Shown here: in pieces, positions 1 through 64,000 of the stretch
Numbering within the stretch: position 1 is the stretch's first letter
How the letters are laid out: every line of letters begins with the position of its first letter
Assembly (NCBI GenBank): GCA_029262695.1
Contig: JAJCYV010000022.1
Span: 190,886-254,885 of the forward strand
Source of the DNA: Chloroflexota bacterium
GTDB taxonomy: Bacteria > Chloroflexota > Dehalococcoidia > SM23-28-2 > RBG-16-64-32
Direction of reading: 5' to 3'
DNA length: 64,000 nt
Position numbers and translations under genes: made by a program
Notes under the pieces: generated by a model
What the model saw: only the letters and a program-made list of their open reading frames with translations
Told to the model about the DNA's origin: nothing
The model's database searches: none

Positions 1-1785
1 CTGCGCCTGGACGGCGTCCACCTCAACCAGTACGTCTCGAACACGCTCAACCTGCTTCAAGACATCTCGCTCTCGCTTGAGGGCCGCGAATTCGTTGCGC
101 TGGTGGGCGTCAGCGGCGCCGGCAAGTCGACGCTGCTCGACGCGCTCAACGGCTTCCGCCCCGCCCGGGCAGGCCAGGTGCTGGTCAACGGCGTCGACCT
201 CTACGACAACTTCGACGCCTACCGCACGGACCTCGGCTACGTCCCGCAGGACGACATCATCCACAAGGAGCTGCCGGTAGCGCGGGCGCTCAGCTACAGC
301 GCTCAGTTGCGCCTGCCCCCGGACACGACTAAGACCGAGCGCGACGAGCGCATTGAAGAGGTGATCGCGACCCTGAACCTCAGCGAACGACGCGACGTCC
401 CCATTGCGCGCCTCAGCGGCGGCCAGCGGAAGCGCGTCTCTATCGGCGCCGAACTACTGATGAAGCCCGGCCTCTTCTACCTGGACGAGGCGACATCGGG
501 CCTCGACCCGGGCACGGAGAGCCAGATGATGCGCCTCCTCCGTTCCCTGGCCGACGCCGGGCACACTGTCGTGCTGGTGACGCACGCCACGAAGAACGTG
601 ATGCTCTGCGATCAGGTCGTCTTCCTGGCGAAGGGCGGCCACCTGGCCTGGTACGGCCCGCCGGACGAGGCGCTCAAGTACTTCGAGGTGGAAGACTTCG
701 ACGGCATCTACGTGCGACTCGAAGACGAGCTTTCGCCTGAGGTCTGGGGGCAGAAGTACGCCGAATCGCCGCACTACGACCGCTACGTGCGCCAACGGCT
801 GCGCAAGCACTATCCCAACTTCAGCGAGACGGCGACGGGGGCGGCAGACGTCGCGCCCGCCGAACGCGCGGCTCAGACTCACGCGCAGCCGGCGCCGCGA
901 CAGACCTCGCAGCTGAGCCAGTTCCGCATCCTCTCCGCACGCTATCTGGACGTCGTGAAGCGAGACCGCGTGAACGTGGCGCTACTGCTGGCGATCGCGC
1001 CGGTGCTCGGCCTGATCGACCTCATCGCCTGGCCCCGCAACAACTTCGATCCGGTCGGCGGCGACTCGTTCCGGGTGATGACGATGCTCTTCATGGCGGC
1101 GCTCATCCCCTTCCTCGTCGGCGCGCTCAACTCCGTGCGTGAGATCGTCAAGGAGGCGCCGATCTATAAGCGCGAGCGCGCGGTGACGCTGAAGGTATTC
1201 CCATACCTGTTATCCAAAGTCTGGGTGGGGTTCCTGTTCGCGTTCTATCACGCCGGCGCCCTCTTCGCCGTGAAGCTGATCGCCGTCGACTTCGGGCACG
1301 TGGGCACGACGGAGCTGGCCCAGTTCTACTTCACGCTCACGCTGGCGGCGATGTCCGGCGTTATGTGGGGGCTCCTGATCTCTGTCATCGTCCCGCGCGA
1401 GGAGCAAGCGATGGTGCTTGTGATCGCCGTGATCGTACTCCAGATCGTCTTCTCGGGCGGGTTGATCCCGCTGGGCCCGCTGGGCGCCGGCGGCGACGTC
1501 TTCGGCGGCGTCACCAGCACAAAGTGGTCTTTCCAGGCGCTGACGGCGGCCTCCCACGTGAAGTCAGGCGAGTGTGATGGCCCATCGCTGGCGAACTGCA
1601 ACTTACCAGGCCTGAAATCGTATTCAACTGAGGAGCAAAAGCGGGTCGCGCTCGACCCGATCGACGAGCGGTTCGAAGACGTCTTCGGCGCAGACGTCTA
1701 CGTGACCTGGGCAGCGATGGGGATCATCATCGGAGCGCTGTTCGTGATCATCGTCGTCCTGCAAAGACGCAAAGACGTCATCTGA
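1..1785 (+). CDS. ABC transporter ATPase-permease fusion (Rv1747-like), 5' end outside window
   Basis: Frame open from base 1; Walker A GVSGAGKST, LSGGQ signature, YLDEATSGLD, followed by an ABC-2 membrane domain (REIVKE..IYKRER). Confidence 0.9.
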   Translation: MRLDGVHLNQYVSNTLNLLQDISLSLEGREFVALVGVSGAGKSTLLDALNGFRPARAGQVLVNGVDLYDNFDAYRTDLGYVPQDDIIHKELPVARALSYSAQLRLPPDTTKTERDERIEEVIATLNLSERRDVPIARLSGGQRKRVSIGAELLMKPGLFYLDEATSGLDPGTESQMMRLLRSLADAGHTVVLVTHATKNVMLCDQVVFLAKGGHLAWYGPPDEALKYFEVEDFDGIYVRLEDELSPEVWGQKYAESPHYDRYVRQRLRKHYPNFSETATGAADVAPAERAAQTHAQPAPRQTSQLSQFRILSARYLDVVKRDRVNVALLLAIAPVLGLIDLIAWPRNNFDPVGGDSFRVMTMLFMAALIPFLVGALNSVREIVKEAPIYKRERAVTLKVFPYLLSKVWVGFLFAFYHAGALFAVKLIAVDFGHVGTTELAQFYFTLTLAAMSGVMWGLLISVIVPREEQAMVLVIAVIVLQIVFSGGLIPLGPLGAGGDVFGGVTSTKWSFQALTAASHVKSGECDGPSLANCNLPGLKSYSTEEQKRVALDPIDERFEDVFGADVYVTWAAMGIIIGALFVIIVVLQRRKDVI

Positions 1786-4783
1786 CCACAGCCCGCCGCG
1801 GGCGGGCTCTCATGATGTACTCGAGAACGGTCACGCTGCCGTCCAGTTCGATCATGTCGCTGAAGGAGACGTCCGAGCCGTCGAGCTTCTCCAATGCCCA
1901 CGCGAACACGAAGAGATCACTGTAGAGGACATCGGCGTAGAAGAGATCGGCCACGCCGAATGTGACGGTGCCGATTGTGACGATGCCGCTTTCGTTGGCG
2001 GTCCCGTTGAAGTTGACGCTACCGGGGCCCAAGGATTCGGCGCACGAGCCACCATGCCAATCGCTGCATTCAACCACCTCGAGGACGGTCGGGTCGTAGT
2101 CGATGTCGATGTCGTAATAGCCAAGTCCGCCAGACTGCGTGTCGACATCGATGAACATCACCACAGTCTCGTTCGGGAAGATGAAGACGTCGGCGGCGTA
2201 GGAGGCATCGGTGATGTCGATCGTGTACACCTCGGCCACCGTCGGCGCCGTCACTTCGATCGACAACGCCCCATCGCCGCAGCCAGCCTCGTTGCAGGCC
2301 GCGAAACCGATGAATTTCGTGCCCGCGGAGCTGTACGAGGTCGAGAAGGAGGAGCCGGTACCCAACGACGGCGACCCACCCGAGGCGTCCCAGGCGTAAG
2401 CCGTGACCGCGCCGCTGACCGATGAGTTGCAGGTGACCGTCTGCCCGGTCTGGACGGTCGTGGGTGAGCAACCCAGCGAGTTGACGACAGGCGCAGACGG
2501 CGCCGCTGTCGGAGGGGCCGTGGGTGCCGCTGTCGGAGGGGCCGTAGGCGCCGCTGTCGCGCCCGCCGAGACGAAGATCACCTGGGAAGCGCTGTCACAA
2601 CCTTCGTCGCTGCAAGCCTGCAGAGTTATCGTTTTCGACCCCGACGAACCGTACGAAGTGGAGAACGTGCCGCCGCCGCCGGAGCCGGGCGATCCCCCCG
2701 ACGCCGACCACGAACGCGAACTGACGGCTCCGCTGATCGACGGCGAGCAACTGACAGTCTGCCCGGTAGTGACGGACGCCGGCGAGCAGCCAGGCGACTG
2801 GACCACCGGCGGCTGGCCCGGTGCCGCGGTGGGAGCCGGCGTTGTCGTTCCGCCCGAGGCCGTTGGCGACCCGCCTGGCGAGGCGCTCCCCGATGCGCTC
2901 GGCGAAGGCGTCGTCTGCGGCGTGGCCGTGATCTCCGCCAGAATATTCTCAATGCGGGCCGCCATGTTGGCCGCGATCTCTGCGGCGAAGGACTGGTGCT
3001 CCGGGCTATCAAAGTGGGCGATCAGAACGCGGCCCAGGATCGTCTCGTGCGTGAACCCAACGGCCGTGACGGTGAACTCACGCTCGGTGTCGCCGTCGGT
3101 CTGGTGGATCAGTTGCTCCACGCCGGTGGCGTCGCCGCCCATGCCGGCCGGGTTGAAGTCGTCGCTTTCCAATATCTCGTCTTCAGGACAGCCGCCCAGC
3201 ACTATCTGGCTGGCGGGATTGGCGATGAACTCGCTCAGCGCGTCCGCTGCGGCGGCATCGTCCGCGAAGTTATCGACACCCTCGACCAGCGCGAACGTAC
3301 CGCTCTCCGTCGCCAGGCTGGGCTCGAACTCGTACTGGTTGGCATACGACTCAACGGGCGCCGGTACGGACGTCGTGGTTGTCGTGGTTGTCGTGGTTGT
3401 CGTGGGCGCCGGACAGGAGGGCCCGAGGTTCGCTCCTCTGCTCACGTAGCCGGAGACGTCCGGGTTCAGCTGAAACGCCGAGTACTCCGCGCCCAGCTCG
3501 AACTGGCTCGGCATCATGCGCCGCAGCCCGTCACGCCCGATCGTCACCGCCTGCCCAGAGCCCCCGCCGTTGCCCCCGCCGTTGCCCCCACCGCCAAGAT
3601 TGCCCAGAAGGACGAGCGCCACGACGGCGGCCGCAGCGACGATGAGGCCGCCACCGGCGGCAGGGATCCACGATGGCAGTCCACGCTGGCGAGGCGGTGG
3701 CGCCGGACGCGTCCGCCCGCGGCCGGCCGGTGGCTCCGCGGCCTTCGGCGTCTCCCCGGCGGGCTGTTCCGGCTCCTTCTTAACGGGGGTTGCCTCCACA
3801 GGCGTCGCAGCCTGCGTTGGCGGTGTCTTTTCCGGCTCCGCCGCCGGGGGCTCTTCCGGCGGCACCACCTGCGTGGCGGCGCTCAGGTCTTCAGCCTTCG
3901 GCGCCTGCTCCGGCTCCGGCGCGACGATCGTCGGAGCGTCGGCGGCCGCCAGCCCCAGGCGTGAGGCGGCCTTCTCCAGCTCGCCGGCGAGCAGCGTGCA
4001 CGACTGGTAGCGGTCGTTGGGTTCCTTCTTCAGGCACTTGACGATGATCTCGCGCAGCTCCGACGGGATCGATTGCAGTTCGTCCGTCGGCAGCTCCGTC
4101 TCCGCGTGGTGACGGAGGACCTCCAGCGGGTCGCCACCGAACGGCGGGTGCCCGGTGATCGAATGAAAAAGCGTCGCGCCGAGCGAATAGACGTCGCTCC
4201 GGTTGTCGGCGCGGCCAAGAGCGAGTTCTGGCGCGGCGTAGAAAAGCGTGCCGATGAAGGCGCCGGGCATCGTCAGCGTGCCGCTGCTCAGCTGCTTGGC
4301 GATTCCAAAGTCGGCGACTTTGACGGTGTCACCGGCCCCCAGGAGGATGTTGTCCGGCTTGATATCGCGGTGAACGATGCCGCGCGCCTCGGCCTCTTCC
4401 AGTGCGCGGGCAGTCTGCGCGCCGATCCGCAGGGCCCGAGCGGCGGAAAGCGGCGCAGCGGCGATCGCCTCCTTGAGGCTCTGGCCCTCGATGAACTCCA
4501 TGATGATGAAATAGCGCCCTTCGGCGACGCCGTAGTCGAGGAGCCGGACGACGTAGGGAGAGCGAAGGAGCGCGCCCACGTGCGCCTCACGCTCGAAACG
4601 CTCGCGGAACGACTCATCCTCCGCCAGGTGCGGATGAAGGAGCTTGATGGCGACCGAACTGTCGTCGCGGCGGTCCTTGCCCCGGTAGACAACGCCCATG
4701 CCGCCGCCACCGATGGCAGCGCCGACCGAGTAGTGGGTTATCTTCTTCGGAACCTTCTGGCCGCGATAGTTCTTATCCGCCAT
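1778..4783 (-). CDS. Membrane Hanks-type Ser/Thr kinase with sensor domain, two PKD-like repeats and C-terminal cohesin-like domain
   Basis: IGGGGMGVVY, VAIK, HRDIKPDN, DFGIA, YAAPE; TM helix; two CSP..V.TGQTV.C repeats; C-terminal GLGYYDIDIDYDPTVLEVV...TIGTVTF. Confidence 0.9.
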   Translation of the reverse strand: MADKNYRGQKVPKKITHYSVGAAIGGGGMGVVYRGKDRRDDSSVAIKLLHPHLAEDESFRERFEREAHVGALLRSPYVVRLLDYGVAEGRYFIIMEFIEGQSLKEAIAAAPLSAARALRIGAQTARALEEAEARGIVHRDIKPDNILLGAGDTVKVADFGIAKQLSSGTLTMPGAFIGTLFYAAPELALGRADNRSDVYSLGATLFHSITGHPPFGGDPLEVLRHHAETELPTDELQSIPSELREIIVKCLKKEPNDRYQSCTLLAGELEKAASRLGLAAADAPTIVAPEPEQAPKAEDLSAATQVVPPEEPPAAEPEKTPPTQAATPVEATPVKKEPEQPAGETPKAAEPPAGRGRTRPAPPPRQRGLPSWIPAAGGGLIVAAAAVVALVLLGNLGGGGNGGGNGGGSGQAVTIGRDGLRRMMPSQFELGAEYSAFQLNPDVSGYVSRGANLGPSCPAPTTTTTTTTTTTSVPAPVESYANQYEFEPSLATESGTFALVEGVDNFADDAAAADALSEFIANPASQIVLGGCPEDEILESDDFNPAGMGGDATGVEQLIHQTDGDTEREFTVTAVGFTHETILGRVLIAHFDSPEHQSFAAEIAANMAARIENILAEITATPQTTPSPSASGSASPGGSPTASGGTTTPAPTAAPGQPPVVQSPGCSPASVTTGQTVSCSPSISGAVSSRSWSASGGSPGSGGGGTFSTSYGSSGSKTITLQACSDEGCDSASQVIFVSAGATAAPTAPPTAAPTAPPTAAPSAPVVNSLGCSPTTVQTGQTVTCNSSVSGAVTAYAWDASGGSPSLGTGSSFSTSYSSAGTKFIGFAACNEAGCGDGALSIEVTAPTVAEVYTIDITDASYAADVFIFPNETVVMFIDVDTQSGGLGYYDIDIDYDPTVLEVVECSDWHGGSCAESLGPGSVNFNGTANESGIVTIGTVTFGVADLFYADVLYSDLFVFAWALEKLDGSDVSFSDMIELDGSVTVLEYIMRARPRRAVVR

Positions 4784-4888
4784 CTGACTCCCTACCCTCC
4801 TTCAGCTACCAGACTTATAAAGGCTATACGGTGGCAGGTCAAACGCGGACGCAGCTGCCTTCGCCAATCCTCATATAATCTAGGAGCC

Positions 4889-5545
4889 ATGCCCGCCATC
4901 GAGGACGCTCCCGACACCATCGTTCCCGAGGCCTACCTCGTGGTCGCGAGTGAGGGGACGCGGCGCCAGGTCCACCGCCTGGAGAGCGTGCCCGCAACGA
5001 TCGGGCGCTCACCTGACGCCGATGTGCTGATCAACGACCCGCGCGTCTCACGCGCCCACGCCCGCATCGGCTTCGCCGGCGGAAGATTCGTCCTCGAAGA
5101 CCTCGGCAGCACCAACGGAACGTTGCTCAACGGCGAACCGCTGTCGGCACCGGCGGTGCTCACCGAGGGCGACGCAATCTCGCTCGCCGGTGTGCGCGCC
5201 GAGTTCCAGGTCAACGCGCCGACCGTTGTTATGAGCGCGCCGCCCGCGGCGCCCGGCCTGCATATAGACCTCTCGACGCACGAGGTGAAGGTCGACGGTA
5301 AGCCCGTCAAGCTGAGCCCGAAAGAGTACCTGTTCCTCGCCGCGCTCCGCCACCGCGCCGGCAGCGTCGTAGCGCACTCGGATCTGGCCCGCGAAGTGTG
5401 GCCGGACGTCGCCGAAGGCGTCTCGGACGAGAACATCCATCAGTTGGCCACTCGCCTCAGGCGCAAACTCGAAGATAACGCTGAGGGCCCTCGGTACGTC
5501 TTAACTGTAAAGGGCTTCGGCTACCGGCTCGCTGCAGACTCCTGA
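4889..5545 (+). CDS. FHA domain + OmpR-type winged-helix transcription regulator
   Basis: ATG 4889 after TATAAT (4874) and AGGAG; FHA motifs IGR/SRAHA/STNGT; Trans_reg_C motifs LSPKEY, RLRRKLE, TVKGFGYR. Confidence 0.9.
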   Translation: MPAIEDAPDTIVPEAYLVVASEGTRRQVHRLESVPATIGRSPDADVLINDPRVSRAHARIGFAGGRFVLEDLGSTNGTLLNGEPLSAPAVLTEGDAISLAGVRAEFQVNAPTVVMSAPPAAPGLHIDLSTHEVKVDGKPVKLSPKEYLFLAALRHRAGSVVAHSDLAREVWPDVAEGVSDENIHQLATRLRRKLEDNAEGPRYVLTVKGFGYRLAADS

Positions 5546-5551
5546 TACGGC

Positions 5552-5580
5552 GTCAGGCGATCGTCAGGCAACTGTCAGGC
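5552..5580 (+). promoter_or_regulatory. Three GTCAGGC direct repeats at 11-bp period (winged-helix binding site)
   Basis: GTCAGGC at 5552, 5563 and 5574, upstream of the PP2C gene. Confidence 0.7.
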
Positions 5581-5640
5581 GAACGCTCTGTGTGTCCCGG
5601 CGAAGGGCCGTTAACCTGAAGGCAGAGGAGATTCTAGACT

Positions 5641-6408
5641 TTGATTAGATGGCTCTTGGGCCGCGGCTCACAGCGCGGCAACGGCACCGGTGCGACCGTC
5701 GCGCCGGAGTTCGTCGCGCTCACCGACGTCGGCGTCAAGCGAAACGAGAATCAGGACGCCGTACTGGCGAAGCGCCTGCCGGACGCACGCCTCCTACTGG
5801 CCGTTGCCGACGGCGTCGGCGGCTCCGATGGCGGCGCCGCCGCCAGCCAGCTGGCAGTTGGGTGGCTGGAGTGGGGCGTCAGTACCACAGCGGACGCCGC
5901 CGCCGGCCTCAGCAAGGCGTACGCCTCAGCCGACGAAGCGGTCGACGGCCTGGGCAGCGGCAAGCGCAAGCCGGCGACGACTCTGGTGGCGGCGCTCGTC
6001 GACGGCCCGCAGGTCTGGATCGCCAACGTCGGCGACAGCCGCGCCTGGATCATGGGCGACGGCGGCCTGCGCCAGCTGACGGAAGACCACTCCTGGGTGG
6101 CGGACCAGGTGCGCGCCGGCAGGCTGACGCCGGAAGAGGCGCGCACGAGCCAGATGCGCAACGTCATCACCCGCGCCATCGGCACGGGTGATACAGCGGC
6201 GCCAGACCTCACCGGCCCCCTGACGCTCACGCCAGGTGAAACGCTGGTCCTAACGTCCGACGGCCTGCACGGCCTGCTCAGCGAAGCCGAGATCGCGGCC
6301 GTAATCGCCTCAGACGAGCTGGAGGACGCCGCACGGCGCCTGATCCAGATGGCGAACGACGCCGGCGGCCCGGACAACATCTCGGTCGTCATCTACCGCG
6401 CTCCCTGA
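5641..6408 (+). CDS. PP2C-family Ser/Thr phosphatase
   Basis: TDVG.KR.ENQD, VADGVGG, NVGDSR, TSDGL, GGPDNIS. Confidence 0.95.
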   Translation: MIRWLLGRGSQRGNGTGATVAPEFVALTDVGVKRNENQDAVLAKRLPDARLLLAVADGVGGSDGGAAASQLAVGWLEWGVSTTADAAAGLSKAYASADEAVDGLGSGKRKPATTLVAALVDGPQVWIANVGDSRAWIMGDGGLRQLTEDHSWVADQVRAGRLTPEEARTSQMRNVITRAIGTGDTAAPDLTGPLTLTPGETLVLTSDGLHGLLSEAEIAAVIASDELEDAARRLIQMANDAGGPDNISVVIYRAP

Positions 6409-6501
6409 CGCCCGGATCCTCTAACCCGGCGTCTACGAAATTCGCCAACCGTAACCCGGGATACATATCCGCACTCCCCCGGCGGTCGTATGATAGTGGA
6501 G

Positions 6502-8277
6502 ATGGCACCGCAATCCACCAACGACCTCAGCATCATGATCGGCGGCGACGCCGGTCAGGGAGTGGAATCGAGTGGTGCTGGATTCGCCCTGGCGCTGGCT
6601 CGCGCCGGCCTCCACGTCTTCGCGCTCCAGGACTACCGCTCTCGCATTCGCGGCGGCCACAACTTCTACCAGGTCCGTGTCGGCGAACGGCCGCTGTACT
6701 CGCACCGCGACCCTGTTGAGCTGCTGCTGGCGCTGACGCCGCAATCGATCCCGCTGCACCTCCACAACATGCAGGAGGGCGCCGCAGTGATCTTCCCGCA
6801 GAAGTGGGAGGACGTCGACGTCAGCCATCTGACGAAGCACGGCCTCAAGGTGGACCGCCTGCCGCTGATGGAGATCGCCGAGCGACACGGCAGCCGCCTC
6901 ATGCTTAACACCGCCGTCCTGGCCGCCGCTTCCGCGCTCACCGGGTTCCCGCTCAAGTACATGGAGCAGGTGATCCGGGAGAACTTCGGGCGCAAGAGCG
7001 AGGAGTTGGCGGACACGAACGCCGCCGTAGCGCAAGAAGCGTACGACGTCACGCTCGATCACTTCGGCGACTCGTTCCCCCACCGCATCAAGCCGATCGA
7101 AGGCGCGCCGAAGCGCATGCTGATGCACGGCAACGAGGCGATCGCTTTCGGAGCACTGGCCGGCGGCTGCCGCTTCATCTCCGCATACCCGATGACGCCC
7201 GCCACCTCGATCATCGAGTGGCTATCCGCCGTACCGGACGACTACGGCATGGTGACCAAGCACGCCGAGGATGAGATCGCCGCCGTCTGCATGGCACTCG
7301 GCGCCTCTTACACCGGCGCTCGGGCGATGACGGCGACGTCCGGCGGCGGCTTCAGCCTGATGGTCGAGGCGATGGGGCTCTCCGGCATGACCGAGGTACC
7401 ACTCGTGATCGTCGAGGCGCAGCGTGGCGGACCGTCCACCGGCCTGCCGACCCGCACCGAGCAAAGCGACCTCCTGTTCATGGTCCACGCCTCGCAGGGT
7501 GAGTTCCCGCGCATCATCACGGCGCCCGGCACGATCGAGCAGTGCTTCGAGGCCGGTTGGCGCGCCTTCAACCTCGCCGACAAGTACCAGTGCCCGGTCG
7601 TCGTTGCCACTGACCAGGCGCTCGCCGCCAACCTCCGCTCGCTGGACATGGACACCGTCGACCCGGAGGCGGTCGAGATCGACCGCGGCGCGACTCTGAC
7701 GCCGGACGACGTCGACACGCTCAGCGAAGAGTACCGGCGCTTCCGCTTTTCGGATGACGGCATCTCCCCGCGGGCGATGCCGGGCCGCGAGACGGCGGTG
7801 CTCACCGTGCCAAGCGACGAACACGACGAACACGGCCACATCAACGAGGAGCCGGAGGTCCGCATCCGCATGATGCAGAAACGGATGCAGAAGCTAAAGA
7901 CAGCCGAAGCGGAGATAAAGCCGCCGCTGCTGTACGGCCCGGAGGACGCCGACCTGACGCTCGTCACCTGGGGCTCGACGACGGGCAACTGCCTTGACGC
8001 CGCCGACGAGATCAACGCCGCCGGCGGCAGCGCCAACGTCCTCCAGTTCATCGACATTTGGCCGATGCCCGTGGATCCGGTGCGTCACGCGCTGGACCGC
8101 TGCCGGCGCAAGGTGGCCGTTGAGCAGAACTACACAGGCCAGCTGGCGCTGCTAATCCGCATGACCACCGGCGTGGCGATGGACGACGTCCTCACGAAAT
8201 ACGACGGACGGCCGTTTTCCCCGCGGGAGATCATCGAAGGCGTGGGAATGGAGGTGGCAAGTGGTAACAAGGCTTGA
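6502..8277 (+). CDS. korA: 2-oxoacid:ferredoxin oxidoreductase alpha subunit
   Basis: GGDAGQG, SRIRGGHN, YPMTPAT, EDEIAA, TATSGGGFSLM, RGGPSTGLPT; upstream ATG at 6490 also possible. Confidence 0.93.
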   Translation: MAPQSTNDLSIMIGGDAGQGVESSGAGFALALARAGLHVFALQDYRSRIRGGHNFYQVRVGERPLYSHRDPVELLLALTPQSIPLHLHNMQEGAAVIFPQKWEDVDVSHLTKHGLKVDRLPLMEIAERHGSRLMLNTAVLAAASALTGFPLKYMEQVIRENFGRKSEELADTNAAVAQEAYDVTLDHFGDSFPHRIKPIEGAPKRMLMHGNEAIAFGALAGGCRFISAYPMTPATSIIEWLSAVPDDYGMVTKHAEDEIAAVCMALGASYTGARAMTATSGGGFSLMVEAMGLSGMTEVPLVIVEAQRGGPSTGLPTRTEQSDLLFMVHASQGEFPRIITAPGTIEQCFEAGWRAFNLADKYQCPVVVATDQALAANLRSLDMDTVDPEAVEIDRGATLTPDDVDTLSEEYRRFRFSDDGISPRAMPGRETAVLTVPSDEHDEHGHINEEPEVRIRMMQKRMQKLKTAEAEIKPPLLYGPEDADLTLVTWGSTTGNCLDAADEINAAGGSANVLQFIDIWPMPVDPVRHALDRCRRKVAVEQNYTGQLALLIRMTTGVAMDDVLTKYDGRPFSPREIIEGVGMEVASGNKA

Positions 8278-9145
8278 CGCCAAGATGTTCGACTCAGAGG
8301 CCGAGAACACCTGGTGCCCGGGCTGCGGTGACTTCGCGATCCTGCGCTCGCTCAAGATGGCACTGACCGACCTCGACATCGCGCCGCACGAGGCGCTCGT
8401 CGTCTCCGGCATCGGCTGCGGCAGCAAGCTGCCGGACTACATGCACGTCAACGGCTACATGACGATGCACGGCCGCCCGCTGCCAGTGGCCACAGGCGCC
8501 AAGCTGGCGAACCCCGACCTGCAGGTGATCGTGGTCGACGGCGACGGCGACGCTTACGGCATCGGCGGCAACCACTTTCTGCACTCCTGCCGCCGCAACC
8601 CGAACATCACCCATATCGTCGAGGACAACCAGATCTACGGCCTGACGAAGGGCCAGTACTCCCCCACCAGCGACCTGGGCTTCGTCACCACGACCTCGCC
8701 CGACGGCGCGATCGAGCGGTCGCTGCTGCCGGTGGCCGTGGCGATCGCCGCCGGCGCCACCTTCATCGCCCGCACTTTCGCCGGCGACCCCAGGCACATG
8801 GCCGCCGTCATCGCTGAGGCGATCAAGCACCAGGGCTACTCACTGGTCGACGTCCTTCAGCCGTGCGTGACGTTCAACCGCGTCAACACGTACGACTGGT
8901 ACCGGCAGCGCGTCTACAAGCTGGAGGATGACTACGACCCAACGGACCTCGACGCCGCACGCGCCAGGGCCTACGAGTGGGCTGACCGTATCCCCCTCGG
9001 TGTCATCTACCGCAACGATGAGGTCCAGACCTACGAGGAGCAGGTGCTGCCGCTGAAGGCCGGCTCACCGCTGGCCAGCACTCTCAAACTGCAGGCGGAG
9101 CCGGCCCCCGGCCAGTACGAGCCGCTGAAAGAGCAGTTCCTCTAA
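8261..9145 (+). CDS. korB: 2-oxoacid:ferredoxin oxidoreductase beta subunit
   Basis: WCPGCG, SGIGC, GDGDAYGIGGNH TPP motif; overlaps korA. Confidence 0.93.
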   Translation: MVTRLDAKMFDSEAENTWCPGCGDFAILRSLKMALTDLDIAPHEALVVSGIGCGSKLPDYMHVNGYMTMHGRPLPVATGAKLANPDLQVIVVDGDGDAYGIGGNHFLHSCRRNPNITHIVEDNQIYGLTKGQYSPTSDLGFVTTTSPDGAIERSLLPVAVAIAAGATFIARTFAGDPRHMAAVIAEAIKHQGYSLVDVLQPCVTFNRVNTYDWYRQRVYKLEDDYDPTDLDAARARAYEWADRIPLGVIYRNDEVQTYEEQVLPLKAGSPLASTLKLQAEPAPGQYEPLKEQFL

Positions 9146-9148
9146 CGG

Positions 9149-9580
9149 ATGGATTACGACAGCTTCCTCGCCGATGTGCAGCAGTGTGGCCGCTTTGGCA
9201 GCCGTGAGGAGACCGCCTTCGTCACCGCTACGGTGCTACGCGCGGTCGCCGAGGTGCTCCCGATGGCCCACGTCGAGAGCTTCGCCGCCAATGTGCCGCA
9301 CGAACTGATGGTCTACCTGCGCGGCGCCCACCAAAAGCCCGACCCCTACTTCGACAGCAACCTCTTCCTCGGCTGGGTCCTGGCGACCGTCGACGTGACC
9401 GGCGGCCGGGACAAGACCGAGGGCGGCCTCGACCTCTTCGTCGCCTACTCCGCGGACGAGGCGATCGATCGTTGTCGCTGCGTCTTCGGCGTGCTCAAGT
9501 CGGCTCTCGACGACGATCAGTCGGAGCTGATCTCAATCCACCTGCCCGATACCATTCAGCAGATCTACGCCGAGTCCTAG
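9149..9580 (+). CDS. DUF2267-like protein
   Basis: MDYDSFLA.V..., two similar helical halves. Confidence 0.65.
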   Translation: MDYDSFLADVQQCGRFGSREETAFVTATVLRAVAEVLPMAHVESFAANVPHELMVYLRGAHQKPDPYFDSNLFLGWVLATVDVTGGRDKTEGGLDLFVAYSADEAIDRCRCVFGVLKSALDDDQSELISIHLPDTIQQIYAES

Positions 9581-9749
9581 ACGGGCGCACTTCGCCTCAG
9601 CCCCTTGATATTCCAGTCCGCTGGAACGCTTATCCCGTTCAGGCACTGCCCGGTTTGGCAGATGAGTGTAATCGGGCATCCGGACGGGACACCCATCGCT
9701 TCTGATACGCTCGAACGAGGCACACGATAGCGACTGCGGGAGGCACACC

Positions 9750-10979
9750 ATGTCCCATACGAACATCAAAATGTACGGCACCGTCTGGTGCAGCGACTGC
9801 AAGCGCGCCAAGAAGTTCTTTGGCGAGCAGCGCGTCCACTACGACTTCATCGACATCGACGAAGACCCGGAGGGGCTCAAGATCGTCGAAGAAGTGAACG
9901 AGGGCAAGCAGATCATCCCGACTATCCTCTTCGACGACGGATCGAATCTCGTGGAGCCTTCGAACGCGGAGTTGGCGCAGAAGCTGGGCCTCCAGACGAA
10001 GGCTCAGAACAGCTTCTACGACCTGATCGTCGTCGGCAGCGGCCCCGCCGGGCTGACAGCGGCCCTCTATGCCGCGCGCGAAGGCATCGAGACGCTCGTC
10101 ATCGAGCGCGGCGGCGTCGGCGGCCAGGCCGGCGTCACGGAGCGGCTGGACAACTTCCCGGGCTTCCCCGAAGGAATCAGTGGCGACGAGTTCGCGGACC
10201 GGCTGCGGCGGCAAGCGGAGCGCTTCGGCGTCGAGATCCTCTCCGCGCAGGAGGTCACGAAGATCGACGTCGACGAGCCTTACCGCCGCGTGCACACCAG
10301 CGACGGTACCGAGTACCGCGCCTTCGCCGTGTTGCTGGCGCTGGGTTCGACCTACCGTCGGCTGGGCATCCCGGGCGAGGAGGACTTCATCGGCGCCGGC
10401 GTGCACTTCTGCGCCACCTGCGACGGCGCCTTCTACCGCGACAGGGACGTGATGGTGGTCGGCGGCGGCAACTCCGCCGGCGAGGAGAGCATCTTCCTCA
10501 CGAAATTCGCGAAGAAGGTAACGATCGTCACGCGGGACCCGCAGATGACCGCTAGCCGCATCATCGCTGAGAAGGTTGAGGCCCACCCGCAGATCGATGT
10601 GATCACCAGCGCCTCGCCGTCGGAGTTCCGGGGCGAGGACCGCCTGGAGACAGTCATCGTCAAAGACGTCAACTCGGGCGACGAGACCGAGATGCAGCCT
10701 TCGGGCGTCTTCGTCTTCATCGGCCTCTCACCCAACACCGGCTTCGTCCGGGACCTGGTGAAGACAGACGAGTTTGGCTTCATCGTGGCCGAAGGCAACC
10801 TTGAGACGTCGCTCCACGGCGTGTTCGCCGCCGGTGACACTCGCTGTGGGAGCACGAAGCAAGCCGCCTCTGCCGCCGGTGAAGGCGCCGCCGTCGCGCT
10901 CGGCATCCGCAAGTATCTGGAGAGCCACGCCAGCGGAATGCCACGCAACGAAGAAGTAGAAGCGGTCGCCGCGTCCTAG
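9750..10979 (+). CDS. Glutaredoxin/mycoredoxin-like domain fused to thioredoxin reductase
   Basis: N-terminal WCSDC...IPT; GSGPAG, HFCATCDG, GGGNSA, FAAGD. Confidence 0.92.
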   Translation: MSHTNIKMYGTVWCSDCKRAKKFFGEQRVHYDFIDIDEDPEGLKIVEEVNEGKQIIPTILFDDGSNLVEPSNAELAQKLGLQTKAQNSFYDLIVVGSGPAGLTAALYAAREGIETLVIERGGVGGQAGVTERLDNFPGFPEGISGDEFADRLRRQAERFGVEILSAQEVTKIDVDEPYRRVHTSDGTEYRAFAVLLALGSTYRRLGIPGEEDFIGAGVHFCATCDGAFYRDRDVMVVGGGNSAGEESIFLTKFAKKVTIVTRDPQMTASRIIAEKVEAHPQIDVITSASPSEFRGEDRLETVIVKDVNSGDETEMQPSGVFVFIGLSPNTGFVRDLVKTDEFGFIVAEGNLETSLHGVFAAGDTRCGSTKQAASAAGEGAAVALGIRKYLESHASGMPRNEEVEAVAAS

Positions 10980-11133
10980 GCGACCTGGGCGGGCTGCGGA
11001 GAAGACGCACCCGGCGTAGCGGGCCTCAGCGACGCAGGGCTCTGCCTGACACGGCTCGCTGATCGCGCGTGCTATTATTCGCGATTAGTCCGATAGCTGC
11101 GCATATCTACCGAGCTACGGAGGGGGCAATCCA

Positions 11134-12474
11134 ATGCTTTCCAGACTACGAAGCCCGTGGACCTGGGCCGTACTACTTGGGGTTGTGGCGATCGTCGCGG
11201 TCGTGGTCATCGCGGTCAGCGGCGGCGGGTCGGATGAAGACGGCCCGGCCGTCGGGCACATCGATCGCAGCCCAAGCACTCCCATCGAGATTAACGCGGG
11301 GGTGCCGATCGTCATCGGTGTCTCCACCGCTCTGACCGGCTCCGCCGGAGGGCGAGGCGCTGAATACCGCGATGCCGTAATCACAAGCGTCAACCGCTGG
11401 AAAGAGATCAACGGCGACCAGATCGCCGGCCACGACATCGAGATCTGGTCTGAGGACGACGGCTGCACGGCGGCGGACCACACGAGAATCGCGGCGACGC
11501 GTCTGCTCGGGCTGGAAGGCCTGGTCGGAGTAGTCGGGCCGCAGTGCAGCGGCGGCGCCCAGTCTGTCATCCGCACCTACTACCCGGACGCCGGCGTCGT
11601 GACGATCTCCGGCTCGGCCACCAAGACAGACCTCACGACGGACCAGACGCGGAATGGGTTCTTCTTCCGCACCGCTTACCGAAACGACCTCGAGGGCACT
11701 CTTATTGGCCTGTTCACCGTTCAACTTGGCGCGGAATTGGTCTACGTGATCGACGACAACGAGCCGTTCGGGCGCGACCTGGCGAACGCGGCAGCAACTC
11801 TGATGAGGGACGGGGATGTTGACGTCACCCGCAGGAGCATTGACCAGGGAACGGTGGACTTCAGCGCCCTCGCCGCGGAGATAGCCGCGGACAACCCCGG
11901 CTTCGTCGTCTTCACCGGCTTCAACCCGGAGGCAGCGCTCCTCTACCGGCAGATTCGTGACGCCGGCTACGACGGCCTCTTCGGCGCGGGCGACGCGGCG
12001 GCCTCCGTAGCGAACTTCGTGGAGCCGGTCGGCGCTGCAGAGGCGGAAGGAGTACTGTTCTCCGGCTGCCAGTACCCACTGTCCGCGGACTTCCTGGGGC
12101 ACTTCGTGGACCTGCACGGCTACGAGCCCGGCGCCACCTTCACGGCCCAGTATGCAGACGCCGCCACAGTGCTGCTTGACGCGGTTAAGATGGTCGCCAC
12201 GGACGAGAGTGGCACGCTGGTGATCCAGCCCACAGGGCTGCGGGACGCTGTTCGCGCAATCAACATTGCGGACGGCATCTCCGGCGCTCTGGCCTTCGAC
12301 TCCAATGGCGACCGCGTCCCGAAGCCCGGTGATGATCTTTCAGACGTGCAGAACACCGCTCTGGAGGCCCAGGAAGATATCTTCACAACGCTCGGTCTCA
12401 TCCCCTGTCAGGTCCAGGGCGGAGAACTCGTCGCTCTGGGCGGGCCCGGCGCGGGTGAGATTGATCTTCCCTGA
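11134..12474 (+). CDS. Branched-chain amino acid ABC substrate-binding protein (LivJ-like)
   Basis: N-terminal TM anchor; DDGC, VVGPQCSG, FFRT motifs. Confidence 0.85.
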   Translation: MLSRLRSPWTWAVLLGVVAIVAVVVIAVSGGGSDEDGPAVGHIDRSPSTPIEINAGVPIVIGVSTALTGSAGGRGAEYRDAVITSVNRWKEINGDQIAGHDIEIWSEDDGCTAADHTRIAATRLLGLEGLVGVVGPQCSGGAQSVIRTYYPDAGVVTISGSATKTDLTTDQTRNGFFFRTAYRNDLEGTLIGLFTVQLGAELVYVIDDNEPFGRDLANAAATLMRDGDVDVTRRSIDQGTVDFSALAAEIAADNPGFVVFTGFNPEAALLYRQIRDAGYDGLFGAGDAAASVANFVEPVGAAEAEGVLFSGCQYPLSADFLGHFVDLHGYEPGATFTAQYADAATVLLDAVKMVATDESGTLVIQPTGLRDAVRAINIADGISGALAFDSNGDRVPKPGDDLSDVQNTALEAQEDIFTTLGLIPCQVQGGELVALGGPGAGEIDLP

Positions 12475-12531
12475 TGTCTCCAAGACGCCGCCGTAAGCGC
12501 CCGGAAGTGCGCCGCGAAAGGATGCAATGAG

Positions 12532-14868
12532 ATGAGTTCACCTGCTTCTGGAGGAGGACAGTCCTTTACTTCGCGCATCGCTCTCTGGAGTGCTCGCAAC
12601 CGCAAGCTCGTCGCCGGCATCTGGGCTCTCGCAGTCATCGTTGCTCTGGCAGCGTGCTCCACAATCGAGGTCAACGACAACGTCGAGCAGAAGGCACCCG
12701 GAGAGTCAGGAAAGGCCGTCGATCTCTTCAACGACAGGTTCGGTGAGGACGAGGACGCCCTCCAGGAGATCGTCACGTTCTCGCACCCGACGCTGAGCGT
12801 AGACGACCAGGCGTACGAGGACACCGTGAAGGGCCTGATGGCGGACCTCCGGGCACAGCGGGCAGAGAAGACCGAGACGCGGGACGGGACAACGGTGACA
12901 GCCAGCACGCGGATAGTCTCAGACACGACCACCCACTACGACACCGGCCTGCCCGGAGAGGCATCGCCGTTCGTCGCCGAGAATGAGACGGGCGGTGACG
13001 TCACGTTTGCGCTGGTCGCGATCGAGGGCGAGCTTGAGGAGGCGATGGACAACATCGATCCGCTCCTGGAGGCCGTGGCCGACGCAGAGGAGGCGTCCGA
13101 CGGATTCGAGATCCTGATCGGTGGCGACGCCTCGCTCAACAAGCAGATGAGCGAGATCGTCGAGGAGGACTTTGCGCAGGCCAGTCTCCTGAACCTGCCG
13201 ATAACGTTCGCGATCCTCATGATCGCATTTGGGGCCGTGGTGGCCGCGGCCGTACCGCTGGCCCTCGCCTTTACCGCGGTTGCCCTGGCGATGGCAGTCC
13301 TTGCCGTGATCAGCCAGGTGTACGCCTTGGACCAAGCATACCAACAGATCGTCCTCCTGATGGGGCTGGCCACCGGCATCGACTACTCCTTGTTCGTCAT
13401 CAGCCGGTATCGCAACGAGCGCAAGGCGGGACGCTCGAAAGACGAGGCGTTGCAGGTCGCCAGCGGCACGTCGGGCAAGGCGATCGTATTCGCCGGTGCG
13501 ACGACGGTCTTTGCGGTCGCCGGCATGTTTCTTGTGAATGACCAGACCTTCGCCAGCCTCGGCCTGGCGGCGATGACCGTGGTCATCTTCGCCGTCCTCG
13601 CCGCGATGACGCTGCTGCCGGCGATGATCACCATGATGGGCGACAACGTAGACCGCCTCCGGATACCGTTCTTGCCCAGAGCGCAGCAGTGGGGGAGCGA
13701 CGTGTGGAGCAGCGTCGTCGACCGCGTGCTGAAGCGGCCGGTCATCCCTGCCGTGGTGACCGTGGTGGCACTACTGGCGCTGACGTATCCGCTGCTCACC
13801 CTCAACATCGGGTTCAACGGCGTGAAGAGCCTGCCCGAAGACGCTGAGGGCACCAGGGCGCTCGCCAGACTCGAGGAGAACTTCACGCTGGGCCTCGTCC
13901 AGCCGGCCGTCGTCGTCGTAGACGCGGGGGAGAAGCAGAACGTCTTCGCGCCGGAGATCCAGTCGTCGACGTTGGAGCTGGTGCGCCTCGTGGGCGAGGA
14001 TGTCCTATCGGACGCCAACCCCAACGCTTCCTACGGAGAGATCGCACGCGAGCCAGAGTTCAATGACGCGGGCGACACAGGGGCGTTGTTCGTTCCCCTC
14101 AACGGTGACTCCGGGGAGCAGCGCGCCATCGACGCCGTCAACAATCTCCGCGACAACCTGATCCCGGCAGCCTTCGAGGACGGCTCTGCCGAAGCCCTTG
14201 TGACCGGCGAGACGGCCGCGAACATCGACTTCCGGGACAACATCTACGCTAAGACGCCCCTCGTCCTCGGCTTCGTGCTCGGACTGGCCTTCTTGATCCT
14301 CTTGCTCACTTTTAGATCGATCGTCATCGCCGTCAGTGCAATCGTGCTGAACCTGCTCTCCGTTGGTGCTTCCTACGGAGTGCTCGTGCTGGTGTTCCAG
14401 GAGGGATGGTTGCTGGAGGGCGTACTCAACTTCGAGGCGACCGGTATCATCGAGTCCTGGCTACCGCTGTTCGTCTTCGCGCTGGTCTTCGGGATGTCTA
14501 TCGACTACGAGATGTTCGTCATGTCGAGGATCAAGGAGAAGTACGAGCAAGGCCTCACGACGGATGAGGCGATCGCCGAGGGCGTCAAGGGCACAGCCGG
14601 AGTGATCACCAGCGCTGCGGCAATCATGATCGCGGTCTCCATGATCTTCGCGTTCACGCGGCTGCTTGGTCTTCAGCAGTTCGGTTTCGCCCTGGCGGTT
14701 GCCATCGCCGTAGATGCCACAATCATCCGCGCCTTCGTCCTGCCGACCACGATGAAGCTGCTGGGCAAGTGGAACTGGTACCTGCCATCGTGGTTGGAGT
14801 GGCTCCCGTCTCTGCCGATGTCAGAGGACGTGCCGGAACCGCCGGCGGCGCAGCAGCGGGTGACCTAG
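12532..14868 (+). CDS. MMPL/RND family transporter
   Basis: GIDYSLFVISRYR, GMSIDYEMF, DATIIR; two TM bundles. Confidence 0.92.
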   Translation: MSSPASGGGQSFTSRIALWSARNRKLVAGIWALAVIVALAACSTIEVNDNVEQKAPGESGKAVDLFNDRFGEDEDALQEIVTFSHPTLSVDDQAYEDTVKGLMADLRAQRAEKTETRDGTTVTASTRIVSDTTTHYDTGLPGEASPFVAENETGGDVTFALVAIEGELEEAMDNIDPLLEAVADAEEASDGFEILIGGDASLNKQMSEIVEEDFAQASLLNLPITFAILMIAFGAVVAAAVPLALAFTAVALAMAVLAVISQVYALDQAYQQIVLLMGLATGIDYSLFVISRYRNERKAGRSKDEALQVASGTSGKAIVFAGATTVFAVAGMFLVNDQTFASLGLAAMTVVIFAVLAAMTLLPAMITMMGDNVDRLRIPFLPRAQQWGSDVWSSVVDRVLKRPVIPAVVTVVALLALTYPLLTLNIGFNGVKSLPEDAEGTRALARLEENFTLGLVQPAVVVVDAGEKQNVFAPEIQSSTLELVRLVGEDVLSDANPNASYGEIAREPEFNDAGDTGALFVPLNGDSGEQRAIDAVNNLRDNLIPAAFEDGSAEALVTGETAANIDFRDNIYAKTPLVLGFVLGLAFLILLLTFRSIVIAVSAIVLNLLSVGASYGVLVLVFQEGWLLEGVLNFEATGIIESWLPLFVFALVFGMSIDYEMFVMSRIKEKYEQGLTTDEAIAEGVKGTAGVITSAAAIMIAVSMIFAFTRLLGLQQFGFALAVAIAVDATIIRAFVLPTTMKLLGKWNWYLPSWLEWLPSLPMSEDVPEPPAAQQRVT

Positions 14869-16271
14869 ACGGGCGCGCCCGGAGCGACGAGCGGCCACGG
14901 CTGAGCCTTCTCCAGCGCCAGCGCCAGGTCCAGCAGCAGCGCGTCTTCGTGACGGCGCGCGTACGCCTGTAGACCGATCGGCAGGCCGCTCTCCGAAAGG
15001 CCGGCGGGGATTGAGATCGCCGGGTAGCCGGAAAGGTTCGCCGGGATCGTCAGCGCGCCGGCGTTGTAGGGGCTGACGGAGACTTCGCCCACCTGGTACG
15101 GCATCGGCCCCTCCGCGGCGAACGGCTCCATCGGGCTCGTCGCGCAGAGCACGACGTCGGTCTCCTCGAAGAGGTCTGCCATCGCCTCGTTCATCTCGAT
15201 GCGGAACTTCTCTACGGCCGCTCCGTGTTCGGCGCGGTACATCGGCGCCGTGTCCATCCCGAAGGCGATCTCCATCGTCAGGTCGTCACGGCATTCGGGC
15301 CACAAATCACCGAGCTCGGCGATCAGCGAGGGCAGGCCGGAGCGGGCCCAGGCCAGTCCGTTTTCCGGCACGTTCACGTCGATGTCGACGCGAGCCATGC
15401 CGGTCGCTTCGATCAGCACGTCCGCGGCCTTCGTCACGGTGCGCACGACTTCCGGGTGGACGACGGCGTTGCCGAGGTTGGCCGAGAAGGCGACGCGCAG
15501 TCCGCGCAGGTCGCACGAACCCAGGCTCGGCTCCCAGCCTTCCTCCCGGCGCGGCAGGCTGAGGGCGTCGCGCGAGTCATAGCCCGTCGTCACGTCGTAC
15601 CAGCGGGCGGCGTCGCGCACACTGCGGGCCACGGTGCCCTTGACCGCCGCCAGCATGCCGTAGTCGGTGCGGGGGCCGCGCGGGATGCGCCCGTACGTGC
15701 CCTTCATGCCGATGAGGCCGGTGTAGGAAGCCGGCAGGCGGATCGATCCGCCGCCGTCACCGCCCGTTGCCAGCGGCACCAGACCGGCCGCGACCGCCGC
15801 GGAAGAGCCACCAGAGGAGCCGGCGGGCGTGCGCTCCAGGTTCCACGGGTTGCGCGTCGTGCCGTGGACCTTCGTCGATGTGTAGGCGACGAAGCCGAAC
15901 TCCGACGTCGCGGACTTGCCGAGGATCACGGCGCCGGCGCCGCGCAGCCGTTCGACGTGCGTGCAGTCGGCCTCAGCGATGTCATCCTTGAAGACGAGCG
16001 AGCCGTGGCTCGTCGGCAGGCCAGCCGCGTCCTCCATATCCTTCACTAGCAGCGGTACGCCCGCGAAGAGTCCCGGGTCCTCGCCGCCCTTGATGCGCGC
16101 GTCGATCTCGGCGGCGCCTTTGCGCGCGCCCTCGGCGTCCAGAGTCACCAGCGCGTTGACCTTCGACGCCTCGATCGCCGACAGCGACGCCTCTACGGCG
16201 TCCGCCGAGCGCACCTCGCCGCGGCGGATCGCATCGGCGAGCGAGCAAGCGTCATCCAGCCAAACTTCCAT
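14865..16271 (-). CDS. Amidase-signature enzyme
   Basis: [19 protein letters not shown]. Confidence 0.93.
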
Positions 16272-16457
16272 CGCGACGGGAAGTATACCTTACCGGGCCA
16301 CGGCCGCGCGCATCTCGGCGGTGCCTGCGATAGTGCCTGACGATTGCCGCACCGTTCACGGGGACGTCGTCCTGGCGCGACGGCTGGTGGTAGACTCTGG
16401 ACGCCACAATCGTTCGAATCGGGGGGCACGCCTAGCGGGCGAAACGCGGAGTTCACG

Positions 16458-16667
16458 CTGACAAAACCACCTCACAATCAGTCCGGACGAAGCACCCTCA
16501 AGAACCTAGCACTCGTCGGAGTTCTGGGAGCGCTTGGGGTCGCCACATGCGTATCGGCGGTTCTCGTGATCCCATCCATACTTACTACTGCAACCGTTAT
16601 CGGATTCTCAATTGGCTTCCCGATCTTCCTGATTCGGATGTATGGGTTGATCGCCAAGTCGAGATGA
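16458..16667 (+). CDS. Possible small two-TM membrane protein (start uncertain)
   Basis: 3' part of ORF 16344-16667 is strongly hydrophobic and less GC-rich than its neighbours. Confidence 0.4.
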   Translation: MTKPPHNQSGRSTLKNLALVGVLGALGVATCVSAVLVIPSILTTATVIGFSIGFPIFLIRMYGLIAKSR

Positions 16668-16697
16668 CGTGTGCCACAGACCCGGCCGCCGACGCAG

Positions 16698-18056
16698 TTA
16701 CGCCACTACCGCGGCGCGCATCTCGGTTGCCGAGACGCCGGCGGTGGACTCGACGATGCGGACGGCGGCGCGGGTGACCGGCACCAGGCTGGGCCGGTGG
16801 ATCTTGTCCATCGTGTCCATCGGGTCGAACAGGTAGAACGGCGCCGTCAGGTAGTTGACGATCGGCACGCCCGCGAGGTGGAAGTCGCCGCCGTCGGTCG
16901 TCGGGCGATCGCCGAAGGCGGTCGGCGGCATGATCAGCGAGCGGCCCAGGCCTTCCGCCTCGATCGCCGCCCGCACGTCCTCCTCCAGCTGCGCGATCCG
17001 CGACGTGAACCACCAGCGCGCCTCCGGGTGGCCGGTCGGGGCCAGCTCGCCGCCGGCGTCGGAGTATTCGTTCGCCGCGTGCTCCAGGTGCACCTCCAGC
17101 ACCGTGCGCTCCAACTCCGCCGCGTGATCGGCGATGAAGGACTTGGCCCCCGCGCCGCCTGCCATGTGGCCGGCGTTGAGCAGGAAGACGAGCCGGTGCG
17201 GGCGCTCCGCCTGCGGTACCCGCGACCAGTACGCCGCCTGCGCCAGCACGAGCGCGATGCCGGAGCCGTCTTCGACGGCGGAGGACCACGGCCCGTCGTG
17301 GTGCGAGCCGATGATTACGGTCTCCTCGTCGGCGCCCGGCAGCTCCCCGATGACGTTGTAGGAGTCGATCTGCCCCCGGAAGGAATCGACCTTGAGTCGG
17401 GCGCGGACGGGTCCGGACCCAAGCAGCTCACGCAGCCGTCCCCCGTCGCTGCCGCTGATCCAGACGCCGGGCAGGTCGCGCTCCAGGGCGTCGTACGGCA
17501 CGTAGTAGTCGTGGGAGTCGCCGGGATAGCCGCTGAGAGAGCCGATGAAGGCGGCGGCTCCAGCGGCCATCGACGGCTCCATGACGTCCATGATCTCGCG
17601 CCCGAAGGGGAGGATGTGCTGCGAGCCAACGAACGTGCCGCCGGGGTCATGGAACGACGTAGCCAGCCCGGCGAGGAACGCGTGAGGAATGCGCTGCAGC
17701 GGCACGTCGTACAGCGAGACCGCGCCCTTCACGCGCTCCGGCTCTGCCGCATCGAAGGCGAGGAGACCGGCTTCGACGCCGTCGGTCGGCGCGGAGTGCG
17801 GCAGCGGAAAGCACGGTACGGCGAAGCTCTGGCCGCCGGCGTCGATCGTGAGGCTGGCATCTCGCGGCTCCCAGTACGGCAGCGGAGCGGCCTCTGCGCG
17901 GACGCTTTCAAGGCCCAGTTCGCGGAATCGCTCCTGTATCCACCCCTCGGCCCAGCGGTCGGCGGCGTATCCCGGGCGGCGCACGCCGTGCGAGAACACC
18001 TCCTCGATCCAGGCGTAGATATCGGCTTCGGGCAGGATCAGTTCGTCGCGGAGCAT
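16698..18056 (-). CDS. M28-family metallopeptidase with PA domain
   Basis: IGSHHD, AVEDGSG, HLEH; ATG 18056 follows GGAGG. Confidence 0.8.
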   Translation of the reverse strand: MLRDELILPEADIYAWIEEVFSHGVRRPGYAADRWAEGWIQERFRELGLESVRAEAAPLPYWEPRDASLTIDAGGQSFAVPCFPLPHSAPTDGVEAGLLAFDAAEPERVKGAVSLYDVPLQRIPHAFLAGLATSFHDPGGTFVGSQHILPFGREIMDVMEPSMAAGAAAFIGSLSGYPGDSHDYYVPYDALERDLPGVWISGSDGGRLRELLGSGPVRARLKVDSFRGQIDSYNVIGELPGADEETVIIGSHHDGPWSSAVEDGSGIALVLAQAAYWSRVPQAERPHRLVFLLNAGHMAGGAGAKSFIADHAAELERTVLEVHLEHAANEYSDAGGELAPTGHPEARWWFTSRIAQLEEDVRAAIEAEGLGRSLIMPPTAFGDRPTTDGGDFHLAGVPIVNYLTAPFYLFDPMDTMDKIHRPSLVPVTRAAVRIVESTAGVSATEMRAAVVA

Positions 18057-18721
18057 GGGCAACCTCCGGCGCGATTATAGGACAACGTTGCGCCGGTGAG
18101 TGGCGTATGCCCGACCCATAGCGGCTTGGAGGTGTCCCCTTGATATGGGATCCAGTACAGGTATCCCGTATTGTCGTATGCGCTCACGACCACGACACTC
18201 GCCCTGTTGGCGAACTCCGACAGTTCGCCTAGGCTCAGCTCCGAGCCGGGCGACAACGGCATCCCCGGGTGCGGGACGATCGCGGCAACTAGACTGTAGG
18301 AGTAGCAGTAGGAAAGGAACTTCTCGACTGTCGCGCTTGAGAGATCGCTTGCGGATCGCAGCACCCAGTAGACCCTGGGGCCGAAGTGAAGTGGGGCTTC
18401 CCCGTGACTCGTAAGCCACTTATCGCCCCTCTCTGATAGATCGTCCTCAACAACTAACACTACGTCAGGCTGTGTCAATTCCCCCACAAGTAAGCGAGCG
18501 AGCCCATGGCCACGCGGCCCGACCGAACGCATGAGAAAGGCCGAACCGAACCGATGGGCTCGCTCAGAACTGACTTCTTGCGGCACGTCAGTGAATACGC
18601 GCCCCTTGCGTTCGCCCAGATTCCCCTCAAGAAACTCACCGAAGGACTGGCCCCGGGCCAACGACTCTCTCATGTAGCTGAGCCCCGAGTCGCCCAGTTC
18701 AATTCTTCTCATGGAATCCAC
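18038..18721 (-). CDS. Orphan hypothetical protein, lower GC
   Basis: 227-aa ORF with atypical codon use, lying between direct repeats. Confidence 0.65.
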   Translation of the reverse strand: MDSMRRIELGDSGLSYMRESLARGQSFGEFLEGNLGERKGRVFTDVPQEVSSERAHRFGSAFLMRSVGPRGHGLARLLVGELTQPDVVLVVEDDLSERGDKWLTSHGEAPLHFGPRVYWVLRSASDLSSATVEKFLSYCYSYSLVAAIVPHPGMPLSPGSELSLGELSEFANRASVVVVSAYDNTGYLYWIPYQGDTSKPLWVGHTPLTGATLSYNRAGGCPCSATN

Positions 18722-18772
18722 AGTACCCCTCGGCAGCCTCCGGCGCGATTATAGGACAACGTTGCGCCGGTG
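18063..18772. repeat. 36-bp perfect direct repeat (18063-18098 and 18737-18772)
   Basis: CCTCCGGCGCGATTATAGGACAACGTTGCGCCGGTG twice; reads TATAAT...GGAGG on the minus strand. Confidence 0.95.
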
Positions 18773-18810
18773 TATGCTGTGGTGCGCACACCGCAAGAGA
18801 GGGGCGCAAC

Positions 18811-19869
18811 ATGGCCGGGAAGCTGAGCACGGCGGTACAGGTCGGGTTCGGGCGCGAGAACTGGGAGCGCGCGCTCGACTTCATCGTCGAGGCCGAGAAG
18901 CTGGGCGTCGGATACGCCTGGTCGGCGGAGGCCTGGGGCTCCGACGGCATCTCGCCGCTGGCTTACGTCGCCGCCCGCACGTCGAAGATCAAGCTCGGCA
19001 CGGGCATCCTGCAGGCGGGCACGCGCACGCCGGCGCTCATCGGCATGACGGCGGCGACGATGGCCGCGCTTACGGGCGGCCGCTTCATCCTCGGCCTCGG
19101 CACCAGCGGCCCGCAGGTGATCGAAGGCTTCCACGGCATCCCCTTCAAGCAGCCGGTCACCCGCATGCGCGAGATCATCGAGATCGCGCGCATCGTCCAG
19201 TCGGGCGAGAAGGTCTCGTACAGCGGCAAGGTGTACGAGCTGCCGCTGCCGGGCGGCGAGGGCAAGGCGATCCGCTCGATGATGGGCCAGACGGAGCCCG
19301 TCCCCGTCTACCTCGCGACGCTGAGCCCGAAGAGCCTCGAGATGACCGGTGAGATCGCCGACGGCTGGCTCGGCACGTCGTTCATGCCGGAGCACGCCGA
19401 CGCCTTCTTCGACCACATGCGCAAGGGCGCCGACAAAGCCGGCCGGACGCTCGGCGACATTGATCTGCAGGCGGGCGGCGTGGTGGCGTTCTCGGACGAC
19501 GTCGAGTCGCTCTACCCGCCGCGAAAGCCCGGCCTCGCCTTCACCCTCGGCGCGATGGGCTCGCGCAAGCACAACTTCTACAACCGGGCGTTCCAGCGCG
19601 GGGGCTACGAAGACGTGGCGCAGGAGGCGCAGAGGCGCTGGCTCGACGGCGACCGCCAGGGCGCAGCGGAACTCGTGCCCGACGAGATGGTGGCGCAGAC
19701 GAACCTCCTGGGCACCGACAATATGGTGAAGGACCGCATCCGCGCCTACCGCGACTGCGGAATCACGACGTTACGCATCGACCCGGAAGGCGCGGGCATG
19801 GACGGCAAGCTGGAAACGCTGGGCCGCTTCATGCGCCTGCTCGACGAGGTGAACGCGGAGGCGGCTTAA
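18811..19869 (+). CDS. LLM-class (probably F420-dependent) oxidoreductase
   Basis: WSAEAWGSD, GRFILGLGTSGPQVIEGFHG, GEIADGW. Confidence 0.92.
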   Translation: MAGKLSTAVQVGFGRENWERALDFIVEAEKLGVGYAWSAEAWGSDGISPLAYVAARTSKIKLGTGILQAGTRTPALIGMTAATMAALTGGRFILGLGTSGPQVIEGFHGIPFKQPVTRMREIIEIARIVQSGEKVSYSGKVYELPLPGGEGKAIRSMMGQTEPVPVYLATLSPKSLEMTGEIADGWLGTSFMPEHADAFFDHMRKGADKAGRTLGDIDLQAGGVVAFSDDVESLYPPRKPGLAFTLGAMGSRKHNFYNRAFQRGGYEDVAQEAQRRWLDGDRQGAAELVPDEMVAQTNLLGTDNMVKDRIRAYRDCGITTLRIDPEGAGMDGKLETLGRFMRLLDEVNAEAA

Positions 19870-19940
19870 CTTAGCGCACGCTTGACAGAGCGCGGCCGCT
19901 CCGCCATAAGTAGTCCCGTACGCGTGAGCGAGGCATCCCT

Positions 19941-21404
19941 ATGACACAAACGACGCAGGACAAGACCGCCCTTCGCGGGCCGACGAAGTTCCTGATCAAC
20001 GGCGAGTGGGTCGAGCCTGTTTCCGGCAAGTACTACGACGACGTCAACCCGAGTACCGGCGACACGCTCACTCAGGTCGCCGAGGGCGGCGCCGAAGACA
20101 TCGACCGCGCCGTGAAGGCCGCCCGTGCCGCGTTCGAAGGACCGTGGGCGAAGGTCCACCCCGGCGACCGCGGCCGCATGCTGGTCAAGCTGGCAGAGCT
20201 GGTACGCGCCAACGCCCAGGAGCTGGCAGAGATCGACGCGCTCGACGCCGGCAAGCCCGTCACCAACAGCCTGCGCGTCGACATCCCGGCCGCGATCGAC
20301 TGCTTCGAGTACTACGCCGGCTGGGCGGACAAGCTCCACGGCGAGACAGTTCCCGTGCGCGCGCCCGCGTTCACGTACCTCGTGCGGCAGCCGGTCGGCG
20401 TCGTCGGGCAGATCATCCCCTGGAACTTCCCCGTGATGATGGCGGCCTGGAAGCTGGCGCCGGCGCTCGCCTGCGGCAACACGGTCGTGCTCAAGCCGGC
20501 GGAGCAATCGCCGCTGTCGGCGCTCAAGCTGGGCGAGCTGTGCCTCGAGGCCGGTTTCCCACCGGGCGTCGTCAACATCGTCACCGGCTTCGGCGAGACA
20601 GGCGCCGCGCTCGTCGAACACGAGGACGTGGACAAGATCGCCTTCACCGGCAGCCCGGAGGTCGGCCGCATCATCGTGCACGCGTCCGCCGCCACCCTGA
20701 AGAAGGTCTCGCTCGAACTCGGCGGCAAGTCGCCGAACGTCATCCTCGCCGACGCCGACCTCGAAGCGGCGGTCCGCGGCGCCAGCGGCGGCGTCTTCTT
20801 CAACCAGGGCGAAGTCTGCAGCGCCGGCTCGCGCATCCTCGTCGAGCAGAGCATCTACGACGCCTTCCTGGACGGCCTCACGAAGCGCGCCGGCTCGATC
20901 AAGGTCGGCGACCCGCTCGACCCGGAGACGTACATGGGCCCGCTCGTCAACGACGAGCAGTTCGAGCGCGTGATGGGCTACATCGGCGTCGGGGTGGACG
21001 AGGGCGCAAAGCTGGTCACGGGCGGCGGCCGCATCGGCGACCGCGGCTTCTTCGTGGAGCCGACCGTCTTCGCCGGCGTCGACAACCGCATGCGCATCGC
21101 CCGGGAAGAGATCTTCGGCCCGGTGGCGTCCGTAATCCCGGTCAAGGACGTCGACGACGCCGTCCGCATCGCCAACGACTCCAGCTACGGCCTGGCGGCG
21201 GCGGTCTGGACGCGCGACGTAGCGCGGGCGCACGACGTGGCAGCACGGCTCAAAGCGGGCACGGTCTGGGTCAACACCTACGGCGCGACCGATACGCGCT
21301 CGCCGTGGGGCGGCTTCAAGGACAGCGGCTTCGGCCGTGAACTGGGCCGCCAGGCGCTCGACCTTTACACTGAATACAAGGCAGTTTGGATCAACCTCAA
21401 GTAG
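19941..21404 (+). CDS. Aldehyde dehydrogenase 1
   Basis: [30 protein letters not shown]. Confidence 0.95.
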
Positions 21405-21429
21405 TGGGACAGCCCAGAAGGAGACAAGC

Positions 21430-22866
<1,437 letters not shown>

Positions 22867-22883
22867 CACACAGCCCGGCGAAC

Positions 22884-23058
22884 GTAGGGACAGACCTTCA
22901 GGTCTGTCAGAGAGGCGCTCCGCGGTTGCGGAGCGCCTCTTCGCGTTCAGGCAGCCGCGCCGAGATGTAGCGGAAGCCTTCAGGCTTCCAGGCGGGGTAG
23001 AGCGGGGCCATCGGTGGATGACCGACACGCCGCATGGAGGGCTGAAGCCCTCCGCTAC
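22884..23058. repeat. GTAG-family REP palindromes (22884-22908, 22967-22989, inverted 23036-23058) plus hairpin 22911-22939
   Basis: GTAG + stem with TTCA centre, e.g. GTAGCGGAAGCCTTCAGGCTTCC. Confidence 0.8.
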
Positions 23059-23160
23059 ATCATCTCTGGTTTGTGATCCAGGCTACGCAGCGGGAGTTGC
23101 ACGGTGGGCGTATAATCTGACGCGCGCAGCCTTTGCCCGCGCGAAAGGAGATAGCCCCAC

Positions 23161-24663
23161 ATGACTACAGAAGCCGCCCCGTCCCCAGGCGCCATATCCG
23201 GGAAAGAGTACCAGCTCCTGATCAACGGCGAGCACGTGCCAGCCAGCTCCGGCGAGACGCTGGAGCGACGCTACCCCGCCAACACAGACGTCGTCGTCGC
23301 CACGTTCCCGTCAGCCACGACGGAGGACACCGACAAGGCGATCGCCGCCGCCCGTGCCGCCTTCGACGGCGGCTCGTGGGCCAAAGTGCCCGCTCGCCAG
23401 CGCGCCGACGTCCTGCGCAAGGCTGCGCAGATCATCCGCGACGAGCTGCAGGACCTTTCCAGGCTGCTCGCTTCGGAGGTCGGCAAGCCCGTCAGCGAAG
23501 CCGGCATGGAAGTCGCGCTCACCGCGGACGTGTTCGAGTACTACGCCGGCCTGGCGATGAACGTAAAGGGCCAGGCGATCTCCAACATCGTCGACGACGC
23601 GCTCGGCCTCATCCTCAAGGAGCCAGTCGGCGTCGTCGGCATCATCACGCCGTGGAACTTCCCGATGCTGCTGGCGACGTGGAAGATCGCGCCGGCGCTG
23701 GCCACCGGCTGCACCGTCGTGATCAAGCCGGCAACGTACACGCCGTGCACCACGTTCGAACTCGGTCGCATCATCACAGAGGCCGGCGCGCCGAAGGGCG
23801 TGTTCAACGTCGTCACAGGCTCCGGTAGGGTGGTCGGCGACCGGCTCGCCGCGTCGATGGACGTCGACAAGATCGCCTTCACCGGCTCGACAGAGGTCGG
23901 CCAGAGCGTGATGCGCTCGGCCGCCAGCAACGTCAAGAAGATTTCGCTCGAACTGGGCGGCAAATCCCCAAACATCGTCTTCGCCGACGCCAACCTGCAG
24001 AGCGCCGTCATCGGTTCGCTGTTCGGGATCTACCTCAACGCCGGGCAAGTCTGCCAGGCGGGCTCCCGCTTGCTGGTGGAGGAGAGCGTACACGAGCAGT
24101 TCCTGAACATGTTCAACAACTTCGTCGGCGGTATGACGGTCGGCGACCCGATGGACCCGGCGACGCGCATGGGCCCCGTCGTTTCCGACGACCAGCTGAA
24201 CACGGTTGAGACGTACGTCAAGGCCGGCCAGGACGAGAAGGCGTCGCTCATTCGCGGCGGCAACCGCGTGACCGGCGAGGGCCTGGACAAGGGCTACTTC
24301 TTCGAGCCGACGATCTTCGACAAGGTGGACAACCGGATGAAGATCGCCCAGGAGGAGATCTTTGGCCCGGTGCTGACGATCATCCCCTTCAGCACGCCGG
24401 AAGAGGCGCTCAAGATCGCCAACGAGTCGATGTACGGCCTCGCCGCCGCGGTCTGGACACAGGACATCGACAAGGCGCTGAAGTTCGCCAAGAACATCAA
24501 GGCCGGCACCGTGTGGGTCAACTCCTACCACACCGCCGGCGCGCTCGGCGTTCCAGTCATGCCGTTCGGCGGCTACAAGCAGTCGGGCATCGGCCGTGAG
24601 CTGGGCCTTGAGGGCATGGACATGTTCCTGGAGACGAAGAGCGTAGCGATCAAGCTCAGCTGA
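23161..24663 (+). CDS. Aldehyde dehydrogenase 3
   Basis: [26 protein letters not shown]. Confidence 0.95.
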
Positions 24664-24789
24664 TCTGCGATCGGAAGCGGATGAAACGGCTCGCGGCCTG
24701 CCCGCGGGCCGTTCTCTTCTGCCCTGCCCTTGACGGCTGCAGCAGATGTTCGGTACGTTCCCGGAGCAAGCCGCAGAGACGCGAAGGGG

Positions 24790-25512
24790 ATGCTGGTGGA
24801 CAGGCACACGATCGTGACCCGAAGACCGTTTCCGCTCCTGCTTGTCCCGCTCTGCCTCGTCCTGGCCGCGCTGGCCGCCTGTGGTGGCACGGACAACGGC
24901 TCTTCCAGCGATCCGGCGGCCACGTCGCCGGACGAGCTTCCGGTTGCCGAACTCGGCACACGCTGGGCCACGGCCGAGGCGCAGTCGCTCCAGGCGCTCG
25001 TCGCCTCCACCAACTGGCACTTCACCGCCGAGGTCATCGGCCTCGACCATCAGGAAGAGATCGACCTCGTACCGGACGTGCCCGGCGCGACTCCCGCGCC
25101 GCCGCACCCCGACAAGCCGATACCAGCGAACGACGGCCCGCCGCCCCTTCCCGTCTCGTACTGGGAAGTGCGCGTCACCGACGTAATCTCCGGCGACCTC
25201 AGCCCCGGCGACACGATCCTCATCCGCCAGATGGGCGGCGTTCACGAACAATCGACCGGATCTCTGATCCGCGTCCAGTTCGAGGACGACCCGCCGCTGG
25301 CACCGGGTGAAGAGTACCTGCTCTTCACGCAGGCTTCGTCGAGCAACGTTGTGCAGACTTCTCCCTTCATGCGCATGCAGGTGAACGCGGACGGTTCCTA
25401 CGCCGCCGAAGCGGGGTGGGGCGGCCTGGGCGCGATGGCGGAGATCTCCTCGCTGAGTTCTCCCAGCGCGAAAAGCGCGATCAGGGCCGCGGCCGAAGGA
25501 GCCGGAGAATGA
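24790..25512 (+). CDS. Lipoprotein, coupled to the downstream protease
   Basis: Lipobox LAAC; ATGA overlap with the next gene. Confidence 0.75.
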   Translation: MLVDRHTIVTRRPFPLLLVPLCLVLAALAACGGTDNGSSSDPAATSPDELPVAELGTRWATAEAQSLQALVASTNWHFTAEVIGLDHQEEIDLVPDVPGATPAPPHPDKPIPANDGPPPLPVSYWEVRVTDVISGDLSPGDTILIRQMGGVHEQSTGSLIRVQFEDDPPLAPGEEYLLFTQASSSNVVQTSPFMRMQVNADGSYAAEAGWGGLGAMAEISSLSSPSAKSAIRAAAEGAGE

Positions 25513-28493
25513 ACCGCCGATACGCGCTCGCGCTGACCGCGGTCGTGCTGACGGTCACCGGCATCCTTGCTGGCCTCCAGTTGAACTCCGCTCTAGCGAA
25601 CCACAACCCGGCAGAGGAGCCCGAAAAGAGACTCTTCGGCGAACGCTGGTACCACTCGCCTAACGGCACGCCTTACGTGGAACTCTCCACTAGTTCTGTC
25701 CGCAACGGTTGCGACGGCGACCCCGTGGCCTGTGGCGCGAAATGGAACGGCCCGGTTTCCGGCGGCATCATCGACTGGAACCTGCAGGAAACGACCGTCC
25801 TCTTCGACCCGCAGGGCGACCAGAGCCACTTCTACGACGTCAACATCCAGATCCTTGATAGGCTCTGCGACGCTGACCCGTCACTGCAGCCGGCACCGCC
25901 GGACGACTTCTCCTGTACAGATCTCGGAGTGCAGGCCCCTTACGACTCGAACTACGACTACTGCACCGCCGCCTGCACGACGTACTACGCGTGGGTGTTC
26001 ATCAGCGACGATGAGCACACCGGCCCGTTCGGCGTGCCAGACCAACGCCAGGGCACGGCAGCCCACGAGCTGGGCCACGCCCTGAACCTGAAACACGAGA
26101 GTTCGGGCCTGCCCTGCGGCACGGGCCCCGGCGCCATCGACATCCCGCACTCGGTGGAGGCGTACAACTGCATCGACCCGCCCGCCGAACTCATCGCCGG
26201 CAACCCCGGCCAGGACGAGGGCTACGTACACGACTGGGACGTCTGCGGCGTCAACCACGCCTACCCCGACACCACGATCGGCACCGCCGGCTGCGCGCCG
26301 ACGTGCGGCGGCACGAATGGCGGCTTCGAGAACGGGCTCACTGGCTGGACCCAGGGCACCGTGACTGAGAGCATCACGGCTGTCGGCGTCGACAACATCA
26401 GTGCGGGCAACAACGCCTCGCCGCTCGAAGGCTTGAAGATGGCCCGGCTGGGTCAGAAACAGTCGTCATCCGGGCCGAACCAGCCCGAGGGCCCAAACCA
26501 GCTGTTCCAGATCTTCACGGTGAACAACCCTCAGTTGCGCTGCGCCTACGAGCTGTTCACGTACGACTACTTCGGCTTCGACGAGATCACCGTGGAGCTG
26601 ACCCGCGTCGACACGGGCGCCGTAATCTACTCAACGCGCACGGGCGCGTGGGGCCCCAGTGGCAACACCGACCTGAAGCGGACCGGCTGGAGGATCGTCA
26701 ACGTAGACATGCGCAACCATCTGGGCCGGCAGGTGAAGCTCCAGTTCAGCGCCGCCGGCACCAGCGACAGCCTCTACGCCACCTGGGGCTACGTCGATTC
26801 GGCCGAGATGCAGAAGCCCCTGGACGTCGTCGATACGCCGGCGACTACCGTCGGCGGCGAACCGCCGATGATCGACCCTAACACCGGTCAGATCGTCGTG
26901 CCGGTGTCGCCCGGCGACGACACGGTTCAGATCTCGACTCCGGTCACGTGTCCGGGCGGGGCGTCGCCAACGTCCGTGAGCGCGACCCTCAGCGAGGCGC
27001 CGGAGAGCCCTGTTGCCGCCCCCACTATCACGATCTCCCTCACCAAGGGCGCCGGCGATATCTGGTCGGGCACCTTCAACCTGCCACCGGGCCAGCCGGA
27101 CGCCACCGTCTGGGACCTCAACTACATCGTCAACTGCCCGGACAGCCCGGTCCCGATCGCCGTGCCCGTCGGCAAGGTGATCCTCATCGACCCCAGCGGC
27201 TTCATCACCGACGCCGTCACCAGTCTGCCGATCCCGGGCGCGACCGTCTGGCTGCAGATCTTCAAGGACGGCACGTGGCAGAACTCCAACCCGTTCTTCC
27301 TGATCGACGGCCAGCCGACGATCTCCCCTCAGATCAACCCGCAGACAACCGACAGCAAAGGCCACTACGGCTGGGACGTCGCCGCCGGCAAGTACCGCGT
27401 CGTCGTCACAGCCGACGGCTACATCGGCCAGACCAGCTACGAGGTCAACATCCCACCACCGGTCTTCGACCTCAACCTGGCGCTACAGCCGATCGGCAGC
27501 GGCGGCACGCCAACTCCGACTCCGGTCCCAACGACGCCACCGCCGAGCGGCGTGACCTGGGGCGACGTCAACTGCTCCGGCGGCGGCCCGAACCCGGTCG
27601 ACTCGCTCTTGATCCTGCGCGACGACGCCGGCATCTCTTCCCTGACGGTGCAGGGCGTCTGCCCGCTGCTCGGCACGCAACTGCCGGTCAACGGCGCCCT
27701 GCGATTCTGGGGCGACCTGGACTGCTCCGGTAGTCCACCAGACCCGGTCGACGCGCTCAAGACGCTGCGCCACGACGCCGGCCTGAGCGTGCCGAAAGCA
27801 GACCCGACCTGCCCCAACGCCGGCTCGCCCGTGAACCTGGGTTCGGCCCCCACGCCGACGCCGGTGGCCACGCCAACCCCAACAGCGGCTCCGACGAACA
27901 CGCCGACGCCATCGCCAACGGCGTCACCCAGCCCGTCACCGACGGCAGTCCCGACGGCGTCGCCCAGCCCGTCACCGACGCCGGCGCCCACCGTGCCTCC
28001 TAGTCCGACGACGAGCTGTCCCGGCAGCGGCGCTGGCTTCCCGTTCACCATTCCAGACCTCGACGAACCCGGTGGCCCGGCCGGCATCACGCTCTCCCTT
28101 CTCGGCCAGACCGGCGGCACGATCACCGACCTCGACATCTGCGTCAACGTCGACCACACGTGGGTGGGCGACCTCTTCGTCGAGGTCGAGCACGTCGACA
28201 CGGGAACGACGGTCACGCTGATCGATCAGCCTGGACTACCCGGCGTCGCCTTCGGCTGCTCCGGAGAAAACATCCGTGCCCTGATGGCAGACGAGGCCGC
28301 CACACCGATCGAAGGCGAATGCGCTGGGTCAACGCCGACGATCAACGGCGCGTTCCGGCCGAACCAGCCGCTGAGCGCCTTCGACGGCGAGCAGAGAGCC
28401 GGTGACTGGGAAGTCCGGTTCTTCGACGTGGAGGGCGATCTCCACGAAGTCGGCTCCGTAGTAGGCGCCTCGTTCTTCTTCACGAATCAGTAG
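25509..28493 (+). CDS. Secreted multidomain metzincin-like protease (HELGHALNLKH) with carboxypeptidase-regulatory-like, dockerin-like, Pro/Thr linker and proprotein-convertase P domains
   Basis: Signal peptide; zinc motif; IDPSG/PQTTDSKGHY; WGDVNC..VDSLLILR / WGDLDC..VDALKTLR; HTWVGDL, GDWEV. Confidence 0.85.
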   Translation: MNRRYALALTAVVLTVTGILAGLQLNSALANHNPAEEPEKRLFGERWYHSPNGTPYVELSTSSVRNGCDGDPVACGAKWNGPVSGGIIDWNLQETTVLFDPQGDQSHFYDVNIQILDRLCDADPSLQPAPPDDFSCTDLGVQAPYDSNYDYCTAACTTYYAWVFISDDEHTGPFGVPDQRQGTAAHELGHALNLKHESSGLPCGTGPGAIDIPHSVEAYNCIDPPAELIAGNPGQDEGYVHDWDVCGVNHAYPDTTIGTAGCAPTCGGTNGGFENGLTGWTQGTVTESITAVGVDNISAGNNASPLEGLKMARLGQKQSSSGPNQPEGPNQLFQIFTVNNPQLRCAYELFTYDYFGFDEITVELTRVDTGAVIYSTRTGAWGPSGNTDLKRTGWRIVNVDMRNHLGRQVKLQFSAAGTSDSLYATWGYVDSAEMQKPLDVVDTPATTVGGEPPMIDPNTGQIVVPVSPGDDTVQISTPVTCPGGASPTSVSATLSEAPESPVAAPTITISLTKGAGDIWSGTFNLPPGQPDATVWDLNYIVNCPDSPVPIAVPVGKVILIDPSGFITDAVTSLPIPGATVWLQIFKDGTWQNSNPFFLIDGQPTISPQINPQTTDSKGHYGWDVAAGKYRVVVTADGYIGQTSYEVNIPPPVFDLNLALQPIGSGGTPTPTPVPTTPPPSGVTWGDVNCSGGGPNPVDSLLILRDDAGISSLTVQGVCPLLGTQLPVNGALRFWGDLDCSGSPPDPVDALKTLRHDAGLSVPKADPTCPNAGSPVNLGSAPTPTPVATPTPTAAPTNTPTPSPTASPSPSPTAVPTASPSPSPTPAPTVPPSPTTSCPGSGAGFPFTIPDLDEPGGPAGITLSLLGQTGGTITDLDICVNVDHTWVGDLFVEVEHVDTGTTVTLIDQPGLPGVAFGCSGENIRALMADEAATPIEGECAGSTPTINGAFRPNQPLSAFDGEQRAGDWEVRFFDVEGDLHEVGSVVGASFFFTNQ

Positions 28494-28578
28494 CGCCTGT
28501 CTCGCAGGCAAGTACCACATCACCGGCTACGGATAGGCACTCCACTCCTGATCGACGCGACGCACCGGGGCCTCTGAC

Positions 28579-28654
28579 AAAAGAAAGGGGCCCCGGACTA
28601 CTGGTTCCGGGGCCACCTTGGGGAGGGGGTGGGGCATTACTGCCGCCGTATCTA
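28579..28654 (-). ncRNA. Candidate small RNA with C-rich tract and intrinsic terminator
   Basis: Minus strand CCCCACCCCCTCCCC, then GGCCCCGGA..TCCGGGGCC + TTTCTTTT; no plausible ORF. Confidence 0.45.
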
Positions 28655-28687
28655 CGCCTGATCCTACGGGTCGGCCCCGCTCGCCGA

Positions 28688-28703
28688 TATGACATCCGTC
28701 ACA
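28688..28703. promoter_or_regulatory. CRP/FNR-type box
   Basis: TATGA-CATCCG-TCACA, one mismatch to TGTGA-N6-TCACA. Confidence 0.55.
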
Positions 28704-28779
28704 CAAGCACCCCACCTTTCCACTACAGGCGGCCCGCTATATCATTTGCCTCGCCAACCGCTTCTGGAAGGAGACCCCC

Positions 28780-30168
28780 ATGCCGGACGATACCCGTACT
28801 GAGAGCGACTCCATGGGCCCGATGCAGGTGCCCGCCTCCGCCTACTACGGCGCCTCCACCCAGCGCGCCGTGCTCAACTTCCCGATCAGCAGCCGCCGCT
28901 TCACCCGGCCGTTCATCCGGATCCTCGGCTTAACGAAGCTGGCCGCGGCGCGCGTCAACACGGGCCTCGGCCTCCTCGACGAGAAGCTCGCCGGCGCCAT
29001 CGAGGAGGCGGCGCGAGAAGTGGCCGACGGCAAGCTCGACGAGCACTTCGTCGTCGACATCTTCCAGACCGGCTCCGGCACCTCCACCAATATGAACGCC
29101 AACGAGGTGATCGCCCACCGCGCCACGGAAATCCTCGGCGGCGAGCCCGGATCGAAGCTCGTCCACCCGAACGATCACGTGAACAAGGGCCAGTCCTCGA
29201 ACGACGTCATCCCCACGGCCGTGCACGTATCGGCGCTGGTCGAGATCGAGCACGAGCTGGTGCCGGCGCTGGAGCACCTGCAGGCTGCGCTGGATGCGAA
29301 GTCGCGCGAGTTCTGGGGCGTGATCAAGACCGGGCGCACGCACCTCCAGGACGCCACTCCCGTCCGCCTTGGCCAGGAGTTCCTGGGCTACGCCGGCCAG
29401 GTTGAACGCGGCGTACGGCGCGCGCGCCACGCCGCTGAGGAGCTATCTGAGGTGGCGCTCGGCGGCACCGCCGTCGGCACGGGCGTGAACACGCACCCGG
29501 AGTTCGCCGCGCGCGCCTGCGCCGTGCTCTCGGAGGAGCTTGGCCTGACGGTGCGCGAGACGGATAACCACTTCCAGGCGCAGAACACTCTGGACGGCGT
29601 ACTGGAGGCCAGCGGCGCGCTGCGCACCGTGGCCGTCAGCCTGCAGAAGATCGCCAACGACATCCGCTGGCTCGGCTCCGGGCCGCGCGCCGGCCTCGGA
29701 GAGCTGACGCTGCCGGAGGTGCAGCCCGGAAGCTCGATCATGCCGGGCAAGGTGAACCCCGTGATCGCCGAATCGCTGCTGCAGGCGGTGGCGCAGGTGA
29801 TCGGCAACGACGGGGCGATCCTCATCGCAGCCCAGGGCGGCCACTTCGAGCTGAACATGATGCTACCGGTCGCCAGTCACAGCCTCCTCGACTCGATCGA
29901 GCTGCTGGCGGCCTCGGCCCGCAACTTCGCCGACCAGTGCGTCAGCGGCCTTGCGGCGACCGAGCACGGCCCGGCGACGGTGGAGCGCGGCCTCATGCTG
30001 GGTACGGCGCTAGCGCCCGCCGTCGGCTACGACGCAGCCGCCGCGATCGCCAAGGAGGCGTCGAAGACAGGCCGCACGATCCGCGAAGTCGCCCGCGAAC
30101 GCAGCGAGCTGTCGGAGGAGGAGCTGGAGGCTCTGCTCGATCCGGAGAAGATGACCGAGCCGGGATAA
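28780..30168 (+). CDS. fumC: Class II fumarate hydratase
   Basis: FQTGSGTSTNMN, GRTHLQDA, GSSIMPGKVNP. Confidence 0.95.
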   Translation: MPDDTRTESDSMGPMQVPASAYYGASTQRAVLNFPISSRRFTRPFIRILGLTKLAAARVNTGLGLLDEKLAGAIEEAAREVADGKLDEHFVVDIFQTGSGTSTNMNANEVIAHRATEILGGEPGSKLVHPNDHVNKGQSSNDVIPTAVHVSALVEIEHELVPALEHLQAALDAKSREFWGVIKTGRTHLQDATPVRLGQEFLGYAGQVERGVRRARHAAEELSEVALGGTAVGTGVNTHPEFAARACAVLSEELGLTVRETDNHFQAQNTLDGVLEASGALRTVAVSLQKIANDIRWLGSGPRAGLGELTLPEVQPGSSIMPGKVNPVIAESLLQAVAQVIGNDGAILIAAQGGHFELNMMLPVASHSLLDSIELLAASARNFADQCVSGLAATEHGPATVERGLMLGTALAPAVGYDAAAAIAKEASKTGRTIREVARERSELSEEELEALLDPEKMTEPG

Positions 30169-30178
30169 GCGCGCCCCG

Positions 30179-30694
30179 TCAGCCGCTGTCGCGATAGGGC
30201 CGCGGCGCTAAGAGGTCCCCGAGCAGGAAGAGCGCTCCGAAGACCAGCACGACGTCGCCGATGCTGAAGGCGCGGAACGGACTCAGGTCAGAAGTGAGCC
30301 TGTCCGAGAAGAAGTAGAGGTGGACGTCGTCGCGCTCCAGAAGCACGTCTTTCGTGTCTCTCACCCATTCGCCGATGCTCGCGTCTTCCGGGACATCGCC
30401 GGTCTTCTGTAGCGTCTCCGGCGTTATCGGCATCAGGCCGCCGTTGGCGACGATGGGCAGGAAGTTGAGGAGGACGCCGGCGCCGAAGAGGGCGACGCTG
30501 GGCCGGCGGACGTTGGCGAAGACGAAGACGATGAGGAGCAGGTAGGAAGCGATGAAGAGGATGCGGCGGAAGAGGTCGCCGGCGCCGAAGTCGCCGAAGA
30601 TGGTGATCAGTTGGATGGCGAGGGCGGCAGGGACGATTCCGGCGATCCGGAGTTCGACATCGGGGAACCGTAAACGCCAACGCGCGCCCATCAA
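30179..30694 (-). CDS. DUF5317-family membrane protein
   Basis: G..LN...I.ANGG.MP, L.F.SD, FSIGD motifs; multiple TM helices. Confidence 0.8.
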   Translation of the reverse strand: MMGARWRLRFPDVELRIAGIVPAALAIQLITIFGDFGAGDLFRRILFIASYLLLIVFVFANVRRPSVALFGAGVLLNFLPIVANGGLMPITPETLQKTGDVPEDASIGEWVRDTKDVLLERDDVHLYFFSDRLTSDLSPFRAFSIGDVVLVFGALFLLGDLLAPRPYRDSG

Positions 30695-30755
30695 GTCCAG
30701 AGCTTATCAGCCCCGAGGTCTGTGATGGACGCGTGCGTTGGTCTTGTTGCGATGT

Positions 30756-30845
30756 TTAGTTGCGGAGGAACGGTGCGCCCGCGACAGCGAGAGCAGCGCC
30801 AACAACCATCAGACTAAATGCAACGTAGGTGAGTCGGGCCTTCAT
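30756..30845 (-). CDS. Peptide A, MKARLTYVAFSLMVVGAALAVAGAPFLRN (29 aa)
   Basis: Manual translation; purine-rich RBS; TTGACA at 30920-30915 upstream. Confidence 0.7.
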   Translation of the reverse strand: MKARLTYVAFSLMVVGAALAVAGAPFLRN

Positions 30846-30890
30846 CCAAACCCCCCTTCCTTCAATGAATTACCCCTTTCAGGGCAGCCC

Positions 30891-30957
30891 ATTAATATCC
30901 CAATACTATTGGCTTGTCAAGGGTTTTGGATAGAAATCTCGAAGACTTGGGAGATTT
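30891..30957 (-). promoter_or_regulatory. Promoter for peptide A/DUF5317 with palindromic operators
   Basis: TTGACA plus AT-rich -10 region; CCAATA-C-TATTGG at 30900-30912 in the spacer; AAATCTC-N10-GAGATTT at 30934-30957. Confidence 0.6.
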
Positions 30958-30971
30958 AGCCAGTTATCGTA

Positions 30972-31012
30972 AAGCAAACACGGGGGCTCCGGACTTTCGG
31001 AGCTCCCCGTGT
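30972..31012 (-). terminator. Intrinsic terminator
   Basis: ACACGGGGAGCTCCG-AAAGT-CCGGAGCCCCCGTGT + TTGCTTT on the minus strand. Confidence 0.75.
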
Positions 31013-31205
31013 CTCGCTATTCGATTCCTGGCCCGTGGACTGCCGGTGCGCGCTGCCGAGGGAGGGCAGCTTACCCTGTCGGTCTCCCTGGTCAGCGCAG
31101 GCAGTAGGAGTGGTTGAGGGGGACCTGGGGCGGCCGCCAGCCTGTCTTCGTCGGAAGCGGCGGCGGCGGGGCGGGGCCCTTGTTGCGGGCCCCTTCTTGC
31201 GGGTC

Positions 31206-31337
31206 TTAGAGGAAGGGGCTTTGTGCTGCGACGGCGGCCAGGACCAGCGCCACGCTGGTGATCACCACGTTCAGCCGAATCGCCGGCCGGGAGTTCGTAT
31301 TCATTCCTTCCGGTCCGTTCTCACGTCGAATTGCCAT
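31206..31337 (-). CDS. Peptide B, (MAIRRENGPEG)MNTNSRPAIRLNVVITSVALVLAAVAAQSPFL (43 or 32 aa)
   Basis: Manual translation; starts at 31337 (AAGGA RBS) or 31304; paralogous to peptide C. Confidence 0.7.
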   Translation of the reverse strand: MAIRRENGPEGMNTNSRPAIRLNVVITSVALVLAAVAAQSPFL

Positions 31338-31349
31338 GCGAGCAGTCCT

Positions 31350-31445
31350 TTAGATTAGCGGGCTCTGCGCGGCCACCAGCGCCAGCAGCAGCGCCAGTGT
31401 TGTTACCGCCCTGTTGAAGCCAACTGTCTTTCCGATTCGCTTCAT
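31350..31445 (-). CDS. Peptide C, MKRIGKTVGFNRAVTTLALLLALVAAQSPLI (31 aa)
   Basis: Manual translation; shares VAAQSP end with peptide B. Confidence 0.72.
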   Translation of the reverse strand: MKRIGKTVGFNRAVTTLALLLALVAAQSPLI

Positions 31446-31499
31446 CAACTTGCTCGTACTACCTTAACGATTCCTTAGCCGATACCGATGAACCCGTAA

Positions 31500-31589
31500 C
31501 TAGGCGATCGCCTGGCGGCGGTCGTTGCGGCCACCCAGGCCCTGGTTGTCGAAGCTCCACTTGATCGCGTTGCGGGTTCGGTTCTTCAT
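31500..31589 (-). CDS. Peptide D, MKNRTRNAIKWSFDNQGLGGRNDRRQAIA (29 aa)
   Basis: Manual translation; GAGGAAG RBS; paralogue of peptide E. Confidence 0.75.
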   Translation of the reverse strand: MKNRTRNAIKWSFDNQGLGGRNDRRQAIA

Positions 31590-31607
31590 CTGATTCTTCC
31601 TCGCTGC

Positions 31608-31843
31608 TGCTTTCGTTCTCTTCTGTGGCTACAGTGTCGCAAGCGGCTCTCGCCGGTTTCTCGCCAGAAATCTCACCAGGCTACGCAATCTGCCCGCGGC
31701 GGCCGTTCAGGCCCTGGTCCTCGTAGCTCCACTTGATTGCGTTGCGTGTGCGATTCTTCATCTGGTTTCTTCCTTGCTACTGCTTTCGTTCTCTTCTGTG
31801 GCTACAGTGTCGCAAGTGGCTCTCGCCGGTTTCTCGCCAGAAA
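31608..31843 (-). promoter_or_regulatory. Duplicated ~63-bp upstream element (31608-31670 and 31781-31843) with GGCGAGA direct repeats
   Basis: TCTCGCC at 31648/31659 (plus TCTCACC at 31671) and at 31821/31832; 11-bp period. Confidence 0.8.
31681..31761 (-). CDS. Peptide E, MKNRTRNAIKWSYEDQGLNGRRGQIA (26 aa)
   Basis: First 12 residues identical to peptide D despite several synonymous third-position changes. Confidence 0.75.
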   Translation of the reverse strand: MKNRTRNAIKWSYEDQGLNGRRGQIA

Positions 31844-31914
31844 ATGTCCGTACCTGAGCCAGATACGAAGAAGCGGCCCGCGAAGGCCGCTCAGGTGTGT
31901 CTGGCGAGATTTTC

Positions 31915-34900
31915 TTATGCGCGTTTGGGCGAGCCGGCTCCGATCTCTCTGACGAGATCGTCGAAGTCGGCGACTTCGCCCGCCAGGTCGTCATCCTCAG
32001 ATACGATCTGTACGTAGCGGTTGTAGCAGTACTTCGCCGCTTCCGTCTGCTGCGCCTGTACGTAGTTGCTCATCAGGCGGTACCAGGCGGCCTCGTTGAA
32101 CTCGTCCAACTCGACGATCTTCTGGCAGATATCGGCGCTCTTCTTGAACTCACCGGCCTCGTTGTAGGCGGCCGAGAGGCTGCCGAGGAGGCTCATGTAC
32201 TGCTCTTCGAGCTGCCAGCGCAATGTTTCCGCCCATTCTGAGTAGAATTCGGGCGCAAACTGGCCCTTGTACAGGCTCACGGCTCGCTCCATCTGCTTCA
32301 GCGCCTCGTCTGTGGCCTCGGCTCCCGAAGCGGCCTCCAACGCCACCTGGAAGCGCTCCACGTCGAAAGCGAAGCTGCCGTTTGGGTCCAGCTGGTAACG
32401 CCCGGACTCCTTGGAGATGATGTCCTTGTACAGCGCCTTGCGCAGCCGGTACATGTTCGAATGAAAAGCGCTCGTCGTCTTCTCTTCGGTCATATCGGGC
32501 CACAGCGCAGCCACGATCTCCTCCTTGCGCAGCCCGCGGCGGTTGCAGAGGAAGAAGAAGAACATCTCGCGGCTCTTCTCGCTGCGCCACTCCAGGTCAG
32601 TGACCTCCTGGCCGTTGTACTCCACACGAGCGTGGCCGAACCCAAACCCCGTGACCGCCGCCTCGTCGGTAGCGACGCCGTCATCGGAATCGCCCTCGGC
32701 GGCCGGCGTGGCGCCCTTCATCAGCTTCTTCAGCCGGGCGTAGTAACCGTCCGCCGCCTTGTTCGCCGCGCCGTACTGGACGAGGAGCGGGTTACGGGCC
32801 GCCTCTACCAGCAAGAAGTGGTCATATCCCAGCTCCTTTACCAGTTCGGCCACCTTTTCCAGGTACTCCAGCGCCACCCGTTTCTTCTTGAGCGAGAAGT
32901 AGGCGCCCGCGGCGTGGAAGTAGGCCGCCGCCAGCTCTCGCCGGGCGTCCTTCTCGCGCAGGTACGGAACCGCCCGCTCCAGGTACTCGACGGCCTCCTT
33001 GAGTTCGCCCTGCTGGCGCTGGATCAGACCCTTCGTGACCAGGCAGATGCCCTGCTCCAGGTCGCCCTCGGTCTTCTCCGCTTCAGCGCTGGCCCGCCCC
33101 GCCCAGGACTCAGCCTGTACGAGGTCGCCCATCAGGCGGTGGGTGTTGGCGACGGCGTCCATGATGTACACACAGATGTAGGCGTCGCCGATGCTCCAGG
33201 CGTCGTCGAGGACCTCGTTGTAGGCATCGAGCGCGGCCTGGTGCTCACCCATCTCGCGCTGGATATCCGCCAGTGACGTGGTTAGGTAGACCTCTTTCTG
33301 CAGGTTGCTAGTGACGCGAACATGCTCAAGACCTTGTTCGTAGATCTCCTTTGCGCGGGCAAAGTCGCCCTGCAGGTAGTAGATCATCCCGAGGTTCACC
33401 AGAGTCTGCACCAGCCGGCCATCGTTGCCCAGCTGTGCACAGAGCTGTCGGGCGCGCTCCAGGTAGCCCACCGCCTCCGGTAGGCGCCCCATCAGGCCCA
33501 GCGAGCTACCGAGGTCCGCGCAAACGTAGGAGATGTTGTACACGTCGCCCACTGTCTCGTAGATATCGACTACCGCAGACAGTTCCTCGATGGCTTCCTT
33601 GAGGTCACCGCAACGGCTGAGAGTCGAGCCCAGCTCCTTACGTGCCTCCGTGACCGTCTCCTCCGGGGCTTCGTGCTCGCTCAGCAGATCGCACGCGCGC
33701 TGGAGGGCGTCCCGCGATTCGAGGTAGTCGCCCTTGACCCGCAGGCTCATGCCGCGCGTCACGAGCGCCTCCGCCAGCGGTACCCAGTCCTCCTTCTCCT
33801 CCAGCAACACGATCGCCTTCGAGACGAGCGAGAGAGCGGCATCGAGCTGGTTCAGGTAGTGCAGAACCCGCCCCTTCCAGAGCATCAGCTGCGGCTGCGA
33901 AGTCATCTCTTCCGCCGGCACGCTGCTCAGCCAGTCGGCCAGTGTGTCGAGCCTGCCCTCCTCGAACATTCGCCAGCCAACCTCTTGGGTTACTTCAATT
34001 ACGTTGTCCCAGGCCGCCGCCTGGATGTAGTGATAGACGGCGTCCTCCCAGCGCTCGTCACTCTCCATTCGCTGAGCGGCGAGCATGTTGAGTTCGCGAA
34101 ACTGCTCTCCGTTGTTGCTGCGGACGTGGCTCACAAGGAAGGCGCGGAGGAGGCTGTGGTAGCGGTAGCGGACGTCTCCGCCCTCCTCTTCGACGAGGGC
34201 GAGGTTAAGGTTCTGCAGCTGCGTCAGCTTCTCCTGCGCGTCTGAGCGCTCCAGCAGCTCATTGACAGACTCAACGCCAATCGTGCGCAGGACTGCGCTG
34301 CTCAGGAGGAACTCCTTGATCTCCGCCGAAAGCGGGTCAAACTGCTCCAGCGAGATGTACTGGAACAGCGTATCGGAGTGGTTCAGCTGCTCCAGGTCGA
34401 CGGAACCCGCCGACTGGACGCGGTCGGCCAGCAGGATCAGCGCGCCCGCCCAGCCCTCCGTAACGTTGGCCATATGCTGAGCATCGTCAAGCGAGATCTC
34501 GCGGCCGAGGACCTCGCGGAAGAGCTGCACGACCTCATCGCAGCTGAACTCGAAGTCGGCAGCGTACAGGCTTGATACTTCCTGGCGCACCGTCATCATC
34601 GGCAGAACGCCGATCTGCGGGCGGGTGCGGCTGCCGAGGATCACGTGGCAGCCCTGCGGCAGCCGGTAGAGCCACCCTTCGACCGCCTTTCGGGTCTCCT
34701 CCGTTGCCGCGTCCAGGTAGTGAAAGTCGTCGATGACGAACAGGTACTCTTCCTGTGGCTCACCGCAGGCCCGCACCATCAGCTCAGAGGCCTCCTCCGG
34801 CGTCACCGGGCCGCCGCTCTCGAGCGCCTTCGCCAGGCCCGAGCCGAAGCCGGGGAACGCCTGCTGGCCGGAGGCTACGAAGTAGCGGAGGAAGGTGTTC

Positions 34901-35217
34901 AGCTCGCGGTCACGCTCGTCGAGGCCGTACCAGCAGGCAGAGGCATCGCTTCCCTGCACGAAGTCCTGAAGGAGCGTCGTCTTGCCGTATCCGGCAGGCG
35001 CGCTGACGATGGCGATGCGGTTCTTCGACGCCTCGCTGAGCGCCTCGGCCGGCCGCTCTCGGCGCACTATCGACGGGCGCCGCTCGGGAAGCTTCACCTT
35101 CGCAACGAACGGGACCTCCAGGGAGCCGCCCTCGGGCGCGCTCGCCTTGCCCGCAGCGCCGGCTGCCGGGCCTCGGGACGCCGCGCGTCGCTTGCTCGTC
35201 TTCCCTTTTTCTGCCAT
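31915..35217 (-). CDS. MalT-like STAND ATPase - TPR - OmpR-type wHTH - BTAD transcription regulator
   Basis: SAPAGYGKTT, VIDDFHY, TEGWAG; TPR repeats; EEIVAALWPD..MYRLRKAL; DVERF, LYKGQF..SEW, E.AWYRLM. Confidence 0.9.
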   Translation of the reverse strand: MAEKGKTSKRRAASRGPAAGAAGKASAPEGGSLEVPFVAKVKLPERRPSIVRRERPAEALSEASKNRIAIVSAPAGYGKTTLLQDFVQGSDASACWYGLDERDRELNTFLRYFVASGQQAFPGFGSGLAKALESGGPVTPEEASELMVRACGEPQEEYLFVIDDFHYLDAATEETRKAVEGWLYRLPQGCHVILGSRTRPQIGVLPMMTVRQEVSSLYAADFEFSCDEVVQLFREVLGREISLDDAQHMANVTEGWAGALILLADRVQSAGSVDLEQLNHSDTLFQYISLEQFDPLSAEIKEFLLSSAVLRTIGVESVNELLERSDAQEKLTQLQNLNLALVEEEGGDVRYRYHSLLRAFLVSHVRSNNGEQFRELNMLAAQRMESDERWEDAVYHYIQAAAWDNVIEVTQEVGWRMFEEGRLDTLADWLSSVPAEEMTSQPQLMLWKGRVLHYLNQLDAALSLVSKAIVLLEEKEDWVPLAEALVTRGMSLRVKGDYLESRDALQRACDLLSEHEAPEETVTEARKELGSTLSRCGDLKEAIEELSAVVDIYETVGDVYNISYVCADLGSSLGLMGRLPEAVGYLERARQLCAQLGNDGRLVQTLVNLGMIYYLQGDFARAKEIYEQGLEHVRVTSNLQKEVYLTTSLADIQREMGEHQAALDAYNEVLDDAWSIGDAYICVYIMDAVANTHRLMGDLVQAESWAGRASAEAEKTEGDLEQGICLVTKGLIQRQQGELKEAVEYLERAVPYLREKDARRELAAAYFHAAGAYFSLKKKRVALEYLEKVAELVKELGYDHFLLVEAARNPLLVQYGAANKAADGYYARLKKLMKGATPAAEGDSDDGVATDEAAVTGFGFGHARVEYNGQEVTDLEWRSEKSREMFFFFLCNRRGLRKEEIVAALWPDMTEEKTTSAFHSNMYRLRKALYKDIISKESGRYQLDPNGSFAFDVERFQVALEAASGAEATDEALKQMERAVSLYKGQFAPEFYSEWAETLRWQLEEQYMSLLGSLSAAYNEAGEFKKSADICQKIVELDEFNEAAWYRLMSNYVQAQQTEAAKYCYNRYVQIVSEDDDLAGEVADFDDLVREIGAGSPKRA

Positions 35218-35436
35218 CCAAACCCCGGTCCGGGAGCCTGGTCCTCAGGACGCACTACGTGTGACCCGCACCGGCAGGGGGCTCCCTCACGATTGCTACA
35301 CGGCGCAGAGTCCGACACTGCGCCGTGTTCGATGACTTAGACGACGCGCTACCGTAACCGTTACACCAATAACCGGCCATTGCCCCGCCCAACCCGTGGC
35401 GCGACCGGGCCTGAACCCGTCTTGTAGACGTAACAG

Positions 35437-36480
35437 TTGACCGCCGAACGGGCCGGCGCGAAGATGGGGCAGATGAACCCTGGCGCCCCACCGGAACCGC
35501 CCCTCCCCTTCCGCCTCCGAGCAGCCCTCAAGCCCGCATTGCTCCTGGCGCTGACTGCGTCACTCGCACTGGCGGCGATGATCGGCCTCGGCGCCCACGG
35601 GACCGGCGCCGACCCCTCCTTCGACAGCGAGGAGCAGGCGTTCCTGGCGCTGATCAACGATTACCGCGCTCAGAACGGCCTTACGCCGAACGCCCGCGCG
35701 CCGCTGACCACGGACTGCCGCCTCAACGCCGCCGCCGACTGGTTCGCCAACGATATGGCGATCGACAACTATTGGCCGATTAATCACCACGACAACGAGG
35801 ACCCGCCGCGCAACCCGGCCGAGCGCGCGGCGGCGTTCGGCTTCAACGCCCCCGTTGGAGAGAACATCGCCGGGGGTTACACGACGGCGGAATCAGTGTT
35901 TGCGGCGTGGAAGGGGTCATCCGGCCACAACTCCAACATGCTCGGCAACTATGCGGCGATCGGTATCGGCCGGGCCTATCACCCCAACGCCCAATACGGC
36001 TGGTACTGGGTGACGGACTTCGCGGCCTACGTGCCGGCGCCCGCGCAACCGGCGTGCTCCCCACCGGCGACGCCTCCACCGGCAACGACCAGCGCTCCCG
36101 CGCCGACACCAACGCCCACACCGACGCCCACGCCCGCGCCGACGCCGACTCCGACGCCCGCGCCAACGGCTACGCCCGTCCCACCGCCTGCGCCGACGAC
36201 CGAACCGCTCATCTGGGGCGATACCAACTGCGCCGGCACCATCGGCCCGGTGGACTCGATCCGCGTGCTGCGGCTGGACGCCGGCCTGTTCACGACTACG
36301 CCAGCGGGGTGCCCGCCGATGGGCAGCGAGGTGTTCGTGGGCGGGATCATGCACCTCTGGGGCGACGTCAACTGCCGCAACGGCCCCGATCCGGTGGACG
36401 CGATGCTGATGCTGCGCTACGACGCCGGGCTGAGCGTCAACATTCCAGAAGACTGCCCCGGCCTGGGCGAACCGGTCTAG
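35437..36480 (+). CDS. Secreted CAP (SCP) domain protein with PT linker and dockerin-like tail
   Basis: LINDYR, GENIA, W..SSGH..NML, IGIG, YWVTDF; WGDTNC..VDSIRVLR / WGDVNC..VDAMLMLR; start may be 35464 or 35473. Confidence 0.85.
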   Translation: MTAERAGAKMGQMNPGAPPEPPLPFRLRAALKPALLLALTASLALAAMIGLGAHGTGADPSFDSEEQAFLALINDYRAQNGLTPNARAPLTTDCRLNAAADWFANDMAIDNYWPINHHDNEDPPRNPAERAAAFGFNAPVGENIAGGYTTAESVFAAWKGSSGHNSNMLGNYAAIGIGRAYHPNAQYGWYWVTDFAAYVPAPAQPACSPPATPPPATTSAPAPTPTPTPTPTPAPTPTPTPAPTATPVPPPAPTTEPLIWGDTNCAGTIGPVDSIRVLRLDAGLFTTTPAGCPPMGSEVFVGGIMHLWGDVNCRNGPDPVDAMLMLRYDAGLSVNIPEDCPGLGEPV

Positions 36481-37244
36481 CCCCGGCCTTCCTTTTCCAG
36501 CCGCGCCTTGCGCTGCGCCATGAGTCGCGTGTAAAGCAGTATGTCCTGGTCGCCGTAGGCCGCTTCGCCCATCTCCGATCCTCGCTTCAGCGCCTTCATC
36601 GTCGCCTTCGTCAAGGCCACCGGCAACGCCGGGTTCGCGATGATCGCGTCCGCCAGAGCGCGCGCCTTCGCCTCGACGCCATCGTCCGGCTCCAGGTGCG
36701 TGACGAGGCCGTACTCGTACCCGCGCTTGGCGTCGAAGCGCTCGCAGGTGATCGTCAGCTCCAGAGCACGCGCGTGGCCCATCTCCCGGGCCAGCCTCGG
36801 CAACGCGTTCCAGCCCAGCGGCAGGCCCAGCTCCACCTCCGGGATCGAGAACCACGTACTCTCGCCGGCGACACGCAGGTCGCAGCAGGCCGCGAAGACG
36901 AGCCCGCCGCCGATCGCAAACCCTCGCACGGCGGCGATCGTCACCTGACCCAGGTTCTCGATGTCGCCGGACGTGCGGCTGCCTACTCCCGAAACGTGGC
37001 GCACCTCCAGCTCGTTCGGCGAGCCGGGATCGCCCCACTCGCTCGTGTCGGCGCCGGCGGAGAAGACGTCTCCCTCGCCCGCGAAGATCACGACGCGCGT
37101 GTCGGTGTCGTCACGCAGCTTATGGCAGAGGTCCTGCAGGTCGGCATGCATCTGCCGGTTGATCGCGTTGCGCTTCCCGGGCCGGTTCAGGCGAACAGTG
37201 AGGAGCGCACCGTCGCGGGCCAGCTTGATCGTCTCGTAGTCCAT
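36477..37244 (-). CDS. Enoyl-CoA hydratase/isomerase family protein
   Basis: LNRP.KRNA, FSAGAD, AIGGG, CDLRVA, PEVELG. Confidence 0.93.
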   Translation of the reverse strand: MDYETIKLARDGALLTVRLNRPGKRNAINRQMHADLQDLCHKLRDDTDTRVVIFAGEGDVFSAGADTSEWGDPGSPNELEVRHVSGVGSRTSGDIENLGQVTIAAVRGFAIGGGLVFAACCDLRVAGESTWFSIPEVELGLPLGWNALPRLAREMGHARALELTITCERFDAKRGYEYGLVTHLEPDDGVEAKARALADAIIANPALPVALTKATMKALKRGSEMGEAAYGDQDILLYTRLMAQRKARLEKEGRG

Positions 37245-37311
37245 ATCTGCCTCCGGCGCACAGTCTACACCGCTACGGCTCAGAGGGCGCCTGCAAGCCC
37301 GCCAGCTCGGA

Positions 37312-38166
37312 CTAGCCCTGCCTCTTCAACTTCCCGGTGCGCTTGGCCCAGCGCTCGGCCACTGCGAACACGAACACGGAGAACGGCACGAGCAGGACGC
37401 CAAAGAGCGCGAGGATGCCCAGCGTCCCCGCCATCTCACCGACGCTATCGCCTCCGATGATCGCGCCGCGGATGCCGTCGAGAATGTACGTGGCGGGCGA
37501 GGCGTAGGAGAAGACCTGCAACCAGCCGGGAAGCACCTCGACGCTGTAGTAGACACCGGAGATCAGCAGCACGACCGCCTGCACCATGAACGACATCTGC
37601 GTTCCGCGCTCCGGATAGAGCAGCGGCAGCACGCCGGCGAGGATGCCCAGCCCGGCGATACTGAGGCTGCCGACGGCGATCACGGCGGCCGCCGCCACCC
37701 AGTCGGCCTGCGAGAAGTCGACGGCGAAGAACGGCAGGGCGATGGCGAAGATGAGGAGCGTGCGCACTATCGCATGCAGCACGCCGAACACGGACATGCC
37801 GACGAGGTGCACCCAGCGAGGCACGGGCGCCATCAGCGTATGCTCGATCGTCCCCTCCCAGCGCTCCCACGTGACGACGAGGCTGATGTCGTCGAGGACG
37901 GCTGAGAGGTAGGCCCAGACGAGCGTGCCCAGGAGGAGGAAGAGAACCAGATCGTTCGCGTCACGGGCGCCGGCGATCCCGGCCTGTTCCACCTCCTTGG
38001 CGATGAACGTGATCGCCAGCGTGTTGACCACGCCGTACACGAGCCACACCAGCTCCCACGCCCAGTAGCGCTTCCAGAGGTTCGTCTGCCGCTCCACGAA
38101 CGCCCAGGCCAGAGTCGCCGGCCCGGACGACCGTGGAGCGGCCATCGGATTCGTGAAACTAGCCAT
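37312..38166 (-). CDS. ABC-2 type permease
   Basis: WERWEGTIE, SGVYY...LPGWLQ; multi-TM. Confidence 0.9.
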   Translation of the reverse strand: MASFTNPMAAPRSSGPATLAWAFVERQTNLWKRYWAWELVWLVYGVVNTLAITFIAKEVEQAGIAGARDANDLVLFLLLGTLVWAYLSAVLDDISLVVTWERWEGTIEHTLMAPVPRWVHLVGMSVFGVLHAIVRTLLIFAIALPFFAVDFSQADWVAAAAVIAVGSLSIAGLGILAGVLPLLYPERGTQMSFMVQAVVLLISGVYYSVEVLPGWLQVFSYASPATYILDGIRGAIIGGDSVGEMAGTLGILALFGVLLVPFSVFVFAVAERWAKRTGKLKRQG

Positions 38167-39070
38167 GGGCCGCTACCTCCGCCGGCGCTTCATCCTCTTC
38201 GAGGTCGTGGCCGGTCAGCTCCATGAACACGTCCTCCATGTCGATCTCCTCCACCGGACGGCCGCGCGCCACCCGCTCGCGCAGCGCCAGCGGTGTCCCG
38301 CTGGCGACGATGCGTCCGCCGGCGATGAACGAGATGCGGTCGCAGAGGACCTCCGCTTCCTCCATGTCGTGCGTCGTCAGGAGGATCGTCGCGTCGTGGT
38401 CGCGCTGGACGTCGCGGATGAAGCGCTGGACGTCGCGCCGCGAGCGCGGGTCGAGGCCCGTCGTCGGCTCGTCCAGCAGCATCATCACCGGCGACGTGAG
38501 GAAGGAGCGCGCCACGGCCACCTTCTGCTGCTGCCCGCGCGAGAGGTGGTTCATCTGCTCGGCCGCCAGCTCCTCCGCGAAGCCCAGGCGCCGCAGCACG
38601 TCCGGCACCAGCACCCGGATCTCGCCGGGCGTCAGTCCGTAGATGCGCCCGAAGAAGAGCAGGTTTTCGTACGCCGACATGTTGCGGAAGAACGACGGGT
38701 CGGCCGACACGCGGTTGATCAGCGCGCGCACAGAGCCCGCTGCGCTGACGACGTCGTGGCCAAACACCTCGACGCTGCCGCTATCCGGCAGGAGCAGAGT
38801 GCTCAGCACGCGCACCAACGTGGACTTGCCGGAGCCGTTGGCGCCGATGAGGCCGAAGACTTCGCCGCGCCCCACCTCGAACGAGACGTCCTGCAGCACG
38901 TGCGCCACCGCCGGCGGGTTCGCCGTGACGGGCAGGCACCACGAAACGAGCTTGCGGTATTGAAAGCCGCCGCCAAAGTATTTGTTCAGGTTGGTCACCC
39001 TGAGTGCTTGCTGTTCCATCTCAGCCTCCCTGCTGGTCTCCGGGCTGTCCGGTCCGAATGATCGGCTCAT
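38159..39070 (-). CDS. ABC exporter ATP-binding protein (DrrA-like)
   Basis: GANGSGKST, LSRGQ, LLDEPTTGLD; start 39070 or 39019. Confidence 0.92.
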   Translation of the reverse strand: MSRSFGPDSPETSREAEMEQQALRVTNLNKYFGGGFQYRKLVSWCLPVTANPPAVAHVLQDVSFEVGRGEVFGLIGANGSGKSTLVRVLSTLLLPDSGSVEVFGHDVVSAAGSVRALINRVSADPSFFRNMSAYENLLFFGRIYGLTPGEIRVLVPDVLRRLGFAEELAAEQMNHLSRGQQQKVAVARSFLTSPVMMLLDEPTTGLDPRSRRDVQRFIRDVQRDHDATILLTTHDMEEAEVLCDRISFIAGGRIVASGTPLALRERVARGRPVEEIDMEDVFMELTGHDLEEDEAPAEVAAHG

Positions 39071-39111
39071 GCCCTGCCTCCGGTCTGTCAGTCGTGATCG
39101 CCGCGCACATG

Positions 39112-39143
39112 AAAAAACCCACTACGCCGCTGCGGTAGTGGGT
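39112..39143 (-). terminator. Leader terminator upstream of the ABC operon
   Basis: ACCCACTAC-CGCAGCGGC-GTAGTGGGT + T run on the minus strand. Confidence 0.8.
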
Positions 39144-39170
39144 CGAGAATCGAGTTCCGCTCAGGCTAAG

Positions 39171-39281
39171 TTAGGTGGTCGCCTCCAGGCTGAATGCACT
39201 CGCCCCACGTACGCGCACGACACCGCTAAGCGCGGTCGCCGCGCCGTGCGGATCGCTGAAGATGCCGGTGCAAATGTGCAT
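39171..39281 (-). CDS. Putative leader peptide MHICTGIFSDPHGAATALSGVVRVRGASAFSLEATT
   Basis: GGGAG upstream; lies between promoter and terminator. Confidence 0.5.
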   Translation of the reverse strand: MHICTGIFSDPHGAATALSGVVRVRGASAFSLEATT

Positions 39282-39314
39282 CTAGACGAGTGCTCCCTTC
39301 ATAGAATCCACCGC

Positions 39315-39343
39315 AGCGTAACAGCGGCTCAGAAGGCTGTCAA
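39315..39343 (-). promoter_or_regulatory. Sigma70-type promoter
   Basis: TTGACA-17 bp-TACGCT. Confidence 0.7.
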
Positions 39344-39361
39344 CGGAAGTCCGGCGCTGCC

Positions 39362-39577
39362 CTACTGCGTGTAGCGCTCGTCGACCACTTCGCCGTCCGC
39401 GAGGCTGACGCGCACATGTGGCTCACCGCCGCGAATCGCCGTGTCCGCCAACGGAAAGTAGACGTGCAGGATGTCGCCTTCCAACTCTGCGACCGTGTCT
39501 CGCCCCTCAAGCGACATCACGCCCTCGTACTCGACTCGGGCGCGGGCGATCTCGATGGCGCGCTCGCGGCTGATCAC
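39362..39577 (-). CDS. Small protein resembling NTF2-fold immunity/PepSY-like proteins
   Basis: AIEIA...V.F....GG..V.V...GEV pattern. Confidence 0.55.
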   Translation of the reverse strand: MISRERAIEIARARVEYEGVMSLEGRDTVAELEGDILHVYFPLADTAIRGGEPHVRVSLADGEVVDERYTQ

Positions 39578-39891
39578 GTGGTTCCTTCCGAGGCTACAAA
39601 CACCAGAATCATGGCCCTCTGCCGGGGCGTGTCAAACGAGGTGGCATCTCGATAGTTGCGCAGTGCTGACCCACCACCGACGCGGGCCCGCACCGTGCTA
39701 AACTTCGCACAACGTTCGTCCGGACACGCATGACGTTTATCCGGACAGAGGAGGGCCATCGATGAGAAGTACAGAGCTCCTGATGCGCCCCGGCGTCCGA
39801 GCGGCTTAGCCACAGCAACCGCCGCTCGACTTCGGGTGCGCTCCTACCCGACCGTCGTTTCGAATAGCGCCAACCCCATGCCTTTTCGGCC

Positions 39892-40572
39892 GTGGCGGCG
39901 GCGCTCCACCACAAGGAGCACTTCTTGTCTAAACCTGTCTCACGCCAGACGCCCAACCACGTACCCGATCCAGTCGCCCCCATCGCCGATCTCATGTCCG
40001 CGTTTTCCGCCCCGTGGGCGCTATGCGGGGGCTGGGCGGTCGACGCCTGGCTCGGCCGCCAGACCCGCGACCACGGGGACGTCGATATCTCGGTGTTCGT
40101 CCAGGATCAGCGGGCGCTCTTCGATCACCTCGCCGGTTGGCAGCTGGTCGCGCATGACCCCCACGTTGACGGCGGCACGTCCGAGCCATGGGACGGCCGG
40201 CGCCTCGATCTGCCCGGACACATCCACGGCCGCCTTGACGCGGGTGAAGGACTACCGGACCGCGTCGACGCTGCGTCGCAGCAGGGTTTCAGCCTGGACG
40301 TCCAGTTCGGCGACCGCCCTGGCGACGATTGGATTCTGTCGCGCCAGCCCCACATCAGCCTTCCCCTGCAGAAGGGCGTTCGGCAATCGCCGTGGGGTCT
40401 GCCGACCGTCGTCCCCGAAGTCCTGCTCTTCTTCAAAGCACACGAACTCCGCCGCCGCGACAGGCTCGACTTCCTCGCCACTCTCCCACACCTCACCCGG
40501 GAACAACGAGAGTGGCTCCGGAACGCGGTCTCCCTCATGGGCCACCCGTGGCTGTCTGAGCTCTCTCCTTAG
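39892..40572 (+). CDS. Nucleotidyltransferase (ANT(2'')/Lnu-like family)
   Basis: GGWAVDAWLG..TR.HGDVDI, PEVLLFFKA; start uncertain. Confidence 0.8.
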   Translation: MAAALHHKEHFLSKPVSRQTPNHVPDPVAPIADLMSAFSAPWALCGGWAVDAWLGRQTRDHGDVDISVFVQDQRALFDHLAGWQLVAHDPHVDGGTSEPWDGRRLDLPGHIHGRLDAGEGLPDRVDAASQQGFSLDVQFGDRPGDDWILSRQPHISLPLQKGVRQSPWGLPTVVPEVLLFFKAHELRRRDRLDFLATLPHLTREQREWLRNAVSLMGHPWLSELSP

Positions 40573-40665
40573 CCTTCGCCCACCACCCGGTAGTGGGTCA
40601 GCGTGACTGACTCACTACCGCCATCGCTCGAAGGCGCAGCCGCCGCTACACTGGAAGTACCCCTT

Positions 40666-42498
<1,833 letters not shown>

Positions 42499-42593
42499 AT
42501 CCGCCCCCAAATCAGGTACGCCCGAACCTGAGCGCAGCGCCCCTGCCAGCCAAACGATAAGGAAACGCGCCGCGCGTGCCGTAAAATAGGGGC

Positions 42594-43205
42594 GTGACCA
42601 CTATCGGCGTCCTTGCCCTGCAGGGCGACTTCCTCGAACACGCTTCGGCGCTGCGCCGGATCGGCGCGGACGCCCGCGAAGTGCGCTCCGCCGAGCAGCT
42701 GCGCGCGCTCGGCGGGCTGATCATCCCCGGCGGCGAGAGCACTACCTTCGGCCGCTTGATGGCGGACTTCCACTTGCACGAACCGCTGCAAGTCTTCGTC
42801 CAATCAGGGATCCCGGCGTGGGGCACGTGCGCCGGCATGATCGCGCTCGCCCGCCACACCAGCGACCTGCCGTTCCCAACGCTGGAAGCGATCGACATCG
42901 CCGTCGACCGCAACGCCTACGGCCGTCAGGTGGACAGCTTCGAGGCGGACCTCGACGTCCCCGCGCTGGGCGCCGAGCCTTTCCACGCCGTCTTCATCCG
43001 GGCGCCCGTCGTCACCAGCGCCGGCGAAGGCGTCGAAGTGCTGGCCACCGTCCAGCACGACGGCGAACCGCAGACGCCCGTTGCCGTGCGGCAAGGTGTC
43101 GTTCTGGCGACGTCCTTCCACCCGGAGCTGACGCGCGACGACCGTTTCCACCAGTACTTCCTGGACATCGTCCGGTCGCAGAGCAGGACATCGGCAGCGA
43201 AATGA
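42594..43205 (+). CDS. pdxT: PLP synthase glutaminase subunit
   Basis: LALQGDF, PGGEST, GTCAG, RNAYGRQ, FIRAP, FHPE. Confidence 0.97.
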   Translation: MTTIGVLALQGDFLEHASALRRIGADAREVRSAEQLRALGGLIIPGGESTTFGRLMADFHLHEPLQVFVQSGIPAWGTCAGMIALARHTSDLPFPTLEAIDIAVDRNAYGRQVDSFEADLDVPALGAEPFHAVFIRAPVVTSAGEGVEVLATVQHDGEPQTPVAVRQGVVLATSFHPELTRDDRFHQYFLDIVRSQSRTSAAK

Positions 43206-44122
43206 CCTCCGCCAGACGCCCACTCCCCACCGACATCGTCGCGCTCATCTCCTTCGACGGACGCGTCTACCCGAACGAGGCGAAGCCACTCGACCGCCTC
43301 GGCCTCGGCAACGACAAGCCGCACGCGCTGGAGACGGCGCTGGAGCAGTGGTTCTCCTTCGCGACCGGCAAGCACACGTGGGTCAGCGTCCACGGCGCGA
43401 CGATCCGCGGGCTAATCTCCGCCCGTCCGCGCACCAAGCGCACGGCCTGGGAGGTCGAGGTGCTGATCAACACTACCGACGACGACTCCGTCTGGCAGTC
43501 GCTCTTCACGCGGATGCTCAGCGGCATCGGCAAGCACGGTGCGGAACGCATCTTCCTGCGCGTCGAACTGGACAGCCCGGTGCGACAGGCGGCGCGCGAC
43601 GCCGGCTTCTTCGCCTACGCTGAGGAATCGCTGCGAAGGCGCCCCGCTCTGCCGCCGCCGCCGAAGAGCGACTTGCCCGTGCGCCGCAGAGGAAAGTCGG
43701 AGGCGCTGGGCGTGTTTCAGCTCTACAGCCGCGAGATACCCGCCAACGTCCGAGCCATCGAGGGCGCAACGTTCCGTGAGTGGCAGGCCGCCCGGGAGAA
43801 GTGGGGCGGACGCTTCAGCGACCTGGTCGTCGAAGAGGACGGCGTCATCAGCGCCTGGAGCCGCGTCGTGCTGGGCCAGGTTAACCGCCTGGCGGCGCTT
43901 TCGGACAAGGGCTACGATGACATCGTCTCGGCGGCGCTCCAACTCATCGGCGAGCGCGAGGCCCACTGCCTGGCGCCGCGGCACGCGCCCGGCCTTGTGT
44001 CAGCGCTCGACCGGCTGGGCTTCCAGCCGGCCGGCGAGTTCTGCGCAATGGCGAAGCGCCTGGCGAAGCCCGCCGCGGAGCTGACTCCCAAGCGGACCGA
44101 GGAAGCGATCCCGGCGAACTAA
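43202..44122 (+). CDS. Hypothetical protein, possible tandem GNAT fold
   Basis: ATGA coupling to pdxT; two halves each ending in GF motifs. Confidence 0.65.
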   Translation: MTSARRPLPTDIVALISFDGRVYPNEAKPLDRLGLGNDKPHALETALEQWFSFATGKHTWVSVHGATIRGLISARPRTKRTAWEVEVLINTTDDDSVWQSLFTRMLSGIGKHGAERIFLRVELDSPVRQAARDAGFFAYAEESLRRRPALPPPPKSDLPVRRRGKSEALGVFQLYSREIPANVRAIEGATFREWQAAREKWGGRFSDLVVEEDGVISAWSRVVLGQVNRLAALSDKGYDDIVSAALQLIGEREAHCLAPRHAPGLVSALDRLGFQPAGEFCAMAKRLAKPAAELTPKRTEEAIPAN

Positions 44123-44125
44123 CAG

Positions 44126-45688
44126 ATGCTAAACATCACCGACGACCTCGACACCCTCCTCGAAGTGCTTCCCGCGCACGTCGCCAACGCCGTGCGCGAG
44201 CGGCCGAACAACTTCGCCCTGCTGGAGATCGTGCTCGACCTCGGCCGGACGCCGGAGGCACGCTATCCGCACGAAGAAGCGATCCTCAGCGAGACCGAAG
44301 TGACGGAGGCGGACATCGACTTTGTCGTCTCCCGCATCGGCATGTTCACCAGCGACAACCGCGCCGGCATCGAGCGCACGCTGCACCGCATCTCCTGCAT
44401 CCGCAACCGGCAGGGGCGCATCATCGGGCTGACGCTGCGCGTCGGCCGCGCCGTCTTCGGGACGATCCGCATCATCGAGGACCTCGTGCGCGAAGAAAAG
44501 AGCGTGCTGCTCCTGGGGCGCCCGGGCGTCGGCAAGACGACGATGCTCCGCGAGGTCGCGCGCTTCCTCGCCGACGACCAGAACAAGCGCGTGATCGTCG
44601 TCGATACGTCCAACGAGATCGCCGGCGACGGTGACATTCCGCACCCCGGCATCGGCAGCGCGCGCCGCATGCAGGTGCCCTCGCCTGAGCTGCAGCACGC
44701 CGTAATGATTGAGGCCGTGGAGAACCACATGCCGGAAGTGATCATCATCGACGAGATCGGCACAGACCTCGAGGCCGCGGCCGCGCGGACGATCGCCGAG
44801 CGCGGCGTCCAGCTGATCGCCACCGCGCACGGCAACGCGCTCGAAAACCTGATCATGAACCCGACGCTGTCGGACCTGGTCGGCGGCATTGAGTCCGTTA
44901 CGCTTAGCGACGAAGAAGCGCGCCGCCGCGGCACGCAGAAGGCGGTCCTGGAGCGCCGCGCCCCGCCCACCTTCGACATCCTCGTCGAGATCCAGTCCTA
45001 TAACCAGGTCGCCGTCCACGCGAGCGTCGCCGAAACGGTCGACTCCATCCTCCGTGGCTACGACGTGCCGCCCGAGATTAGAGAGCTGAGCCCCGAGGGC
45101 GAGGTCAAGAGCGCCAAAGGGCCGGCGGGCAAAGAACGTCGCCGCGCGGATAGCGCTCGCATCACCGCCGCTGGAGGTGCCGGCCTCGCCGAGGAGGCCG
45201 GTACCCGCCTGCCGCCTGAGCGGGGACCGGAGCGGCGCATCTACCCGTTCGGCGTCTCCCGTCAGCGCTTGCAGCAGGCGATGCGCGAGACGCAGTTCCC
45301 CGGCGCGCTCGTCGATCACCTCGACGACGCCGACGTGGTGATCACGCTCAGGCCGTACTACCGCCGCAAGCCGCAGACGCTGCACGACGCCGAGGCGCGC
45401 TCGATACCCATCTACGTCGTCAAGAGCAACACCGTCGTCCAGCTGGAGCAGGTGCTCCTCACGATGCGCAGCGAGCGGTCGGGCGACCCGGTGACGACGG
45501 CCCTGAAGGAGGCCGAGGACGCGATCGGGCACGTGCTCAACAAGTACAACCCGGTGGACCTGAACCCACAGAACGCCTACATCCGCCGTCTTCAGCACAT
45601 GACCGCCCAGCGCTACAACCTCACGTCGCGAAGCGTCGGCAAAGAGCCGAACCGCTTCGTCCGCATCACTCCCGGCGGGGCCAGCTAG
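44126..45688 (+). CDS. Ycf45/SpoIIIAA-like AAA ATPase with C-terminal R3H domain
   Basis: GRPGVGKTT, DTSNEIAGDGD, IIDEIG, RRLQH. Confidence 0.9.
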   Translation: MLNITDDLDTLLEVLPAHVANAVRERPNNFALLEIVLDLGRTPEARYPHEEAILSETEVTEADIDFVVSRIGMFTSDNRAGIERTLHRISCIRNRQGRIIGLTLRVGRAVFGTIRIIEDLVREEKSVLLLGRPGVGKTTMLREVARFLADDQNKRVIVVDTSNEIAGDGDIPHPGIGSARRMQVPSPELQHAVMIEAVENHMPEVIIIDEIGTDLEAAAARTIAERGVQLIATAHGNALENLIMNPTLSDLVGGIESVTLSDEEARRRGTQKAVLERRAPPTFDILVEIQSYNQVAVHASVAETVDSILRGYDVPPEIRELSPEGEVKSAKGPAGKERRRADSARITAAGGAGLAEEAGTRLPPERGPERRIYPFGVSRQRLQQAMRETQFPGALVDHLDDADVVITLRPYYRRKPQTLHDAEARSIPIYVVKSNTVVQLEQVLLTMRSERSGDPVTTALKEAEDAIGHVLNKYNPVDLNPQNAYIRRLQHMTAQRYNLTSRSVGKEPNRFVRITPGGAS

Positions 45689-45691
45689 CAC

Positions 45692-46354
45692 GTGGCCGGC
45701 GACGACCGACGCGGAACGTTCATCACTTTCGAGGGCGGCGAAGGCTCCGGCAAGTCCACTACAGCCGAGCAGGCCGCCGCCCGGCTGCGAGAGCAGGGAC
45801 ACGACGTGTTACTCACCCGCGAGCCGGAGGGGACAGAGCTGGGCCGCCACATCTGGACCTTCTTCCGCGAGCTGGCGGCCACAGACAAGACGATGACGGC
45901 CGAGGCAGAACTCTTCCTCTTCGCCGCCGCCCGCGCGGAGCACGTGCGCACCGTCATCGCGCCAGCGCTTGCGTCCGGGCGGCTCGTCCTCTGCGACCGC
46001 TTTGCCGACTCCACAACCGCGTACCAGGGTTATGGCCGGGGCGTCGACCTGTCGGCCATCGAGGCCGCGAACCTCGCCGCTTGCGGTGGTCATTCGCCGG
46101 ATCTGACGCTGGTTCTCGACGTGCCCGCAGCAGAAGGCCTGAGCCGGGCACGTGCGCTCGAAGCAGACGACGCCAAGAGCGCGGACTCCATCGGGTCTGA
46201 ATCGCTGGCCTTTCACGACCGCGTCCGCGAGGGCTTCCTGGCGATCGCCAGGGCGCACCCGGGGCGCGTCAAGGTCGTCGACGCGTCCGGCCCGCTTGAG
46301 GGCGTCGAGGCAGCAGCGATCGAGGCGATCGAACGCGTGCTCGCGGGCCGATAA
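45692..46354 (+). CDS. tmk: Thymidylate kinase
   Basis: FEGGEGSGKST, TREP, DRFADST.AYQG. Confidence 0.95.
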   Translation: MAGDDRRGTFITFEGGEGSGKSTTAEQAAARLREQGHDVLLTREPEGTELGRHIWTFFRELAATDKTMTAEAELFLFAAARAEHVRTVIAPALASGRLVLCDRFADSTTAYQGYGRGVDLSAIEAANLAACGGHSPDLTLVLDVPAAEGLSRARALEADDAKSADSIGSESLAFHDRVREGFLAIARAHPGRVKVVDASGPLEGVEAAAIEAIERVLAGR

Positions 46355-46447
46355 TCGCTGGACAAAGCGCTCGGCCGCTCGCTAAGATGGATACACCGCC
46401 CCTTAGCCAGGTCTGCTGGCGCTCGGGCGGTGGAAGAAGGAGGAGCA

Positions 46448-46798
46448 TTGGGTACTCGATCTGCGGCAAAAGCCCATCGTCAATCCCTGGAACGCCGTCT
46501 GCGAAACCGCGCCATCAAAAGCGCCACGAAGACGGCCGTCAAGAAGGCGAACGACGCCATCCTGAGCGGTGATCTGGACGCCGCGCGTGACGTCGTGCAG
46601 GAAGCCGTCGTCGCGCTGGACAAGGCAGCGCAAAAGGGTGTGCTCCATGACAATAACTCCGCGCGTCACAAGTCGCGGCTGCTGACCAAGTACAACGCCG
46701 CCGTCGCCGTCCGCCAGGTTTCTGGTGAAGAGCCGACGACAGAGGCCAAGGCGCCGAAGAAGCGCGCCTCAGCCAGCAAGAAGACGTCCAAGAAGTAG
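46448..46798 (+). CDS. rpsT: 30S ribosomal protein S20 with Lys-rich C-terminal extension
   Basis: SAAKAHRQ..RN..KS..KT, LDKAAQKGVLHDN.SARHKSRL; TTG after GGAGGAG. Confidence 0.93.
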   Translation: MGTRSAAKAHRQSLERRLRNRAIKSATKTAVKKANDAILSGDLDAARDVVQEAVVALDKAAQKGVLHDNNSARHKSRLLTKYNAAVAVRQVSGEEPTTEAKAPKKRASASKKTSKK

Positions 46799-46912
46799 CA
46801 TCTGCCGCCCCCGTTCCGCGCCCGCATGGACGGCACTTGACAGCGGTGCTATTCTATTGCGCGGATTCGCTCTGGATAAGCAATTGCTTAGTTAGCCACT
46901 GAAGGAGGCCCA

Positions 46913-47251
46913 ATGACCCAGGAGCTACCCAACTCGATCAAGGAAATCATGGACGGGATGCCCGGTGCGTTCCAGGCCGACAAGGCCGCGGGTGCCAACG
47001 CCACGATCCAGTTCAACTTCACCGGCGACGAGCCGGGCAACTACACCGTCAAGGTGGCCGATGGCAAGTGTGAAGTCGCAGAGGGCACCAACGACAGCCC
47101 CACCGTCGCCATCAACTCCCCCTCCGACGTGTGGCTGAAGATCACGCGCCGCGAACTCGACGGCGCAACCGCATTCATGAGCGGCCAGTTCACCTTCACC
47201 GGTGACATGGGCGTCCTCATGCAGATGCAGAACTGGTTCGCGCAGGGCTAA
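46913..47251 (+). CDS. SCP2 sterol-binding domain protein, copy 1
   Basis: IQFNFTG, AFMSGQF..TGDM. Confidence 0.9.
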   Translation: MTQELPNSIKEIMDGMPGAFQADKAAGANATIQFNFTGDEPGNYTVKVADGKCEVAEGTNDSPTVAINSPSDVWLKITRRELDGATAFMSGQFTFTGDMGVLMQMQNWFAQG

Positions 47252-47504
47252 GCACCGACCGATCGCGAATTCAGCCGGCGGCTGGCGAAAGTCAGCCGCC
47301 GGTTTGCGTTCCGGCCCAACTTCGGCAACGAGACGCACGCGCAGCGATCACTCAAGACGCTGGCTGGTCACCCGTCAGGAAGGACACCCACCAAGGCACC
47401 TTGCCACCCAGCACGAACTCGAAGTCTGCGCTCGGTGTGCTATTCTATTGCGCGGATTCGCTCTGGATAAGCAATCGCTTAGTTAGCCACTGAAGGAGGC
47501 CCAA

Positions 47505-47843
47505 ATGACCCAGGAGCTACCCACTTCAATCAAGCAGATCATGGACGGGATGCCCGGTGCGTTCCAGGCCGACAAGGCCGCAGGCGCCAACGCCACGATC
47601 CAGTTCAACTTCACCGGCGATGAGCCGGGCAACTACACGGTCAAGGTGGCCGATGGCAAGTGTGAAGTCGCAGAGGGCACCGACGACAGCCCCACCGTCG
47701 CCATCAACTCCCCCTCCGACGTGTGGCTGAAGATCACACGCGGCGAGCTTGACGGCTCAACCGCATTCATGAGCGGCCAGTTCACCTTCACCGGTGACAT
47801 GGGCGTCCTCATGCAGATGCAGAACTGGTTCGCGCAGGGCTAA
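47505..47843 (+). CDS. SCP2 sterol-binding domain protein, copy 2
   Basis: Differs from copy 1 at 5 residues. Confidence 0.9.
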   Translation: MTQELPTSIKQIMDGMPGAFQADKAAGANATIQFNFTGDEPGNYTVKVADGKCEVAEGTDDSPTVAINSPSDVWLKITRGELDGSTAFMSGQFTFTGDMGVLMQMQNWFAQG

Positions 47844-47883
47844 ACACCGACCGATCGCGAATTCAGCCGGCGGCTGGCGAAAG

Positions 47884-49365
47884 TCAGCCGCCGGTCTGCG
47901 TTCCGGCGAAGCTGCCCAGCGGCATGGGAACATCGGCGCCCAGCACAACGACGACCCCCGCGCTGGTGTCCAGGAAGTCCGCCGCCCTGGCGTCTGATCC
48001 GCTGATCACGCTCCCGTCCGGCAGACCCAGCCACTCCGCCACCTTGCCCGCCGTGTGGTCCGCGTCATCGTTGACGTCGATCACGATCGTCGTGTCGTAC
48101 AGGTTGCCGTCGGCGTACTCGTCGATGAGGATCTGCTCCGAGCTGATGCCTTTGCCACGCAGAACGCCCGCGAAGTCTCCGGCCAGGTCCGGCACCACCG
48201 TGCCGTTGAGCACCTCCACCCGCGCGTACTCCTGGGACAGGATGCTGTCGCTGAACACCTGCGCCTTCAGCTCTTCGAACTTCACCGGGTCCCAGGAGAG
48301 GACGGCCGCCGGCCCACAGTTACAGGGGTAGGTGGCGCCGGCCGCGGAGACAGTCCGCAGGTTGTCCAGGCCAACCTGCGTGCCCAGGAGCGCCAGGCCG
48401 GGCACCTTGATCGCCGGTATGTCCGTGCTGACCGATTGCGTGTACTGGTTGTAAAGGCTCTTGGCCTTGCCGACGTCGAACAGGTTGAGGCTCAGCGCCT
48501 TTTGTGCCACTGCCTGCATCACGTCTTGCTGCCGCTCGATGCGCTTGAAGTCATCGTCGCTCTTGCGGATGCGAGCGTAGGCGAGCGCGCGCTGGCCATC
48601 CATGTGCTCAGGGCCCGGCACGAACTCCACCGGGTAGACGTTGCTGCAGAACGAGCATTCGGCGTAGGCGGGATCGTAGGCGTACCTCTTGACGTTCACG
48701 TCGATGCCACCAAGCTCGTCGATGATCTCGATGAAGCTCGCCCAGTTCATCACCACGTAGTAGTCGATCGGAATCCCGAAGTTGAGATCGATCGTGTCCA
48801 TCGCCAGCTGCGCACCGCCGCCGGGATAGCTGCTCAGCGTCGTGTACTCGCCCATCTCGTAGACCACGTTGATGCGGTTCCTGATGAAGACACCGCCGTC
48901 GCCGTCGGGGATATCGACGAGCGTGTCGCGCGGAATGGAGAAGGCGCCGGCCGTCTTGGCGAAAGGGTCGATGGTGAAGACCACAACGCTGTCCGTGCGA
49001 TAGGGCTCGTCCGAAGCATCGTCGAGGCGCTGGTCGAGGCCGAGCAGCAGGATGTTTATGCGCTCGTCGATCGTCTCCGCGCTGTCCTTGTCGTTGCCGC
49101 CTTCGACGAAGGGCAGCGCCTGGACAACGGGAATTCGCAGCTCGTTACCGGGCAAGAGGTCGTCGTCAATCTGCGTCGCCATCGCCGCGAAAGCGTAGAG
49201 CGAAAGCAGCGAGAAGGCGAAGATGCCGACGATGAGTGGGACGTTGAAGTGGCCGCGGTACCGCTGATCTCCAGCGTTGTTGGTGTCTTCCGGGGACGGG
49301 TCCTTGGTCAAGCAGCTCTCCCGGGCCTCAGGCCTCGTTATTGGGGCGGACGCTCGCGTGAGCAC
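47884..49365 (-). CDS. LCP (LytR-CpsA-Psr) family protein with LytR_C domain
   Basis: NILLLGLD, RTDS, SIPRD, YARIR, DF.RI.RQQ, VEVLNGT. Confidence 0.92.
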   Translation of the reverse strand: MLTRASAPITRPEARESCLTKDPSPEDTNNAGDQRYRGHFNVPLIVGIFAFSLLSLYAFAAMATQIDDDLLPGNELRIPVVQALPFVEGGNDKDSAETIDERINILLLGLDQRLDDASDEPYRTDSVVVFTIDPFAKTAGAFSIPRDTLVDIPDGDGGVFIRNRINVVYEMGEYTTLSSYPGGGAQLAMDTIDLNFGIPIDYYVVMNWASFIEIIDELGGIDVNVKRYAYDPAYAECSFCSNVYPVEFVPGPEHMDGQRALAYARIRKSDDDFKRIERQQDVMQAVAQKALSLNLFDVGKAKSLYNQYTQSVSTDIPAIKVPGLALLGTQVGLDNLRTVSAAGATYPCNCGPAAVLSWDPVKFEELKAQVFSDSILSQEYARVEVLNGTVVPDLAGDFAGVLRGKGISSEQILIDEYADGNLYDTTIVIDVNDDADHTAGKVAEWLGLPDGSVISGSDARAADFLDTSAGVVVVLGADVPMPLGSFAGTQTGG

Positions 49366-49623
49366 CCACGATCGTATGCGGCGACGCGAGGCGCAGGCCG
49401 GCCGGACGTCGGTTCATCTACGCTTAACAACGCGCTCGATCGGCCAAAAGTTCCTCAGCTCAGAGTGTCGGCGCCAATTCTCTGGCATGCTCGTGGCCGA
49501 TTTGACCCGCCACTTTTGGCTAGCGTAGCATCGGGCTCAAACGCGAGCAACGAGCGCACCCGCGCGCTTTCGGTCCCGCCTGAACTCCATCCACAGCGCT
49601 CCTTCGAGCCGTATCACTGCCCG

Positions 49624-51885
49624 ATGACCCTCGCCCCTCACACCATCCGGCGCCTCCGACGCTGCGGCGTCTTCGCCGTCGCCCTCGCGGCGGTCTGGGG
49701 GTGCGGCGGCGGCACCGCGCCGACCGCAACGCCTACCCCCACGGACTCCGGGCCGGCGATCTCGCCCGTGGCGTCCGGGACACCGATTGACTTCACCAGG
49801 GCAGAGCGCCTGTACTACGAGGGCGACTTCGAGGGGGCGCTGGCCATCTATTCAGCGTCAGTCGAAAACGGCGACGAGGCCGAACGGCAGGCCGGACTCT
49901 GGGAGATCGCCCGCATCCAGGCGGACCGCGGCGAGAGCGCCGATGCCGAGCGCAACCTGGAGCTGCTCCGCGAGATGTCACCGGACGCCGACACCGACCG
50001 CCGGGCGCTGCTGCTGCTGGGCAGCGTTGAGTTCGCGCAGGGGGACCTCGACGAAGCGCGCGAGGCGTTCGAGGCCTACCTGGAGACGGACGGGCCGGCC
50101 TCGTCGTACGCACACCTCGGCCTAGCGGACGTCGAGTCCGCCGACGACGACGCCGACGCAGCGCTGGAGCAAATAGTCGTGGCGATCGCCGGTGGCCTGC
50201 CGGACGGCGCTGAGGCCGACGCCATGTTCACGCTGGCGGCGCTCTACGAGGCGAAGGACGACTACAACAGGGCGGCTGACACGCTGCAGAGCATCACGAC
50301 CTCGGCGTCAGACGCGGACGCCTCAGAAGCGCTCTGGCGCCGCGGCAACCTGGAGGCCGGGCGCGGCGATGATGCGGCGGCGCAGGCCGCATACCGGACG
50401 CTGATCCGGAGCTATCCGGGCTCGGCGCGCGCCCTCGATGCGCTCAACACGGCGCAGGCGGCGGCTGACCTCTTCCTCACGACGTTTGACCGCGCCTTTG
50501 TCTACTTCGTCCAGCGCATCAACGGCCTGGCGCAAACTGCGTTCCAGGACATTCTCGCGAGCCCGGCGACGGGCACAGTGGCCGCCGCCGAGGCGCACTA
50601 CTACCTCGGCATCCTCTCCGAGCGCTTCTCCCTCTACGACGACGCCCTCACCCACTACGACGCCGCCATCGCCCTCCTCTCGCCCGGCCTGGACGACCCG
50701 CTGCGCGGCCAGTCGACCTGGGACCGCGCCACCGTCCTCGAACTTCAGGGCGACATCGACGGAGCGATCGCCGGGTTCGCGGCCGTCGGCGAAGTGCCCG
50801 GCGCCGAGCTTGCCGGCGAAGGAACGTTCCGGGCAGGCCTCCTCGCCTACAACCTCGGCCGGACCGGCGACGCGATCACGCACTGGACGCGCTTCTCGCA
50901 GGTCGCGGCCAGCGCCGCCGACCGCGCGCGGGCGCACTACTGGCTCGGCCTGGCGTACAGAGGCCCCGACGCCCAGCGGGCGCAGGACGAGTTCGCGGCC
51001 GCTGCCGCCGCCGACCCGCTCGGCTACTACGGGCTCGTCGCCTCCGGCCGGGCCGATCCGGACTTCTGCTGCCAGGACGGCGACCCGCCGGGCACATCGA
51101 GCGACGTCGAGCGGTGGCTGGAAGCGAACGTCGGGCCCGAGACCGGCACGAACCGCAGCAGCGCTCTCTTCGCGGGCGATCAATGGCAGCGCGCCGTCGA
51201 GCTGCACGAGGCGGGCCTGTCAGCCCGCGCGGACGATGAGTTCCGCGAGATGCTGGAGGACGTCACCGGCGATTCGTGGCTCCTCTACCGCCTCGCCGAG
51301 GAGACGAGCAGCCTCGGCCTGCCCTGGATATCGACGCTGGCGGCGCAGCGGCTCGCCCTGCGCTACGCCGACCCGCCGCCGGCGCTCCTTCGCCTCGTCT
51401 ACCCGCGGGAGTACTGGGACCTGGTGCAGGCGGAAGCGAAGGAGTACGACTTCGATCCGTACCTCATGCTCTCGATGATGCGGCAGGAAAGCCTCTACTT
51501 CCCGCGCGCCGTCTCGCCGGCGGACGCCCTGGGCCTGACGCAGGTCATCCCGCCGACCGCCGACGGGATCGCCGCCGCGCTCGAGGTCGAGGACTTCACG
51601 TACCTCGACCTCTTCCGGCCGTACGTCTCGGTCCGCTTCGGCGCGTACTACGTCGGCACGCAGCTCGACGAGTTCGGCGGCAACGAGCGCGCGGCCGTCG
51701 CCGCCTACAACGGCGGGCCGGCCAACGCCGAATCGTGGCTCGCGGCCGCCGGCGGCGACAACGACATCTTCGTGGAGACGATCACCTTCTCCGAGACACG
51801 CAGCTACGTCGAGCTCGTGCTGGAGAACTACGCGCTCTACCGTTACGCCTGGGGCGAGACATCCCGCCCGGCGCTCTCGCCCTGA
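49624..51885 (+). CDS. TPR-containing soluble lytic transglycosylase lipoprotein
   Basis: VWGC lipobox; RQES, GLTQV, AYNGG, ETRSYV. Confidence 0.9.
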   Translation: MTLAPHTIRRLRRCGVFAVALAAVWGCGGGTAPTATPTPTDSGPAISPVASGTPIDFTRAERLYYEGDFEGALAIYSASVENGDEAERQAGLWEIARIQADRGESADAERNLELLREMSPDADTDRRALLLLGSVEFAQGDLDEAREAFEAYLETDGPASSYAHLGLADVESADDDADAALEQIVVAIAGGLPDGAEADAMFTLAALYEAKDDYNRAADTLQSITTSASDADASEALWRRGNLEAGRGDDAAAQAAYRTLIRSYPGSARALDALNTAQAAADLFLTTFDRAFVYFVQRINGLAQTAFQDILASPATGTVAAAEAHYYLGILSERFSLYDDALTHYDAAIALLSPGLDDPLRGQSTWDRATVLELQGDIDGAIAGFAAVGEVPGAELAGEGTFRAGLLAYNLGRTGDAITHWTRFSQVAASAADRARAHYWLGLAYRGPDAQRAQDEFAAAAAADPLGYYGLVASGRADPDFCCQDGDPPGTSSDVERWLEANVGPETGTNRSSALFAGDQWQRAVELHEAGLSARADDEFREMLEDVTGDSWLLYRLAEETSSLGLPWISTLAAQRLALRYADPPPALLRLVYPREYWDLVQAEAKEYDFDPYLMLSMMRQESLYFPRAVSPADALGLTQVIPPTADGIAAALEVEDFTYLDLFRPYVSVRFGAYYVGTQLDEFGGNERAAVAAYNGGPANAESWLAAAGGDNDIFVETITFSETRSYVELVLENYALYRYAWGETSRPALSP

Positions 51886-51931
51886 CGCCTCGCTAGACCG
51901 GCGCGCAGCGCGGCGATACGATGGCCGCGCC

Positions 51932-52804
51932 ATGCCTGACGCCGTTTCCGTTCGAGTCCCCGCCACCAGTGCCAACCTGGGCCCCGGCTTCGATTGCCTG
52001 GGCCTGGCGCTCGACCTGTGGGGCACGATCACCGTCCGCCGCTCCAGCGAGCGGACGGAGGACGAGCCGATGGCGGCGATGGCGTTGCTCGGCGCCCGCA
52101 GGGTCTTCGAGCGCAGCCACACCGACGCCTACCAGTGGCACGCCTCTTACGAGGGGACGCTCCCGATCGCGCGCGGCCTCGGCGCCAGCGCGGTCGCCCG
52201 CGTCGGCGGCATCGTCGCCGCGAACGTGCTGTCCGGCGAGAAGCTGAACGACGAAGAGCTACTCTCGATAGCGACAGACCTTGAGGGTCACGCGGACAAC
52301 GCCGCACCGGCCCTCTTCGGCGGCTTCCAGGTCTCGGCGGTCGAAGGCGATCGCGTCTTCCACACGTCGGCGCCGCTGCCGGACGGGCTGCAGGCCGTGC
52401 TCTTCGTCCCCGAGGTGCGGATGGCGACGAAGGACGCCCGCCGCGTCGTCCCGGACTCGCTCTCACGCGCCGACGCCGTGTTCAACATCGGCCGCTCGTC
52501 GCTGCTCGTCGCGGCGCTGGCCAGCGGACGGCTCGACTTGCTCGACGCCGCGACGCAGGACCGGTTGCACCAGCGACAACGCGCGGAGCTGATGCCGGCG
52601 ATGGTCCCGGTCTTCGAGGCCGCGCGCGGGGCCGGCGCCCACTGCGCCTACCTCTCGGGCAGCGGCTCGACGATCTGCGCGCTGGCGACGGAGAACGCCG
52701 AGGAGATCGGCGCCGCGATGAGCGAGGCCGGCAGCGCAAACGACGCGCCGGGCGAGACGATCATCACCCGCCCGTCCGCCAAGGGCGCCGAGGTGGAGGC
52801 GTGA
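51932..52804 (+). CDS. thrB: Homoserine kinase
   Basis: PATSANLGPGFD, PIARGLGASA, EGHADN, SGSGST. Confidence 0.96.
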   Translation: MPDAVSVRVPATSANLGPGFDCLGLALDLWGTITVRRSSERTEDEPMAAMALLGARRVFERSHTDAYQWHASYEGTLPIARGLGASAVARVGGIVAANVLSGEKLNDEELLSIATDLEGHADNAAPALFGGFQVSAVEGDRVFHTSAPLPDGLQAVLFVPEVRMATKDARRVVPDSLSRADAVFNIGRSSLLVAALASGRLDLLDAATQDRLHQRQRAELMPAMVPVFEAARGAGAHCAYLSGSGSTICALATENAEEIGAAMSEAGSANDAPGETIITRPSAKGAEVEA

Positions 52805-52822
52805 CACGACCATCCGCAGCAC

Positions 52823-52910
52823 GTAGCCGCAGGGCTTCAGCCCTGCCTCAATCGAGAACCCTCAGAAGGTCAGGCTTCAGCCTGACCCGCGGCCGGACTG
52901 AAGCCCGGCC
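52823..52910. repeat. REP-type palindromes (52823-52846, 52868-52887, 52891-52910)
   Basis: GTAGCCGCAGGGCTTCAGCCCTGC and related; same family as those at 22.9 kb. Confidence 0.75.
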
Positions 52911-52928
52911 TTCTGATTCGGATACGTC

Positions 52929-54149
52929 ATGGCGCTGATCGTCCAGAAGTACGGCGGCACGTCCGTCGAAGGCGCCGAGCGGATCAAGGCCGTCGCCGAC
53001 CGCATCCTCGATCGCGTCAAGGGCGGCGACCGCCTCGTCGTCGTCGTCTCGGCGATGGGCCAGACGACCGACGAGCTGATCGCGCTCGCGGCGGAGATGA
53101 CCGACGAGCCGGAGGCGCGGGAGATGGACCTCCTGCTCTCGACCGGCGAGATCGTCACCTCGACTCTGCTGGCGATGGCGCTCAAGCACTCCGGCCAGCC
53201 GGCGCTGGCACTCTCCGGGGCGCAGGCCGGCATCGGCACAGACCGGGTGTACGGCCGCGCGCGCATCCTCAAGCTGGACCCGAAACGCGTGGTCCGCGAG
53301 CTGGACGCGGGCGCCGTCGTGATCGTCGCCGGGTTCCAGGGCATAACGGAGGAGATGGAGATCGCCACGCTGGGCCGCGGCGGCTCCGACACGACAGCCG
53401 TGGCGCTGGCGGCGGCGCTCAAGGCCGAGCGCTGCGAGATCTGCACCGACGTCGACGGCGTCTACACCGCCGACCCGCGCATCTGCCCGGAGGCCAGCAA
53501 GCTTTCCGAGGTCGGCTACGAGGAGATGCTGGAGATGGCGACGTGGGGCGCGCGCGTGATGCACAACCGCGCGATCGAGCTGGCGGCGCTCTACGACGTG
53601 CCGGTCTACGTGTCGTCCAGCTTCAACGACGAGCCGGGTACACTGATTCACGGAGGCGCAACGATGGAGAAGGCGAACAAGGTGATGGGCATCGCCCACG
53701 ACGAGGACGTGGCGCGGATCACGGTGCGCGGCGTGCCCGACCGGCCCGGCATCGCGGCGCACATCTTCGAGCCGCTGGGCGAAGGCGGCGTCAGCGTCGA
53801 CACGATCGTCCAGAACGCCAGCGTCGAACGCCTCACGGACCTCACGTTCACGGTCTCGCGGCCGCAGATGGACGAGGCGATGGCGATCATCAAGCCGATC
53901 GCCGCTGAGATCGGGGCGGCAGAGGTGATGGCGGACACGCACCTGGCGAAGGTGAGCATCATCGGCGCCGGAATGACGTCGGGGCCGGGTTACGCCGGGC
54001 GCATGTTCCGCACGCTGTTCGAGTCGAAGATCAACATCGAGCTGATCACGACGAGCGAGATCCGCATCACCTGCCTGATCGACGAGAAGGACGTGCCGAC
54101 GGCAGTCAAGGCGCTGCACGCGGCGTTCGAGTTGGCGGACGCGGCGTAG
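52929..54149 (+). CDS. lysC: Aspartate kinase
   Basis: VQKYGGTSV, VVSAMG.TTD, TLGRGGSDTT, two ACT domains; internal GGAGG-ATG at 53663 (possible beta subunit start). Confidence 0.93.
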   Translation: MALIVQKYGGTSVEGAERIKAVADRILDRVKGGDRLVVVVSAMGQTTDELIALAAEMTDEPEAREMDLLLSTGEIVTSTLLAMALKHSGQPALALSGAQAGIGTDRVYGRARILKLDPKRVVRELDAGAVVIVAGFQGITEEMEIATLGRGGSDTTAVALAAALKAERCEICTDVDGVYTADPRICPEASKLSEVGYEEMLEMATWGARVMHNRAIELAALYDVPVYVSSSFNDEPGTLIHGGATMEKANKVMGIAHDEDVARITVRGVPDRPGIAAHIFEPLGEGGVSVDTIVQNASVERLTDLTFTVSRPQMDEAMAIIKPIAAEIGAAEVMADTHLAKVSIIGAGMTSGPGYAGRMFRTLFESKINIELITTSEIRITCLIDEKDVPTAVKALHAAFELADAA

Positions 54150-54243
54150 GACATCGGGCGCCTGTGCCTAATTTCACAATCTGCTACAATTGCCCCGCTG
54201 TCCGACAGATCCGTAGGAAGCCCACCCACCACGGAGGCCCCGC

Positions 54244-55254
54244 ATGACCACCGCGACCAAGCCCCTGAACGGCCCCAGACTCTGGCTCCAGGCGCTTTAC
54301 ACGATCCCCCGCGTCGACCCGGCCGAGGTCGACCCGCTCAGCCGCTGGCTGATCCTGGGCCGCGTCTCCGTCGCCGTCATGAGCCTGATCTCGGCGATCA
54401 TCGGCGGCCTGCTCGCCCTCTACGACGACGAGTTCAGCATCGGCCTCGCGGTACTGCTTGCGCTCGGCCTGACGCTGGCGCACACCGGCAGCAACCTCGT
54501 CAACGACTTCTGGGACTACCGCAACGGGATCGACACACCGGACTCGCCGCGCGCCCGCTACGGGCCGCACCCGTTCATCGGCGAAAAGGAGAACACGCGC
54601 GAGTTCCTGCTCGTCACGGCCGTCGTCCTCGCCGCCGCAACGGCGATCGGCGTCTTCCTGACGATCACCGCAGGGCTCTGGGTGCTCGCGTTCGCACTGG
54701 GCGGCGCCTTCGTGCTGATGTTCTACTCCGGCGGCCCTCTGCCGCTCAAGTACTTCGGGATGGGCGAGGCCGCCGTCTTCGTCGTCTGGGGCCCGCTGAT
54801 GATCGGCGGCTCCTACTATGTGATGGCAGAGAGCCTGCCGGCCTGGGTGCTGCTGGCGTCGGTGCCGTACGGCCTCGGCGTGACGACGGTGCTCTTCGGC
54901 AAGCACCTCGACAAGCTCGGCTTCGACAGCGACAAAGGCATCCGCACGATGCCGATCGTCCTCGGCGAGAACCTCTCACGCAAGGTCACCGTCGTGCTCA
55001 GCGCCGGGATGTACGTCTCGGCGGCGGCGCTGGCCGTGTGGCAGGAGATGTGGGCGCTCGTGCTGGTGATCGGCGCGCTGCCGCTGCTCTGGCAGCTGTA
55101 CCAGTTCTACCGCGTTCCGAAGCCTGAGGAAGCGCCGAAGGGGTATCGCGGCTGGCCGCTCTGGTTCGTCGCCATCGCCTTCATCCACAACCGCCGCTTC
55201 GGGATGCTCTTCGTCGCCGGCCTAGCGCTCCAGCTGGCGATCAACGAACTCTAG
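54244..55254 (+). CDS. UbiA/MenA-family prenyltransferase
   Basis: NDFWDY..GID, PLKYFGMGE, D..KGIRT. Confidence 0.85.
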   Translation: MTTATKPLNGPRLWLQALYTIPRVDPAEVDPLSRWLILGRVSVAVMSLISAIIGGLLALYDDEFSIGLAVLLALGLTLAHTGSNLVNDFWDYRNGIDTPDSPRARYGPHPFIGEKENTREFLLVTAVVLAAATAIGVFLTITAGLWVLAFALGGAFVLMFYSGGPLPLKYFGMGEAAVFVVWGPLMIGGSYYVMAESLPAWVLLASVPYGLGVTTVLFGKHLDKLGFDSDKGIRTMPIVLGENLSRKVTVVLSAGMYVSAAALAVWQEMWALVLVIGALPLLWQLYQFYRVPKPEEAPKGYRGWPLWFVAIAFIHNRRFGMLFVAGLALQLAINEL

Positions 55255-55288
55255 CGCGACCGGATAAGTACCGCCAGGAGGTTCCGTC

Positions 55289-56143
55289 ATGTTCGCCCAG
55301 GACGTCCGCTTCGTCACCCTTCCCCAGGGCCGCATCGCCTACCGCGACAGCGGGGACGGCGACCCCCTTCTCTTCGTCCACGGCTGGCCCGTCTCATCCC
55401 TCACCTGGCGGAAGGTGATCCCGGCCCTGGAGCCCTCCTATCGCTGCATCGCCGTCGATCTCATGGGCATCGGCGAATCCCAGAAAGATCTCGACGGCGA
55501 CTTCTCGATGCCCGCCCAGGCCCGCATGCTCGCCGCCTTCCTTGACGCCCTCGAACTGCCCTCCGCGACGCTCATCGCCCACGACTCCGGCGCCACGATC
55601 GCCCGCATCCTCGCCGCCGACCAGCCGGGACGCTTCCCCCGCTTCATCCTCTTCGACACCGAGGTCCCCGGTCACGTGATCCGGTATTTCGTCTTCCTCC
55701 AGAAGGTCTTCAGGCTGCCGGGTGCGGCGCGCCTGTTCGGAACGCTCCTGCGCTCTCGCAACTTTCTTCGCTCTCGCCGCTTCGGTTTTGGCAACGCCGC
55801 CTACGATCACTCCGCCCTGGACCTCGACGAGCTGTTCGCCACCGCCACGGAGCCCATCCTGCGCTCCCGCGATCATCTGCGAGCCTCCATCAAGTTCTTC
55901 GTGGAGTTCGACTGGCACGTGGTCGACGCAATCCCCCACGACCGCCTCACCATGCCCAAGCTCGTCCTCTGGGGCGACCACGACGCCTTCTTCCCGTACG
56001 CCAGGGGCCGCCAGCTCTTCGAGATCCTCCCGGAGCCGAAATCGTTCTCCACCATCGCCGATTGCGGCGTCTTTCCCCACGAAGAGCGCCCGGCTGAGTG
56101 GCTGGCCGCCGTCCAGCCCTTCCTGGCGGGTACGCCGGCTTAG
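55289..56143 (+). CDS. Alpha/beta hydrolase (epoxide hydrolase/dehalogenase-like)
   Basis: HGWP, AHDSG nucleophile, WGDHD. Confidence 0.88.
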   Translation: MFAQDVRFVTLPQGRIAYRDSGDGDPLLFVHGWPVSSLTWRKVIPALEPSYRCIAVDLMGIGESQKDLDGDFSMPAQARMLAAFLDALELPSATLIAHDSGATIARILAADQPGRFPRFILFDTEVPGHVIRYFVFLQKVFRLPGAARLFGTLLRSRNFLRSRRFGFGNAAYDHSALDLDELFATATEPILRSRDHLRASIKFFVEFDWHVVDAIPHDRLTMPKLVLWGDHDAFFPYARGRQLFEILPEPKSFSTIADCGVFPHEERPAEWLAAVQPFLAGTPA

Positions 56144-56303
56144 GCGTCTGTTCTGCCAGCGGCCCCTTTTCGGCGTTCGGGAAGGGTACTCATCAACATA
56201 AAGCCGCTCAGCCGGGGCGCTCTCGGCAGCTTGTCGACAGGTTATACTCGGGCGGCGCACCCGTGAGAGTGTGCCCCAGCTCTCAATAGGAAGGCCCGCC
56301 CCA

Positions 56304-56537
56304 ATGGAATACCGCCATACCTACGCACGCGAACCGCGTATCACCCTGCCGTCCCTCCTGCTCCTCGCCGTCTTCATTTCGGCCGCCGCCTTCATCGTCT
56401 CGGCGATCGCCTGGCAGCCGTGGAACGAAGGCGACGCCGCCGTCACCTTGCCGCCGACTGATAACGCGGTGATCGTAGAGCCCGCATCCAACCCCGATAG
56501 CGAACTCGACGTCCTCGTCCAGCCGCCGGCCGAGTAG
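56304..56537 (+). CDS. Small single-TM protein
   Basis: ATG after AGGAAGG; hydrophobic helix then WQPW. Confidence 0.6.
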   Translation: MEYRHTYAREPRITLPSLLLLAVFISAAAFIVSAIAWQPWNEGDAAVTLPPTDNAVIVEPASNPDSELDVLVQPPAE

Positions 56538-56581
56538 CTCCCGACTGGAAGCGAGTTCGGCCCGCCACGTACAATGACGCC

Positions 56582-56923
56582 GTGGCCGACTGCTTGTTCT
56601 GCAAGATCATCGAGGGCGAGATACCGTCCGACAGGCTCTACGACGACGACCTTGTCGTCGTGATCCTCGACATCAGCCCGCGCGCGCCGCGGCATTTCCT
56701 GGTGCTGCCGCGGGAGCACATCGGCACCGCGAAGGACGTGCGGGGCGAGCACGGGCCGCTCCTCAGCCGCATGTTCATGGCGGCGTCCAGAGTAGCGGCG
56801 GACGAAGGCATCTCCGACAGCGGCTTCCGCATCGCCTTCAACGTCGGCGACGACGCCGGGATGACAGTGGACCACCTGCACATGCACGTCCTCGGCGGCC
56901 GCCAGCTCGGCCCCGAAGGCTAG
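56582..56923 (+). CDS. HIT family nucleotide-binding protein
   Basis: DCLFCKI, HLHMHVLGGR. Confidence 0.95.
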   Translation: MADCLFCKIIEGEIPSDRLYDDDLVVVILDISPRAPRHFLVLPREHIGTAKDVRGEHGPLLSRMFMAASRVAADEGISDSGFRIAFNVGDDAGMTVDHLHMHVLGGRQLGPEG

Positions 56924-57004
56924 GGCGACCAGCGCCGCCGCACGGCCAGCCCGCAATTCGGCGAAACGCACCTCGCTCCATGCCCCTCCACCGCCAGTCT
57001 CCTG

Positions 57005-57033
57005 TTGACTGAGTAGAACGCCTGTTCTATTAT
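57005..57033 (+). promoter_or_regulatory. Promoter P1 with LexA (SOS) box in spacer
   Basis: TTGACT-17 bp-TATTAT; AGAAC-GCCT-GTTCT at 57015-57028. Confidence 0.85.
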
Positions 57034-57083
57034 GGCTCCCTGCCCGCGTCTAGTTCGGGGGATCTCGCGAGGGGGAGGATGCG

Positions 57084-57440
57084 GTGGATGGGAGGAAGGT
57101 CGTGAGCATTTCCTGGCGCGCCGCCGCGGCGGCGCTGGACGCGGGAACCGCCGTCTTCGCCGCGGTCAACGTGGCGTACTTCGTCACACGCCTCGCCGGC
57201 GACGGCCCTGAAACGCCGGCGCGGCGTGCGGCCGTCCTGGCGCTCGCCGTCATCAGCCTCGGCGCCCTTGCCGAGGCCCTCGTGCTGCTAGCGTCGCTGG
57301 CGGCGAGCGACCCGGCGCCCCTCCTCTCGTCCCCGCAGTGGACGGCCGTTCGGGTGCTGGCCTGCGCCGGCGGCGGCGGCGTCTGCGCGCTCATCCTGCG
57401 CCGCCTCTCCGACGGCCCCACAGGACCGGAAGGAGATTAA
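57084..57440 (+). CDS. Three-TM membrane hypothetical protein
   Basis: Hydrophobic ORF; start 57084 or 57102. Confidence 0.65.
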   Translation: MDGRKVVSISWRAAAAALDAGTAVFAAVNVAYFVTRLAGDGPETPARRAAVLALAVISLGALAEALVLLASLAASDPAPLLSSPQWTAVRVLACAGGGGVCALILRRLSDGPTGPEGD

Positions 57441-57441
57441 C

Positions 57442-57624
57442 GTGACCGAGGCCGGGACCCTCCACCGCGCGATCGACGCTCGACAGTGGGAGACCGCCGC
57501 CCTCTGCCTTCTCGTCGCCGTCGCCGAGGCCGCCAACCGCCTGCCTCCACAGGCGCTGGAGGAGATGCTCGAGCTGCTGGCCGCAGAGACGGCGACGCAC
57601 CGTCAGCGCCGGAAGAGGCGCTAG
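57442..57624 (+). CDS. 60-aa hypothetical protein
   Basis: AAGGAG RBS; tightly coupled to both neighbours. Confidence 0.6.
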   Translation: MTEAGTLHRAIDARQWETAALCLLVAVAEAANRLPPQALEEMLELLAAETATHRQRRKRR

Positions 57625-57941
57625 TGGCGGCGCGAAAGGCCGCCGCCCGCGTCCGCGACTTCTACGCCACCGCCCTTACCGACGCCGAACGCCTGCAGCT
57701 GACGGACGCCCGCCGCGTCGACGGCCTGGATGAGGAGATCGCGCTCTTACGGGTGCGGCTGCGCTCGGCTCTCGAACAGCGGCCGCAGGACTTCGATCTC
57801 TTGCGCGATGGCATAGCGCTGCTCGTGCGCGCCGTCGCCACGCAGTACCGCCTCTCCCCAAAGGCCCGCAAGGACCTGGCGGACCGGATGGCGGCCGTCC
57901 TCAACAGCGTCGGCGACCAGATCCTGCCGGCGGACAGGTAG
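57624..57941 (+). CDS. Helical protein, possible small-terminase-like
   Basis: GTG overlaps upstream stop; FY...GLDEEIALLRVRL; lies upstream of the large terminase. Confidence 0.6.
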   Translation: MAARKAAARVRDFYATALTDAERLQLTDARRVDGLDEEIALLRVRLRSALEQRPQDFDLLRDGIALLVRAVATQYRLSPKARKDLADRMAAVLNSVGDQILPADR

Positions 57942-58055
57942 GAGACACGTGACAAGAGACAGGAGACAAGGGGGCGTACATCGTGCCACGCGATCCCTGT
58001 TCCCTGCTCCGCGTCCCTTTTTCGAACAAACGTCCTGTTCTTAACCATAAGCATA

Positions 58056-58084
58056 TTGACATGCTAGAACGCCCGTTCTATCCT
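58056..58084 (+). promoter_or_regulatory. Promoter P2 with LexA box in spacer, plus two flanking degenerate boxes
   Basis: TTGACA-17 bp-TATCCT; TAGAAC-GCCC-GTTCTA at 58065-58080; GAACAAACGTCC at 58024; GCACAGATGTTC at 58090. Confidence 0.85.
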
Positions 58085-58095
58085 GCTCCGCACAG

Positions 58096-58356
58096 ATGTT
58101 CGCAATGAGCCGCCCACTCGAACGAGCCCTTCAGCGCTTCCGCACTCCTCCGGCTGACGGGGACCCCGACGAGTCCGTAGGACGGGCGGACGTTGCCGGC
58201 CGCGTCTCGACTGCCGCCTTCCGGGCAGCGATCGAGGAGCGCATGCGCAACCTGGAACGCGACATGGGCGACATCAAGAACCGGGTGAACGGCCTCATCT
58301 TCCTGGTCGCGGGGACCGTCATCACACAACTGCTCGTGAGGGTGATGGCGTGGTGA
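58096..58356 (+). CDS. Small coiled-coil + C-terminal TM protein
   Basis: IEERMRNLERDMGDIKNRV then a hydrophobic tail. Confidence 0.65.
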   Translation: MFAMSRPLERALQRFRTPPADGDPDESVGRADVAGRVSTAAFRAAIEERMRNLERDMGDIKNRVNGLIFLVAGTVITQLLVRVMAW

Positions 58357-59735
58357 CGGCCCCGCTGCCCACGCTGCGCCCCTACCAGGCCGAGGCCGCA
58401 CGCGCCATCACCGAGTCGGTGCTCAGCGGGCGCGGCCTCACCTTCAGCGTCGTCATGGCCCGCCAGGCCGGCAAGAACGAACTCTCCGCGCAGATTGAGC
58501 TGTTTCTGCTCCTGAAGCACGCCCGCCGCCGCGTCGAGGGCATCAAGTGCGCCCCGACGTTTGCGCCGCAGTGCCAGCTGAGCCTGCGCCGCCTCTGGTC
58601 GCGCATCGGCCAGGCGGGACTCGACCAGATCGCCTCTCGCGAAGAAGGCCGCGCCGTCCGCCTCGGCCGCGCCCGCGTCGCCTTCCTCTCCGCCGAGCCG
58701 GGCGCCAACGTCGTCGGTCACACGGCCGGCCTGATGCTGGAGGTAGACGAGGCACAGGACATCGACCCCGATAAGTTCGATCGCGACTTCCGCCCGATGG
58801 CCGCACCCGCCGGCGCGACGATCGTCTACTACGGCACGCCGTGGGACGAGTCGACGCTGCTGGAACGCGCCGCCCATCAGCACGTGGACCTCGAAAAGCG
58901 TGACGGCGTCCGGCGCCATTTCACAGCCGATTGGACGGCCGTCGCCCGGCACAATCCGGCCTACGGACGCTTCGTTGAGGCGGAGCGCGAGCGACTGGGC
59001 GAGGACCACCCGCTCTTCCGCACGCAGTACGCCCTGCGACCGGTGGCCGGGAGTGGCCGCCTCCTCTCCGCCACCCAGCGCGCGCAGCTGCAAGGCCGCC
59101 ACGCACGACAGCACACAGCAAGCTACGGCGACACATACGTCGCGGGACTCGACATCGGCGGTCAGGACTTCGGTTCGGGCCGCGATAACGACCGCACCGT
59201 GGTCACCATCGCCCGCGTTGTCCCGCCTGAAGCGGGCGCGACCGTCCCCGAGCCGCGGCTCGAAGTCGTCGAGCACGTGGCGGAGGCCGGCGCCCCGCAC
59301 GACGCGTTGATCGCCCGCCTCTCAGACCTCCTCGGCGAGGTCTGGCGCGTCAGTCGTGTGACCGTCGACGCGACGGGCGTCGGGGAGACGATCGCGACGT
59401 TGCTGGCGCGCCGCCTGGGCGAAGACGTCGTCCGGCCGCTGCGCTTTTCGGCGGAGGCGAAGTCGCGCCTGGGCTTCGGCCTGCTCGCGGCGGTCAACGG
59501 CGGCCGCCTCAAATGCTACGCCGCCGACGGTTCGGCGGAATACGCCGCCTTCTCTCACGAAGTCGCACTGGCGCGCGTCGCCTATCGGCCGGGCGGCCGG
59601 ATGAGCTTCCATGTCGACGCCGCCGACGGACACGACGACTATCTGGTGAGCCTGGCGCTCGCCGTAGAAGCCGGACGCGTCGGGCTGCCACAGCCGCGCG
59701 TCGCCCGGGGTCGCGCCCCGGTCCTGAGCAGGTAA
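58350..59735 (+). CDS. Phage-type terminase large subunit
   Basis: LRPYQ, Walker A ARQAGKNE, Walker B LEVDEAQD, GTPW, nuclease AGLDIGG, VDATGVG, HDDY. Confidence 0.88.
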   Translation: MVTAPLPTLRPYQAEAARAITESVLSGRGLTFSVVMARQAGKNELSAQIELFLLLKHARRRVEGIKCAPTFAPQCQLSLRRLWSRIGQAGLDQIASREEGRAVRLGRARVAFLSAEPGANVVGHTAGLMLEVDEAQDIDPDKFDRDFRPMAAPAGATIVYYGTPWDESTLLERAAHQHVDLEKRDGVRRHFTADWTAVARHNPAYGRFVEAERERLGEDHPLFRTQYALRPVAGSGRLLSATQRAQLQGRHARQHTASYGDTYVAGLDIGGQDFGSGRDNDRTVVTIARVVPPEAGATVPEPRLEVVEHVAEAGAPHDALIARLSDLLGEVWRVSRVTVDATGVGETIATLLARRLGEDVVRPLRFSAEAKSRLGFGLLAAVNGGRLKCYAADGSAEYAAFSHEVALARVAYRPGGRMSFHVDAADGHDDYLVSLALAVEAGRVGLPQPRVARGRAPVLSR

Positions 59736-59756
59736 GAGCACGTAAGGAGGAGAGCG

Positions 59757-60158
59757 ATGAGCACAGCAGTGATGACGGGAACGAAGTCGGAGCAGCTCCG
59801 GCTACCGATGTCCGGCGCGGCCAGTCCACGGGTCCGCTCCGACGCCCTGCCGGAGTTCACACGATACCGGGACAGCGGCTGCGACGTGAGCCCGAACTGC
59901 CTCGCCTGCCCGCTGCCTCGCTGCCGCTACGAGGAGCCGGGAGGCCTGCGGGCGCTCCTCAACAAGACGCGCGACGAGCAGATCGTGACGCAGCGCGCGA
60001 CCGGCGTGCCGGTGGCCGAAATTGCCACGCGCTTCGGCGTCTCCCGGCGCACCGTCTTTCGCGTCCTCGGCAACCGGGCGCGGCAGCCGATACCGATCCG
60101 CCAGAGAGATGAGGCCCCGACGAACGGCCAATCGAGAAGGGAGGCGCACTGTGCGTAA
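59757..60158 (+). CDS. Cys4 motif + HTH DNA-binding protein
   Basis: GC....CLAC....C then VAEIATRFGVSRRTVFRVL. Confidence 0.8.
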   Translation: MSTAVMTGTKSEQLRLPMSGAASPRVRSDALPEFTRYRDSGCDVSPNCLACPLPRCRYEEPGGLRALLNKTRDEQIVTQRATGVPVAEIATRFGVSRRTVFRVLGNRARQPIPIRQRDEAPTNGQSRREAHCA

Positions 60159-60243
60159 CATGCTCACGGCAACGCTCCACACCGCCGGATACCTGGCGCT
60201 CACGAGCACCGCGATCTGGATGCTCTTCCGTTTCGCGCCATAG
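60151..60243 (+). CDS. 30-aa hydrophobic peptide MRNMLTATLHTAGYLALTSTAIWMLFRFAP
   Basis: GGAGG RBS, GTG start, overlaps upstream stop. Confidence 0.45.
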   Translation: MRNMLTATLHTAGYLALTSTAIWMLFRFAP

Positions 60244-60316
60244 CCGCGGACCCCGACGGGTCCGTAGGACGAGCGGAGGTTGCCCGGGGAGGCCGGGCAG
60301 AAGGGAGGAGGAGGAA

Positions 60317-61681
60317 ATGGTAATAGCAACGACGCCGACGCGCGCCGACGTGCCGCTGCCGCAACAGCTGAGAGCGCTGGACAGCGAGCGGATGCGCGCC
60401 TATCGCGGGAACCTGGAGTTCTACGAGGGGCGCCAGTGGGCGGAGTCCCAGCGGCGACGCGAGCGCCGGCTCTCGTTCAATTACGCCCGTACGATCATCG
60501 AGAAGACCGCCTCGTACACGATGTCCGGCCTGACCTCCGTCAGCGACCCGGCAGACGGCTCGCCGGAGGCAGCGGAGGCGGCGCGGCGAGCCGAGCAGGC
60601 GTTGCGCGACGTCTACGACGCCAACGCGCTCGACCAGCTGGACTTCGACAACGAGATCGACTGCTCCGTGCTCGGCGACGCCGCCTACAAAGTGACGTGG
60701 GACGCCGCCGAAGAGCGCGTTCGCGTCTCGGCGCCCGACGTCCAGGGGCTGTACGCCTGGTGGCTCGCCGACGATCCCTCGCGGGTCTGGCGCGTCGCCT
60801 CGCGCTACACGCTGGCCGGCGATGAGTCGGCGGCGCTCTTTGACGTCCCGGCGTCTACGGCCGCCGAGCGCAGCGTGGTTGAGGTCTGGACGAACGACAC
60901 GTTCGAGCTGTGGTTCGACGGTGCCCTCGCCGAGGCGGCGGACAACCCGTACGGCTTCATCCCGTACGTTATCTACCCGAACATCCGCGAGCCGAAGAAG
61001 TTCTGGGGCGTCTCCGACCTCGTCGCCGTAAAGGAGCCGCTACGCGAGCTGAACCGCGCGCTGACGCAGCTCTCGACGATCCTCGAGATGTCGGGGAACC
61101 CGATCGCGGTGCTGGAGAACGTGACCGAAGCGCAGGACATCGCCGTCCAGCCGGGCGCGGTCTGGGAGATCCCGGAGAAGGCTCGTGCTTACCTGCTTGA
61201 CCTGCTGCAGGGCGGCGGCGCCAGCCTGCACGTCGAGTACGCCAACCTCGTCCTGCGCACGCTGCACGACCTAGCGGAGGTGCCGCGCAGCGCCTTCGGG
61301 GACAACCGCCAGGCGCTCTCTGGCGTGGCCCTCCAGCTCGAACTAGACCCGCTGCTCAAGAAGGTAGCCCGCAAGCGCCTGATCCGCGGCGCCGCCTTTC
61401 GCAGGCGCAACGAGATGGTGCTGCGGATCCTGGAGGGACAGAGCGGCGAGAGCTTCGCGCCGTACCGCAGCCGCATCGCCTGGGGGCCCGTTCTGCCGCA
61501 GGACCGCTCGCGGCTGGTCGAGGACGAGACGCGGCTCGTGGCCTCCGGCATCCACTCGCGGCGCACGGCCGCGGGCCTGCTCAACGTCGCGGACCCTGAC
61601 GGTGAGTGGGCGCGCTGGCTCAGCGAAGAGTCGGCGTCCCCTGCCGGTCCGCTGGCGGGCGAGAACGGCGGTGAGCGATGA
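60317..61681 (+). CDS. Phage portal protein (SPP1 gp6-like)
   Basis: FYEG.Q, N.ARTII, LGDA, NPYGFIPYV..PN, G.SDL, SGVAL; strong RBS. Confidence 0.85.
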   Translation: MVIATTPTRADVPLPQQLRALDSERMRAYRGNLEFYEGRQWAESQRRRERRLSFNYARTIIEKTASYTMSGLTSVSDPADGSPEAAEAARRAEQALRDVYDANALDQLDFDNEIDCSVLGDAAYKVTWDAAEERVRVSAPDVQGLYAWWLADDPSRVWRVASRYTLAGDESAALFDVPASTAAERSVVEVWTNDTFELWFDGALAEAADNPYGFIPYVIYPNIREPKKFWGVSDLVAVKEPLRELNRALTQLSTILEMSGNPIAVLENVTEAQDIAVQPGAVWEIPEKARAYLLDLLQGGGASLHVEYANLVLRTLHDLAEVPRSAFGDNRQALSGVALQLELDPLLKKVARKRLIRGAAFRRRNEMVLRILEGQSGESFAPYRSRIAWGPVLPQDRSRLVEDETRLVASGIHSRRTAAGLLNVADPDGEWARWLSEESASPAGPLAGENGGER

Positions 61682-61884
61682 CCGGCGAACCGCTGGGGCT
61701 GCCGCGGGGAAGCGTGCGCGCCGTGATGTCGGTCGCGGTCGTGCTGGTCGCCGCTGCGATCGCCGCCGTGCTGCTCACACGCGAGCCGTCGTCCGACCTG
61801 ACGAAGATGGTCGTCGGCGGCTGGGCCACGGCGCTGGGGAACGTAATCGGGTTCTACTTCGGAGCGCGCAGCACCGCTGAGTGA
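61678..61884 (+). CDS. Two-TM holin-like small protein
   Basis: PLGLPRGSVRA...VIGFYFG; ATGA coupling to portal. Confidence 0.6.
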   Translation: MTGEPLGLPRGSVRAVMSVAVVLVAAAIAAVLLTREPSSDLTKMVVGGWATALGNVIGFYFGARSTAE

Positions 61885-61886
61885 CG

Positions 61887-62423
61887 TCAGGCGCCTCCTG
61901 CGGATCCGTCGGAGCGAGCGGCCACGTGCTGTTCCCAGTAGCGGCGGAAGATGGCGAGGCCCCAGCGGTAACCCCAGGCGTCGCCGAGGCTGTTCGCCAC
62001 GTTGGCGGAGAAGATGTAGAAGAAGATCATCAGGCCGAAGAAGGCCGTGACGGACCACCACGTGACGCCGGCAAACGCCAGCGGAACCAGCGCCAGCGCG
62101 ACGCCGGTCGTCAGGCCTGCCCAGGCGATCGTGCGCACGACGGCGCCCTCGCGGCCCCGCCGGCGGCGGTGTCCCTCGATCACGTCGAGCGGCACGCTCT
62201 CGACGGTGGCGGTCTCGGCGGTGGGCGTTCCGCAGTGAGGGCAGTCGCCGTCCCCGGCCTGGCGCGGGTGATAGCAGTTGCCGCAGAAGCGGCCGGTGTT
62301 GGGAGCACGACCGGCAAGCACCTCATCCAGCCAGGCAACGAGGCGCGCGGAGACGATCTCGTCCCCCGCGCCTCCGGGCGCCTCGGAGCCGGAAGGCCGC
62401 TCGCCGGCCCGCGCCTGCGTCAC
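61887..62423 (-). CDS. Zinc-ribbon + two-TM hypothetical protein
   Basis: FCGNC...CPHCG; C-terminal TM helices. Confidence 0.7.
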   Translation of the reverse strand: MTQARAGERPSGSEAPGGAGDEIVSARLVAWLDEVLAGRAPNTGRFCGNCYHPRQAGDGDCPHCGTPTAETATVESVPLDVIEGHRRRRGREGAVVRTIAWAGLTTGVALALVPLAFAGVTWWSVTAFFGLMIFFYIFSANVANSLGDAWGYRWGLAIFRRYWEQHVAARSDGSAGGA

Positions 62424-62425
62424 GT

Positions 62426-62827
62426 CTAGTCGATGCCCATCGTGGCGACCTGATCGGCCCGGATCACGAAGAGCAGCCGCTGCTCGCCCGGCTGCAGGTT
62501 CGGATACTCGTCGAGACCCATGTACTTCTTGGCCAGCTTGTGGATGTTCTCCAGCGCACCCTCGCTCCGCACCTCGGCCACCTCGCCCTGGATCGACGCC
62601 GACTGGTACGGCACGTCCTGGTTGTAGATCGAGATCGCGACGCGGGGATCGCGACGGACGTTGCGGGGCTTGATGCGCCCTTCGGCCGTGTTCACGAGGA
62701 TACTGTCGCCCTCGATATCCACCCAGACAGCGCTGACCTGCGGCGAGCCGTCGGGCATTATCGTGGCCAGGTGGCCGAAGTTCTTCCCTTCGAAAAGGGC
62801 GCGGACGCCGGGACTAAGAGTTGCCAT
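62426..62827 (-). CDS. PPOX-class F420-dependent oxidoreductase
   Basis: LAT..PDGSPQVS.VW, K.RN.RRDPRVA. Confidence 0.92.
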   Translation of the reverse strand: MATLSPGVRALFEGKNFGHLATIMPDGSPQVSAVWVDIEGDSILVNTAEGRIKPRNVRRDPRVAISIYNQDVPYQSASIQGEVAEVRSEGALENIHKLAKKYMGLDEYPNLQPGEQRLLFVIRADQVATMGID

Positions 62828-63092
62828 CGTAACGAAGCTCCTTCTTCCAACATTTTCGGTGGTCGCCAACGCATCGTAACAGCGGCACGATCGTCATGCC
62901 CCGGTTAGGGAGCCGGGGAGATTGAGTTAATCGGGGCCGGGAACGCCCTCGGGCCGTATCGATGAGCGCCGTCCAGCGTCTGTCATTGTGCGAGGACCGG
63001 GCGCGCGTCCGGCTCGTGAGCCGAATAAAGCAGCCCGAACCGCGAGCGGCGCCCCCTCTTCGCCGCGGCGAAGGCACAAGAAGGAGCCTCCC

Positions 63093-64000
63093 ATGGCGTG
63101 GTTGACCTCACTGCTCAACAGACCGGAGACCACCGAAGATGAGCGCGCGCCCTCCGAGCAGGACACGCTCGCAGCCGAGGAAGCGGCCGCGCGGCGGCCC
63201 GCTCCCGGCAGTCCGCCGTTAGCAATCCTGTCGCCGGACATCGGAGGCATCAGTTCGTTCAGCCTGCGCTTCTTCGCCGACGCCGCGACCGCCGCAGCAG
63301 ACATCGAGCAGCTCACGCCGGAGATGCGCCGCGGCACGCACGCCTTCTGGGCGCTGCACGACGAGCCGGTGCTCCCACCCGACGGTCACCGCGAAGCGCT
63401 CGTCCTCATCCGCGCCAACCACACGTCGGACATCGTCTACGCCGTCTCGTTCGTCGACCTGGAGAGCGCGTGGTCGTTCGCCCGCTTTGAGGCCAAGCGC
63501 GGCCTCGACGTCTCACATCTGATTATCCTCTGGGCCGCCTTCGCCACAGTCCGCGAGGAGCTGGACGGCGTCAGCGTTCTGCCCGCTTCAGCGCCGGCGA
63601 CCAGGGCCCAACACGCCAGGGCGTACCCGGGCCAGAGCGCCGTAGAGCTCGCGGCCACTGAGACCGTCCGCGAGTACGAGCGTGCCGAGGAGCCGACGAT
63701 CACCGACAGCGCCGCCGCTCCTGAAGCGCCCGAAGAAGCGGGACTCGCTGAGGCCGAGACCGAACGTCGCGAGGAGGCTGCCCGAGCGAGACTCGCTGAG
63801 GCCGAGACCGGGCGCCGCGAGGAGGCGGCCCGGCGCGCCGAAGCTGACGAAGCTGCCCGCATCGCCAGGCAGGCGCAGGAAGAGCTGCGGGCAGCGCGCG
63901 CGGCTGCCGACGCCGCTCGCGCCGTCGCCGAAGCCGAGACGACACGGCGCGAGGAGGCCGAGCGCCGCCTGGAAGAGCAGCGACAGGCCGCCGAGGCCGC
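63093..64000 (+). CDS. Hypothetical protein with globular N-terminal domain and Ala/Glu/Arg coiled coil; runs off window
   Basis: AAGGAG RBS, MAWLTSLLNRP...; EAET.RREEAAR repeats; absent from the ORF track because it has no stop in the window. Confidence 0.75.
   Translation, partial: MAWLTSLLNRPETTEDERAPSEQDTLAAEEAAARRPAPGSPPLAILSPDIGGISSFSLRFFADAATAAADIEQLTPEMRRGTHAFWALHDEPVLPPDGHREALVLIRANHTSDIVYAVSFVDLESAWSFARFEAKRGLDVSHLIILWAAFATVREELDGVSVLPASAPATRAQHARAYPGQSAVELAATETVREYERAEEPTITDSAAAPEAPEEAGLAEAETERREEAARARLAEAETGRREEAARRAEADEAARIARQAQEELRAARAAADAARAVAEAETTRREEAERRLEEQRQAAEA

Follow-up and report, generated by a model that had tools for sequence, protein, structure and literature searches.

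A receptor kinase encoded in the 64,000-nucleotide stretch of DNA analysed here (the window) has an ectodomain that ends in a cohesin-like domain, and two secreted proteins from the same stretch share a duplicated, cysteine-containing module reminiscent of dockerins. Cohesin-dockerin pairs are textbook devices of extracellular protein assembly, with wide use in protein engineering, and to our knowledge their recognised role is that of glue and not that of a sensor. The question raised by this locus is whether docking of the type found in cellulose-degrading machines might in this case supply the input of a signalling pathway. The kinase gene and its parts are as follows:

1778..4783, minus strand: receptor Ser/Thr kinase gene, P0001, 1001 aa (open reading frame; Pfam Pkinase, 158.9 bits)
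3989..4732, minus strand: Hanks kinase domain, aa 18-265 (Pfam PF00069; catalytic motifs)
3584..3673, minus strand: single membrane helix, about aa 371-400 (Kyte-Doolittle)
2924..3556, minus strand: membrane-proximal ectodomain without assigned family, aa 410-620, with a run of 11 Thr
2249..2806, minus strand: two PKD-type Ig domains, about aa 660-845, with approximate bounds (Pfam PKD)
1781..2248, minus strand: predicted C-terminal cohesin domain, aa 846-1001, at the distal tip of the ectodomain (Pfam, AF2, Foldseek)

P0001 matches the family model of Hanks-type Ser/Thr kinases (PF00069) and retains all five catalytic motifs (G-loop at aa 25, VAIK at 44, HRDIKPDN at 138, DFG at 158 and APE at 184); with these intact, the domain looks active. 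It is the only Pkinase match of the genome at E ≤ 1e-10. The membrane helix is the sole hydrophobic segment of the protein over the Kyte-Doolittle threshold, and two stretches of the ectodomain match PKD (E = 1.5e-10). The membrane-proximal domain matched no Pfam family. Its look-alikes in the Atlas are hypothetical proteins, most frequently from Chloroflexota, and an Atlas lead to PknH_C (0.90, 159 shared features) is weak, lying under the reliable range. When the whole kinase was searched against genome contigs, just six unrelated kinases from other phyla were retrieved.

The cohesin-like character assigned to the kinase C-terminus in the initial annotation is borne out for aa 846-1001. In the full-length protein, Pfam Cohesin (PF00963) is matched at aa 870-938, and the C-terminal 160 aa alone score 23.4 bits (E = 7.4e-5), 0.7 bits under the cut-off of 24.1; P0007, a relative composed of PKD and a similar cohesin, reaches 25.5 bits against the same model. 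The AF2 model of the domain (mean pLDDT 84.6) contains ten strands of at least three residues as assigned by DSSP. Its best Foldseek match in the PDB is 4dh2_C (E = 4.5e-9, TM 0.71), 139 PDB matches have E ≤ 0.001, and the 37 among them that are listed are, by title or content, all entries for cohesins. TM values of 0.63-0.72 to type I cohesins place the model within the cohesin jelly-roll fold, and sequence identity to solved cohesins is 10-18% among the matches listed. Direct searches gave no NCBIfam match at E ≤ 1 and, with phmmer against PDB sequences, a single chance-level row (E = 0.96). In the alignment of its homologues, 30 of the 49 rows, query included, match PF00963 (best E = 2.9e-58). 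Going by the structural model, we have little doubt that the C-terminus of the kinase adopts a cohesin fold.

The putative counterparts of this domain in the window are found in two secreted proteins:

25416..28493, plus strand: secreted putative zinc metalloprotease, P0002, with an internal dockerin (HELGHALNLKH motif)
27549..27842, plus strand: Cys-braced double dockerin module of the protease (regex, AF2, VIA-align, hhalign)
35437..36480, plus strand: secreted CAP-family protein, P0003, with a C-terminal dockerin (Pfam CAP, E = 1.6e-15)
36205..36477, plus strand: Cys-braced double dockerin module of the CAP protein (regex, genome profile, family alignment)

Both proteins have a hydrophobic N-terminal segment; the protease probably starts at the Met at 25509 and matches Reprolysin_3 weakly in Pfam. 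That they share a duplicated Cys module, as had been proposed, is correct: a regex scan of all six frames finds the repeat GDxNC...PVD...LRxDAG in exactly four copies, two per ORF (27561-27632 and 27711-27782 in the protease, 36217-36285 and 36361-36429 in the CAP protein). The likeness of the two modules is, judged by sequence, far beyond chance, given that a profile built from this pair retrieves from the genome 40 ORFs that have a domain at i-E < 0.01, and for 26 of these E is below 1e-18. The 23 full double modules have the four cysteines without exception, and a conserved pair, possibly disulfide-bonded, brackets each calcium-loop/helix repeat.

Several lines of evidence connect this module with dockerins. 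When the 23-member family is compared profile to profile (hhalign) with nine dockerins from this genome that are PF00404-positive, the probability is 98.9% (E = 1.9e-17). The AF2 model of the protease module (mean pLDDT 92.2) has helices at residues 16-26 and 66-76 and thus the two tandem loop-helix segments that define a dockerin. Among 48,161 PDB representatives, VIA-align finds 16 with Z ≥ 2, of which 15 are dockerins; the best is 4dh2_D (Z 7.7, rmsd 2.2, 69 of 70 residues), and Z ranges from 5.5 to 7.7 over 11 dockerins compared. The best nine Foldseek rows are likewise dockerins, but at E-values of 0.48-4. Searches with single sequences and existing models are far less telling: neither window module has an NCBIfam match at E ≤ 1, phmmer against PDB sequences gave no row, and the profile of the protease module hit one dockerin only (E = 0.11). 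The Pfam check suggested in the initial annotation came out in part, since Cohesin was matched on the kinase at the score given above and Dockerin (PF00404) yielded nothing at E ≤ 10 on either module. Absence of a PF00404 match together with profile-profile homology leads us to file the Cys module as a divergent subfamily, outside PF00404 as now modelled.

Canonical dockerins ligate calcium through loop positions 1, 3, 5, 9 and 12. A pattern scan of the family finds Asp at positions 1 and 12 in all 23 first and all 22 second repeats, and Asn or Asp at position 3 in 21 of 23 and 22 of 22, respectively. Position 9 is Asp or Asn in 22/23 first repeats and Thr or Ser in 17/22 second ones; position 5 is most often Ser in the former (17/23) and Gly in the latter (13/22). 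The loop is 12 residues long in 21 of the 23 first and 21 of the 22 second repeats (13 in both repeats of the protease). Taken together, the sequence comparisons make the Cys module almost certainly a true relative of dockerins, one distinguished by conserved cysteines, as the initial annotation had supposed. In the literature searched, no paper on Cys-braced dockerins of bacteria came up.

The genome-wide census of both domains, which had been recommended as a follow-up, found 40 dockerin ORFs in 2.53 Mb and 8 cohesin ORFs, the kinase among them. The module lies within 15 aa of the stop codon in 31 of the 40, and 39 have a hydrophobic N-terminal segment. Cargo includes PD40 propellers, beta-helix proteins, subtilases, CAP proteins and the metalloprotease; of the 40 families found in 43 dockerin ORFs, 25 are listed, and none of these is a glycoside-hydrolase family. 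Four of the eight cohesin ORFs bear a dockerin as well. Two small cohesin proteins have at their C-terminus a VPNTG or LPPTG motif (VPNTGG, LPPTGG), then a TM helix and finally a basic, R-rich tail, the layout of sortase-anchored surface proteins with predicted cleavage, and the genome has four PF04203 sortase matches over the cut-off. A cluster of three cohesin genes, in which sortase- or membrane-anchored cohesins are encoded, adjoins a gene for a 1488-aa dockerin protein and recurs in five other genomes. Across 40 relatives, dockerin and cohesin matches are both present in 20, both absent in 14 and present singly in 6; the Cys-dockerin subfamily occurs in 24 of the 40, and a single 2.5-Mb genome has as many as 76 matches. 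The host is probably a member of Chloroflexota, in any case of an uncultured, sortase-bearing, WhiB-less, high-GC lineage. Very probably, then, a working cohesin-dockerin display system operates in this genome, with the anchored cohesins serving as sockets on wall or membrane and the proteins carrying both modules as adaptors.

Compared with type I clostridial cellulosome pairs (the C. thermocellum OlpC cohesin with Doc435, PDB 4DH2; 1OHZ), the same two folds are present, the dockerin is likewise a duplicated loop-helix unit, and cohesins are borne on sortase-type or membrane anchors. The differences are nevertheless substantial. There is no multi-cohesin scaffoldin, each of the eight proteins having one cohesin, one of them on a kinase; the cargo consists of propellers, beta-helices, proteases and CAP proteins instead of glycoside hydrolases; and the dockerins have four invariant cysteines, Trp before GD, Ser or Gly at loop position 5, Pro at loop position 10 and a hairpin of about 14 residues joining the repeats. 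The earlier designation of the system as non-cellulosomal can therefore be retained. It resembles in this respect the pairs represented by the Archaeoglobus fulgidus cohesin (2XDH) and Clostridium perfringens NagJ-NagH (2OZN), both of them among the fold matches, in which cohesin and dockerin modules belong to proteins without a link to cellulose breakdown.

Which partner would the kinase cohesin engage? The cohesin-fold tip could bind something other than a dockerin, for example a glycan, a wall component or another protein, the dockerins being incidental to the kinase. The divergence of the domain, apparent from the low identity to the solved cohesins listed, the sub-cut-off Pfam score and a yield of just 48 relatives (E ≤ 1e-3) from 1.84 billion representatives, would be in keeping with such a partner. 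However, those relatives are overwhelmingly dockerin-bearing too (20 of the 49 alignment rows also match PF00404), the closest paralogue in the genome is a sortase-type anchor encoded between two Cys-dockerin genes, within a cohesin/dockerin cluster, and matches to the two domains co-occur across relatives, so that we regard a non-dockerin partner as rather improbable. We lean, by a little, towards the kinase cohesin binding a dockerin of this family. A predicted complex of the kinase cohesin, the protease module and two Ca scored 0.00 in both runs, which, being without controls, is evidence neither way.

Capture of a dockerin does not single out the two tagged proteins of the window. The initial annotation had by implication tied the protease and the CAP protein to the kinase, as if they were its specific ligands in a local functional unit, and they are indeed tagged and encoded 21-31 kb away. 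Yet 40 tagged ORFs in 2.53 Mb correspond to 1.01 expected per 64 kb, with P(≥2) = 0.27, so that two in the window are what chance would bring. The genes in between are of a housekeeping kind (pyruvate:ferredoxin oxidoreductase, amidase, aldehyde dehydrogenases, fumarase and similar). Moreover, no other modules of the family are as divergent as these two (45-58% identity to other members), and some of their loops are atypical, namely both in the protease and the first in the CAP protein. A special tie is thus not upheld, and we give this reading hardly any credence.

A pointer to the output of the kinase is found right beside its gene, where two genes missed as a read-out path in the initial annotation are located:

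4889..5545, plus strand: regulator of 218 aa with FHA and OmpR/PhoB-type winged-helix domains, divergent from the kinase gene (Pfam)
5641..6408, plus strand: PP2C Ser/Thr phosphatase (Pfam PP2C_2, E = 6.8e-15)

The regulator matches FHA at E = 8.4e-22 and Trans_reg_C at E = 7.4e-18. It also adjoins the kinase gene in two relatives, G006 and G011, and in G011 it is followed by PP2C; no dockerin gene is next to the kinase here or at either of those loci. Judging from gene content and order, this FHA DNA-binding regulator and the PP2C likely constitute the read-out path of the kinase. In metatranscriptome library X11, short contigs that are 92-97% alike cover parts of three genes, those of the kinase (including 2031-2327), the FHA regulator and the PP2C; contig cover of this kind does not prove transcription and gives, for a related strain, no more than a weak hint, and stretches lacking cover carry no information.

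A known precedent for this gene order is PknH-EmbR of M. tuberculosis, a receptor Ser/Thr kinase with an adjacent FHA-domain transcription regulator (PMC8636726, PMC9239209). Here, too, the gene of a membrane Hanks kinase adjoins that of an FHA and winged-helix DNA-binding regulator, and by analogy a kinase-to-FHA logic is the likely output path. Unlike EmbR, the regulator has no BTAD (Pfam finds FHA and Trans_reg_C only), which places it outside the PknH-EmbR group, although it and the kinase may work in a similar way. The ectodomain differs from that of PknH as well, in that it ends in PKD and cohesin domains, the PknH_C-like membrane-proximal domain being just a weak lead.

The fusion of kinase and cohesin is intact in G011, and eight metagenomic proteins combine HRD and DFG motifs with a C-terminal cohesin (E = 1.8e-23 to 4.3e-43). 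In G006, a complete genome of the same genus, the kinase orthologue is frameshifted within the cohesin; the frameshift stems from a sequencing error or else indicates that the kinase can do without its tip. G003 has 52 module matches and neither a Pkinase at E ≤ 1e-20 nor a match to the kinase cohesin, so that the display system can do without the kinase. G004 encodes a kinase-less homologue of 603 aa, 41% identical over aa 414-987 (proximal domain, PKD and cohesin). At five further loci of relatives with cohesin matches, several of them large frames of 609-1081 aa, tblastn with the kinase found no kinase nearby.

The five closest cohesin-less kinases have ectodomains made of a PD40 propeller (one), periplasmic-binding domains (two) or no Pfam family (two); PknD of M. 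tuberculosis, too, has a propeller ectodomain. By sequence comparison, the cohesin is where related kinases have their sensor domain. The kinases of G039 (PD40 and TSP3) and G004 (periplasmic-binding), from the same bacterial order, are of the same family as P0001, with 51-63% identity in the kinase domain and the same topology, but here a protein-docking socket occupies the sensor position, and PD40 propellers are separate, secreted and dockerin-tagged. In the present genome, the PD40 ectodomain of the G039 kinase matches two dockerin-tagged PD40 proteins best, one at 47% identity (E = 3e-68) and one at 43% (E = 3e-60), although PD40 proteins without a dockerin score nearly as well (E = 2e-59 and 3e-52).

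A different role for the tip also has to be weighed, in which the cohesin tethers the kinase to a surface scaffold, for instance by gripping the dockerin of an adaptor that has both modules, or just displays cargo like the remaining anchors, and sensing falls to the membrane-proximal domain (aa 410-620). Such a tether would suit the four cohesin proteins that also bear a dockerin and could bridge cohesins, the retention of the proximal domain with PKD and cohesin in the kinase-less homologue of G004, the broken cohesin of G006 and the Atlas lead towards the extracellular sensor domain of PknH. That lead, however, is below the reliable level, the cohesin is outermost in all eight full-length metagenomic kinases, and classical sensor domains hold its position in related kinases; we consider the tether unlikely.

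The reading that we prefer is that of a non-cellulosomal system in which the outermost cohesin of the kinase captures one or more dockerin-tagged secreted proteins. Occupancy of the cohesin, or of the docked protein by a ligand, would alter kinase activity; the kinase would phosphorylate the adjoining FHA and winged-helix regulator, and the PP2C phosphatase would reset it. As a complete explanation this is plausible, though we stop short of calling it probable. Points against it are the missing PF00404 match of both window modules, the sub-cut-off cohesin score, Ser or Gly at loop position 5, the 13-residue loops of the protease, the lack of a dockerin gene next to the kinase, the frameshift in G006 and the kinase-free case of G003. 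Its decisive step, that the kinase reads docking, is tentative and, on present evidence, somewhat doubtful. A narrower version, in which the kinase is a split modular receptor with the cohesin as universal socket and dockerin-tagged binding proteins such as PD40 propellers supplied in trans, appears to us unlikely and frankly speculative. The anti-sigma factors RsgI of C. thermocellum, which have carbohydrate-binding ectodomains and control cellulosome genes, offer an analogy, as they may be viewed as membrane signalling proteins that likewise borrow a cellulosome-type module as extracellular sensor; the signalling part differs (Hanks kinase versus anti-sigma factor), as does the module (cohesin versus CBM). 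Non-cellulosomal cohesins and dockerins were reportedly surveyed by Peer et al. in 2009. In the literature searched, which consists of papers other than that survey, we found no report of a cohesin-protein kinase fusion.

The existence of a large Cys-paired dockerin subfamily unseen by Pfam means that current annotation counts too few cohesin-dockerin systems in uncultured bacteria of the sea and of biofilms. With a conserved cohesin fusion to the sole Ser/Thr kinase of the genome and an FHA/PP2C output beside it, read-out of docking is testable with a few recombinant domains. If the kinase were indeed a split receptor, one Hanks kinase could suffice for a genome to respond to many ligands, or to keep watch on its exoproteome, via an FHA transcription factor, and a cohesin-dockerin pair would for the first time be seen to serve transmembrane signalling instead of assembly.

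The receptor kinase of the window carries a complete set of catalytic motifs (G-loop, VAIK, HRDIKPDN, DFG and APE) and ends in a cohesin:

1778-4783, minus strand: kinase ORF, 1001 aa
kinase aa 18-265: Hanks kinase domain (Pfam, 158.9 bits)
kinase aa 371-400: single hydrophobic helix
within the kinase: two PKD stretches (Pfam)
kinase aa 870-938: Cohesin PF00963 (Pfam on the whole protein)

Since there is only one hydrophobic helix, the kinase domain is predicted to be cytoplasmic, with ~600 residues outside the cell and the cohesin-like domain at their distal end. The initial annotation had taken this C-terminus for a cohesin, and structural comparison bears it out. Pfam by itself is less decisive: the last 160 residues alone do match Cohesin (E 7.4e-5), but at 23.4 bits they stay under the cut-off of 24.1. 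Residues 846-1001 have just 48 matches at E≤1e-3 among 1.84 billion representative proteins; PF00963 is found in 30 of the 49 aligned rows of the cohesin homologue set, query counted (best E 2.9e-58), and PF00404 is also present in 20. The AF2 model, computed from a 15-row kinase-cohesin alignment, is all-beta (mean pLDDT 84.6) and retrieves 139 PDB matches at E≤0.001 with Foldseek, the best being the OlpC cohesin 4dh2_C (E 4.5e-9, TM 0.71); each of the 37 rows shown is a cohesin module or a construct that includes one. A cysteine pair (C61 and C69, domain numbering), near-invariant in the alignment, fits an extracellular domain. The ectodomain also includes an 11-threonine run (aa 459-469, window about 3377-3409, minus strand). 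Near it, a contig of sequencing run X3 lacks a total of nine nucleotides between 3365 and 3378, which suggests that the linker with this run varies in length among relatives. A fused ABC transporter (ATPase plus ABC-2 membrane domain; window 1-1785, plus strand) is convergent with the kinase gene and overlaps its 3′ end by 8 bases.

The supposed partners of this cohesin share a duplicated module, as previously noted, and a six-frame regex scan of the window for the GDxNC...PVD...LRxDAG repeat confirms exactly four copies, at the coordinates first assigned:

27549-27842, plus strand: module of the putative zinc metalloprotease, two repeats
36205-36477, plus strand: module of the CAP protein, two repeats

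Neither module is matched by Pfam, including PF00404, the model proposed for checking them, or by NCBIfam; the dockerin identity itself holds. A profile built from the two window modules alone finds 40 ORFs with the domain at i-E<0.01 in the 2.53-Mb source genome, in a list that grades into ORFs called Dockerin_1 by Pfam. An hhalign comparison of 23 full double modules with nine dockerins of this genome that do match PF00404 gave a probability of 98.9% (E 1.9e-17). The protease module, as modelled by AF2 (mean pLDDT 92.2), has helices at 16-26 and 66-76, its two repeats being separated by a short hairpin. Foldseek results for this model were weak: dockerins fill the first nine rows at E of 0.48-4. 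In an exhaustive VIA-align search only 16 of 48,161 chains reached Z≥2, 15 of them dockerins, with 4dh2_D as the best match (Z 7.7, rmsd 2.2, 69 of 70 residues). The module is thus a dockerin of a subtype missed by Pfam.

Four cysteines are invariant among the 23 aligned modules, each repeat having one at loop position 4 and another in the C-P that follows its helix, which makes disulfides a reasonable inference. Further hallmarks are a Trp ahead of GD and a Pro at loop position 10. Canonical dockerins have Asp or Asn at loop position 5; here it is Ser in 17/23 and Gly in 13/22, and positions 1 and 12 are Asp in all repeats read by the pattern scan. The protease and CAP modules are outliers of the family (45-58% identity to other members): loops of the former have 13 residues, and in the first loop of the latter positions 5 and 9 are Ala and Gly, respectively. 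The protease dockerin is, unusually, internal, being followed by a Pro/Thr-rich linker and a 166-residue C-terminal domain (aa 860-1025, window 27993-28490, plus strand) without a Pfam match at E≤1.

Judged from its genes, the source genome holds a whole cohesin-dockerin system; a census of both domains gave 40 dockerin ORFs and, with a cohesin-alignment profile, 8 cohesin ORFs, kinase included. An N-terminal hydrophobic segment is present in 39 of the 40 dockerin ORFs, and in 31 the module lies within 15 residues of the stop. Domains beside the tag in 43 dockerin ORFs scanned include PD40 propellers (6 ORFs), beta-helix (5), BNR_4 (4), subtilases (2) and CAP (2). The 25 families listed, out of 40 found, contain no glycoside hydrolase, in agreement with the non-cellulosomal character proposed earlier. 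As for the cohesin ORFs, two small proteins end in VPNTGG or LPPTGG followed by a helix and a basic tail, one has a C-terminal membrane helix, and four, one being a subtilase, carry a dockerin as well. The genome encodes four sortases; no WhiB was found in it. On contig C20 a gene for a 1488-residue dockerin protein precedes three cohesin genes, whose products are an anchor, a Cys-dockerin-bearing adaptor and a form anchored in the membrane, and the three-cohesin cluster recurs in G001, G004, G005 and G006 of the same genus and in G022 of another. Head-to-tail arrays of two to four dockerin-tagged genes are frequent (C22:310408-316820, ~56 kb past the window end; C16:31024-37167; C39:34255-39502; C24:16056-20469).

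Among 40 relatives searched, the module was found in 24, including all seven same-genus genomes; the complete genome G006 has the most, 76 matches. The cohesin profile matched in 22, a few matches being non-cohesin (e.g. the sole one in G018) as its tail takes in some dockerin and anchor columns. Both occur in 20 relatives, neither in 14, the module only in 4 and the cohesin profile only in 2, counts over genomes that are not independent.

The implied local link of the kinase to the protease and CAP protein is not supported. As 40 ORFs of the genome bear the tag, chance alone would put at least two in 64 kb with P=0.27, and the genes lie 21-31 kb from the kinase, separated by metabolic and transport genes (among them pyruvate:ferredoxin oxidoreductase, a thioredoxin-reductase-like enzyme, an MMPL transporter, an amidase and aldehyde dehydrogenases); that the two form a local unit with it is therefore very unlikely. 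A fumarase-class lyase gene comes after the protease gene. Divergent from the CAP gene is a 1100-residue ORF (31915-35217, minus strand) with a NACHT-type NTPase, TPR repeats and a C-terminal BTAD domain; large regulators of this type are Ser/Thr-kinase targets in actinomycetes.

Immediate neighbors of the kinase gene are of a different kind:

4889-5545, plus strand: regulator gene divergent from the kinase, 218 aa; FHA (E 8.4e-22) and OmpR/PhoB-type DNA-binding domain (E 7.4e-18)
5641-6408: PP2C phosphatase, next after the FHA regulator

The FHA regulator adjoins the kinase in G006 and G011 too, with PP2C next in G011, and the kinase is the only Pkinase match in the 90%-complete source genome. 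Parts of all three genes are spanned by metatranscriptome contigs that are 92-97% alike, all from one library, which does not show transcription. The predicted kinase-cohesin fusion is kept within a small clade. The G011 orthologue is intact (995 aa; C-terminus versus cohesin profile E 1.7e-25), and eight metagenomic proteins (P0020, P0052, P0053, P0056, P0057, P0061, P0066 and P0067) carry HRD/DFG motifs and end in a cohesin (E 1.8e-23 to 4.3e-43). The orthologue in the same-genus complete genome G006 (G006:C1:1550400-1557000), 76% identical over aa 1-912, ends at 897 aa after a frame shift inside the cohesin, around locus position 1745; P0055, a ninth metagenomic kinase of 877 aa encoded on a 2.66-Mb contig, is similarly truncated. 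These short ends may reflect either real decay of the tip or assembly error. In the window itself, the cohesin region (1778-2288) shows no differences in a second DNA run of the study that supplied the best holder. G004 encodes a 603-residue homologue of the ectodomain without a kinase.

No cohesin was found in the five kinases next closest by kinase domain (51-63% identity). Their ectodomains comprise PD40 and TSP3 (G039), periplasmic-binding domains (two G004 kinases) or no Pfam family (G022 and G016), so that the ectodomain of this receptor-kinase family has evidently been freely exchanged. The same-genus G004 has two tandem receptor kinases with Peripla_BP_6/ANF_receptor ectodomains (C60:14800-21200). 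The best matches of the G039 PD40 ectodomain in the source genome are dockerin-tagged PD40 proteins (C22:310408-311655, 47% identity, E 3e-68; C29:21873-23123, 43%, E 3e-60), with untagged ones nearly as close (E 2e-59 and 3e-52). This is suggestive of a PD40 domain fused to the kinase in G039 and split off with a dockerin in the source genome.

Each component belongs to an established class: Hanks receptor kinases, cohesins and dockerins resembling type I, cohesin-dockerin systems outside cellulosomes, and pairings of a kinase with an FHA regulator such as PknH-EmbR. In the portions of the literature available, we found neither a cohesin fused to a protein kinase, an architecture that the tables of a 2009 non-cellulosomal survey might list, nor Cys-braced bacterial dockerins; as far as found there, the combination of cohesin and receptor kinase in one protein is new. 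The main rival explanation is that the cohesin merely tethers the kinase or displays cargo, the membrane-proximal domain being the signal sensor; this domain gives a weak Atlas lead to PknH_C, and its Atlas look-alikes are mostly from Chloroflexota. A lesser one is that the cohesin fold binds a ligand other than a dockerin. The data establish the folds and homologies, the domain census, gene order and conservation; binding, its specificity and signalling are inferred. Most likely, the kinase cohesin would capture dockerin-tagged secreted proteins. Kinase activity would then change with occupancy, with clustering or with a ligand that the docked protein binds; phosphorylation of the FHA regulator by the kinase would follow, and PP2C would undo it.

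Follow-up and report, generated by a model that had tools for sequence, protein, structure and literature searches.

Two promoter-plus-micropeptide units (A1 and A2) are arranged in tandem on the minus strand of an uncultured Chloroflexota bacterium, directly past the gene of a large sensor-regulator (Table 1). Positions refer to the window, i.e., the whole stretch of 64,000 nucleotides that was analysed. Each unit consists of a heptamer pair (GGCGAGA-N4-GGCGAGA), a spacer of 9 nt, an extended −10-like element (TGCGACACT), a purine-rich and unstructured leader (5′ leader fold −1.3 kcal/mol), an RBS and an ORF of 26 or 29 amino acids. A preceding sequence-only reading had noted two copies of this arrangement; they are confirmed here, on the minus strand and with a unit length of 172–173 bp. 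The boxes of A1 begin 77 nt past the stop codon of the regulator gene on the same strand, and a third, degenerate repeat (GGTGAGA) is located 12 nt ahead of the first box of A2. The conserved box core comprises 8 bp, (T/C)GGCGAGA, within an 11-bp repeat, and the GACACT hexamers sit one base farther than a simple count gives.

A repeat search (period 172–173) resolved two blocks shared by A1 and A2, i.e., promoter plus leader (77 nt, 96 % identity) and coding region (69 nt, 84 % identity). Within the first 12 codons, the only differences are the synonymous pairs AAT/AAC, CGC/CGA, ACA/ACC and GCA/GCG, as the sequence-only reading had described for the shared N-terminus.

The genome-wide scan for GGCGAGA-N4-GGCGAGA proposed in that reading retrieved the exact 18-nt box pair only twice in the 2.53-Mb assembly (44 contigs), in A1 and in A2. 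One further site (contig C3) appeared with 1 mismatch, the reversed-pattern control yielding 4 sites in the whole assembly at ≤1 mismatch; at 2 mismatches, 4 sites in the window versus 2.86 expected from shuffles represent no excess. Since degenerate matches are at shuffle level, the evidence lies in the two exact copies and their conservation. A sigma-70 promoter scan of 30000–32000 found none, as expected of activator-dependent promoters lacking a −35 element, and Rfam covariance models gave 0 matches at E ≤ 1 on both strands of 30700–32000.

Table 1 Features of the locus, with window positions
Feature	Position	Strand	Basis
Regulator gene, 1100 aa	31915..35217	−	Pfam, NCBIfam, profile, structure model
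Terminator-like GC hairpin, then CUUCGU, past regulator stop	31871..31892	−	RNA fold
A1 direct repeats GGCGAGA-AACC-GGCGAGA, 11-bp period (boxes 31838-31832, 31827-31821)	31821..31838	−	sequence; also orthologous loci
A1 extended −10-like TGCGACACT (GACACT 31811-31806, TG 31814-31813)	31806..31814	−	read from sequence
A1 micropeptide gene, 26 aa, MKNRTRNAIKWSYEDQGLNGRRGQIA, RBS AAGGAAGAA upstream	31681..31761	−	orthologues G001, G006; codon-level conservation
A2 direct repeats GGCGAGA-AACC-GGCGAGA (boxes 31665-31659, 31654-31648)	31648..31665	−	sequence
A2 extended −10-like TGCGACACT (GACACT 31638-31633)	31633..31641	−	read from sequence
A2 micropeptide gene, 29 aa, MKNRTRNAIKWSFDNQGLGGRNDRRQAIA	31500..31589	−	orthologues; codon-level conservation
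C, single-TM micropeptide, 31-32 aa, ending AAQSPLI	31350..31448	−	orthologues; usual cargo type of this promoter
B, single-TM micropeptide, 43 aa, ending AAQSPFL	31206..31337	−	orthologues; G004
Intrinsic-terminator-like hairpin, strong, U-rich tail	30973..31014	−	RNA fold
Sigma-70-like promoter TTGACA-17 nt-TATTAA before D and DUF5317	30892..30920	−	read from sequence
D, 29-aa single-TM micropeptide (MKARLTYVAFSLMVVGAALAVAGAP...), directly 5′ of DUF5317	30756..30845	−	homologous small ORFs
DUF5317 membrane protein, 171 aa	30179..30694	−	Pfam PF17248, 2.4e-24

Domain organization of the regulator

The regulator is composed of a MalT-like STAND NTPase (aa ~39–462), TPR sensor repeats (~470–800) and a C-terminal SARP domain (~855–1095) made up of wHTH and BTAD. 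Pfam matches comprise AAA_16/NACHT, TPR_12, TPR_MalT and BTAD (BTAD 1.3e-11), with no match to Trans_reg_C at E ≤ 0.01. Among the NCBIfam models, MalT (NF003420) matches aa 39–462 at 1.1e-66, which is under its equivalog cut-off, and AfsR matches aa 892–1012 at 2.5e-18. A profile of the last 250 aa retrieved AfsR (8k60, 8jke, 8hvr; E about 4e-23, AfsR residues 24–265) and EmbR (7.5e-14), and the AF2 model (pLDDT 93.3) has AfsR 8hvr_I as top Foldseek match (E 6.6e-11, TMq 0.77). The C-terminus of the regulator is a bona fide SARP domain, and the regulator type assigned by the sequence-only reading holds.

The order NTPase-TPR-SARP is the reverse of that in AfsR and is common to all 35 aligned homologues. 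PMC10936776 depicts the domain at the N-terminus of small and large SARPs, with any extra domains behind it, which is not what is found here, the domain occupying the last quarter of the 1100 residues; a C-terminal SARP may not make the same RNAP contacts as the N-terminal arrangement.

The micropeptide genes, their predicted transcript and DUF5317

Coding selection is evident in a set of 46 A-type ORFs. All of them keep the Arg of the RNAIKW motif, encoded by CGC, CGA, CGG, AGA or AGG, four codons are in use for the Ala of the motif, and pN/pS across the 8-codon core is 0.29; since I, K and W had been fixed in the search pattern, the unbiased positions of this analysis are R, N, A and T/S alone. 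The A peptides are thus very likely the products of real genes and functional as peptides, judging from codon-level conservation. Their functional element appears to be the short motif (T/S)RN(A/M)IKW, which is present once each in the tandem genes A1 and A2 of the window, twice in frame within one peptide in G017, G050, G054 and L188, and 13 to 26 residues ahead of the stop.

A-type peptides are restricted to 9 of the 43 family genomes and 3 of the 17 genera. NCBIfam yielded no match for A1, A2, C or B, and in the ESM Atlas, an A peptide of G016 (37 aa) had no usable match and B matched nothing but small unnamed clusters; homology of the A peptides to any described family was not detected in these two resources, nor are paralogues encoded elsewhere in the genome. 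The most common products of the same promoter type are 29–32-aa single-TM peptides like C and B, driven by 131 of the 161 typed units (80 of the 102 metagenome contigs) and usually located before DUF5317. Among arrays of this type, which mostly encode TM micropeptides, the A peptides would be a minority cargo of derived origin. An origin of A from a TM unit by frameshift was considered and rejected, the other frames of A being devoid of a TM segment; where the two unit types (A and TM) of L141 were aligned at the DNA level, the match is convincing over promoter and leader only.

DUF5317 is a conserved member of the module, as indicated by its occurrence on the same strand, 627–1012 nt past the last box, at 24 of the 27 metagenome loci with at least 2.5 kb of downstream sequence. 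The protein is polytopic, with invariant D131 and S-x-G-D147. Foldseek returned nothing at E ≤ 0.001 (best E 0.64), and the best VIA-wide Z of 7.7 was to generic helical bundles; lipoprotein signal peptidase (6ryo/6ryp) reached no more than E 2.2–3.3 and a TM of about 0.4, and DUF5317 is not assigned to any fold. Small ORFs homologous to D precede DUF5317 in G006, G001, G049, G054, G050 and G004 and at the paralogous locus of the own genome. The sigma-70-like promoter ahead of D, which has a similar element in the congener G004, escaped the scanner because its rule demands T at the last position. The reversed domain order of the regulator, the proposed minority status of the A peptides and the membership of DUF5317 in the module are observations beyond the sequence-only reading.

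C has no boxes of its own and is presumably co-transcribed from the A-unit promoters. A2 precedes C by 52 nt on their common strand, and RNA folding indicated no terminator between them (−10.2 kcal/mol, z +0.78, 164 of 200 shuffles fold as well). The hairpin behind B is strong (−45.1 kcal/mol, z −7.68), its stability being matched by 0 of 200 shuffles, and probably forms the 3′ end of the A1-A2-C-B transcript(s). Likewise, the region past the regulator stop (31915–31850) folds at −28.9 kcal/mol (z −4.24), again with 0 of 200 shuffles reaching this stability. Hairpins behind the regulator gene and behind B, their absence between A2 and C, and the unstructured leader together support a shared transcript in terms of operon logic. 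Contigs assembled from public RNA libraries of relatives (90–99 % identity) overlap parts of the units, the regulator gene and DUF5317, with X17 covering 31402–31583 and 31614–31815; since the regulator is represented at a depth similar to that of the units, these contigs mark neither transcription start nor induction. One X19 contig skips 174 nt (31590 to 31765), pointing to a one-unit form or to a collapse of the repeat during assembly.

The proximity of A2 to C on a terminator-free stretch would also fit regulatory leader peptides (uORFs), i.e., translation of the A ORFs or stalling at KW-x-D controlling C and B without any function in trans, as had been suggested among other roles in the sequence-only reading. 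Conservation of the A peptides at the N-terminus with variable tails would agree with such a role, as would the congener G004, where C- and B-type genes directly follow the same promoter type, so that A holds the position of a leader. However, this congener does without A, and A units are present at G050/L185 without C/B-type peptides before the next genes, so that the obligatory coupling expected of a leader and its genes is missing in both directions. Moreover, the A2-C spacer offers no alternative hairpins or attenuator, each A gene has its own full promoter, A1 precedes another promoter rather than a structural gene, and the variable motif-to-stop distance and occasional doubling of the motif agree better with a motif for binding than with arrest at a fixed site. 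A leader function is accordingly disfavoured and considered improbable.

The tiny hydrophobic peptides raise the possibility of signalling as in RRNPP or Rgg/SHP systems of Firmicutes, in which a repeat-domain regulator is encoded beside very small, in part hydrophobic peptides, an arrangement resembling that in the Chloroflexota locus. In this scenario, DUF5317 would process C and B (and D) as precursors of pheromones, the TPR domain would sense them, and the A units would simply add further outputs or modulators. The conserved C-terminal tails (Q/S)SP(F/L)(F/L/I) next to a TPR regulator, the polytopic nature of DUF5317 with its invariant aspartates, an OppA-type binding protein just downstream in G017 (SBP_bac_5, 1.3e-68) and the suitability of positive autoregulation via tandem promoters for a switch are compatible with this idea. 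But the Opp linkage is confined to one lineage, the fold of DUF5317 has no clear relative, and the hydrophilic A peptides, which carry no export signal, are left unexplained. Described RRNPP regulators are not known to be STAND/SARP proteins, and pheromone signalling is considered as improbable here as a leader function.

Slightly less probable still is a role of the A peptides as RiPP precursors (N-terminal leader, variable C-terminal core) processed or modified by an enzyme encoded elsewhere and controlled by a cluster-situated SARP, another role named in the sequence-only reading. Several paralogous genes in tandem with conserved N- and variable C-termini are reminiscent of such precursors, and SARPs are classically cluster-situated activators (PMC10972967, in excerpt). 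Two NCBIfam matches point in the same direction, namely a weak one between the TPR region and HaaT, a RiPP TPR protein (2.6e-17, much under its cut-off), and one to NF038399 (5.4e-6, likewise under cut-off) by small NHLP-clan proteins that follow DUF5317 at some Anaerolineae loci. Against this, conservation beside the units extends to no modifying enzyme, RRE protein, peptidase or dedicated exporter: the genes nearby encode DUF5317, a fumarase, a CAP-domain protein, an enoyl-CoA hydratase and, three genes off, an ABC-2 transporter, of which DUF5317 alone is conserved with the units. In addition, peptide paralogues are absent from the rest of the genome, what is conserved is a short motif, in some peptides present twice, and the supposed core has no Cys and few modifiable residues.

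Promoter signature in relatives and predicted SARP-dependent activation

The reading favoured here, tandem activator-dependent promoters bound by the SARP domain of the adjacent regulator, draws on conservation of the boxes beyond the window. In G006, G001, G017 and G016, two to three units with boxes and TGNGAxACT adjoin orthologous regulators, and the A1/A2 duplication is older than the genus, orthologous pairs being present in G001 and G006. The box/−10 signature was found with one to three tandem units in 102 metagenome contigs and beside orthologues in other genera, where boxes and −10 are kept while leaders and ORFs diverge. TG-N-GA(C/G/A)ACT at a fixed distance from the boxes is seen in G016, G017 and L021; the 102 metagenome stretches carry it as well, having been searched for with a pattern that included it.

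Distant homologues of the regulator (23–30 % identity) are accompanied by other 11–12-bp repeats just past their stop codon (GGTAAGA, TGTAAGA, GGTAAGG, TTTGAAGCC), and a paralogue in the own genome adjoins the variant box (C/T)GTGAGA. Exact 8-mers repeated at 11–12 bp occur in 11 of 22 windows of distant homologues versus 23 of 299 control windows, an excess whose p-value overstates the significance, the loci being related; cruder 7-mer repeats are frequent in controls too (66 of 299), and an exact heptamer repeat downstream is absent at 10 of the 22 loci. The recognition helix of the wHTH tracks the box: SAFHS goes with GGCGAGA (the distant L026 included), FHI with G/TGTAAGA, and RFKN with TTGAAGCC. 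That the boxes stem from a recent local duplication, the heptamers serving another factor or none, is highly improbable: the near-identity of promoter and leader could be explained in this way in this genome alone, and degenerate matches are at chance level, but the pairs predate the genus, boxes and −10 persist in other genera despite diverged leaders and ORFs, the box changes along with the recognition helix, and the paralogous regulator has its own variant box.

The boxes are therefore likely binding sites of the adjacent regulator (31915–35217). The interpretation in the sequence-only reading is supported in part. Its main proposal, direct regulator targets, has good support from sequence and comparison, namely from the SARP domain, the box geometry, the signature at orthologous loci and the covariation of helix and box, with binding itself at the level of a prediction.

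The closest analogue of the locus appears to be the AfsR-AfsS pair of Streptomyces. In both, a large regulator of the STAND type combines a DNA-binding SARP domain with a TPR sensor, and its target, a predicted one in Chloroflexota, is the gene of a tiny hydrophilic protein located directly downstream on the same strand with the box in its promoter; the small products may also share a design around a short repeated or repeatable motif and are otherwise poorly conserved. The Chloroflexota system differs, apart from the phylum, in the order NTPase-TPR-SARP with a MalT-like NTPase (SARP-NOD-TPR in AfsR), in a tandem of two to three full promoter-gene units where afsS is a single gene with internal repeats, in the size of the A peptides (26–29 versus 63–87 aa), and in promoters that mostly drive TM micropeptides linked to DUF5317; no kinase link is known. 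According to PMC10832544, afsS is located directly downstream of afsR and encodes a protein of 63–87 aa with 2–5 short repeats mediating AfsR binding. In PMC10936776, the afs box extends from −40 to −19 and is made up of two 11-bp repeats with contacts to the first 8 bp. In both systems, such a 22-bp pair replaces a good −35 ahead of a weak −10; the −10 of afsS, CACTGT (PMC10936776 and PMC10832544), is contained in GACACTGT of the Chloroflexota unit. The rule given for SARP sites in PMC10936776 is a spacing of 11 or 22 bp between direct repeats and a distance of 8 bp from the 3′ repeat to the −10, and the heptamer geometry, rightly regarded as typical of SARP targets in the sequence-only reading, deviates only by a spacer of 9 nt (heptamer to −10) instead of the 8 of actinobacterial SARPs.

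Resemblance to the E. coli STAND activator MalT extends over the N-terminal 420 aa and the TPR_MalT repeats, implying signal- and ATP-dependent oligomerisation, whereas the output domain is SARP (wHTH-BTAD) rather than LuxR-type. The STAND-plus-SARP composition also sets the regulator apart from those of RRNPP and Rgg/SHP systems. ActII-ORF4, RedD and DnrI are examples of small/medium SARPs at heptamer-repeat promoters. Such SARPs and PimR-type SARP-LAL regulators have 11-bp-period direct repeats near the −10 and wHTH plus BTAD in common with the present system (PMC5930380, in excerpt), but they combine an N-terminal SARP with biosynthetic targets in Actinobacteria, in contrast to the C-terminal SARP and micropeptide targets found here.

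In the proposed mechanism, each promoter would contain a 22-bp site of two 11-bp direct repeats with the core (T/C)GGCGAGA, which fills the −35/spacer region 6 bp (9 nt counted from the heptamer) upstream of the extended −10. A side-by-side dimer of the SARP domain would bind this site, the predicted stand-in for a −35 element, and bring in RNA polymerase in the manner of AfsR at afsS, with the MalT-like NTPase and TPR sensor making activation dependent on a signal. Transcripts are predicted to start near 31799 and 31626, to encode A1 and A2, to read through into C and B, and to stop at the hairpin 31014–30973. The A peptides would be a lineage-specific soluble addition to an ancestral array cargo of small TM peptides paired with DUF5317. 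Taken as a whole, this reading carries moderate confidence.

Protein binding is the most likely role of the RNAIKW-type motif, plausibly to the regulator itself by analogy with AfsS. Action of the A peptides on the regulator is nevertheless a tentative proposal that is rather doubtful at present, and the intracellular ligand envisaged by the sequence-only reading gains plausibility only from the binding of AfsS to AfsR (PMC10832544, in excerpt). Complex prediction for regulator residues 240–870 with A2 (alignments of 35 and 46 rows) scored 0.02 versus a mark of 0.32 and, a partner of fewer than 30 residues being outside the calibration, speaks neither for nor against binding.

One may further speculate on a membrane-coupled peptide switch, improbable as it is. 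DUF5317, with its two invariant Asp, one of them in S-x-G-D, could be a new intramembrane peptidase cutting the TM peptides C, B and D; the freed cytoplasmic N-terminal fragment (...TAKLNW) would be the ligand of the TPR sensor, closing a positive loop via the tandem SARP promoters. In such a switch, the hydrophilic A peptides (...RNAIKW) would serve as membrane-independent mimics of this fragment, evolved from a TM-peptide unit, that lock or tune the switch.

Activation by SARPs, in which a wHTH-BTAD dimer bound to direct repeats of 11 bp takes the place of a −35 element, would with the favoured reading of SARP-bound tandem promoters be extended to Chloroflexota, in reversed domain order and with a MalT-like front; a literature search found no paper linking SARP or AfsR to this phylum. 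The pairs of recognition helix and box (SAFHS/GGCGAGA, FHI/GTAAGA, RFKN/TTGAAGCC) represent a candidate DNA-recognition code or candidate orthogonal activator-promoter pairs. Families of 26–32-aa genes are uncovered, each with its own predicted activator-dependent promoter, and micropeptide genes are tied to DUF5317, a family without assigned function that counts at least 1362 cluster representatives and on which the literature search retrieved no paper. If the A peptides act on the regulator like AfsS, they would form with it a second, independent pair of STAND regulator and motif micropeptide and would help to explain how AfsS-type proteins work; if the membrane-coupled switch were real, the A peptides would be the Chloroflexota counterpart of AfsS with a traceable origin.

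Organization of the micropeptide array

All elements of the array are read on the minus strand (see table). The sequence-only reading had described two tandem units, each consisting of heptamer boxes, a -10-like element, leader, RBS and ORF. This description proved correct, since A1 and A2 form a tandem repeat with a period of 172-173 bp (96 % identity in promoter and leader, 84 % in the coding part). The A1 leader is 37 nt long, purine-rich and unfolded (RNA fold -1.3 kcal/mol), with AAGGAAGAA as RBS. Within the first 12 codons, A1 and A2 differ by four changes, every one of them synonymous, as had likewise been noted. The proposed genome scan for paired GGCGAGA boxes retrieved the exact pair at 2 sites in the 2.53-Mb, 90 %-complete assembly, both in this array. 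No extra copies of the four peptides were found in the genome by tblastn, and no Rfam families match the array region.

Features of the array and neighbouring genes (coordinates are window positions)
Feature	Position	Strand	Remarks
Regulator gene, 1100 aa	35217-31915	minus	
GC hairpin, then CUUCGU	31892-31871	minus	RNA fold -28.9 kcal/mol, z -4.24
A1 boxes	31838-31821	minus	GGCGAGA-AACC-GGCGAGA
A1 -10-like element	31814-31806	minus	TGCGACACT, after 9-nt spacer
A1 ORF, 26 aa	31761-31681	minus	
A2 boxes	31665-31648	minus	layout as A1; unit starts 15 nt after A1
A2 GACACT	31638-31633	minus	
A2 ORF, 29 aa	31589-31500	minus	
C, small single-TM ORF	31448-31350	minus	ends AAQSPLI; without own boxes
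B, small single-TM ORF	31337-31206	minus	ends AAQSPFL; without own boxes
Very strong hairpin	31014-30973	minus	preceded by weak one; RNA fold -45.1 kcal/mol, z -7.68
Sigma-70-like TTGACA-17-TATTAA	30920-30892	minus	read from sequence
D, TM ORF, 29 aa	30845-30756	minus	
DUF5317 membrane protein	30694-30179	minus	PF17248, 2.4e-24
Outside neighbours, incl. 1025-aa CarboxypepD_reg-like-domain protein, CAP-domain secreted protein, enoyl-CoA hydratase	25416-28493, 35437-36480	plus	
Fumarase C (outside neighbour)	28780-30168		
ABC-2 transporter pair (outside neighbour)	37312-39070		

A single inverted GGCGAGA heptamer (31903-31909, plus strand) directly follows the regulator stop codon, with the A1 boxes about 65 bp further downstream. 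Isolated heptamers being common (one strand of 15 kb contains 11 GG[CT]GAGA matches), it may be due to chance. One assembled contig of the public RNA run X19 joins 31590 to 31765, omitting 174 nt, which reflects either a one-unit array variant in a relative or assembly collapse of the tandem repeat. None of the outside neighbours is conserved together with the module of regulator, units, TM micropeptides and DUF5317.

Regulator architecture and probable control of the boxes

The regulator comprises an AAA_16/NACHT-type NTPase (aa 59-237), TPR and TPR_MalT repeats and a BTAD domain (aa 952-1075) according to Pfam, while NCBIfam relates aa 39-462 to MalT (1.1e-66) and aa 892-1012 to AfsR (2.5e-18). 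A profile built from the final 250 residues of 35 homologues covers the whole AfsR SARP domain (residues 24-265, E about 4e-23) and likewise that of EmbR (7.5e-14). Moreover, the AlphaFold model of the C-terminal part (pLDDT 93.3) has as best Foldseek match AfsR in the afsS transcription complex (8hvr_I, E 6.6e-11, TMq 0.77), with EmbR next. Thus, the regulator is a large SARP, but ordered NTPase, TPR, wHTH-BTAD, i.e., opposite to AfsR. This order is common to all 35 aligned homologues, and, judging by related contigs, the family belongs to Chloroflexota. In the relative G006, the orthologous regulator (L016 5983-9981, minus) is represented by two ORFs of 684 and 616 aa, due to either a frameshift or an assembly error in this single-contig genome.

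As described in PMC10936776, SARPs target direct repeats spaced by 11 or 22 bp, the 3' one lying 8 bp away from the -10 element; the afs box consists of two 11-bp repeats (-40 to -19) contacted on the first 8 bp of each, and afsS has a weak -10 element, CACTGT. The present units contain two 11-bp repeats with a conserved core of 8 bp, 9 nt between heptamer and GACACT, and no -35 element, a geometry fitting this rule but for one base.

The units had been regarded as direct targets of the adjacent regulator. This assignment gains from the above geometry and from comparison across relatives, and it remains inferential. Orthologous regulators of two genomes of the same genus (G006, G001) are followed by two or three GGCGAGA-repeat units with TG-N-GA(C/G)ACT at fixed distance, and so are those of G017 and G016 from other genera (regulators 54-59 % identical). 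A search of JGI metagenomes with the combined pattern of boxes and -10 element yielded 102 stretches, mostly with 2-3 copies 140-230 bp apart. Distant homologues (23-30 % identity) have other repeats directly past the stop codon, namely TGGTAAGAG, TGTAAGAG, CGGTAAGGTCC, TTTTGAAGCCTG (12-bp period) and CGGCGGCT, each present twice. Of the 22 downstream windows of distant homologues, 11 contain exact 8-mer repeats at 11-12 bp, versus 23 of 299 control windows from the same loci, the contrast being weaker for 7-mers at 10-12 bp (12/22 versus 66/299), with the windows not representing independent trials because the loci are related; no exact repeat was found downstream in 10 of the 22 loci. Furthermore, the wHTH recognition helix varies along with the box sequence: it reads T(T/S)SAFHSNMYRLRKA in all GGCGAGA loci, and L026 (NSAFHSTLYRLRKA) also has GGCGAGA boxes despite only 26 % overall identity, while FHI(N/T) pairs with G/TGTAAGA boxes and RFKN with TTGAAGCC. 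Taken together, the units of the orthologs, the repeats of the distant homologues and the covariation of helix and box are best explained by direct control through the adjacent regulator, which is quite probable.

A paralogous regulator of the same architecture (28 % identity) is encoded on another contig of this genome (C20:54000-64000; L020:4869-7967, minus). The box variant CGTGAGA-N4-TGTGAGA stands directly past its stop codon and is followed by genes for a 31-aa TM peptide (MFSLRS...AAGAPFAMP) and for another DUF5317 protein; upstream, an FG-GAP/TSP3 repeat protein is encoded.

Micropeptides and DUF5317

A-type ORFs, i.e., those with the RNAIKW motif, are present, invariably in tandem, in 9 of 43 family genomes (3 of 17 genera) and account for 22 of the 161 units typed in 80 of the 102 metagenome loci. 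Altogether, 54 were collected (45 distinct; one in L061 was dropped as a chance match), and 46, including the two studied here, entered codon analysis. The Arg of (T/S)RN(A/M)IKW is invariant despite CGC, CGA, CGG, AGA and AGG codons, Asn is kept in 42 of 46 and Ala is encoded by four codons, only positions other than I, K and W being unbiased, as these three were part of the search pattern. The eight-codon core has a pN/pS of 0.29, and the motif occurs twice in frame in one peptide in G017, G050, G054 and L188. The tails are variable, those of G016 reading through the boxes of the next unit. Protein-level selection, previously proposed from the synonymous changes, is thus borne out at the sequence level, acting on a short linear motif.

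Most typed units (131/161) drive a 29-32-aa single-TM peptide, e.g., MNLNTKTAKLNWIVTLLALTLATVAAQSPFF, of the same type as C and B; five have other cargo and three no ORF in view. Three units counted as TM (metagenome loci L127, L165, L173) place a GGCGAGA box and -10 element ahead of Flp-pilin-like genes (...EDGQALAEYGLLLALVAV...), and this regulator type may also control Flp/Tad-type pilins in some organisms. In a quick regulator tree, A-carrying arrays form one clade of six (SH-aLRT 99) plus G016, and TM-only arrays group apart in a clade of 13; TM peptides are also the cargo of the outgroups. The congener G004 (regulator 68 % identical) has a single box promoter directly ahead of C- and B-type peptides, followed by the same terminator, sigma-70-like promoter, D peptide and DUF5317. 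By cargo counts, tree and G004, the array type with TM micropeptide genes is the older one, and the soluble A type is a derived addition to it. Both peptide types have similar N-termini (T-K-T-A-K-L-N-W in the TM type, T-R-N-A-I-K-W in the A type), but the DNA alignment of the two units is convincing over promoter and leader only, so that a common origin is no more than possible.

Among 27 loci whose downstream sequence extends to at least 2.5 kb, 24 have DUF5317 encoded 627-1012 nt past the last box and in the same orientation. DUF5317 likewise follows at 9 of 22 loci of distant full-length homologues and at the C20 paralogue. Among 96 family members, M88-P89 (in ANGGxMP), D131 (LSD) and S144-x-G146-D147 are invariant, and the two Asp residues may point to an enzyme, as a lead. 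In the AF2 model (pLDDT 92.7), four long helices are accompanied by short strands; fold search provided no clear relative, lipoprotein signal peptidase entries being weak (E 2-3, TM about 0.4). No paper on DUF5317 was found in a literature search reaching little of the subscription literature.

Between TM peptides and D/DUF5317, a secreted Cys-containing protein of 90-114 aa (...HEVLAGGCAGGDLHVMRY...WC) is encoded in L018 (G017), L103-L106 (G049, G054, G048 and G050, of a sister genus together with G017) and L021; the window has no such gene. Directly downstream in G017, there is also a gene for an OppA-type binding protein (SBP_bac_5, 1.3e-68). In Anaerolineae relatives, DUF5317 precedes genes for small proteins (L033:9024-9353; similar ORFs in L041, L079, L037 and L023) that resemble the NHLP-clan Os1348 family (NF038399, 5.4e-6, below cut-off).

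Proposed function in comparison with AfsR/AfsS

Some signal would be sensed by the TPR/NTPase part of the regulator, as in MalT and AfsR, whereupon dimers of the C-terminal SARP domain would occupy both 22-bp sites and bring in RNA polymerase. Transcripts would start at about 31799 and 31626, encode A1 and A2, run into C and B, as no terminator or attenuator lies in between, and end at the hairpin at 31014-30973; D and DUF5317 would be expressed from their own promoter.

By analogy, AfsS offers the best model at hand for the A peptides. According to PMC10832544, afsS is located immediately 3' of afsR and activated from the afs box; its product (63-87 aa) shows little conservation outside 2-5 short repeats, via which it binds AfsR. 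Similarly, the A motif is short and sometimes duplicated, and two or three tandem genes stand under the regulator's own boxes; the regulator differs from AfsR in its reversed domain order. The A peptides may thus act on the regulator, although this role is less probable than not.

Among the papers listed by the literature search, none joins SARP or AfsR with Chloroflexota, most subscription journals lying outside its reach. SARP action at direct repeats is already known, and so are large SARPs encoded next to a small-protein gene. New are (i) the reversed MalT-SARP architecture outside Actinobacteria, (ii) the tandem promoter-micropeptide arrays, (iii) the RNAIKW peptide family, and (iv) the link to TM micropeptides and DUF5317.

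What the first reader, a model, noticed from the sequence alone, without database searches (positions are those of the whole stretch)
57005..61884. Domesticated, SOS-controlled phage DNA-packaging module (GTA-like candidate)
Seen: intact terminase and portal genes, a possible small-terminase-like gene, a Cys4-HTH regulator and small membrane proteins. They lie between HIT and a zinc-ribbon/PPOX pair, with host-like composition. No integrase, att repeat, replication, repressor, capsid or tail gene appears in the window. Established: gene transfer agents are host-regulated phage-derived modules often split over several loci. Inference: a vertically inherited, DNA-damage-inducible packaging system in a lineage where I know of no characterised GTA; head genes may be elsewhere in the genome.
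Basis: partly seen in the sequence, partly recalled or inferred. Interest (0 to 1): 0.88.

Follow-up and report, generated by a model that had tools for sequence, protein, structure and literature searches.

The report
Ancient domesticated phage capsid genes, Dehalococcoidia
This stretch holds the DNA-packaging half of a small phage-derived particle gene set that Dehalococcoidia bacteria appear to have inherited from parent to offspring since early in the class, that sits behind DNA-damage-type switches, and that looks like a new gene-transfer-agent candidate.

Summary
Window 57005-61884 holds two sigma-70-like promoters, each with a GAAC-N4-GTTC palindrome in its spacer. Behind them lie small membrane proteins, a TerS-like gene, an intact large terminase, a Cys4-HTH protein, an SPP1-type portal and a 68-aa membrane protein.

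Scaffold, HK97-type capsid, SU10-type adaptor and a propeller-plus-tail-hub gene lie on another contig (C39), and the scaffold gene there carries the same palindrome.

In other families all these genes form one 10-12 kb cluster. The portal was found in 38 of 41 genomes of the order and 157 of 251 of the class. Portal, terminase and capsid trees follow the host families. dN/dS is 0.10-0.16, as low as flanking housekeeping genes. No integrase lies on either contig.

The same palindrome core precedes lexA in 29 of 30 relatives. In this genome it also precedes recA, and the full 16-bp form precedes a Y-family polymerase gene.

Best reading: an old, vertically inherited, SOS-box-controlled short-tailed particle system, GTA-like. 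Particles, random packaging and transfer are untested. Some relatives have lost it, and exact boxes were seen in only 40 of 78 genomes.

The parts
57005..57033 (+). Promoter P1: TTGACT, a 17-nt spacer and TATTAT. A 16-bp palindrome of LexA-box type (57014-57029) lies in the spacer.
   Evidence: (repeat family D9). This is one of only 2 promoter-like sites in 56800-62500.
57084..57440 (+). m118, a small membrane protein of 118 aa and the first gene of the P1 operon.
   Evidence: Two hydrophobic segments. Homologues sit in the same position in families f1 and f6. dN/dS is 0.34-0.45.
57442..57624 (+). o60, a 60-aa protein of unknown function.
   Evidence: Conserved in position in f1 and f6. Its stop codon overlaps the GTG of the next gene (TAGTG).
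57624..57941 (+). TerS-like helical protein of 105 aa. An alternative start at 57486 would give 151 aa.
   Evidence: Weak phrog_1889 hit, E=0.028. It is 27% identical (E 1.8e-7) to the protein of phage-like contig L044 that hits the TerS families phrog_370 and phrog_1889. In several families the homologue abuts or overlaps TerL.
58056..58084 (+). Promoter P2: TTGACA, a 17-nt spacer and TATCCT. The palindrome lies at 58065-58080.
58096..58356 (+). o86, an 86-aa protein with a C-terminal membrane anchor. It overlaps the TerL start.
   Evidence: Hydropathy. Weak phrog_9511 hit, E=0.0057. Conserved upstream of TerL in many families.
58350..59735 (+). Large terminase (ATPase plus RNase H-like nuclease), intact.
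   Evidence: The RQxGKNE, EVDEAQ and YGTPW motifs, the two nuclease Asp residues and HDD are at least 95% conserved in 58 sequences. dN/dS is 0.13-0.16.
59757..60158 (+). Cys4 (C-X5-C-X2-C-X4-C) plus three-helix HTH protein. It is the gene most tightly linked to the portal.
   Evidence: Found next to the portal in 77 of 80 named loci. The model has pLDDT 77.9, with only generic HTH fold matches at E above 0.1.
60317..61681 (+). SPP1-type portal protein, intact.
   Evidence: dN/dS is 0.10-0.12.
61678..61884 (+). m68, a 68-aa membrane protein and a holin-like candidate. Its start overlaps the portal stop.
   Evidence: Hydropathy. phrog_38564 at 2e-4, function unknown. 70-94% identity within the family, dN/dS 0.08-0.33.
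58158..58197 (+). First copy of a 40-nt direct repeat, inside o86. The second copy is at 60245-60284, 33 nt upstream of the portal ATG.
   Evidence: 90% identical. Both copies are kept in relatives of the same genus only. Meaning unknown.

Best explanation
The locus is the packaging half of an old, endogenised, phage-derived particle gene set (a viriform or GTA-type element) of the class Dehalococcoidia.

Ancestral gene order: [o68]-TerS-like-[o86]-TerL-Cys4-HTH-portal-scaffold-HK97-type capsid-SU10-type adaptor-propeller/tail-hub-p70, about 10-12 kb in all. In this genome's family the set is split. The terminase-portal half lies beside the HIT gene, in this window. The scaffold-capsid-adaptor-hub half lies on contig C39.

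Proposed working (inferred):
1. DNA damage activates RecA, and LexA cleaves itself.
2. That frees the sigma-70-like promoters, whose spacers carry GAAC-N4-GTTC palindromes: P1, P2 and the scaffold promoter.
3. Portal, scaffold and capsid protein build a procapsid.
4. The TerS-like protein and TerL fill it with DNA by headful cutting.
5. The adaptor and a trimeric hub with lectin-like propellers close it as a very short tail.
6. Small membrane proteins may release it.

The element has no integrase or replication genes, and in this family its genes lie on separate loci. It therefore cannot spread itself, so the cargo is most likely host DNA.

Shown here: gene identities, conservation, co-descent with hosts, purifying selection and shared operator motifs. 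Inferred: induction, assembly, cargo and delivery.
For: Identity of the parts:
- TerL and portal by family models.
- On C39: capsid C39:25253-26158 (phrog_212 3.9e-72; PF05065 9e-9), adaptor C39:27775-28410 (PF24175 8.8e-9) and a coiled-coil scaffold-like gene C39:18693-19229.
- The 651-aa protein C39:28413-30368 models at pLDDT 92.9. Its C-terminal ~340 residues match baseplate hubs (Mu gp44 1wru at 1.2e-15, eCIS hubs at 2e-17, and viral 'tail protein' and 'protein D' entries at ~1e-17). Its N-terminal half gives propeller-lectin matches.

One cluster: in f6, f2, f41, f61, f71, f20, f44 and f26 all these genes are contiguous and in one order.

Spread:
- In 41 genomes of the order: portal 38, TerL 36, capsid 31.
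- In the class: portal in 157 of 251 genomes, and in 117 of 182 high-quality ones.
- Outside the class: only 8 of about 180 genomes, at 37-46% identity.

Co-descent:
- Portal tree of 79 genomes: 28 family labels need 27 changes, the minimum (shuffled mean 60.9; 0 of 200 shuffles as low).
- The copy from phage-like contig L044 falls outside on a long branch.
- TerL needs 20 changes against a minimum of 19, and MCP 18 against 17.

Selection: dN/dS is 0.10-0.12 for the portal and 0.13-0.16 for TerL, against 0.12-0.20 for flanking AK, thrB and HIT. TerL catalytic motifs are conserved.

Endogenised:
- Flanked by host genes.
- No integrase on C22 or C39.
- Cluster GC follows flank GC, r=0.91 over 51 genomes spanning 0.46-0.72.
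- No close phage is known: at most 25% identity in GenBank phages, and only short fragments of the same cluster in IMG/VR.
- In G014 the portal and capsid genes lie about 207 kb apart on one contig.

SOS link:
- This genome has 3 perfect 16-bp TAGAAC-N4-GTTCTA palindromes. They lie at P1, at P2 and upstream of a Y-family polymerase gene (PF00817 1.2e-16).
- A one-mismatch copy precedes the scaffold gene.
- lexA and recA carry the core box, and ruvB a near copy.
- 29 of 30 lexA upstream regions in relatives carry an exact core box.
- In 78 genomes, 53 of 65 core boxes within 1.29 Mb of fetched loci lie at most 500 nt upstream of a cluster gene.
Against: - No particles, cargo or transfer have been observed.
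- The element is dispensable. In the same genus, G004 gave no match to any of the three queries. G003 and G006 keep TerL but have a truncated portal and a lost or remnant capsid gene. G012's portal is split by about 31 kb. G017 (97% complete) gave no capsid match.
- In the class, 94 of 251 genomes gave no portal match. Two families gave none at all (0 of 13 and 0 of 7).
- Exact boxes upstream of cluster genes were found in only 40 of 78 genomes. None were found in 13 of 28 families, f52 among them. One-mismatch boxes were not counted.
- In this genome a 1582-aa gene on the opposite strand separates the scaffold gene and its box from the capsid gene. No box was found upstream of the capsid gene.
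- No prohead protease (PF04586) was found.
- No tail fibre, tube or endolysin was identified.
- The TerS assignment is weak.
- Where the cluster is contiguous (10-12 kb) a normal-sized head could hold all of it, so the 'cannot package itself' criterion is open.
- Kin are not independent, and the taxon labels come from anonymised GTDB codes.
Confidence: 0.55

Rival explanations
1. A domesticated particle that serves the host in another way than gene transfer. One option is a PBSX-like SOS-induced killer or defective particle. Another is a lysis or DNA-release device that packages DNA but does not deliver it usefully.
For: The same evidence for conservation, selection and SOS-type boxes applies. 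The hub carries lectin-like propellers that could bind cells. No tail tube or fibre was found, so delivery is unproven.
Against: An intact, catalytically conserved terminase and portal argue that filling heads with DNA matters. A pure killing particle would not need them. Nothing here separates this reading from transfer.
Confidence: 0.2
2. An anti-phage or satellite-like capsid module. The host-kept heads and terminase would hijack or compete with infecting phages, as capsid-forming PICIs do, or would depend on helper-phage tails.
For: The set is small, with TerS, TerL, portal, capsid and connector but no long tail. Related true phages exist in the same lineage (L044: TerL 51%, portal 44%, capsid 46-49% identity).
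Against: There are no integrase or replication genes on the contigs or in the flanks examined. The position among host genes is fixed, and descent follows host families, unlike mobile satellites. The element has its own adaptor and hub.
Confidence: 0.1
3. A decaying cryptic prophage remnant without function.
For: Losses and truncations occur in some relatives (G003, G004, G006, G012, G035, G037). In this genome the set is split and interrupted.
Against: The cluster is conserved class-wide at 46-93% identity. dN/dS is 0.10-0.16, equal to or below housekeeping neighbours. Catalytic motifs and operators are conserved, and families are monophyletic in three gene trees.
Confidence: 0.05
4. A working small temperate phage family that co-speciates with its hosts.
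For: Where the cluster is contiguous it is compact. IMG/VR pipelines flagged 16 fragments as viral.
Against: No integrase, replication, lysogeny or att features were found. The set is split over distant loci in family f1. No IMG/VR contig exceeds 16 kb or adds phage genes. The host flanks are conserved.
Confidence: 0.05

Closest known systems
RcGTA-type gene transfer agents of Alphaproteobacteria (Rhodogtaviriformidae)
   Same: A caudovirus-derived head, packaging, connector and hub gene set that is endogenised, may lie on several loci, is vertically inherited and co-diversifies with its hosts. These are features listed in passages of PMC9662315 and were met here.
   Different: - A different phylum.
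- No tape measure, tail tube or prohead protease was found here.
- The adaptor is SU10-type (podovirus-like), and the hub carries an N-terminal propeller.
- The promoters carry LexA-type boxes. RcGTA control by CtrA, GafA and quorum sensing is recalled, not from a call.
- I did not compare sequences with RcGTA proteins.
BhGTA / VSH-1 of Brachyspira
   Same: [quoted passage not shown] The element co-diversifies with its hosts (passages of PMC9662315).
   Different: BhGTA is known within one genus and without synteny. The set here spans a class and keeps its gene order. BhGTA particles and transfer are shown by experiment; here nothing is.
PBSX-type defective prophage of Bacillus subtilis (recalled, not from a call)
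   Same: A chromosomal, non-propagating, SOS-inducible phage-like particle that packages host DNA.
   Different: PBSX has a contractile tail and its own repressor and kills rather than transfers (all recalled). Here there are no sheath or tube genes, and the putative control is by LexA-type boxes directly in the promoters.
Capsid-forming phage-inducible chromosomal islands (cf-PICI; recalled)
   Same: A small gene set with terminase, portal, capsid and connector but without a full tail.
   Different: cf-PICIs are mobile, with integrase and replication genes. None of these was found here, and descent follows the hosts.
Phage-like contig L044 in relative G019 (the nearest true phage-type module found)
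   Same: The order is TerS, TerL, portal, scaffold-sized gene, capsid (phrog_212), adaptor-like gene and hub-like gene. Identities are TerL 51%, portal 44% and capsid 46-49%.
   Different: It lacks the Cys4-HTH gene between TerL and portal. It sits on a long branch outside all 79 host-tracking portals. It is a second copy in that genome.

Membership tests
Gene transfer agent (viriform), as defined in PMC9662315 | Uses caudoviricete-derived proteins to form caudovirion-like particles (similarity of proteins is accepted as evidence) | tested here: met
   TerL, portal, HK97-type capsid, SU10-type adaptor and tail hub identified by profiles and fold. Particles themselves were not seen.
Gene transfer agent (viriform) | Mostly encapsidates random pieces of host DNA | not testable with these tools
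   Needs sequencing of DNase-protected DNA.
Gene transfer agent (viriform) | Genome fully endogenised in the host genome, often across several loci | tested here: met
   Host-gene flanks and conserved synteny with HIT. Two loci in G000, on C22 and C39. About 207 kb apart in G014. No integrase on these contigs.
Gene transfer agent (viriform) | Cannot be fully packaged because the head is too small | tested here: inconclusive
   Head capacity is unknown. Split loci in family f1 rule out co-packaging there, but the contiguous 10-12 kb clusters elsewhere could fit a normal head.
Gene transfer agent (viriform) | Mostly vertical inheritance and co-diversification with hosts | tested here: met
   Portal, TerL and capsid trees against GTDB family labels. 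Identity falls with rank: 91-93% within the genus, 72-79% within the family, 63-73% within the order, 46-67% within the class.
Gene transfer agent (viriform) | Encapsidated DNA is delivered to other cells | not testable with these tools
   Needs an experiment.
LexA (SOS) regulon | Operator matching the organism's own LexA box, placed within the promoter | tested here: met
   The core GAAC-N4-GTTC lies at lexA in 29 of 30 relatives, and at recA and the Y-family polymerase gene here. It sits in the spacers of P1 and P2. The B. subtilis consensus CGAACN4GTTCG is quoted in a passage of PMC3091678.
LexA (SOS) regulon | LexA binding and induction by DNA damage | not testable with these tools
   Needs EMSA, ChIP or RNA-seq after damage.
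Intact or recently integrated prophage | Integrase, att repeats or tRNA site, replication and lysogeny genes, full tail and lysis genes | tested here: not met
Large terminase (ATPase plus nuclease) | Walker A and B, coupling motif and RNase H-like acidic residues | tested here: met
   Terminase_6C scores above its cut-off. Motifs are at least 95% conserved in 58 sequences. The residue after the Walker A Lys is Asn, not Ser or Thr, and this Asn is invariant. The motif names are recalled knowledge.

The most novel reading that the evidence does not exclude
Dehalococcoidia as a class carry their own gene transfer agent. It would be a minimal short-tailed particle (head, adaptor, propeller-hub) at least as old as most of the class. 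In about half of the sampled lineages it would be switched on directly by LexA cleavage at boxes built into each promoter. This would be the first GTA in Chloroflexota and an independent domestication. It would also be a route for DNA exchange in slow-growing, wall-less, hard-to-transform organisms such as the organohalide respirers.
Probability: 0.35. Interest if true: 0.9.

Novelty: new variant of a known kind. Interest (0 to 1): 0.82.

Why it matters
Only a handful of independent phage domestications into gene transfer agents are recognised. PMC9662315 treats three groups with a known genetic basis (abstract and passages).

A class-wide candidate in Chloroflexota would add an old, separate case with a different build: no tube or tape measure, and a propeller-bearing hub. 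It would also have a simple, testable switch in the form of LexA-type boxes in the promoters.

It would offer a mechanism for gene flow in Dehalococcoidia, which matter for subsurface carbon cycling and dehalogenation.

It also bears on annotation. These genes are flagged as viral or prophage in metagenome pipelines (16 IMG/VR fragments), although they behave like host genes.

My searches found no paper describing this. 'gene transfer agent' with Dehalococcoidia gave 2 incidental papers. With Chloroflexi it gave 36, of which I read 15 listed titles and abstract openings and none was on this. Dehalococcoides with terminase and portal gave 4 unrelated papers. Subscription journals and supplements were not searchable.

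Tried and rejected
- Family search of the own genome for PF05065 found nothing. The capsid gene does match PF05065 by hmmscan, so that first-look search was a false negative. The negative results for PF04586 and PF04233 are therefore weak.
- TerS-like profile (alignment A2) against PDB sequences: nothing meaningful; the best hit was a designed helical repeat at E=0.0037.
- Complex prediction of TerL with the TerS-like protein: no verdict, score 0.21 against a mark of 0.32. This is not evidence either way.
- Cys4-HTH fold search: only generic HTH matches at E above 0.1. The protein atlas gave only HTH_23 clusters of Chloroflexota and viruses.
- The portal of phage-like contig L044 found no relative in IMG/VR.
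- RNA. A DNase-treated metatranscriptome run (X1) holds 18 short contigs, 90-99% alike, over m118, the TerS-like gene, TerL, the Cys4-HTH/portal junction and the portal. They come mostly from relatives, contigs cannot show strand or level, and DNA carry-over is possible. I count it as a hint only.
- Near-perfect palindromes on C1 and C42 lie by rplI-dnaB-like and methylthiotransferase/glycerate-kinase-like ORFs. Those gene names are my reading of the N-terminal sequences only. The sites have mismatches in the core, and I do not count them as SOS sites.
- An 18-nt similarity of the 40-nt repeat to a site near ruvB is treated as chance.
- I could not name the cultured genera behind the anonymised handles. 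The guess that families with 1.4-1.9 Mb closed genomes are Dehalococcoides or Dehalogenimonas is not used as evidence.
- The count of 157 of 251 includes the unpublished genome G273. No other claim rests on it.

Full report
WHAT IS IN THE WINDOW

The window is G000:C22:190886-254885 of a 2.53 Mb, 44-contig genome that is 90% complete. Record titles of close relatives name the lineage as Dehalococcoidia, phylum Chloroflexota.

Between a HIT gene (56582-56923) and a convergent zinc-ribbon/PNPOx pair (61887-62869, minus strand) lie two plus-strand operons.

Operon 1 starts at promoter P1 (57005-57033: TTGACT, 17 nt, TATTAT). It holds:
- m118, a membrane protein;
- o60;
- a 105-aa helical TerS-like protein, whose GTG overlaps the o60 stop.

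Operon 2 starts at promoter P2 (58056-58084: TTGACA, 17 nt, TATCCT). It holds:
- o86, which has a C-terminal membrane anchor;
- TerL;
- a Cys4-HTH protein;
- the portal;
- m68, a membrane protein.

P1 and P2 are the only two promoter-like sites in 5.7 kb, where 0.1 would be expected. Each has a TAGAAC-N4-GTTCTA palindrome in its spacer.

TerL keeps its ATPase and nuclease motifs. The portal scores 78 bits on SPP1_portal.

THE MISSING HEAD GENES EXIST

A relative (G019) carries a second, divergent copy on contig L044. That contig reads like a real phage module: TerS, TerL, portal, a scaffold-sized gene, a phrog_212 capsid, then adaptor-like and hub-like genes.

I searched its proteins against the own genome and found homologues on contig C39:
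- capsid, C39:25253-26158 (phrog_212 3.9e-72; PF05065 9e-9);
- SU10-type adaptor, C39:27775-28410 (PF24175 8.8e-9);
- a 651-aa protein, C39:28413-30368;
- upstream, a coiled-coil scaffold-like gene, C39:18693-19229.

The 651-aa protein models at pLDDT 92.9. Its C-terminal ~340 residues match baseplate and tail hubs (Mu gp44, eCIS and VgrG hubs; viral 'tail protein' and 'protein D'). Its N-terminal half matches propeller lectins.

A 70-aa protein follows the hub in most genomes. Here it is the N-terminus of a 376-aa ORF placed after the capsid gene.

ONE ANCESTRAL CLUSTER

In families f6, f2, f41, f61, f71, f20, f44 and f26 the genes are contiguous, in this order: [o68]-TerS-like-[o86]-TerL-Cys4-HTH-portal-scaffold-capsid-adaptor-hub-p70.

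In 80 named loci fetched with the portal (so all 80 have it), many of them cut by contig ends, the counts were: Cys4-HTH 77, TerL 54, scaffold 48, capsid 41, TerS-like 35, adaptor 32, hub 26, p70 23.

In family f1 the set is split. In G014 the portal and capsid genes are about 207 kb apart.

The flanks are host genes. Two other families (f20, f71) share a CT398-like/RNase H pair next to the TerS end. One Xre-type HTH gene lies next to p70 in L167. No integrase or replication gene was seen.

SPREAD AND DESCENT

- Order: portal in 38 of 41 genomes, TerL in 36 of 41, capsid in 31 of 41.
- Class: portal in 157 of 251 evenly drawn genomes, 117 of 182 high-quality ones and 100 of 163 genera. This count includes the unpublished G273.
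- Phylum sample: 22 of 201 genomes at E <= 1e-30. Of these, 14 are in the class. The other 8 come from about 180 other Chloroflexota, at 37-46% identity.

A portal tree of 79 genomes plus L044 needs 27 changes for 28 GTDB family labels, which is the minimum. The shuffled mean is 60.9, and 0 of 200 shuffles were as low. Family f1 is 16 of 16 in one clade and f2 is 6 of 6. Only f41 needs 2 changes. L044 sits outside on a long branch.

The TerL tree (58 rows) needs 20 changes against a minimum of 19. The capsid tree (31 rows) needs 18 against 17. One of the capsid misfits is the L044 copy standing in for G019. These are quick IQ-TREE searches, and the labels are coded.

SELECTION AND COMPOSITION

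dN/dS (Nei-Gojobori) against same-genus genomes is 0.10-0.12 for the portal, 0.13-0.16 for TerL and 0.08-0.21 for m68. The small proteins and the Cys4-HTH give 0.18-0.49. The flanking AK, thrB and HIT genes give 0.12-0.20.

Cluster GC tracks flank GC with r=0.91 across 51 genomes spanning 0.46-0.72. The cluster is 0.042 higher on average.

GenBank phages reach only 21-25% portal identity. IMG/VR holds 16 contigs of 4-16 kb, all fragments of this same cluster.

THE SOS LINK

The genome has 36 GAAC-N4-GTTC sites. Only three are perfect 16-bp TAGAAC-N4-GTTCTA palindromes. They lie at P1, at P2 and at a site between a Y-family polymerase gene (PF00817 1.2e-16) and a TetR gene.

A one-mismatch copy sits in a TTGCAG-18-TATCGT promoter upstream of the scaffold gene on C39. 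lexA and recA carry the core box. ruvB carries a two-mismatch copy.

In relatives, 29 of 30 lexA upstream regions have an exact core box. The core equals the B. subtilis-type LexA consensus quoted in PMC3091678 (passage). I also recall, without a call, a 2002 report that Dehalococcoides LexA uses the Gram-positive box.

Across 78 genomes, 53 of 65 core boxes in 1.29 Mb of loci lie at most 500 nt upstream of a cluster gene. But only 40 of 78 genomes have one: f1 11 of 11, f2 5 of 6, f6 3 of 4. Thirteen of 28 families have none.

WHAT SPEAKS AGAINST A WORKING SYSTEM IN EVERY CARRIER

- In the own genus, G004 has nothing. G003 and G006 have portal stubs and a lost or remnant capsid gene.
- G012's portal is split by about 31 kb.
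- G035 and G037 keep only stubs.
- In G000 a 1582-aa BACON/PPC surface-protein gene on the other strand separates the scaffold and capsid genes. No box precedes the capsid gene.
- No protease, tube, fibre or endolysin was found.

READING

The data fit a phage-derived particle system that became a host trait near the base of Dehalococcoidia. It has been kept by selection in most lineages, lost in some, and in many wired to LexA-type operators.

Of the six GTA features in PMC9662315:
- three are met by sequence (caudovirus-derived parts; endogenised and multi-locus; vertical co-descent);
- one is open (head capacity);
- two need experiments (random cargo; delivery).

BhGTA shows that induction of a GTA by DNA damage has precedent (passage).

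I put 0.55 on a GTA-like, SOS-box-controlled particle system. I put 0.2 on a domesticated particle with another role, 0.1 on a defence or satellite-like role, and 0.05 each on a dead remnant and on a live mini-phage.

Noticed in passing
G012:C17, about 21178 to 52497 (loci L036 and L037): The portal gene of this relative is split into an N-terminal part (residues 5-227) and a C-terminal part (222-444) about 31 kb apart. This looks like a large insertion into the gene.
   Followed up: no
window 58158-58197 and 60245-60284: A 40-nt direct repeat, 90% identical. One copy lies inside o86 and the other in the portal leader. It contains a short hairpin and both copies are kept only within the genus. 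Function unknown.
   Followed up: partly
window 60160-60243: A 27-codon hydrophobic mini-ORF starts right after the Cys4-HTH stop codon. I cannot tell whether it is real.
   Followed up: no
G000 contig C39:20412-25160 (locus L045:8413-13161, minus strand): A 1582-aa protein with viral BACON, PPC and TSP_3 domains is inserted on the opposite strand between the scaffold and capsid genes.
   Followed up: partly
G020 (loci such as L040): All cluster genes of this 3-contig genome show TGA stops and overlapping pieces in different frames, and its completeness is only 64%. This looks like indel errors of a long-read assembly rather than decay or another genetic code. Not tested.
   Followed up: no
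lexA upstream regions of family f1 (for example L127, L214, L220): Besides the exact box, a second one-mismatch box (CGAACGTATGGTCT type) lies about 30 nt further upstream in most f1 genomes.
   Followed up: no
51 genomes, cluster against flanks: Cluster GC is on average 0.042 above that of the flanking DNA. A GC excess has been reported for alphaproteobacterial GTA genes (recalled, not from a call).
   Followed up: no
window 62988-63998 (ORF open at the window end): A protein with a long Glu/Ala/Arg-rich repetitive C-terminal part (AEAETxRREEAAR-like units), seen in the translation.
   Followed up: no
TerL Walker A, window about 58461-58484: The residue after the P-loop lysine is an invariant Asn (RQxGKNE) instead of the usual Ser or Thr, in all 24 aligned terminases.
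   Followed up: partly

Follow-up and report, generated by a model that had tools for sequence, protein, structure and literature searches.

Why would a member of the Dehalococcoidia keep phage-type packaging genes behind promoters that carry a LexA-type operator in their spacers? The question is raised by an islet of 5 kb, the only such content of the window (the whole stretch of 64,000 nucleotides analysed here), in which two operons start from promoters designated P1 and P2. We argue that the islet is probably part of a domesticated, phage-derived set of particle genes, possibly GTA-like, that is placed under direct SOS control.

Promoter P1 (57005-57033, plus strand) consists of TTGACT (57005-57010), a spacer of 17 nt and TATTAT (57028-57033), and its spacer holds the LexA-type box GAACGCCTGTTC (57016-57027), which abuts the -10 element and forms part of an extended palindrome, AGAAC-N4-GTTCT. 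Promoter P2 (58056-58084, plus strand) combines TTGACA (58056-58061) and TATCCT (58079-58084) with a spacer of the same 17 nt, and here too the box, GAACGCCCGTTC (58067-58078), abuts the -10. The GAAC-N4-GTTC palindrome is perfect in both promoters and occupies the identical register in the 3' part of the spacer. This agrees with the initial annotation, which had described two like-built promoters with equally placed boxes: both strings were found at the quoted positions, and each box ends directly 5' of the -10. The two extra one-mismatch boxes that it had ascribed to P2 were located as well, GAACAAACGTCC at 58024-58035, 43 nt 5' of the main box, and GCACAGATGTTC at 58090-58101, 23 nt 3' of the main box and covering the expected transcript start; its last base coincides with the end coordinate given by the initial annotation.

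The window contains the composite TTGAC-N6-GAAC-N4-GTTCTAT two times, where 100 shuffles give an expectation of 0.00, and P1 and P2 are the only sigma-70-like matches between 56800 and 62600 (2 against 0.1 expected). The bare 12-mer GAAC-N4-GTTC is present in three copies in the window, where 0.81 are expected and 5 of 100 shuffles reach three, and in 36 copies in the 2.53-Mb genome, where a first-order model predicts 35.4; one-mismatch boxes number 27 against 23.4 expected. Since the bare box is not enriched, the significance of the sites lies in their promoter context, in the extended palindrome and in their conservation at orthologous loci. Indeed, AGAAC-N4-GTTCT occurs only four times in the genome, at P1, at P2, at a scaffold-like gene on contig C39 and at a Y-family polymerase gene, and all four copies sit inside -35/17/-10 promoters.

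The design is retained in relatives. A perfect box lies within 450 nt 5' of TerL, the large terminase gene of the islet, in all 18 of the relatives' loci that have upstream sequence. At the P1-like sites (n=13), located 5' of orthologues of the first P1 gene, TA directly follows the box in 13 of 13 and TTGAC precedes it by 11 nt in 11 of 13; in a comparison of 26 sites, 25 have TA directly 3' of the box and 17 keep TTGAC in its fixed register. The auxiliary boxes recur at P2-like sites, the upstream one (at most one mismatch, 20-45 nt 5') in 14 of 26 and the downstream one (20-23 nt 3') in 16 of 26. Conservation of the downstream box is not driven by coding, since a stop follows the 'MF' reading in two of the loci (L017 and L020). 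In more distant Dehalococcoidia, 12 of the 18 loci examined keep the design with one-mismatch boxes.

The SOS genes of the host point to LexA as the protein that would bind these sites. The core box stands just upstream of host lexA (box at C22:356890, gene at C22:356212-356853) and recA (box at C4:218313), all 29 of the relatives' loci examined carry a perfect box ahead of lexA, and an operator-in-spacer promoter of the P1/P2 type is found at the Y-family polymerase gene. Weaker sites lie 5' of uvrA and probably also 5' of ruvB. Host lexA and recA score under the cut-off of our genome-wide PWM, which was trained on promoter-embedded sites and so favours that design. Fernandez de Henestrosa and colleagues, writing in J. 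Bacteriol. in 2002, are said to have found that a Dehalococcoides LexA binds a motif of the GAAC-N4-GTTC type. The core palindrome is also the LexA site of Gram-positive bacteria (PMC3091678). With the box at lexA and recA and the whole design at the Y-family polymerase gene, direct repression of P1 and P2 by LexA is a well-supported prediction, in line with the host wiring that the initial annotation had offered as one of its readings.

P1 precedes three genes, all read, like the other genes of the islet, from the plus strand. The first, A118 (57084-57440), encodes a hydrophobic and probably membrane-bound protein of 118 aa that has orthologues in matching position (dN/dS 0.31-0.45 against genus-mates). 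It is followed by B60 (57442-57624, 60 aa, dN/dS 0.11-0.29) and by C105 (57624-57941), whose start overlaps the B60 stop (TAGTG). Like D86 and E68 below, these three proteins match nothing above threshold in Pfam, PHROGs, NCBIfam or PADLOC. The claim that both promoters drive packaging genes directly has no visible backing for P1: its three products are without a family, and one of them, C105, travels with TerL and has a weakly supported predicted complex with it.

C105, an all-helical protein of 105 aa, is conserved beside TerL more widely than any other protein, down to 37-46% identity, with dN/dS of 0.05-0.18 against four close genus-mates. Its AlphaFold model has five helices (pLDDT 79.5); Foldseek against the PDB returned nothing at E<=0.001, and a profile search against PDB sequences gave chance-level matches only. 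The nearest named cluster in the Atlas, at 0.80, is the T5 small terminase, which serves as a lead only, and the other neighbours are unnamed Chloroflexota clusters. A predicted complex of C105 and TerL scored 0.41 against 0.00 for the best control, with runs sharing at least 95% of contacts and a partner pLDDT of at least 48; 58 of 80 solved complexes reach the mark applied to such scores, as do 2 of 110 mismatched pairs, and scores of at most 0.60 belong to only 7 of the 80 solved complexes plus both mismatches that passed, so that the prediction counts as weak support, a hint only. C105 is a candidate terminase accessory or small subunit.

The operon behind P2 opens with D86 (58096-58356), a coiled-coil protein with a C-terminal membrane helix (dN/dS 0.18-0.49); its orthologues suggest translation from the ATG at 58105, in which case there would be almost no leader. 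All its family matches are sub-threshold, and the label 'GTA head formation protein' was rejected as noise-level (15.7 bits against a cut-off of 50). TerL (58350-59735, 461 aa) is identified by PF17289 (E 2.2e-5) and phrog_2 (E 1e-9). Its ATPase and nuclease motifs are intact; Walker A, Walker B and the Asp/His residues of the nuclease are each shared by at least 95% of 54 sequences, and dN/dS is 0.13-0.20. A Cys-rich HTH protein of 133 aa (59757-60158) matches HTH_23 (E 3.7e-7) and phrog_836, 'late transcriptional activator' (E 6e-6), in a conserved position, and is a candidate regulator or DNA-recognition subunit. The portal (60317-61681, 454 aa) is SPP1 Gp6-like (PF05133 E 8.9e-22, phrog_64 E 1.7e-31) and is the genome's sole match to the PF05133 family (dN/dS 0.10-0.19). 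Last comes E68 (61678-61884, 68 aa), which is found 3' of the portal in seven loci and has only weak matches to PHROGs of unknown function; its two hydrophobic stretches could be called holin-like, a reading of the residues rather than the output of a tool. The islet also contains a direct repeat of 40 nt on the plus strand, with one copy inside D86 (58158-58197) and another, 36/40 identical, between the HTH and portal genes (60245-60284). These are its only two genomic copies, and a genus-mate (L005) has both of them.

Scaffold-like, capsid, adaptor and tail-like genes are located apart from the islet on C39, in a part that spans 5 kb. There, the scaffold-like gene sits behind a third promoter of the P1/P2 design, and in sister families the corresponding half, from scaffold-like to tail-like gene, lies directly 3' of the portal. 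In the present genome, the scaffold-like and capsid genes lie apart, with about 6 kb of genes on the opposite strand between them. The capsid matches phrog_212 (E 3.9e-72) and PF05065 (E 9e-9); a whole-genome search with PF05065 had missed it, a false negative, and it was found via the ORFs of relatives. Searches of PDB sequences yielded no match for TerL or the capsid. The adaptor is SU10-type and matches PF24175, the Atlas neighbours of the tail-like protein are named 'phage tail protein', and the scaffold-like coiled-coil gene has a Phage_scaffold match, sub-threshold, in its orthologue only. Nothing recognisable as a tail tube, tape measure, protease or endolysin turned up. In family-mates a LexA box also precedes the capsid gene, and in this genome and one other (G000 and G001) that box, about 110 nt 5' of the gene, has decayed.

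Is the set inherited with the host? Orthologues are widespread among 41 related genomes (TerL in 36, portal in 38, capsid in 31). Identity to the present genome follows RecA identity, with Spearman coefficients of 0.83 for TerL (n=27), 0.60 for the portal (n=23) and 0.69 for the capsid (n=20), although related genomes are non-independent and the correlations therefore overstate the support. Across the class, a TerL homologue (E<=1e-30) is present in 188 of 301 Dehalococcoidia genomes, including the unpublished genome G273 and some complete genomes assembled as single contigs, and mostly in single copy. HIT adjoins many of the loci, and in a genome from a different family the distance between HIT and TerL is about 3 kb. 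Most genomes have a full-length portal and capsid, both more conserved than TerL, and the capsid is 75-91% identical across the order. Occurrence, correlation with RecA and dN/dS together point to vertical inheritance under purifying selection.

The initial annotation had considered prophage late genes and a satellite-like interference module, and neither description agrees with the context of the islet. Its flanks are HIT, PNPOx, purA, cysS and cysE, with housekeeping genes on all sides. Pfam and PHROGs searches of the ORFs in and beside the islet revealed no integrase, replication or lysogeny genes; nor was an integration, replication or lysogeny module found among the ORFs examined on C39 and in three contiguous clusters (G029, G030 and G031). 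There is no tRNA in 45000-64000, the direct repeats brought up by a scan were all short and imperfect, without an obvious pair at the flanks, and the composition of the islet is slightly atypical (GC 0.70 against 0.66; tetranucleotide distance at the 94th percentile), which is not decisive. We therefore regard as quite unlikely an ordinary, perhaps defective, prophage of a Dehalococcoidia temperate lineage that integrates at the same site and takes host LexA as its repressor. Such a prophage would be in keeping with genes typical of phage heads, with the multiple TerL copies of some genomes (four each in G060 and G139), with prophage-like loci that carry related TerL, portal and capsid genes (L054) and with the precedent of phages that use LexA directly, for example GIL01 (PMC4551915). 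It is at odds with the lack of contiguous lysogeny, replication, head, tail and lysis modules, repressor and lysis-enzyme genes being found neither here nor in the three contiguous versions, and with identities that track RecA. Moreover, the nearest catalogued phages are only 31.5% (TerL) and 40% (capsid) identical, and dN/dS of 0.1-0.2 over order-level divergence misfits a dead prophage. A SaPI/PICI-type satellite or interference module with a LexA-controlled packaging operon has a real counterpart in SaPI operon I, whose terS and capsid-remodelling genes are LexA-regulated (PMC3152322), and the islet is likewise small and contains packaging genes. Even so, this origin is extremely improbable, and gene content largely refutes it: no integrase, master repressor or own replicon (primase/rep plus ori) was found, nor a tRNA, and the set has its own TerL, portal, capsid and adaptor instead of helper-redirecting genes. 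Nor is its spread patchy and horizontal, as it occurs in 23 of the order's 26 genera, descends vertically, is often present in one copy across the class and is distributed according to host kinship; PADLOC gave no significant matches. It is also very unlikely that the palindromes are operators of a regulator encoded by the element itself, such as the HTH protein with its match to a late activator. The form of the boxes might suggest this, (T)AGAAC-N4-GTTCTA at the element against CGAAC-N4-GTTCG at lexA, but the identical extended form and design recur at the Y-family polymerase gene 68 kb away, a classic SOS gene with no relation to the element, the lexA boxes of one sister family read AGAAC (L115-L119), and the core is the Gram-positive LexA site introduced above.

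The gene set is being lost from the genus and is eroding in some lineages, and the way in which it erodes bears on a further possibility. In G006, assembled as one contig, TerL is kept while the portal is reduced to residues 2-119 and the capsid has no match; G003 retains remnants and a deletion-fusion of A118 and C105; and nothing is left of the set in G004. Elsewhere in the class, solo C105+TerL pairs stand among unrelated genes without portal or capsid (L041-L044 and L088), which hints at a role independent of the particle. TerL, together with C105, might then have been co-opted for a capsid-free task in the SOS response, for instance cutting or moving chromosomal or invading DNA as an ATP-driven nuclease or translocase induced by damage, with portal and capsid as leftovers. 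The conserved catalytic motifs would suit such an enzyme, as would the intact TerL and both LexA promoters retained in G006 and G003, and the loss of the capsid promoter's box in the present genome, which keeps those of P1 and P2. We nonetheless consider this role unlikely: portal and capsid are mostly full length and better conserved, with a portal dN/dS of about 0.1, the losses in G003 and G006 may be merely recent, and known defence families gave no significant matches.

The reading that we prefer thus remains a domesticated particle gene set under LexA. A LexA dimer on GAAC-N4-GTTC would fill the spacer and reach the -10, and for that reason RNA polymerase should be shut out; at P2, the two weaker flanking boxes, about 43 nt 5' and 23 nt 3' of the main one, probably give cooperative binding. 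Upon DNA damage, RecA would trigger self-cleavage of LexA and both promoters would open, P1 for A118-B60-C105 and P2 for D86-TerL-HTH-portal-E68. The islet would be one half of an ancient head-and-packaging set, fixed in the Dehalococcoidia chromosome, with its other half on C39, and the set would have been passed on vertically, under purifying selection in most lineages. Its most likely use would be to make small phage-like particles upon damage and to load them with host DNA in GTA fashion. This use is the least certain step, and the decayed box of the capsid promoter in G000 and G001 makes co-ordinated particle synthesis doubtful in this particular genome. RNA data give weak evidence. In one metatranscriptome (X19), parts of A118, B60/C105, TerL, HTH and portal are covered by 17 contigs that are 90-99% alike; starts, strand and induction cannot be read from them, carried-over DNA is possible and the gaps between them are meaningless. 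An RNA-library contig of a relative spans P1 itself (56990-57192), which counts against the preferred reading, since a transcript starting at P1 would not do so.

It is possible, though on balance we would not expect it, that the set represents a class-wide GTA of the Dehalococcoidia, perhaps of the wider Chloroflexota, which arose independently, is expressed from direct LexA promoters and packages the cell's own DNA into small short-tailed particles during the SOS response. In a bolder variant, the C105-TerL pair itself would be an SOS-induced DNA-processing machine that outlives the particle. If the GTA-like reading is true, a phage-derived particle kit has persisted through divergence at class level in an abundant and poorly cultured class, that of the subsurface, marine and dechlorinating Chloroflexota, and has come under a DNA-damage switch. 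This would add a GTA-like system of separate evolutionary origin, the first whose own promoters contain LexA operators, giving a built-in link from SOS to gene exchange or DNA rescue and a concrete route of gene flow, dehalogenase islands included. It would also make the purpose of GTAs, repair or exchange, testable where the trigger is DNA damage. For annotators, it would mean that calling a prophage from TerL, portal or capsid in such genomes is probably wrong, and promoters of the P1/P2 type would offer compact, well-defined SOS promoters for Chloroflexota genetics.

How does this arrangement compare with known systems? The titles and abstracts among the matches listed in our literature searches described no GTA in Chloroflexota or Dehalococcoidia, and contained nothing on point for LexA-linked terminase, portal or capsid genes or for terminase prophages in Dehalococcoides or Chloroflexota. 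With the SOS regulons of Gram-positive bacteria, whose box in Bacillus subtilis is CGAAC-N4-GTTCG, the present system shares the core palindrome (PMC3091678), a box at its own lexA and the members recA, uvrA and a translesion polymerase; unlike them, three of its four strongest operator-promoters serve phage-derived structural or packaging genes. In the Bacillus tectivirus GIL01, host LexA binds SOS boxes in phage promoters (PMC4551915). GIL01 replicates as a temperate phage whose lysogenic switch is held by LexA together with gp7, whereas here there are no switch, replication or lysogeny genes and the boxes belong to promoters of structural genes. SaPI operon I likewise has packaging functions under a host LexA box that controls the operon directly (PMC3152322, in a passage citing Ubeda et al., 2007). 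SaPIs, however, are mobile, with integrase, Stl repressor and replicon, and encode terS and capsid-size factors while lacking TerL, portal and capsid, so that the present set has the opposite content and, by the evidence here, is not mobile. A further likeness is to RcGTA of Rhodobacter capsulatus and the Caulobacter GTA, which also consist of a phage-derived head, packaging and connector set, about 10-14 kb long and free of genes for integration or replication. Like the set described here, GTAs have a fixed chromosomal place, descend vertically within a large clade, are maintained by purifying selection and lost in some lineages, are sometimes split over several loci and are controlled by host regulators. 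For the present set, particles and random DNA packaging are predictions. It differs from RcGTA in its phylum, in its SU10-type adaptor and in having no recognised tail tube, tape measure or prohead protease. Production of RcGTA depends on LexA indirectly, via CckA (PMC9638019); in the Dehalococcoidia set, by contrast, control appears to be direct, through operators inside two to four promoters of the cluster.

Two promoters precede the packaging genes of the window, which spans C22:190886-254885, and each has a LexA-type box (GAAC-N4-GTTC) in its spacer. P1 (TTGACT-17-TATTAT, 57005-57033) holds GAACGCCTGTTC at 57016-57027 and P2 (TTGACA-17-TATCCT, 58056-58084) holds GAACGCCCGTTC at 58067-58078; in both, the box fills the last 12 spacer bases and the -10 element follows directly. 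The initial annotation had quoted both promoter strings, the identical box position in the two 17-nt spacers and two one-mismatch boxes at P2, and all were recovered, the latter at 58024-58035 and 58090-58101. Measured between centres, the two extra P2 boxes lie 43 and 23 nt from the main one, about four and two turns of the helix. P1 and P2 are the sole promoter-like hits in 56800-62600 (0.1 expected), and the composite promoter-box pattern occurs twice in the window versus 0.00 expected. By contrast, the bare 12-mer is found 36 times in the genome (2.53 Mb, 44 contigs, 66% G+C, assembly 90% complete) versus 35.4 expected, and boxes with at most one mismatch 27 times in the window versus 23.4. 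Since the bare 12-mer is near its chance count, the case rests on context and conservation.

Comparison of relatives' loci indicates that the operator-in-spacer design is conserved. In 18 of 19 loci from other genomes, a perfect box is found no more than 450 nt ahead of TerL; the nineteenth has just 52 nt of upstream sequence. Among 26 P2-like sites, the window's own included, TA directly follows the box in 25, and TTGAC stands exactly 11 nt ahead of it in 17 and somewhere in the expected -35 window in 23. In 16 of the 26, a further box with no more than one mismatch is placed 20-23 nt downstream; in 14, one is placed 20-45 nt upstream. The downstream P2 box overlaps the first ATG of D86, the first P2 gene, and is not conserved for coding, because two D86 orthologues have a stop after 'MF' and the protein alignment starts only from the next ATG, at window position 58105. 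P1-like sites before 13 orthologues of A118, a P1 gene, have TTGAC in register in 11 and TA after the box in all 13. Among 44 loci taken from named MAG records, a perfect box stands no more than 2.5 kb upstream in 20, and for 4 there is no upstream sequence. Re-examination of 18 loci revealed a perfect box at one (L056); the other 17 have none upstream of TerL, 12 of them showing the P1/P2-type design with a one-mismatch box and 5 nothing convincing. Boxes also lie ahead of TerL in three Anaerolineae loci.

P1 and P2 share their box with the host's lexA and recA; with a polymerase gene they share the extended promoter design. lexA (C22:356224-356853, minus strand) is closely preceded by CGAACCTTTGTTCG and by a second box, which is imperfect, and recA (C4:217282-218250, minus strand) has GGAACATGCGTTCG upstream. 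LexA is present in 41/41 related genomes, and a perfect box lies at most ~140 nt upstream of lexA at all 29 relatives' loci fetched. Dehalococcoides LexA reportedly binds a GAAC-N4-GTTC-type motif, according to a 2002 paper. Genome-wide there are four copies of the extended palindrome AGAAC-N4-GTTCT: at P1, at P2, at C39:18636, within TTGCAG-17-TATCGT preceding a 178-aa coiled-coil ORF, and at C22:179585, within TTGACA-17-TATATT on minus-strand reading, with TAGAACACTAGTTCTA, preceding a 390-aa impB/mucB/samB (Y-family polymerase) gene. The C22:179585 promoter, built identically to P1/P2, is 11.3 kb upstream of where the window begins, and the polymerase gene has a divergent TetR-like neighbour. 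The B. subtilis LexA site, CGAAC-N4-GTTCG (PMC3091678), has the same core as the window boxes. A position matrix trained on 35 promoter-embedded sites from other genomes picked candidate LexA sites before uvrA (C43:38786), probably ruvB (C39:32928) and rplI-dnaB (C1:11616), and a double box between methylthiotransferase-like and glycerate-kinase-like genes (C42:18207-18249); these are leads only, because the matrix is biased toward the P1/P2-type design. With the box upstream of host lexA and recA and its design conserved, the host wiring offered in the initial annotation is well supported, and LexA very probably controls P1 and P2 directly. LexA would occlude RNA polymerase at both promoters, the three P2 boxes perhaps acting together, and DNA damage would derepress them.

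The prophage-late-gene or satellite setting put forward with that claim is not supported. The P1 unit comprises the hydrophobic A118, B60 and C105, whose start overlaps the B60 stop, while the P2 unit comprises D86 (coiled-coil and C-terminal membrane helix), TerL (PF17289, phrog_2), a Cys-rich HTH protein, the portal (PF05133, E 8.9e-22; phrog_64, E 1.7e-31) and, last, E68 (two hydrophobic stretches). Upstream lie UbiA, hydrolase and HIT genes, and downstream a zinc-ribbon membrane protein and PNPOx (both minus strand), a 489-aa ORF, Rdx, CopD, purA, cysS and cysE. Given these housekeeping flanks, no tRNA in 45000-64000 and no integrase in the islet or flanking genes, these genes form a 5-kb islet rather than a prophage. 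The 489-aa ORF (window 62988-64000, to C22:255342, plus strand, between PNPOx and Rdx) lies outside the conserved set and has no Pfam or PHROG family match. A 40-nt direct repeat (58158-58197, inside D86, and 60245-60284, between the HTH and portal genes; 36/40 identical) holds a small hairpin, GTCC-GTA-GGAC; its only two copies in the genome are in the islet, both recur in the genus-mate locus L005, and a pac-like function or a role in binding a regulator is possible.

The second half of the set lies on contig C39, which was matched when ORFs of at least 80 aa after the portal in 10 of the 44 loci (distant, prophage-like) were compared with the whole genome. Here a scaffold-like gene (178 aa) stands behind the LexA-type promoter at C39:18636, and the capsid gene lies at C39:25253-26158 (phrog_212, E 3.9e-72; PF05065, E 9e-9 when scanned directly, having been missed by the whole-genome PF05065 search). 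Between them, ~6 kb of minus-strand genes (C39:19297-25160; L071 1298-7161) encode a 354-aa ORF and a 1582-aa protein with BACON, Ig-like, PPC and thrombospondin-type repeats; this insert has lower G+C (0.62) and a tetranucleotide distance at the 98th percentile of genome windows. After the capsid come a p70-like small gene, an SU10-type adaptor (PF24175), a tail-like protein of ~650 aa, and then host hydrolase and amidase genes. In three sister-family genomes (G029, G030 and G031) the whole set lies in one stretch. (A118-B60-C105-D86-)TerL-HTH-portal comes first, followed by two unrelated genes, which in G029 and G031 both lie on the opposite strand, and then by the scaffold-like and capsid genes, 1-3 small to medium-sized ORFs, the adaptor, the tail-like gene and a gene of 70 aa; these three sets yielded neither an integrase nor a replication gene. 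In G031 and G030, the first block and the scaffold-like gene each have a LexA box ahead of them; in G029, the only perfect box found stands ahead of the first block. Family-mates carry one more box, ~110 nt ahead of the capsid gene: it is perfect in G019, G010 and G015 and has one mismatch in G022 and G021. In our genome and in G001 it has decayed. In the family-mate G012 the portal gene is apparently split into halves ~31 kb apart on one contig (C17:20498-21178 and C17:52497-53165).

Among 41 genomes (own, genus, family and order), TerL was found in 36, the portal in 38 and the capsid in 31, misses that do not show absence because many of these MAGs are incomplete. TerL identity to our genome falls from 77-91% (genus) to 66-70% (family) and 61-69% (order), and that of RecA from 88-96% to 74-83% and 72-80%. 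With partial or broken matches excluded, identity correlates with that of RecA at Spearman values of 0.83 for TerL (n=27), 0.60 for the portal (n=23) and 0.69 for the capsid (n=20), kin not being independent. Gene order is conserved, HIT adjoins in many loci, and it lies ~3 kb from TerL in a genome of another family. The genes are intact and under constraint: Nei-Gojobori dN/dS against 5 genus-mates of the 19 loci is 0.13-0.20 for TerL, 0.10-0.19 for the portal, 0.05-0.18 for C105 (plus 0.37 from a 26-codon remnant), 0.11-0.29 for B60, 0.31-0.45 for A118, 0.18-0.49 for D86 and 0.25-0.47 for HTH. At least 95% conserved across 54 TerL sequences are Walker A R38, Q39, G41, K42 and N43, Walker B E131, D133, E134 and Q136, the pair G162-T163, and nuclease residues D268, D340 and H428-D429-D430. 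In the class sample, a TerL homologue (E<=1e-30) occurs in 188/301 genomes (187/300 without the unpublished G273) and 146/223 high-quality ones; it is missing from some families (0/17 and 0/7 genomes). Carriers mostly have one copy and a few up to four, as in G060 and G139. Catalogued phages are distant (TerL <=31.5%, capsid <=40.3% identity). This vertical inheritance likewise argues against a prophage or satellite, and a domesticated, vertically inherited phage-derived set is the probable reading.

The set is dispensable. G004 has none of TerL, portal and capsid; G037 retains solely a 49-aa portal remnant; G006, a genus-mate on one contig, keeps TerL and both promoters with portal residues 2-119 only and no capsid match; and G003 has an intact TerL, portal and capsid remnants, and a deletion (L009 3215-3481) fusing the A118 N-terminal part to the C-terminal 28 residues of C105. 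Stops in G020 are probably assembly errors, because they also affect its recA. TerL and C105 may instead have an SOS role that does not depend on particles, and this is the main rival to particle production; solo pairs of TerL and a C105-like gene stand among unrelated genes, with neither portal nor capsid, in other Dehalococcoidia (L041-L044, L088). For a particle kit that lacks replication genes and is passed on vertically, a GTA-like outcome is the most economical explanation: its products would build capsids and package DNA, and the small membrane proteins A118, D86 and E68 might aid release. We regard such GTA-like particle production as plausible, if tentative, and as doubtful in our genome itself, because there the set is split and the capsid promoter box is lost.

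We found no description of such a LexA-wired set in open-access papers or bioRxiv. SaPI operon I resembles it in LexA control alone (PMC3152322). With GTAs the set shares those genomic hallmarks that are testable from sequence, and it may work like one. Its phylum, its gene content and the LexA operators in its own promoters set it apart from the GTAs described so far; in RcGTA, LexA is needed only indirectly (PMC9638019).
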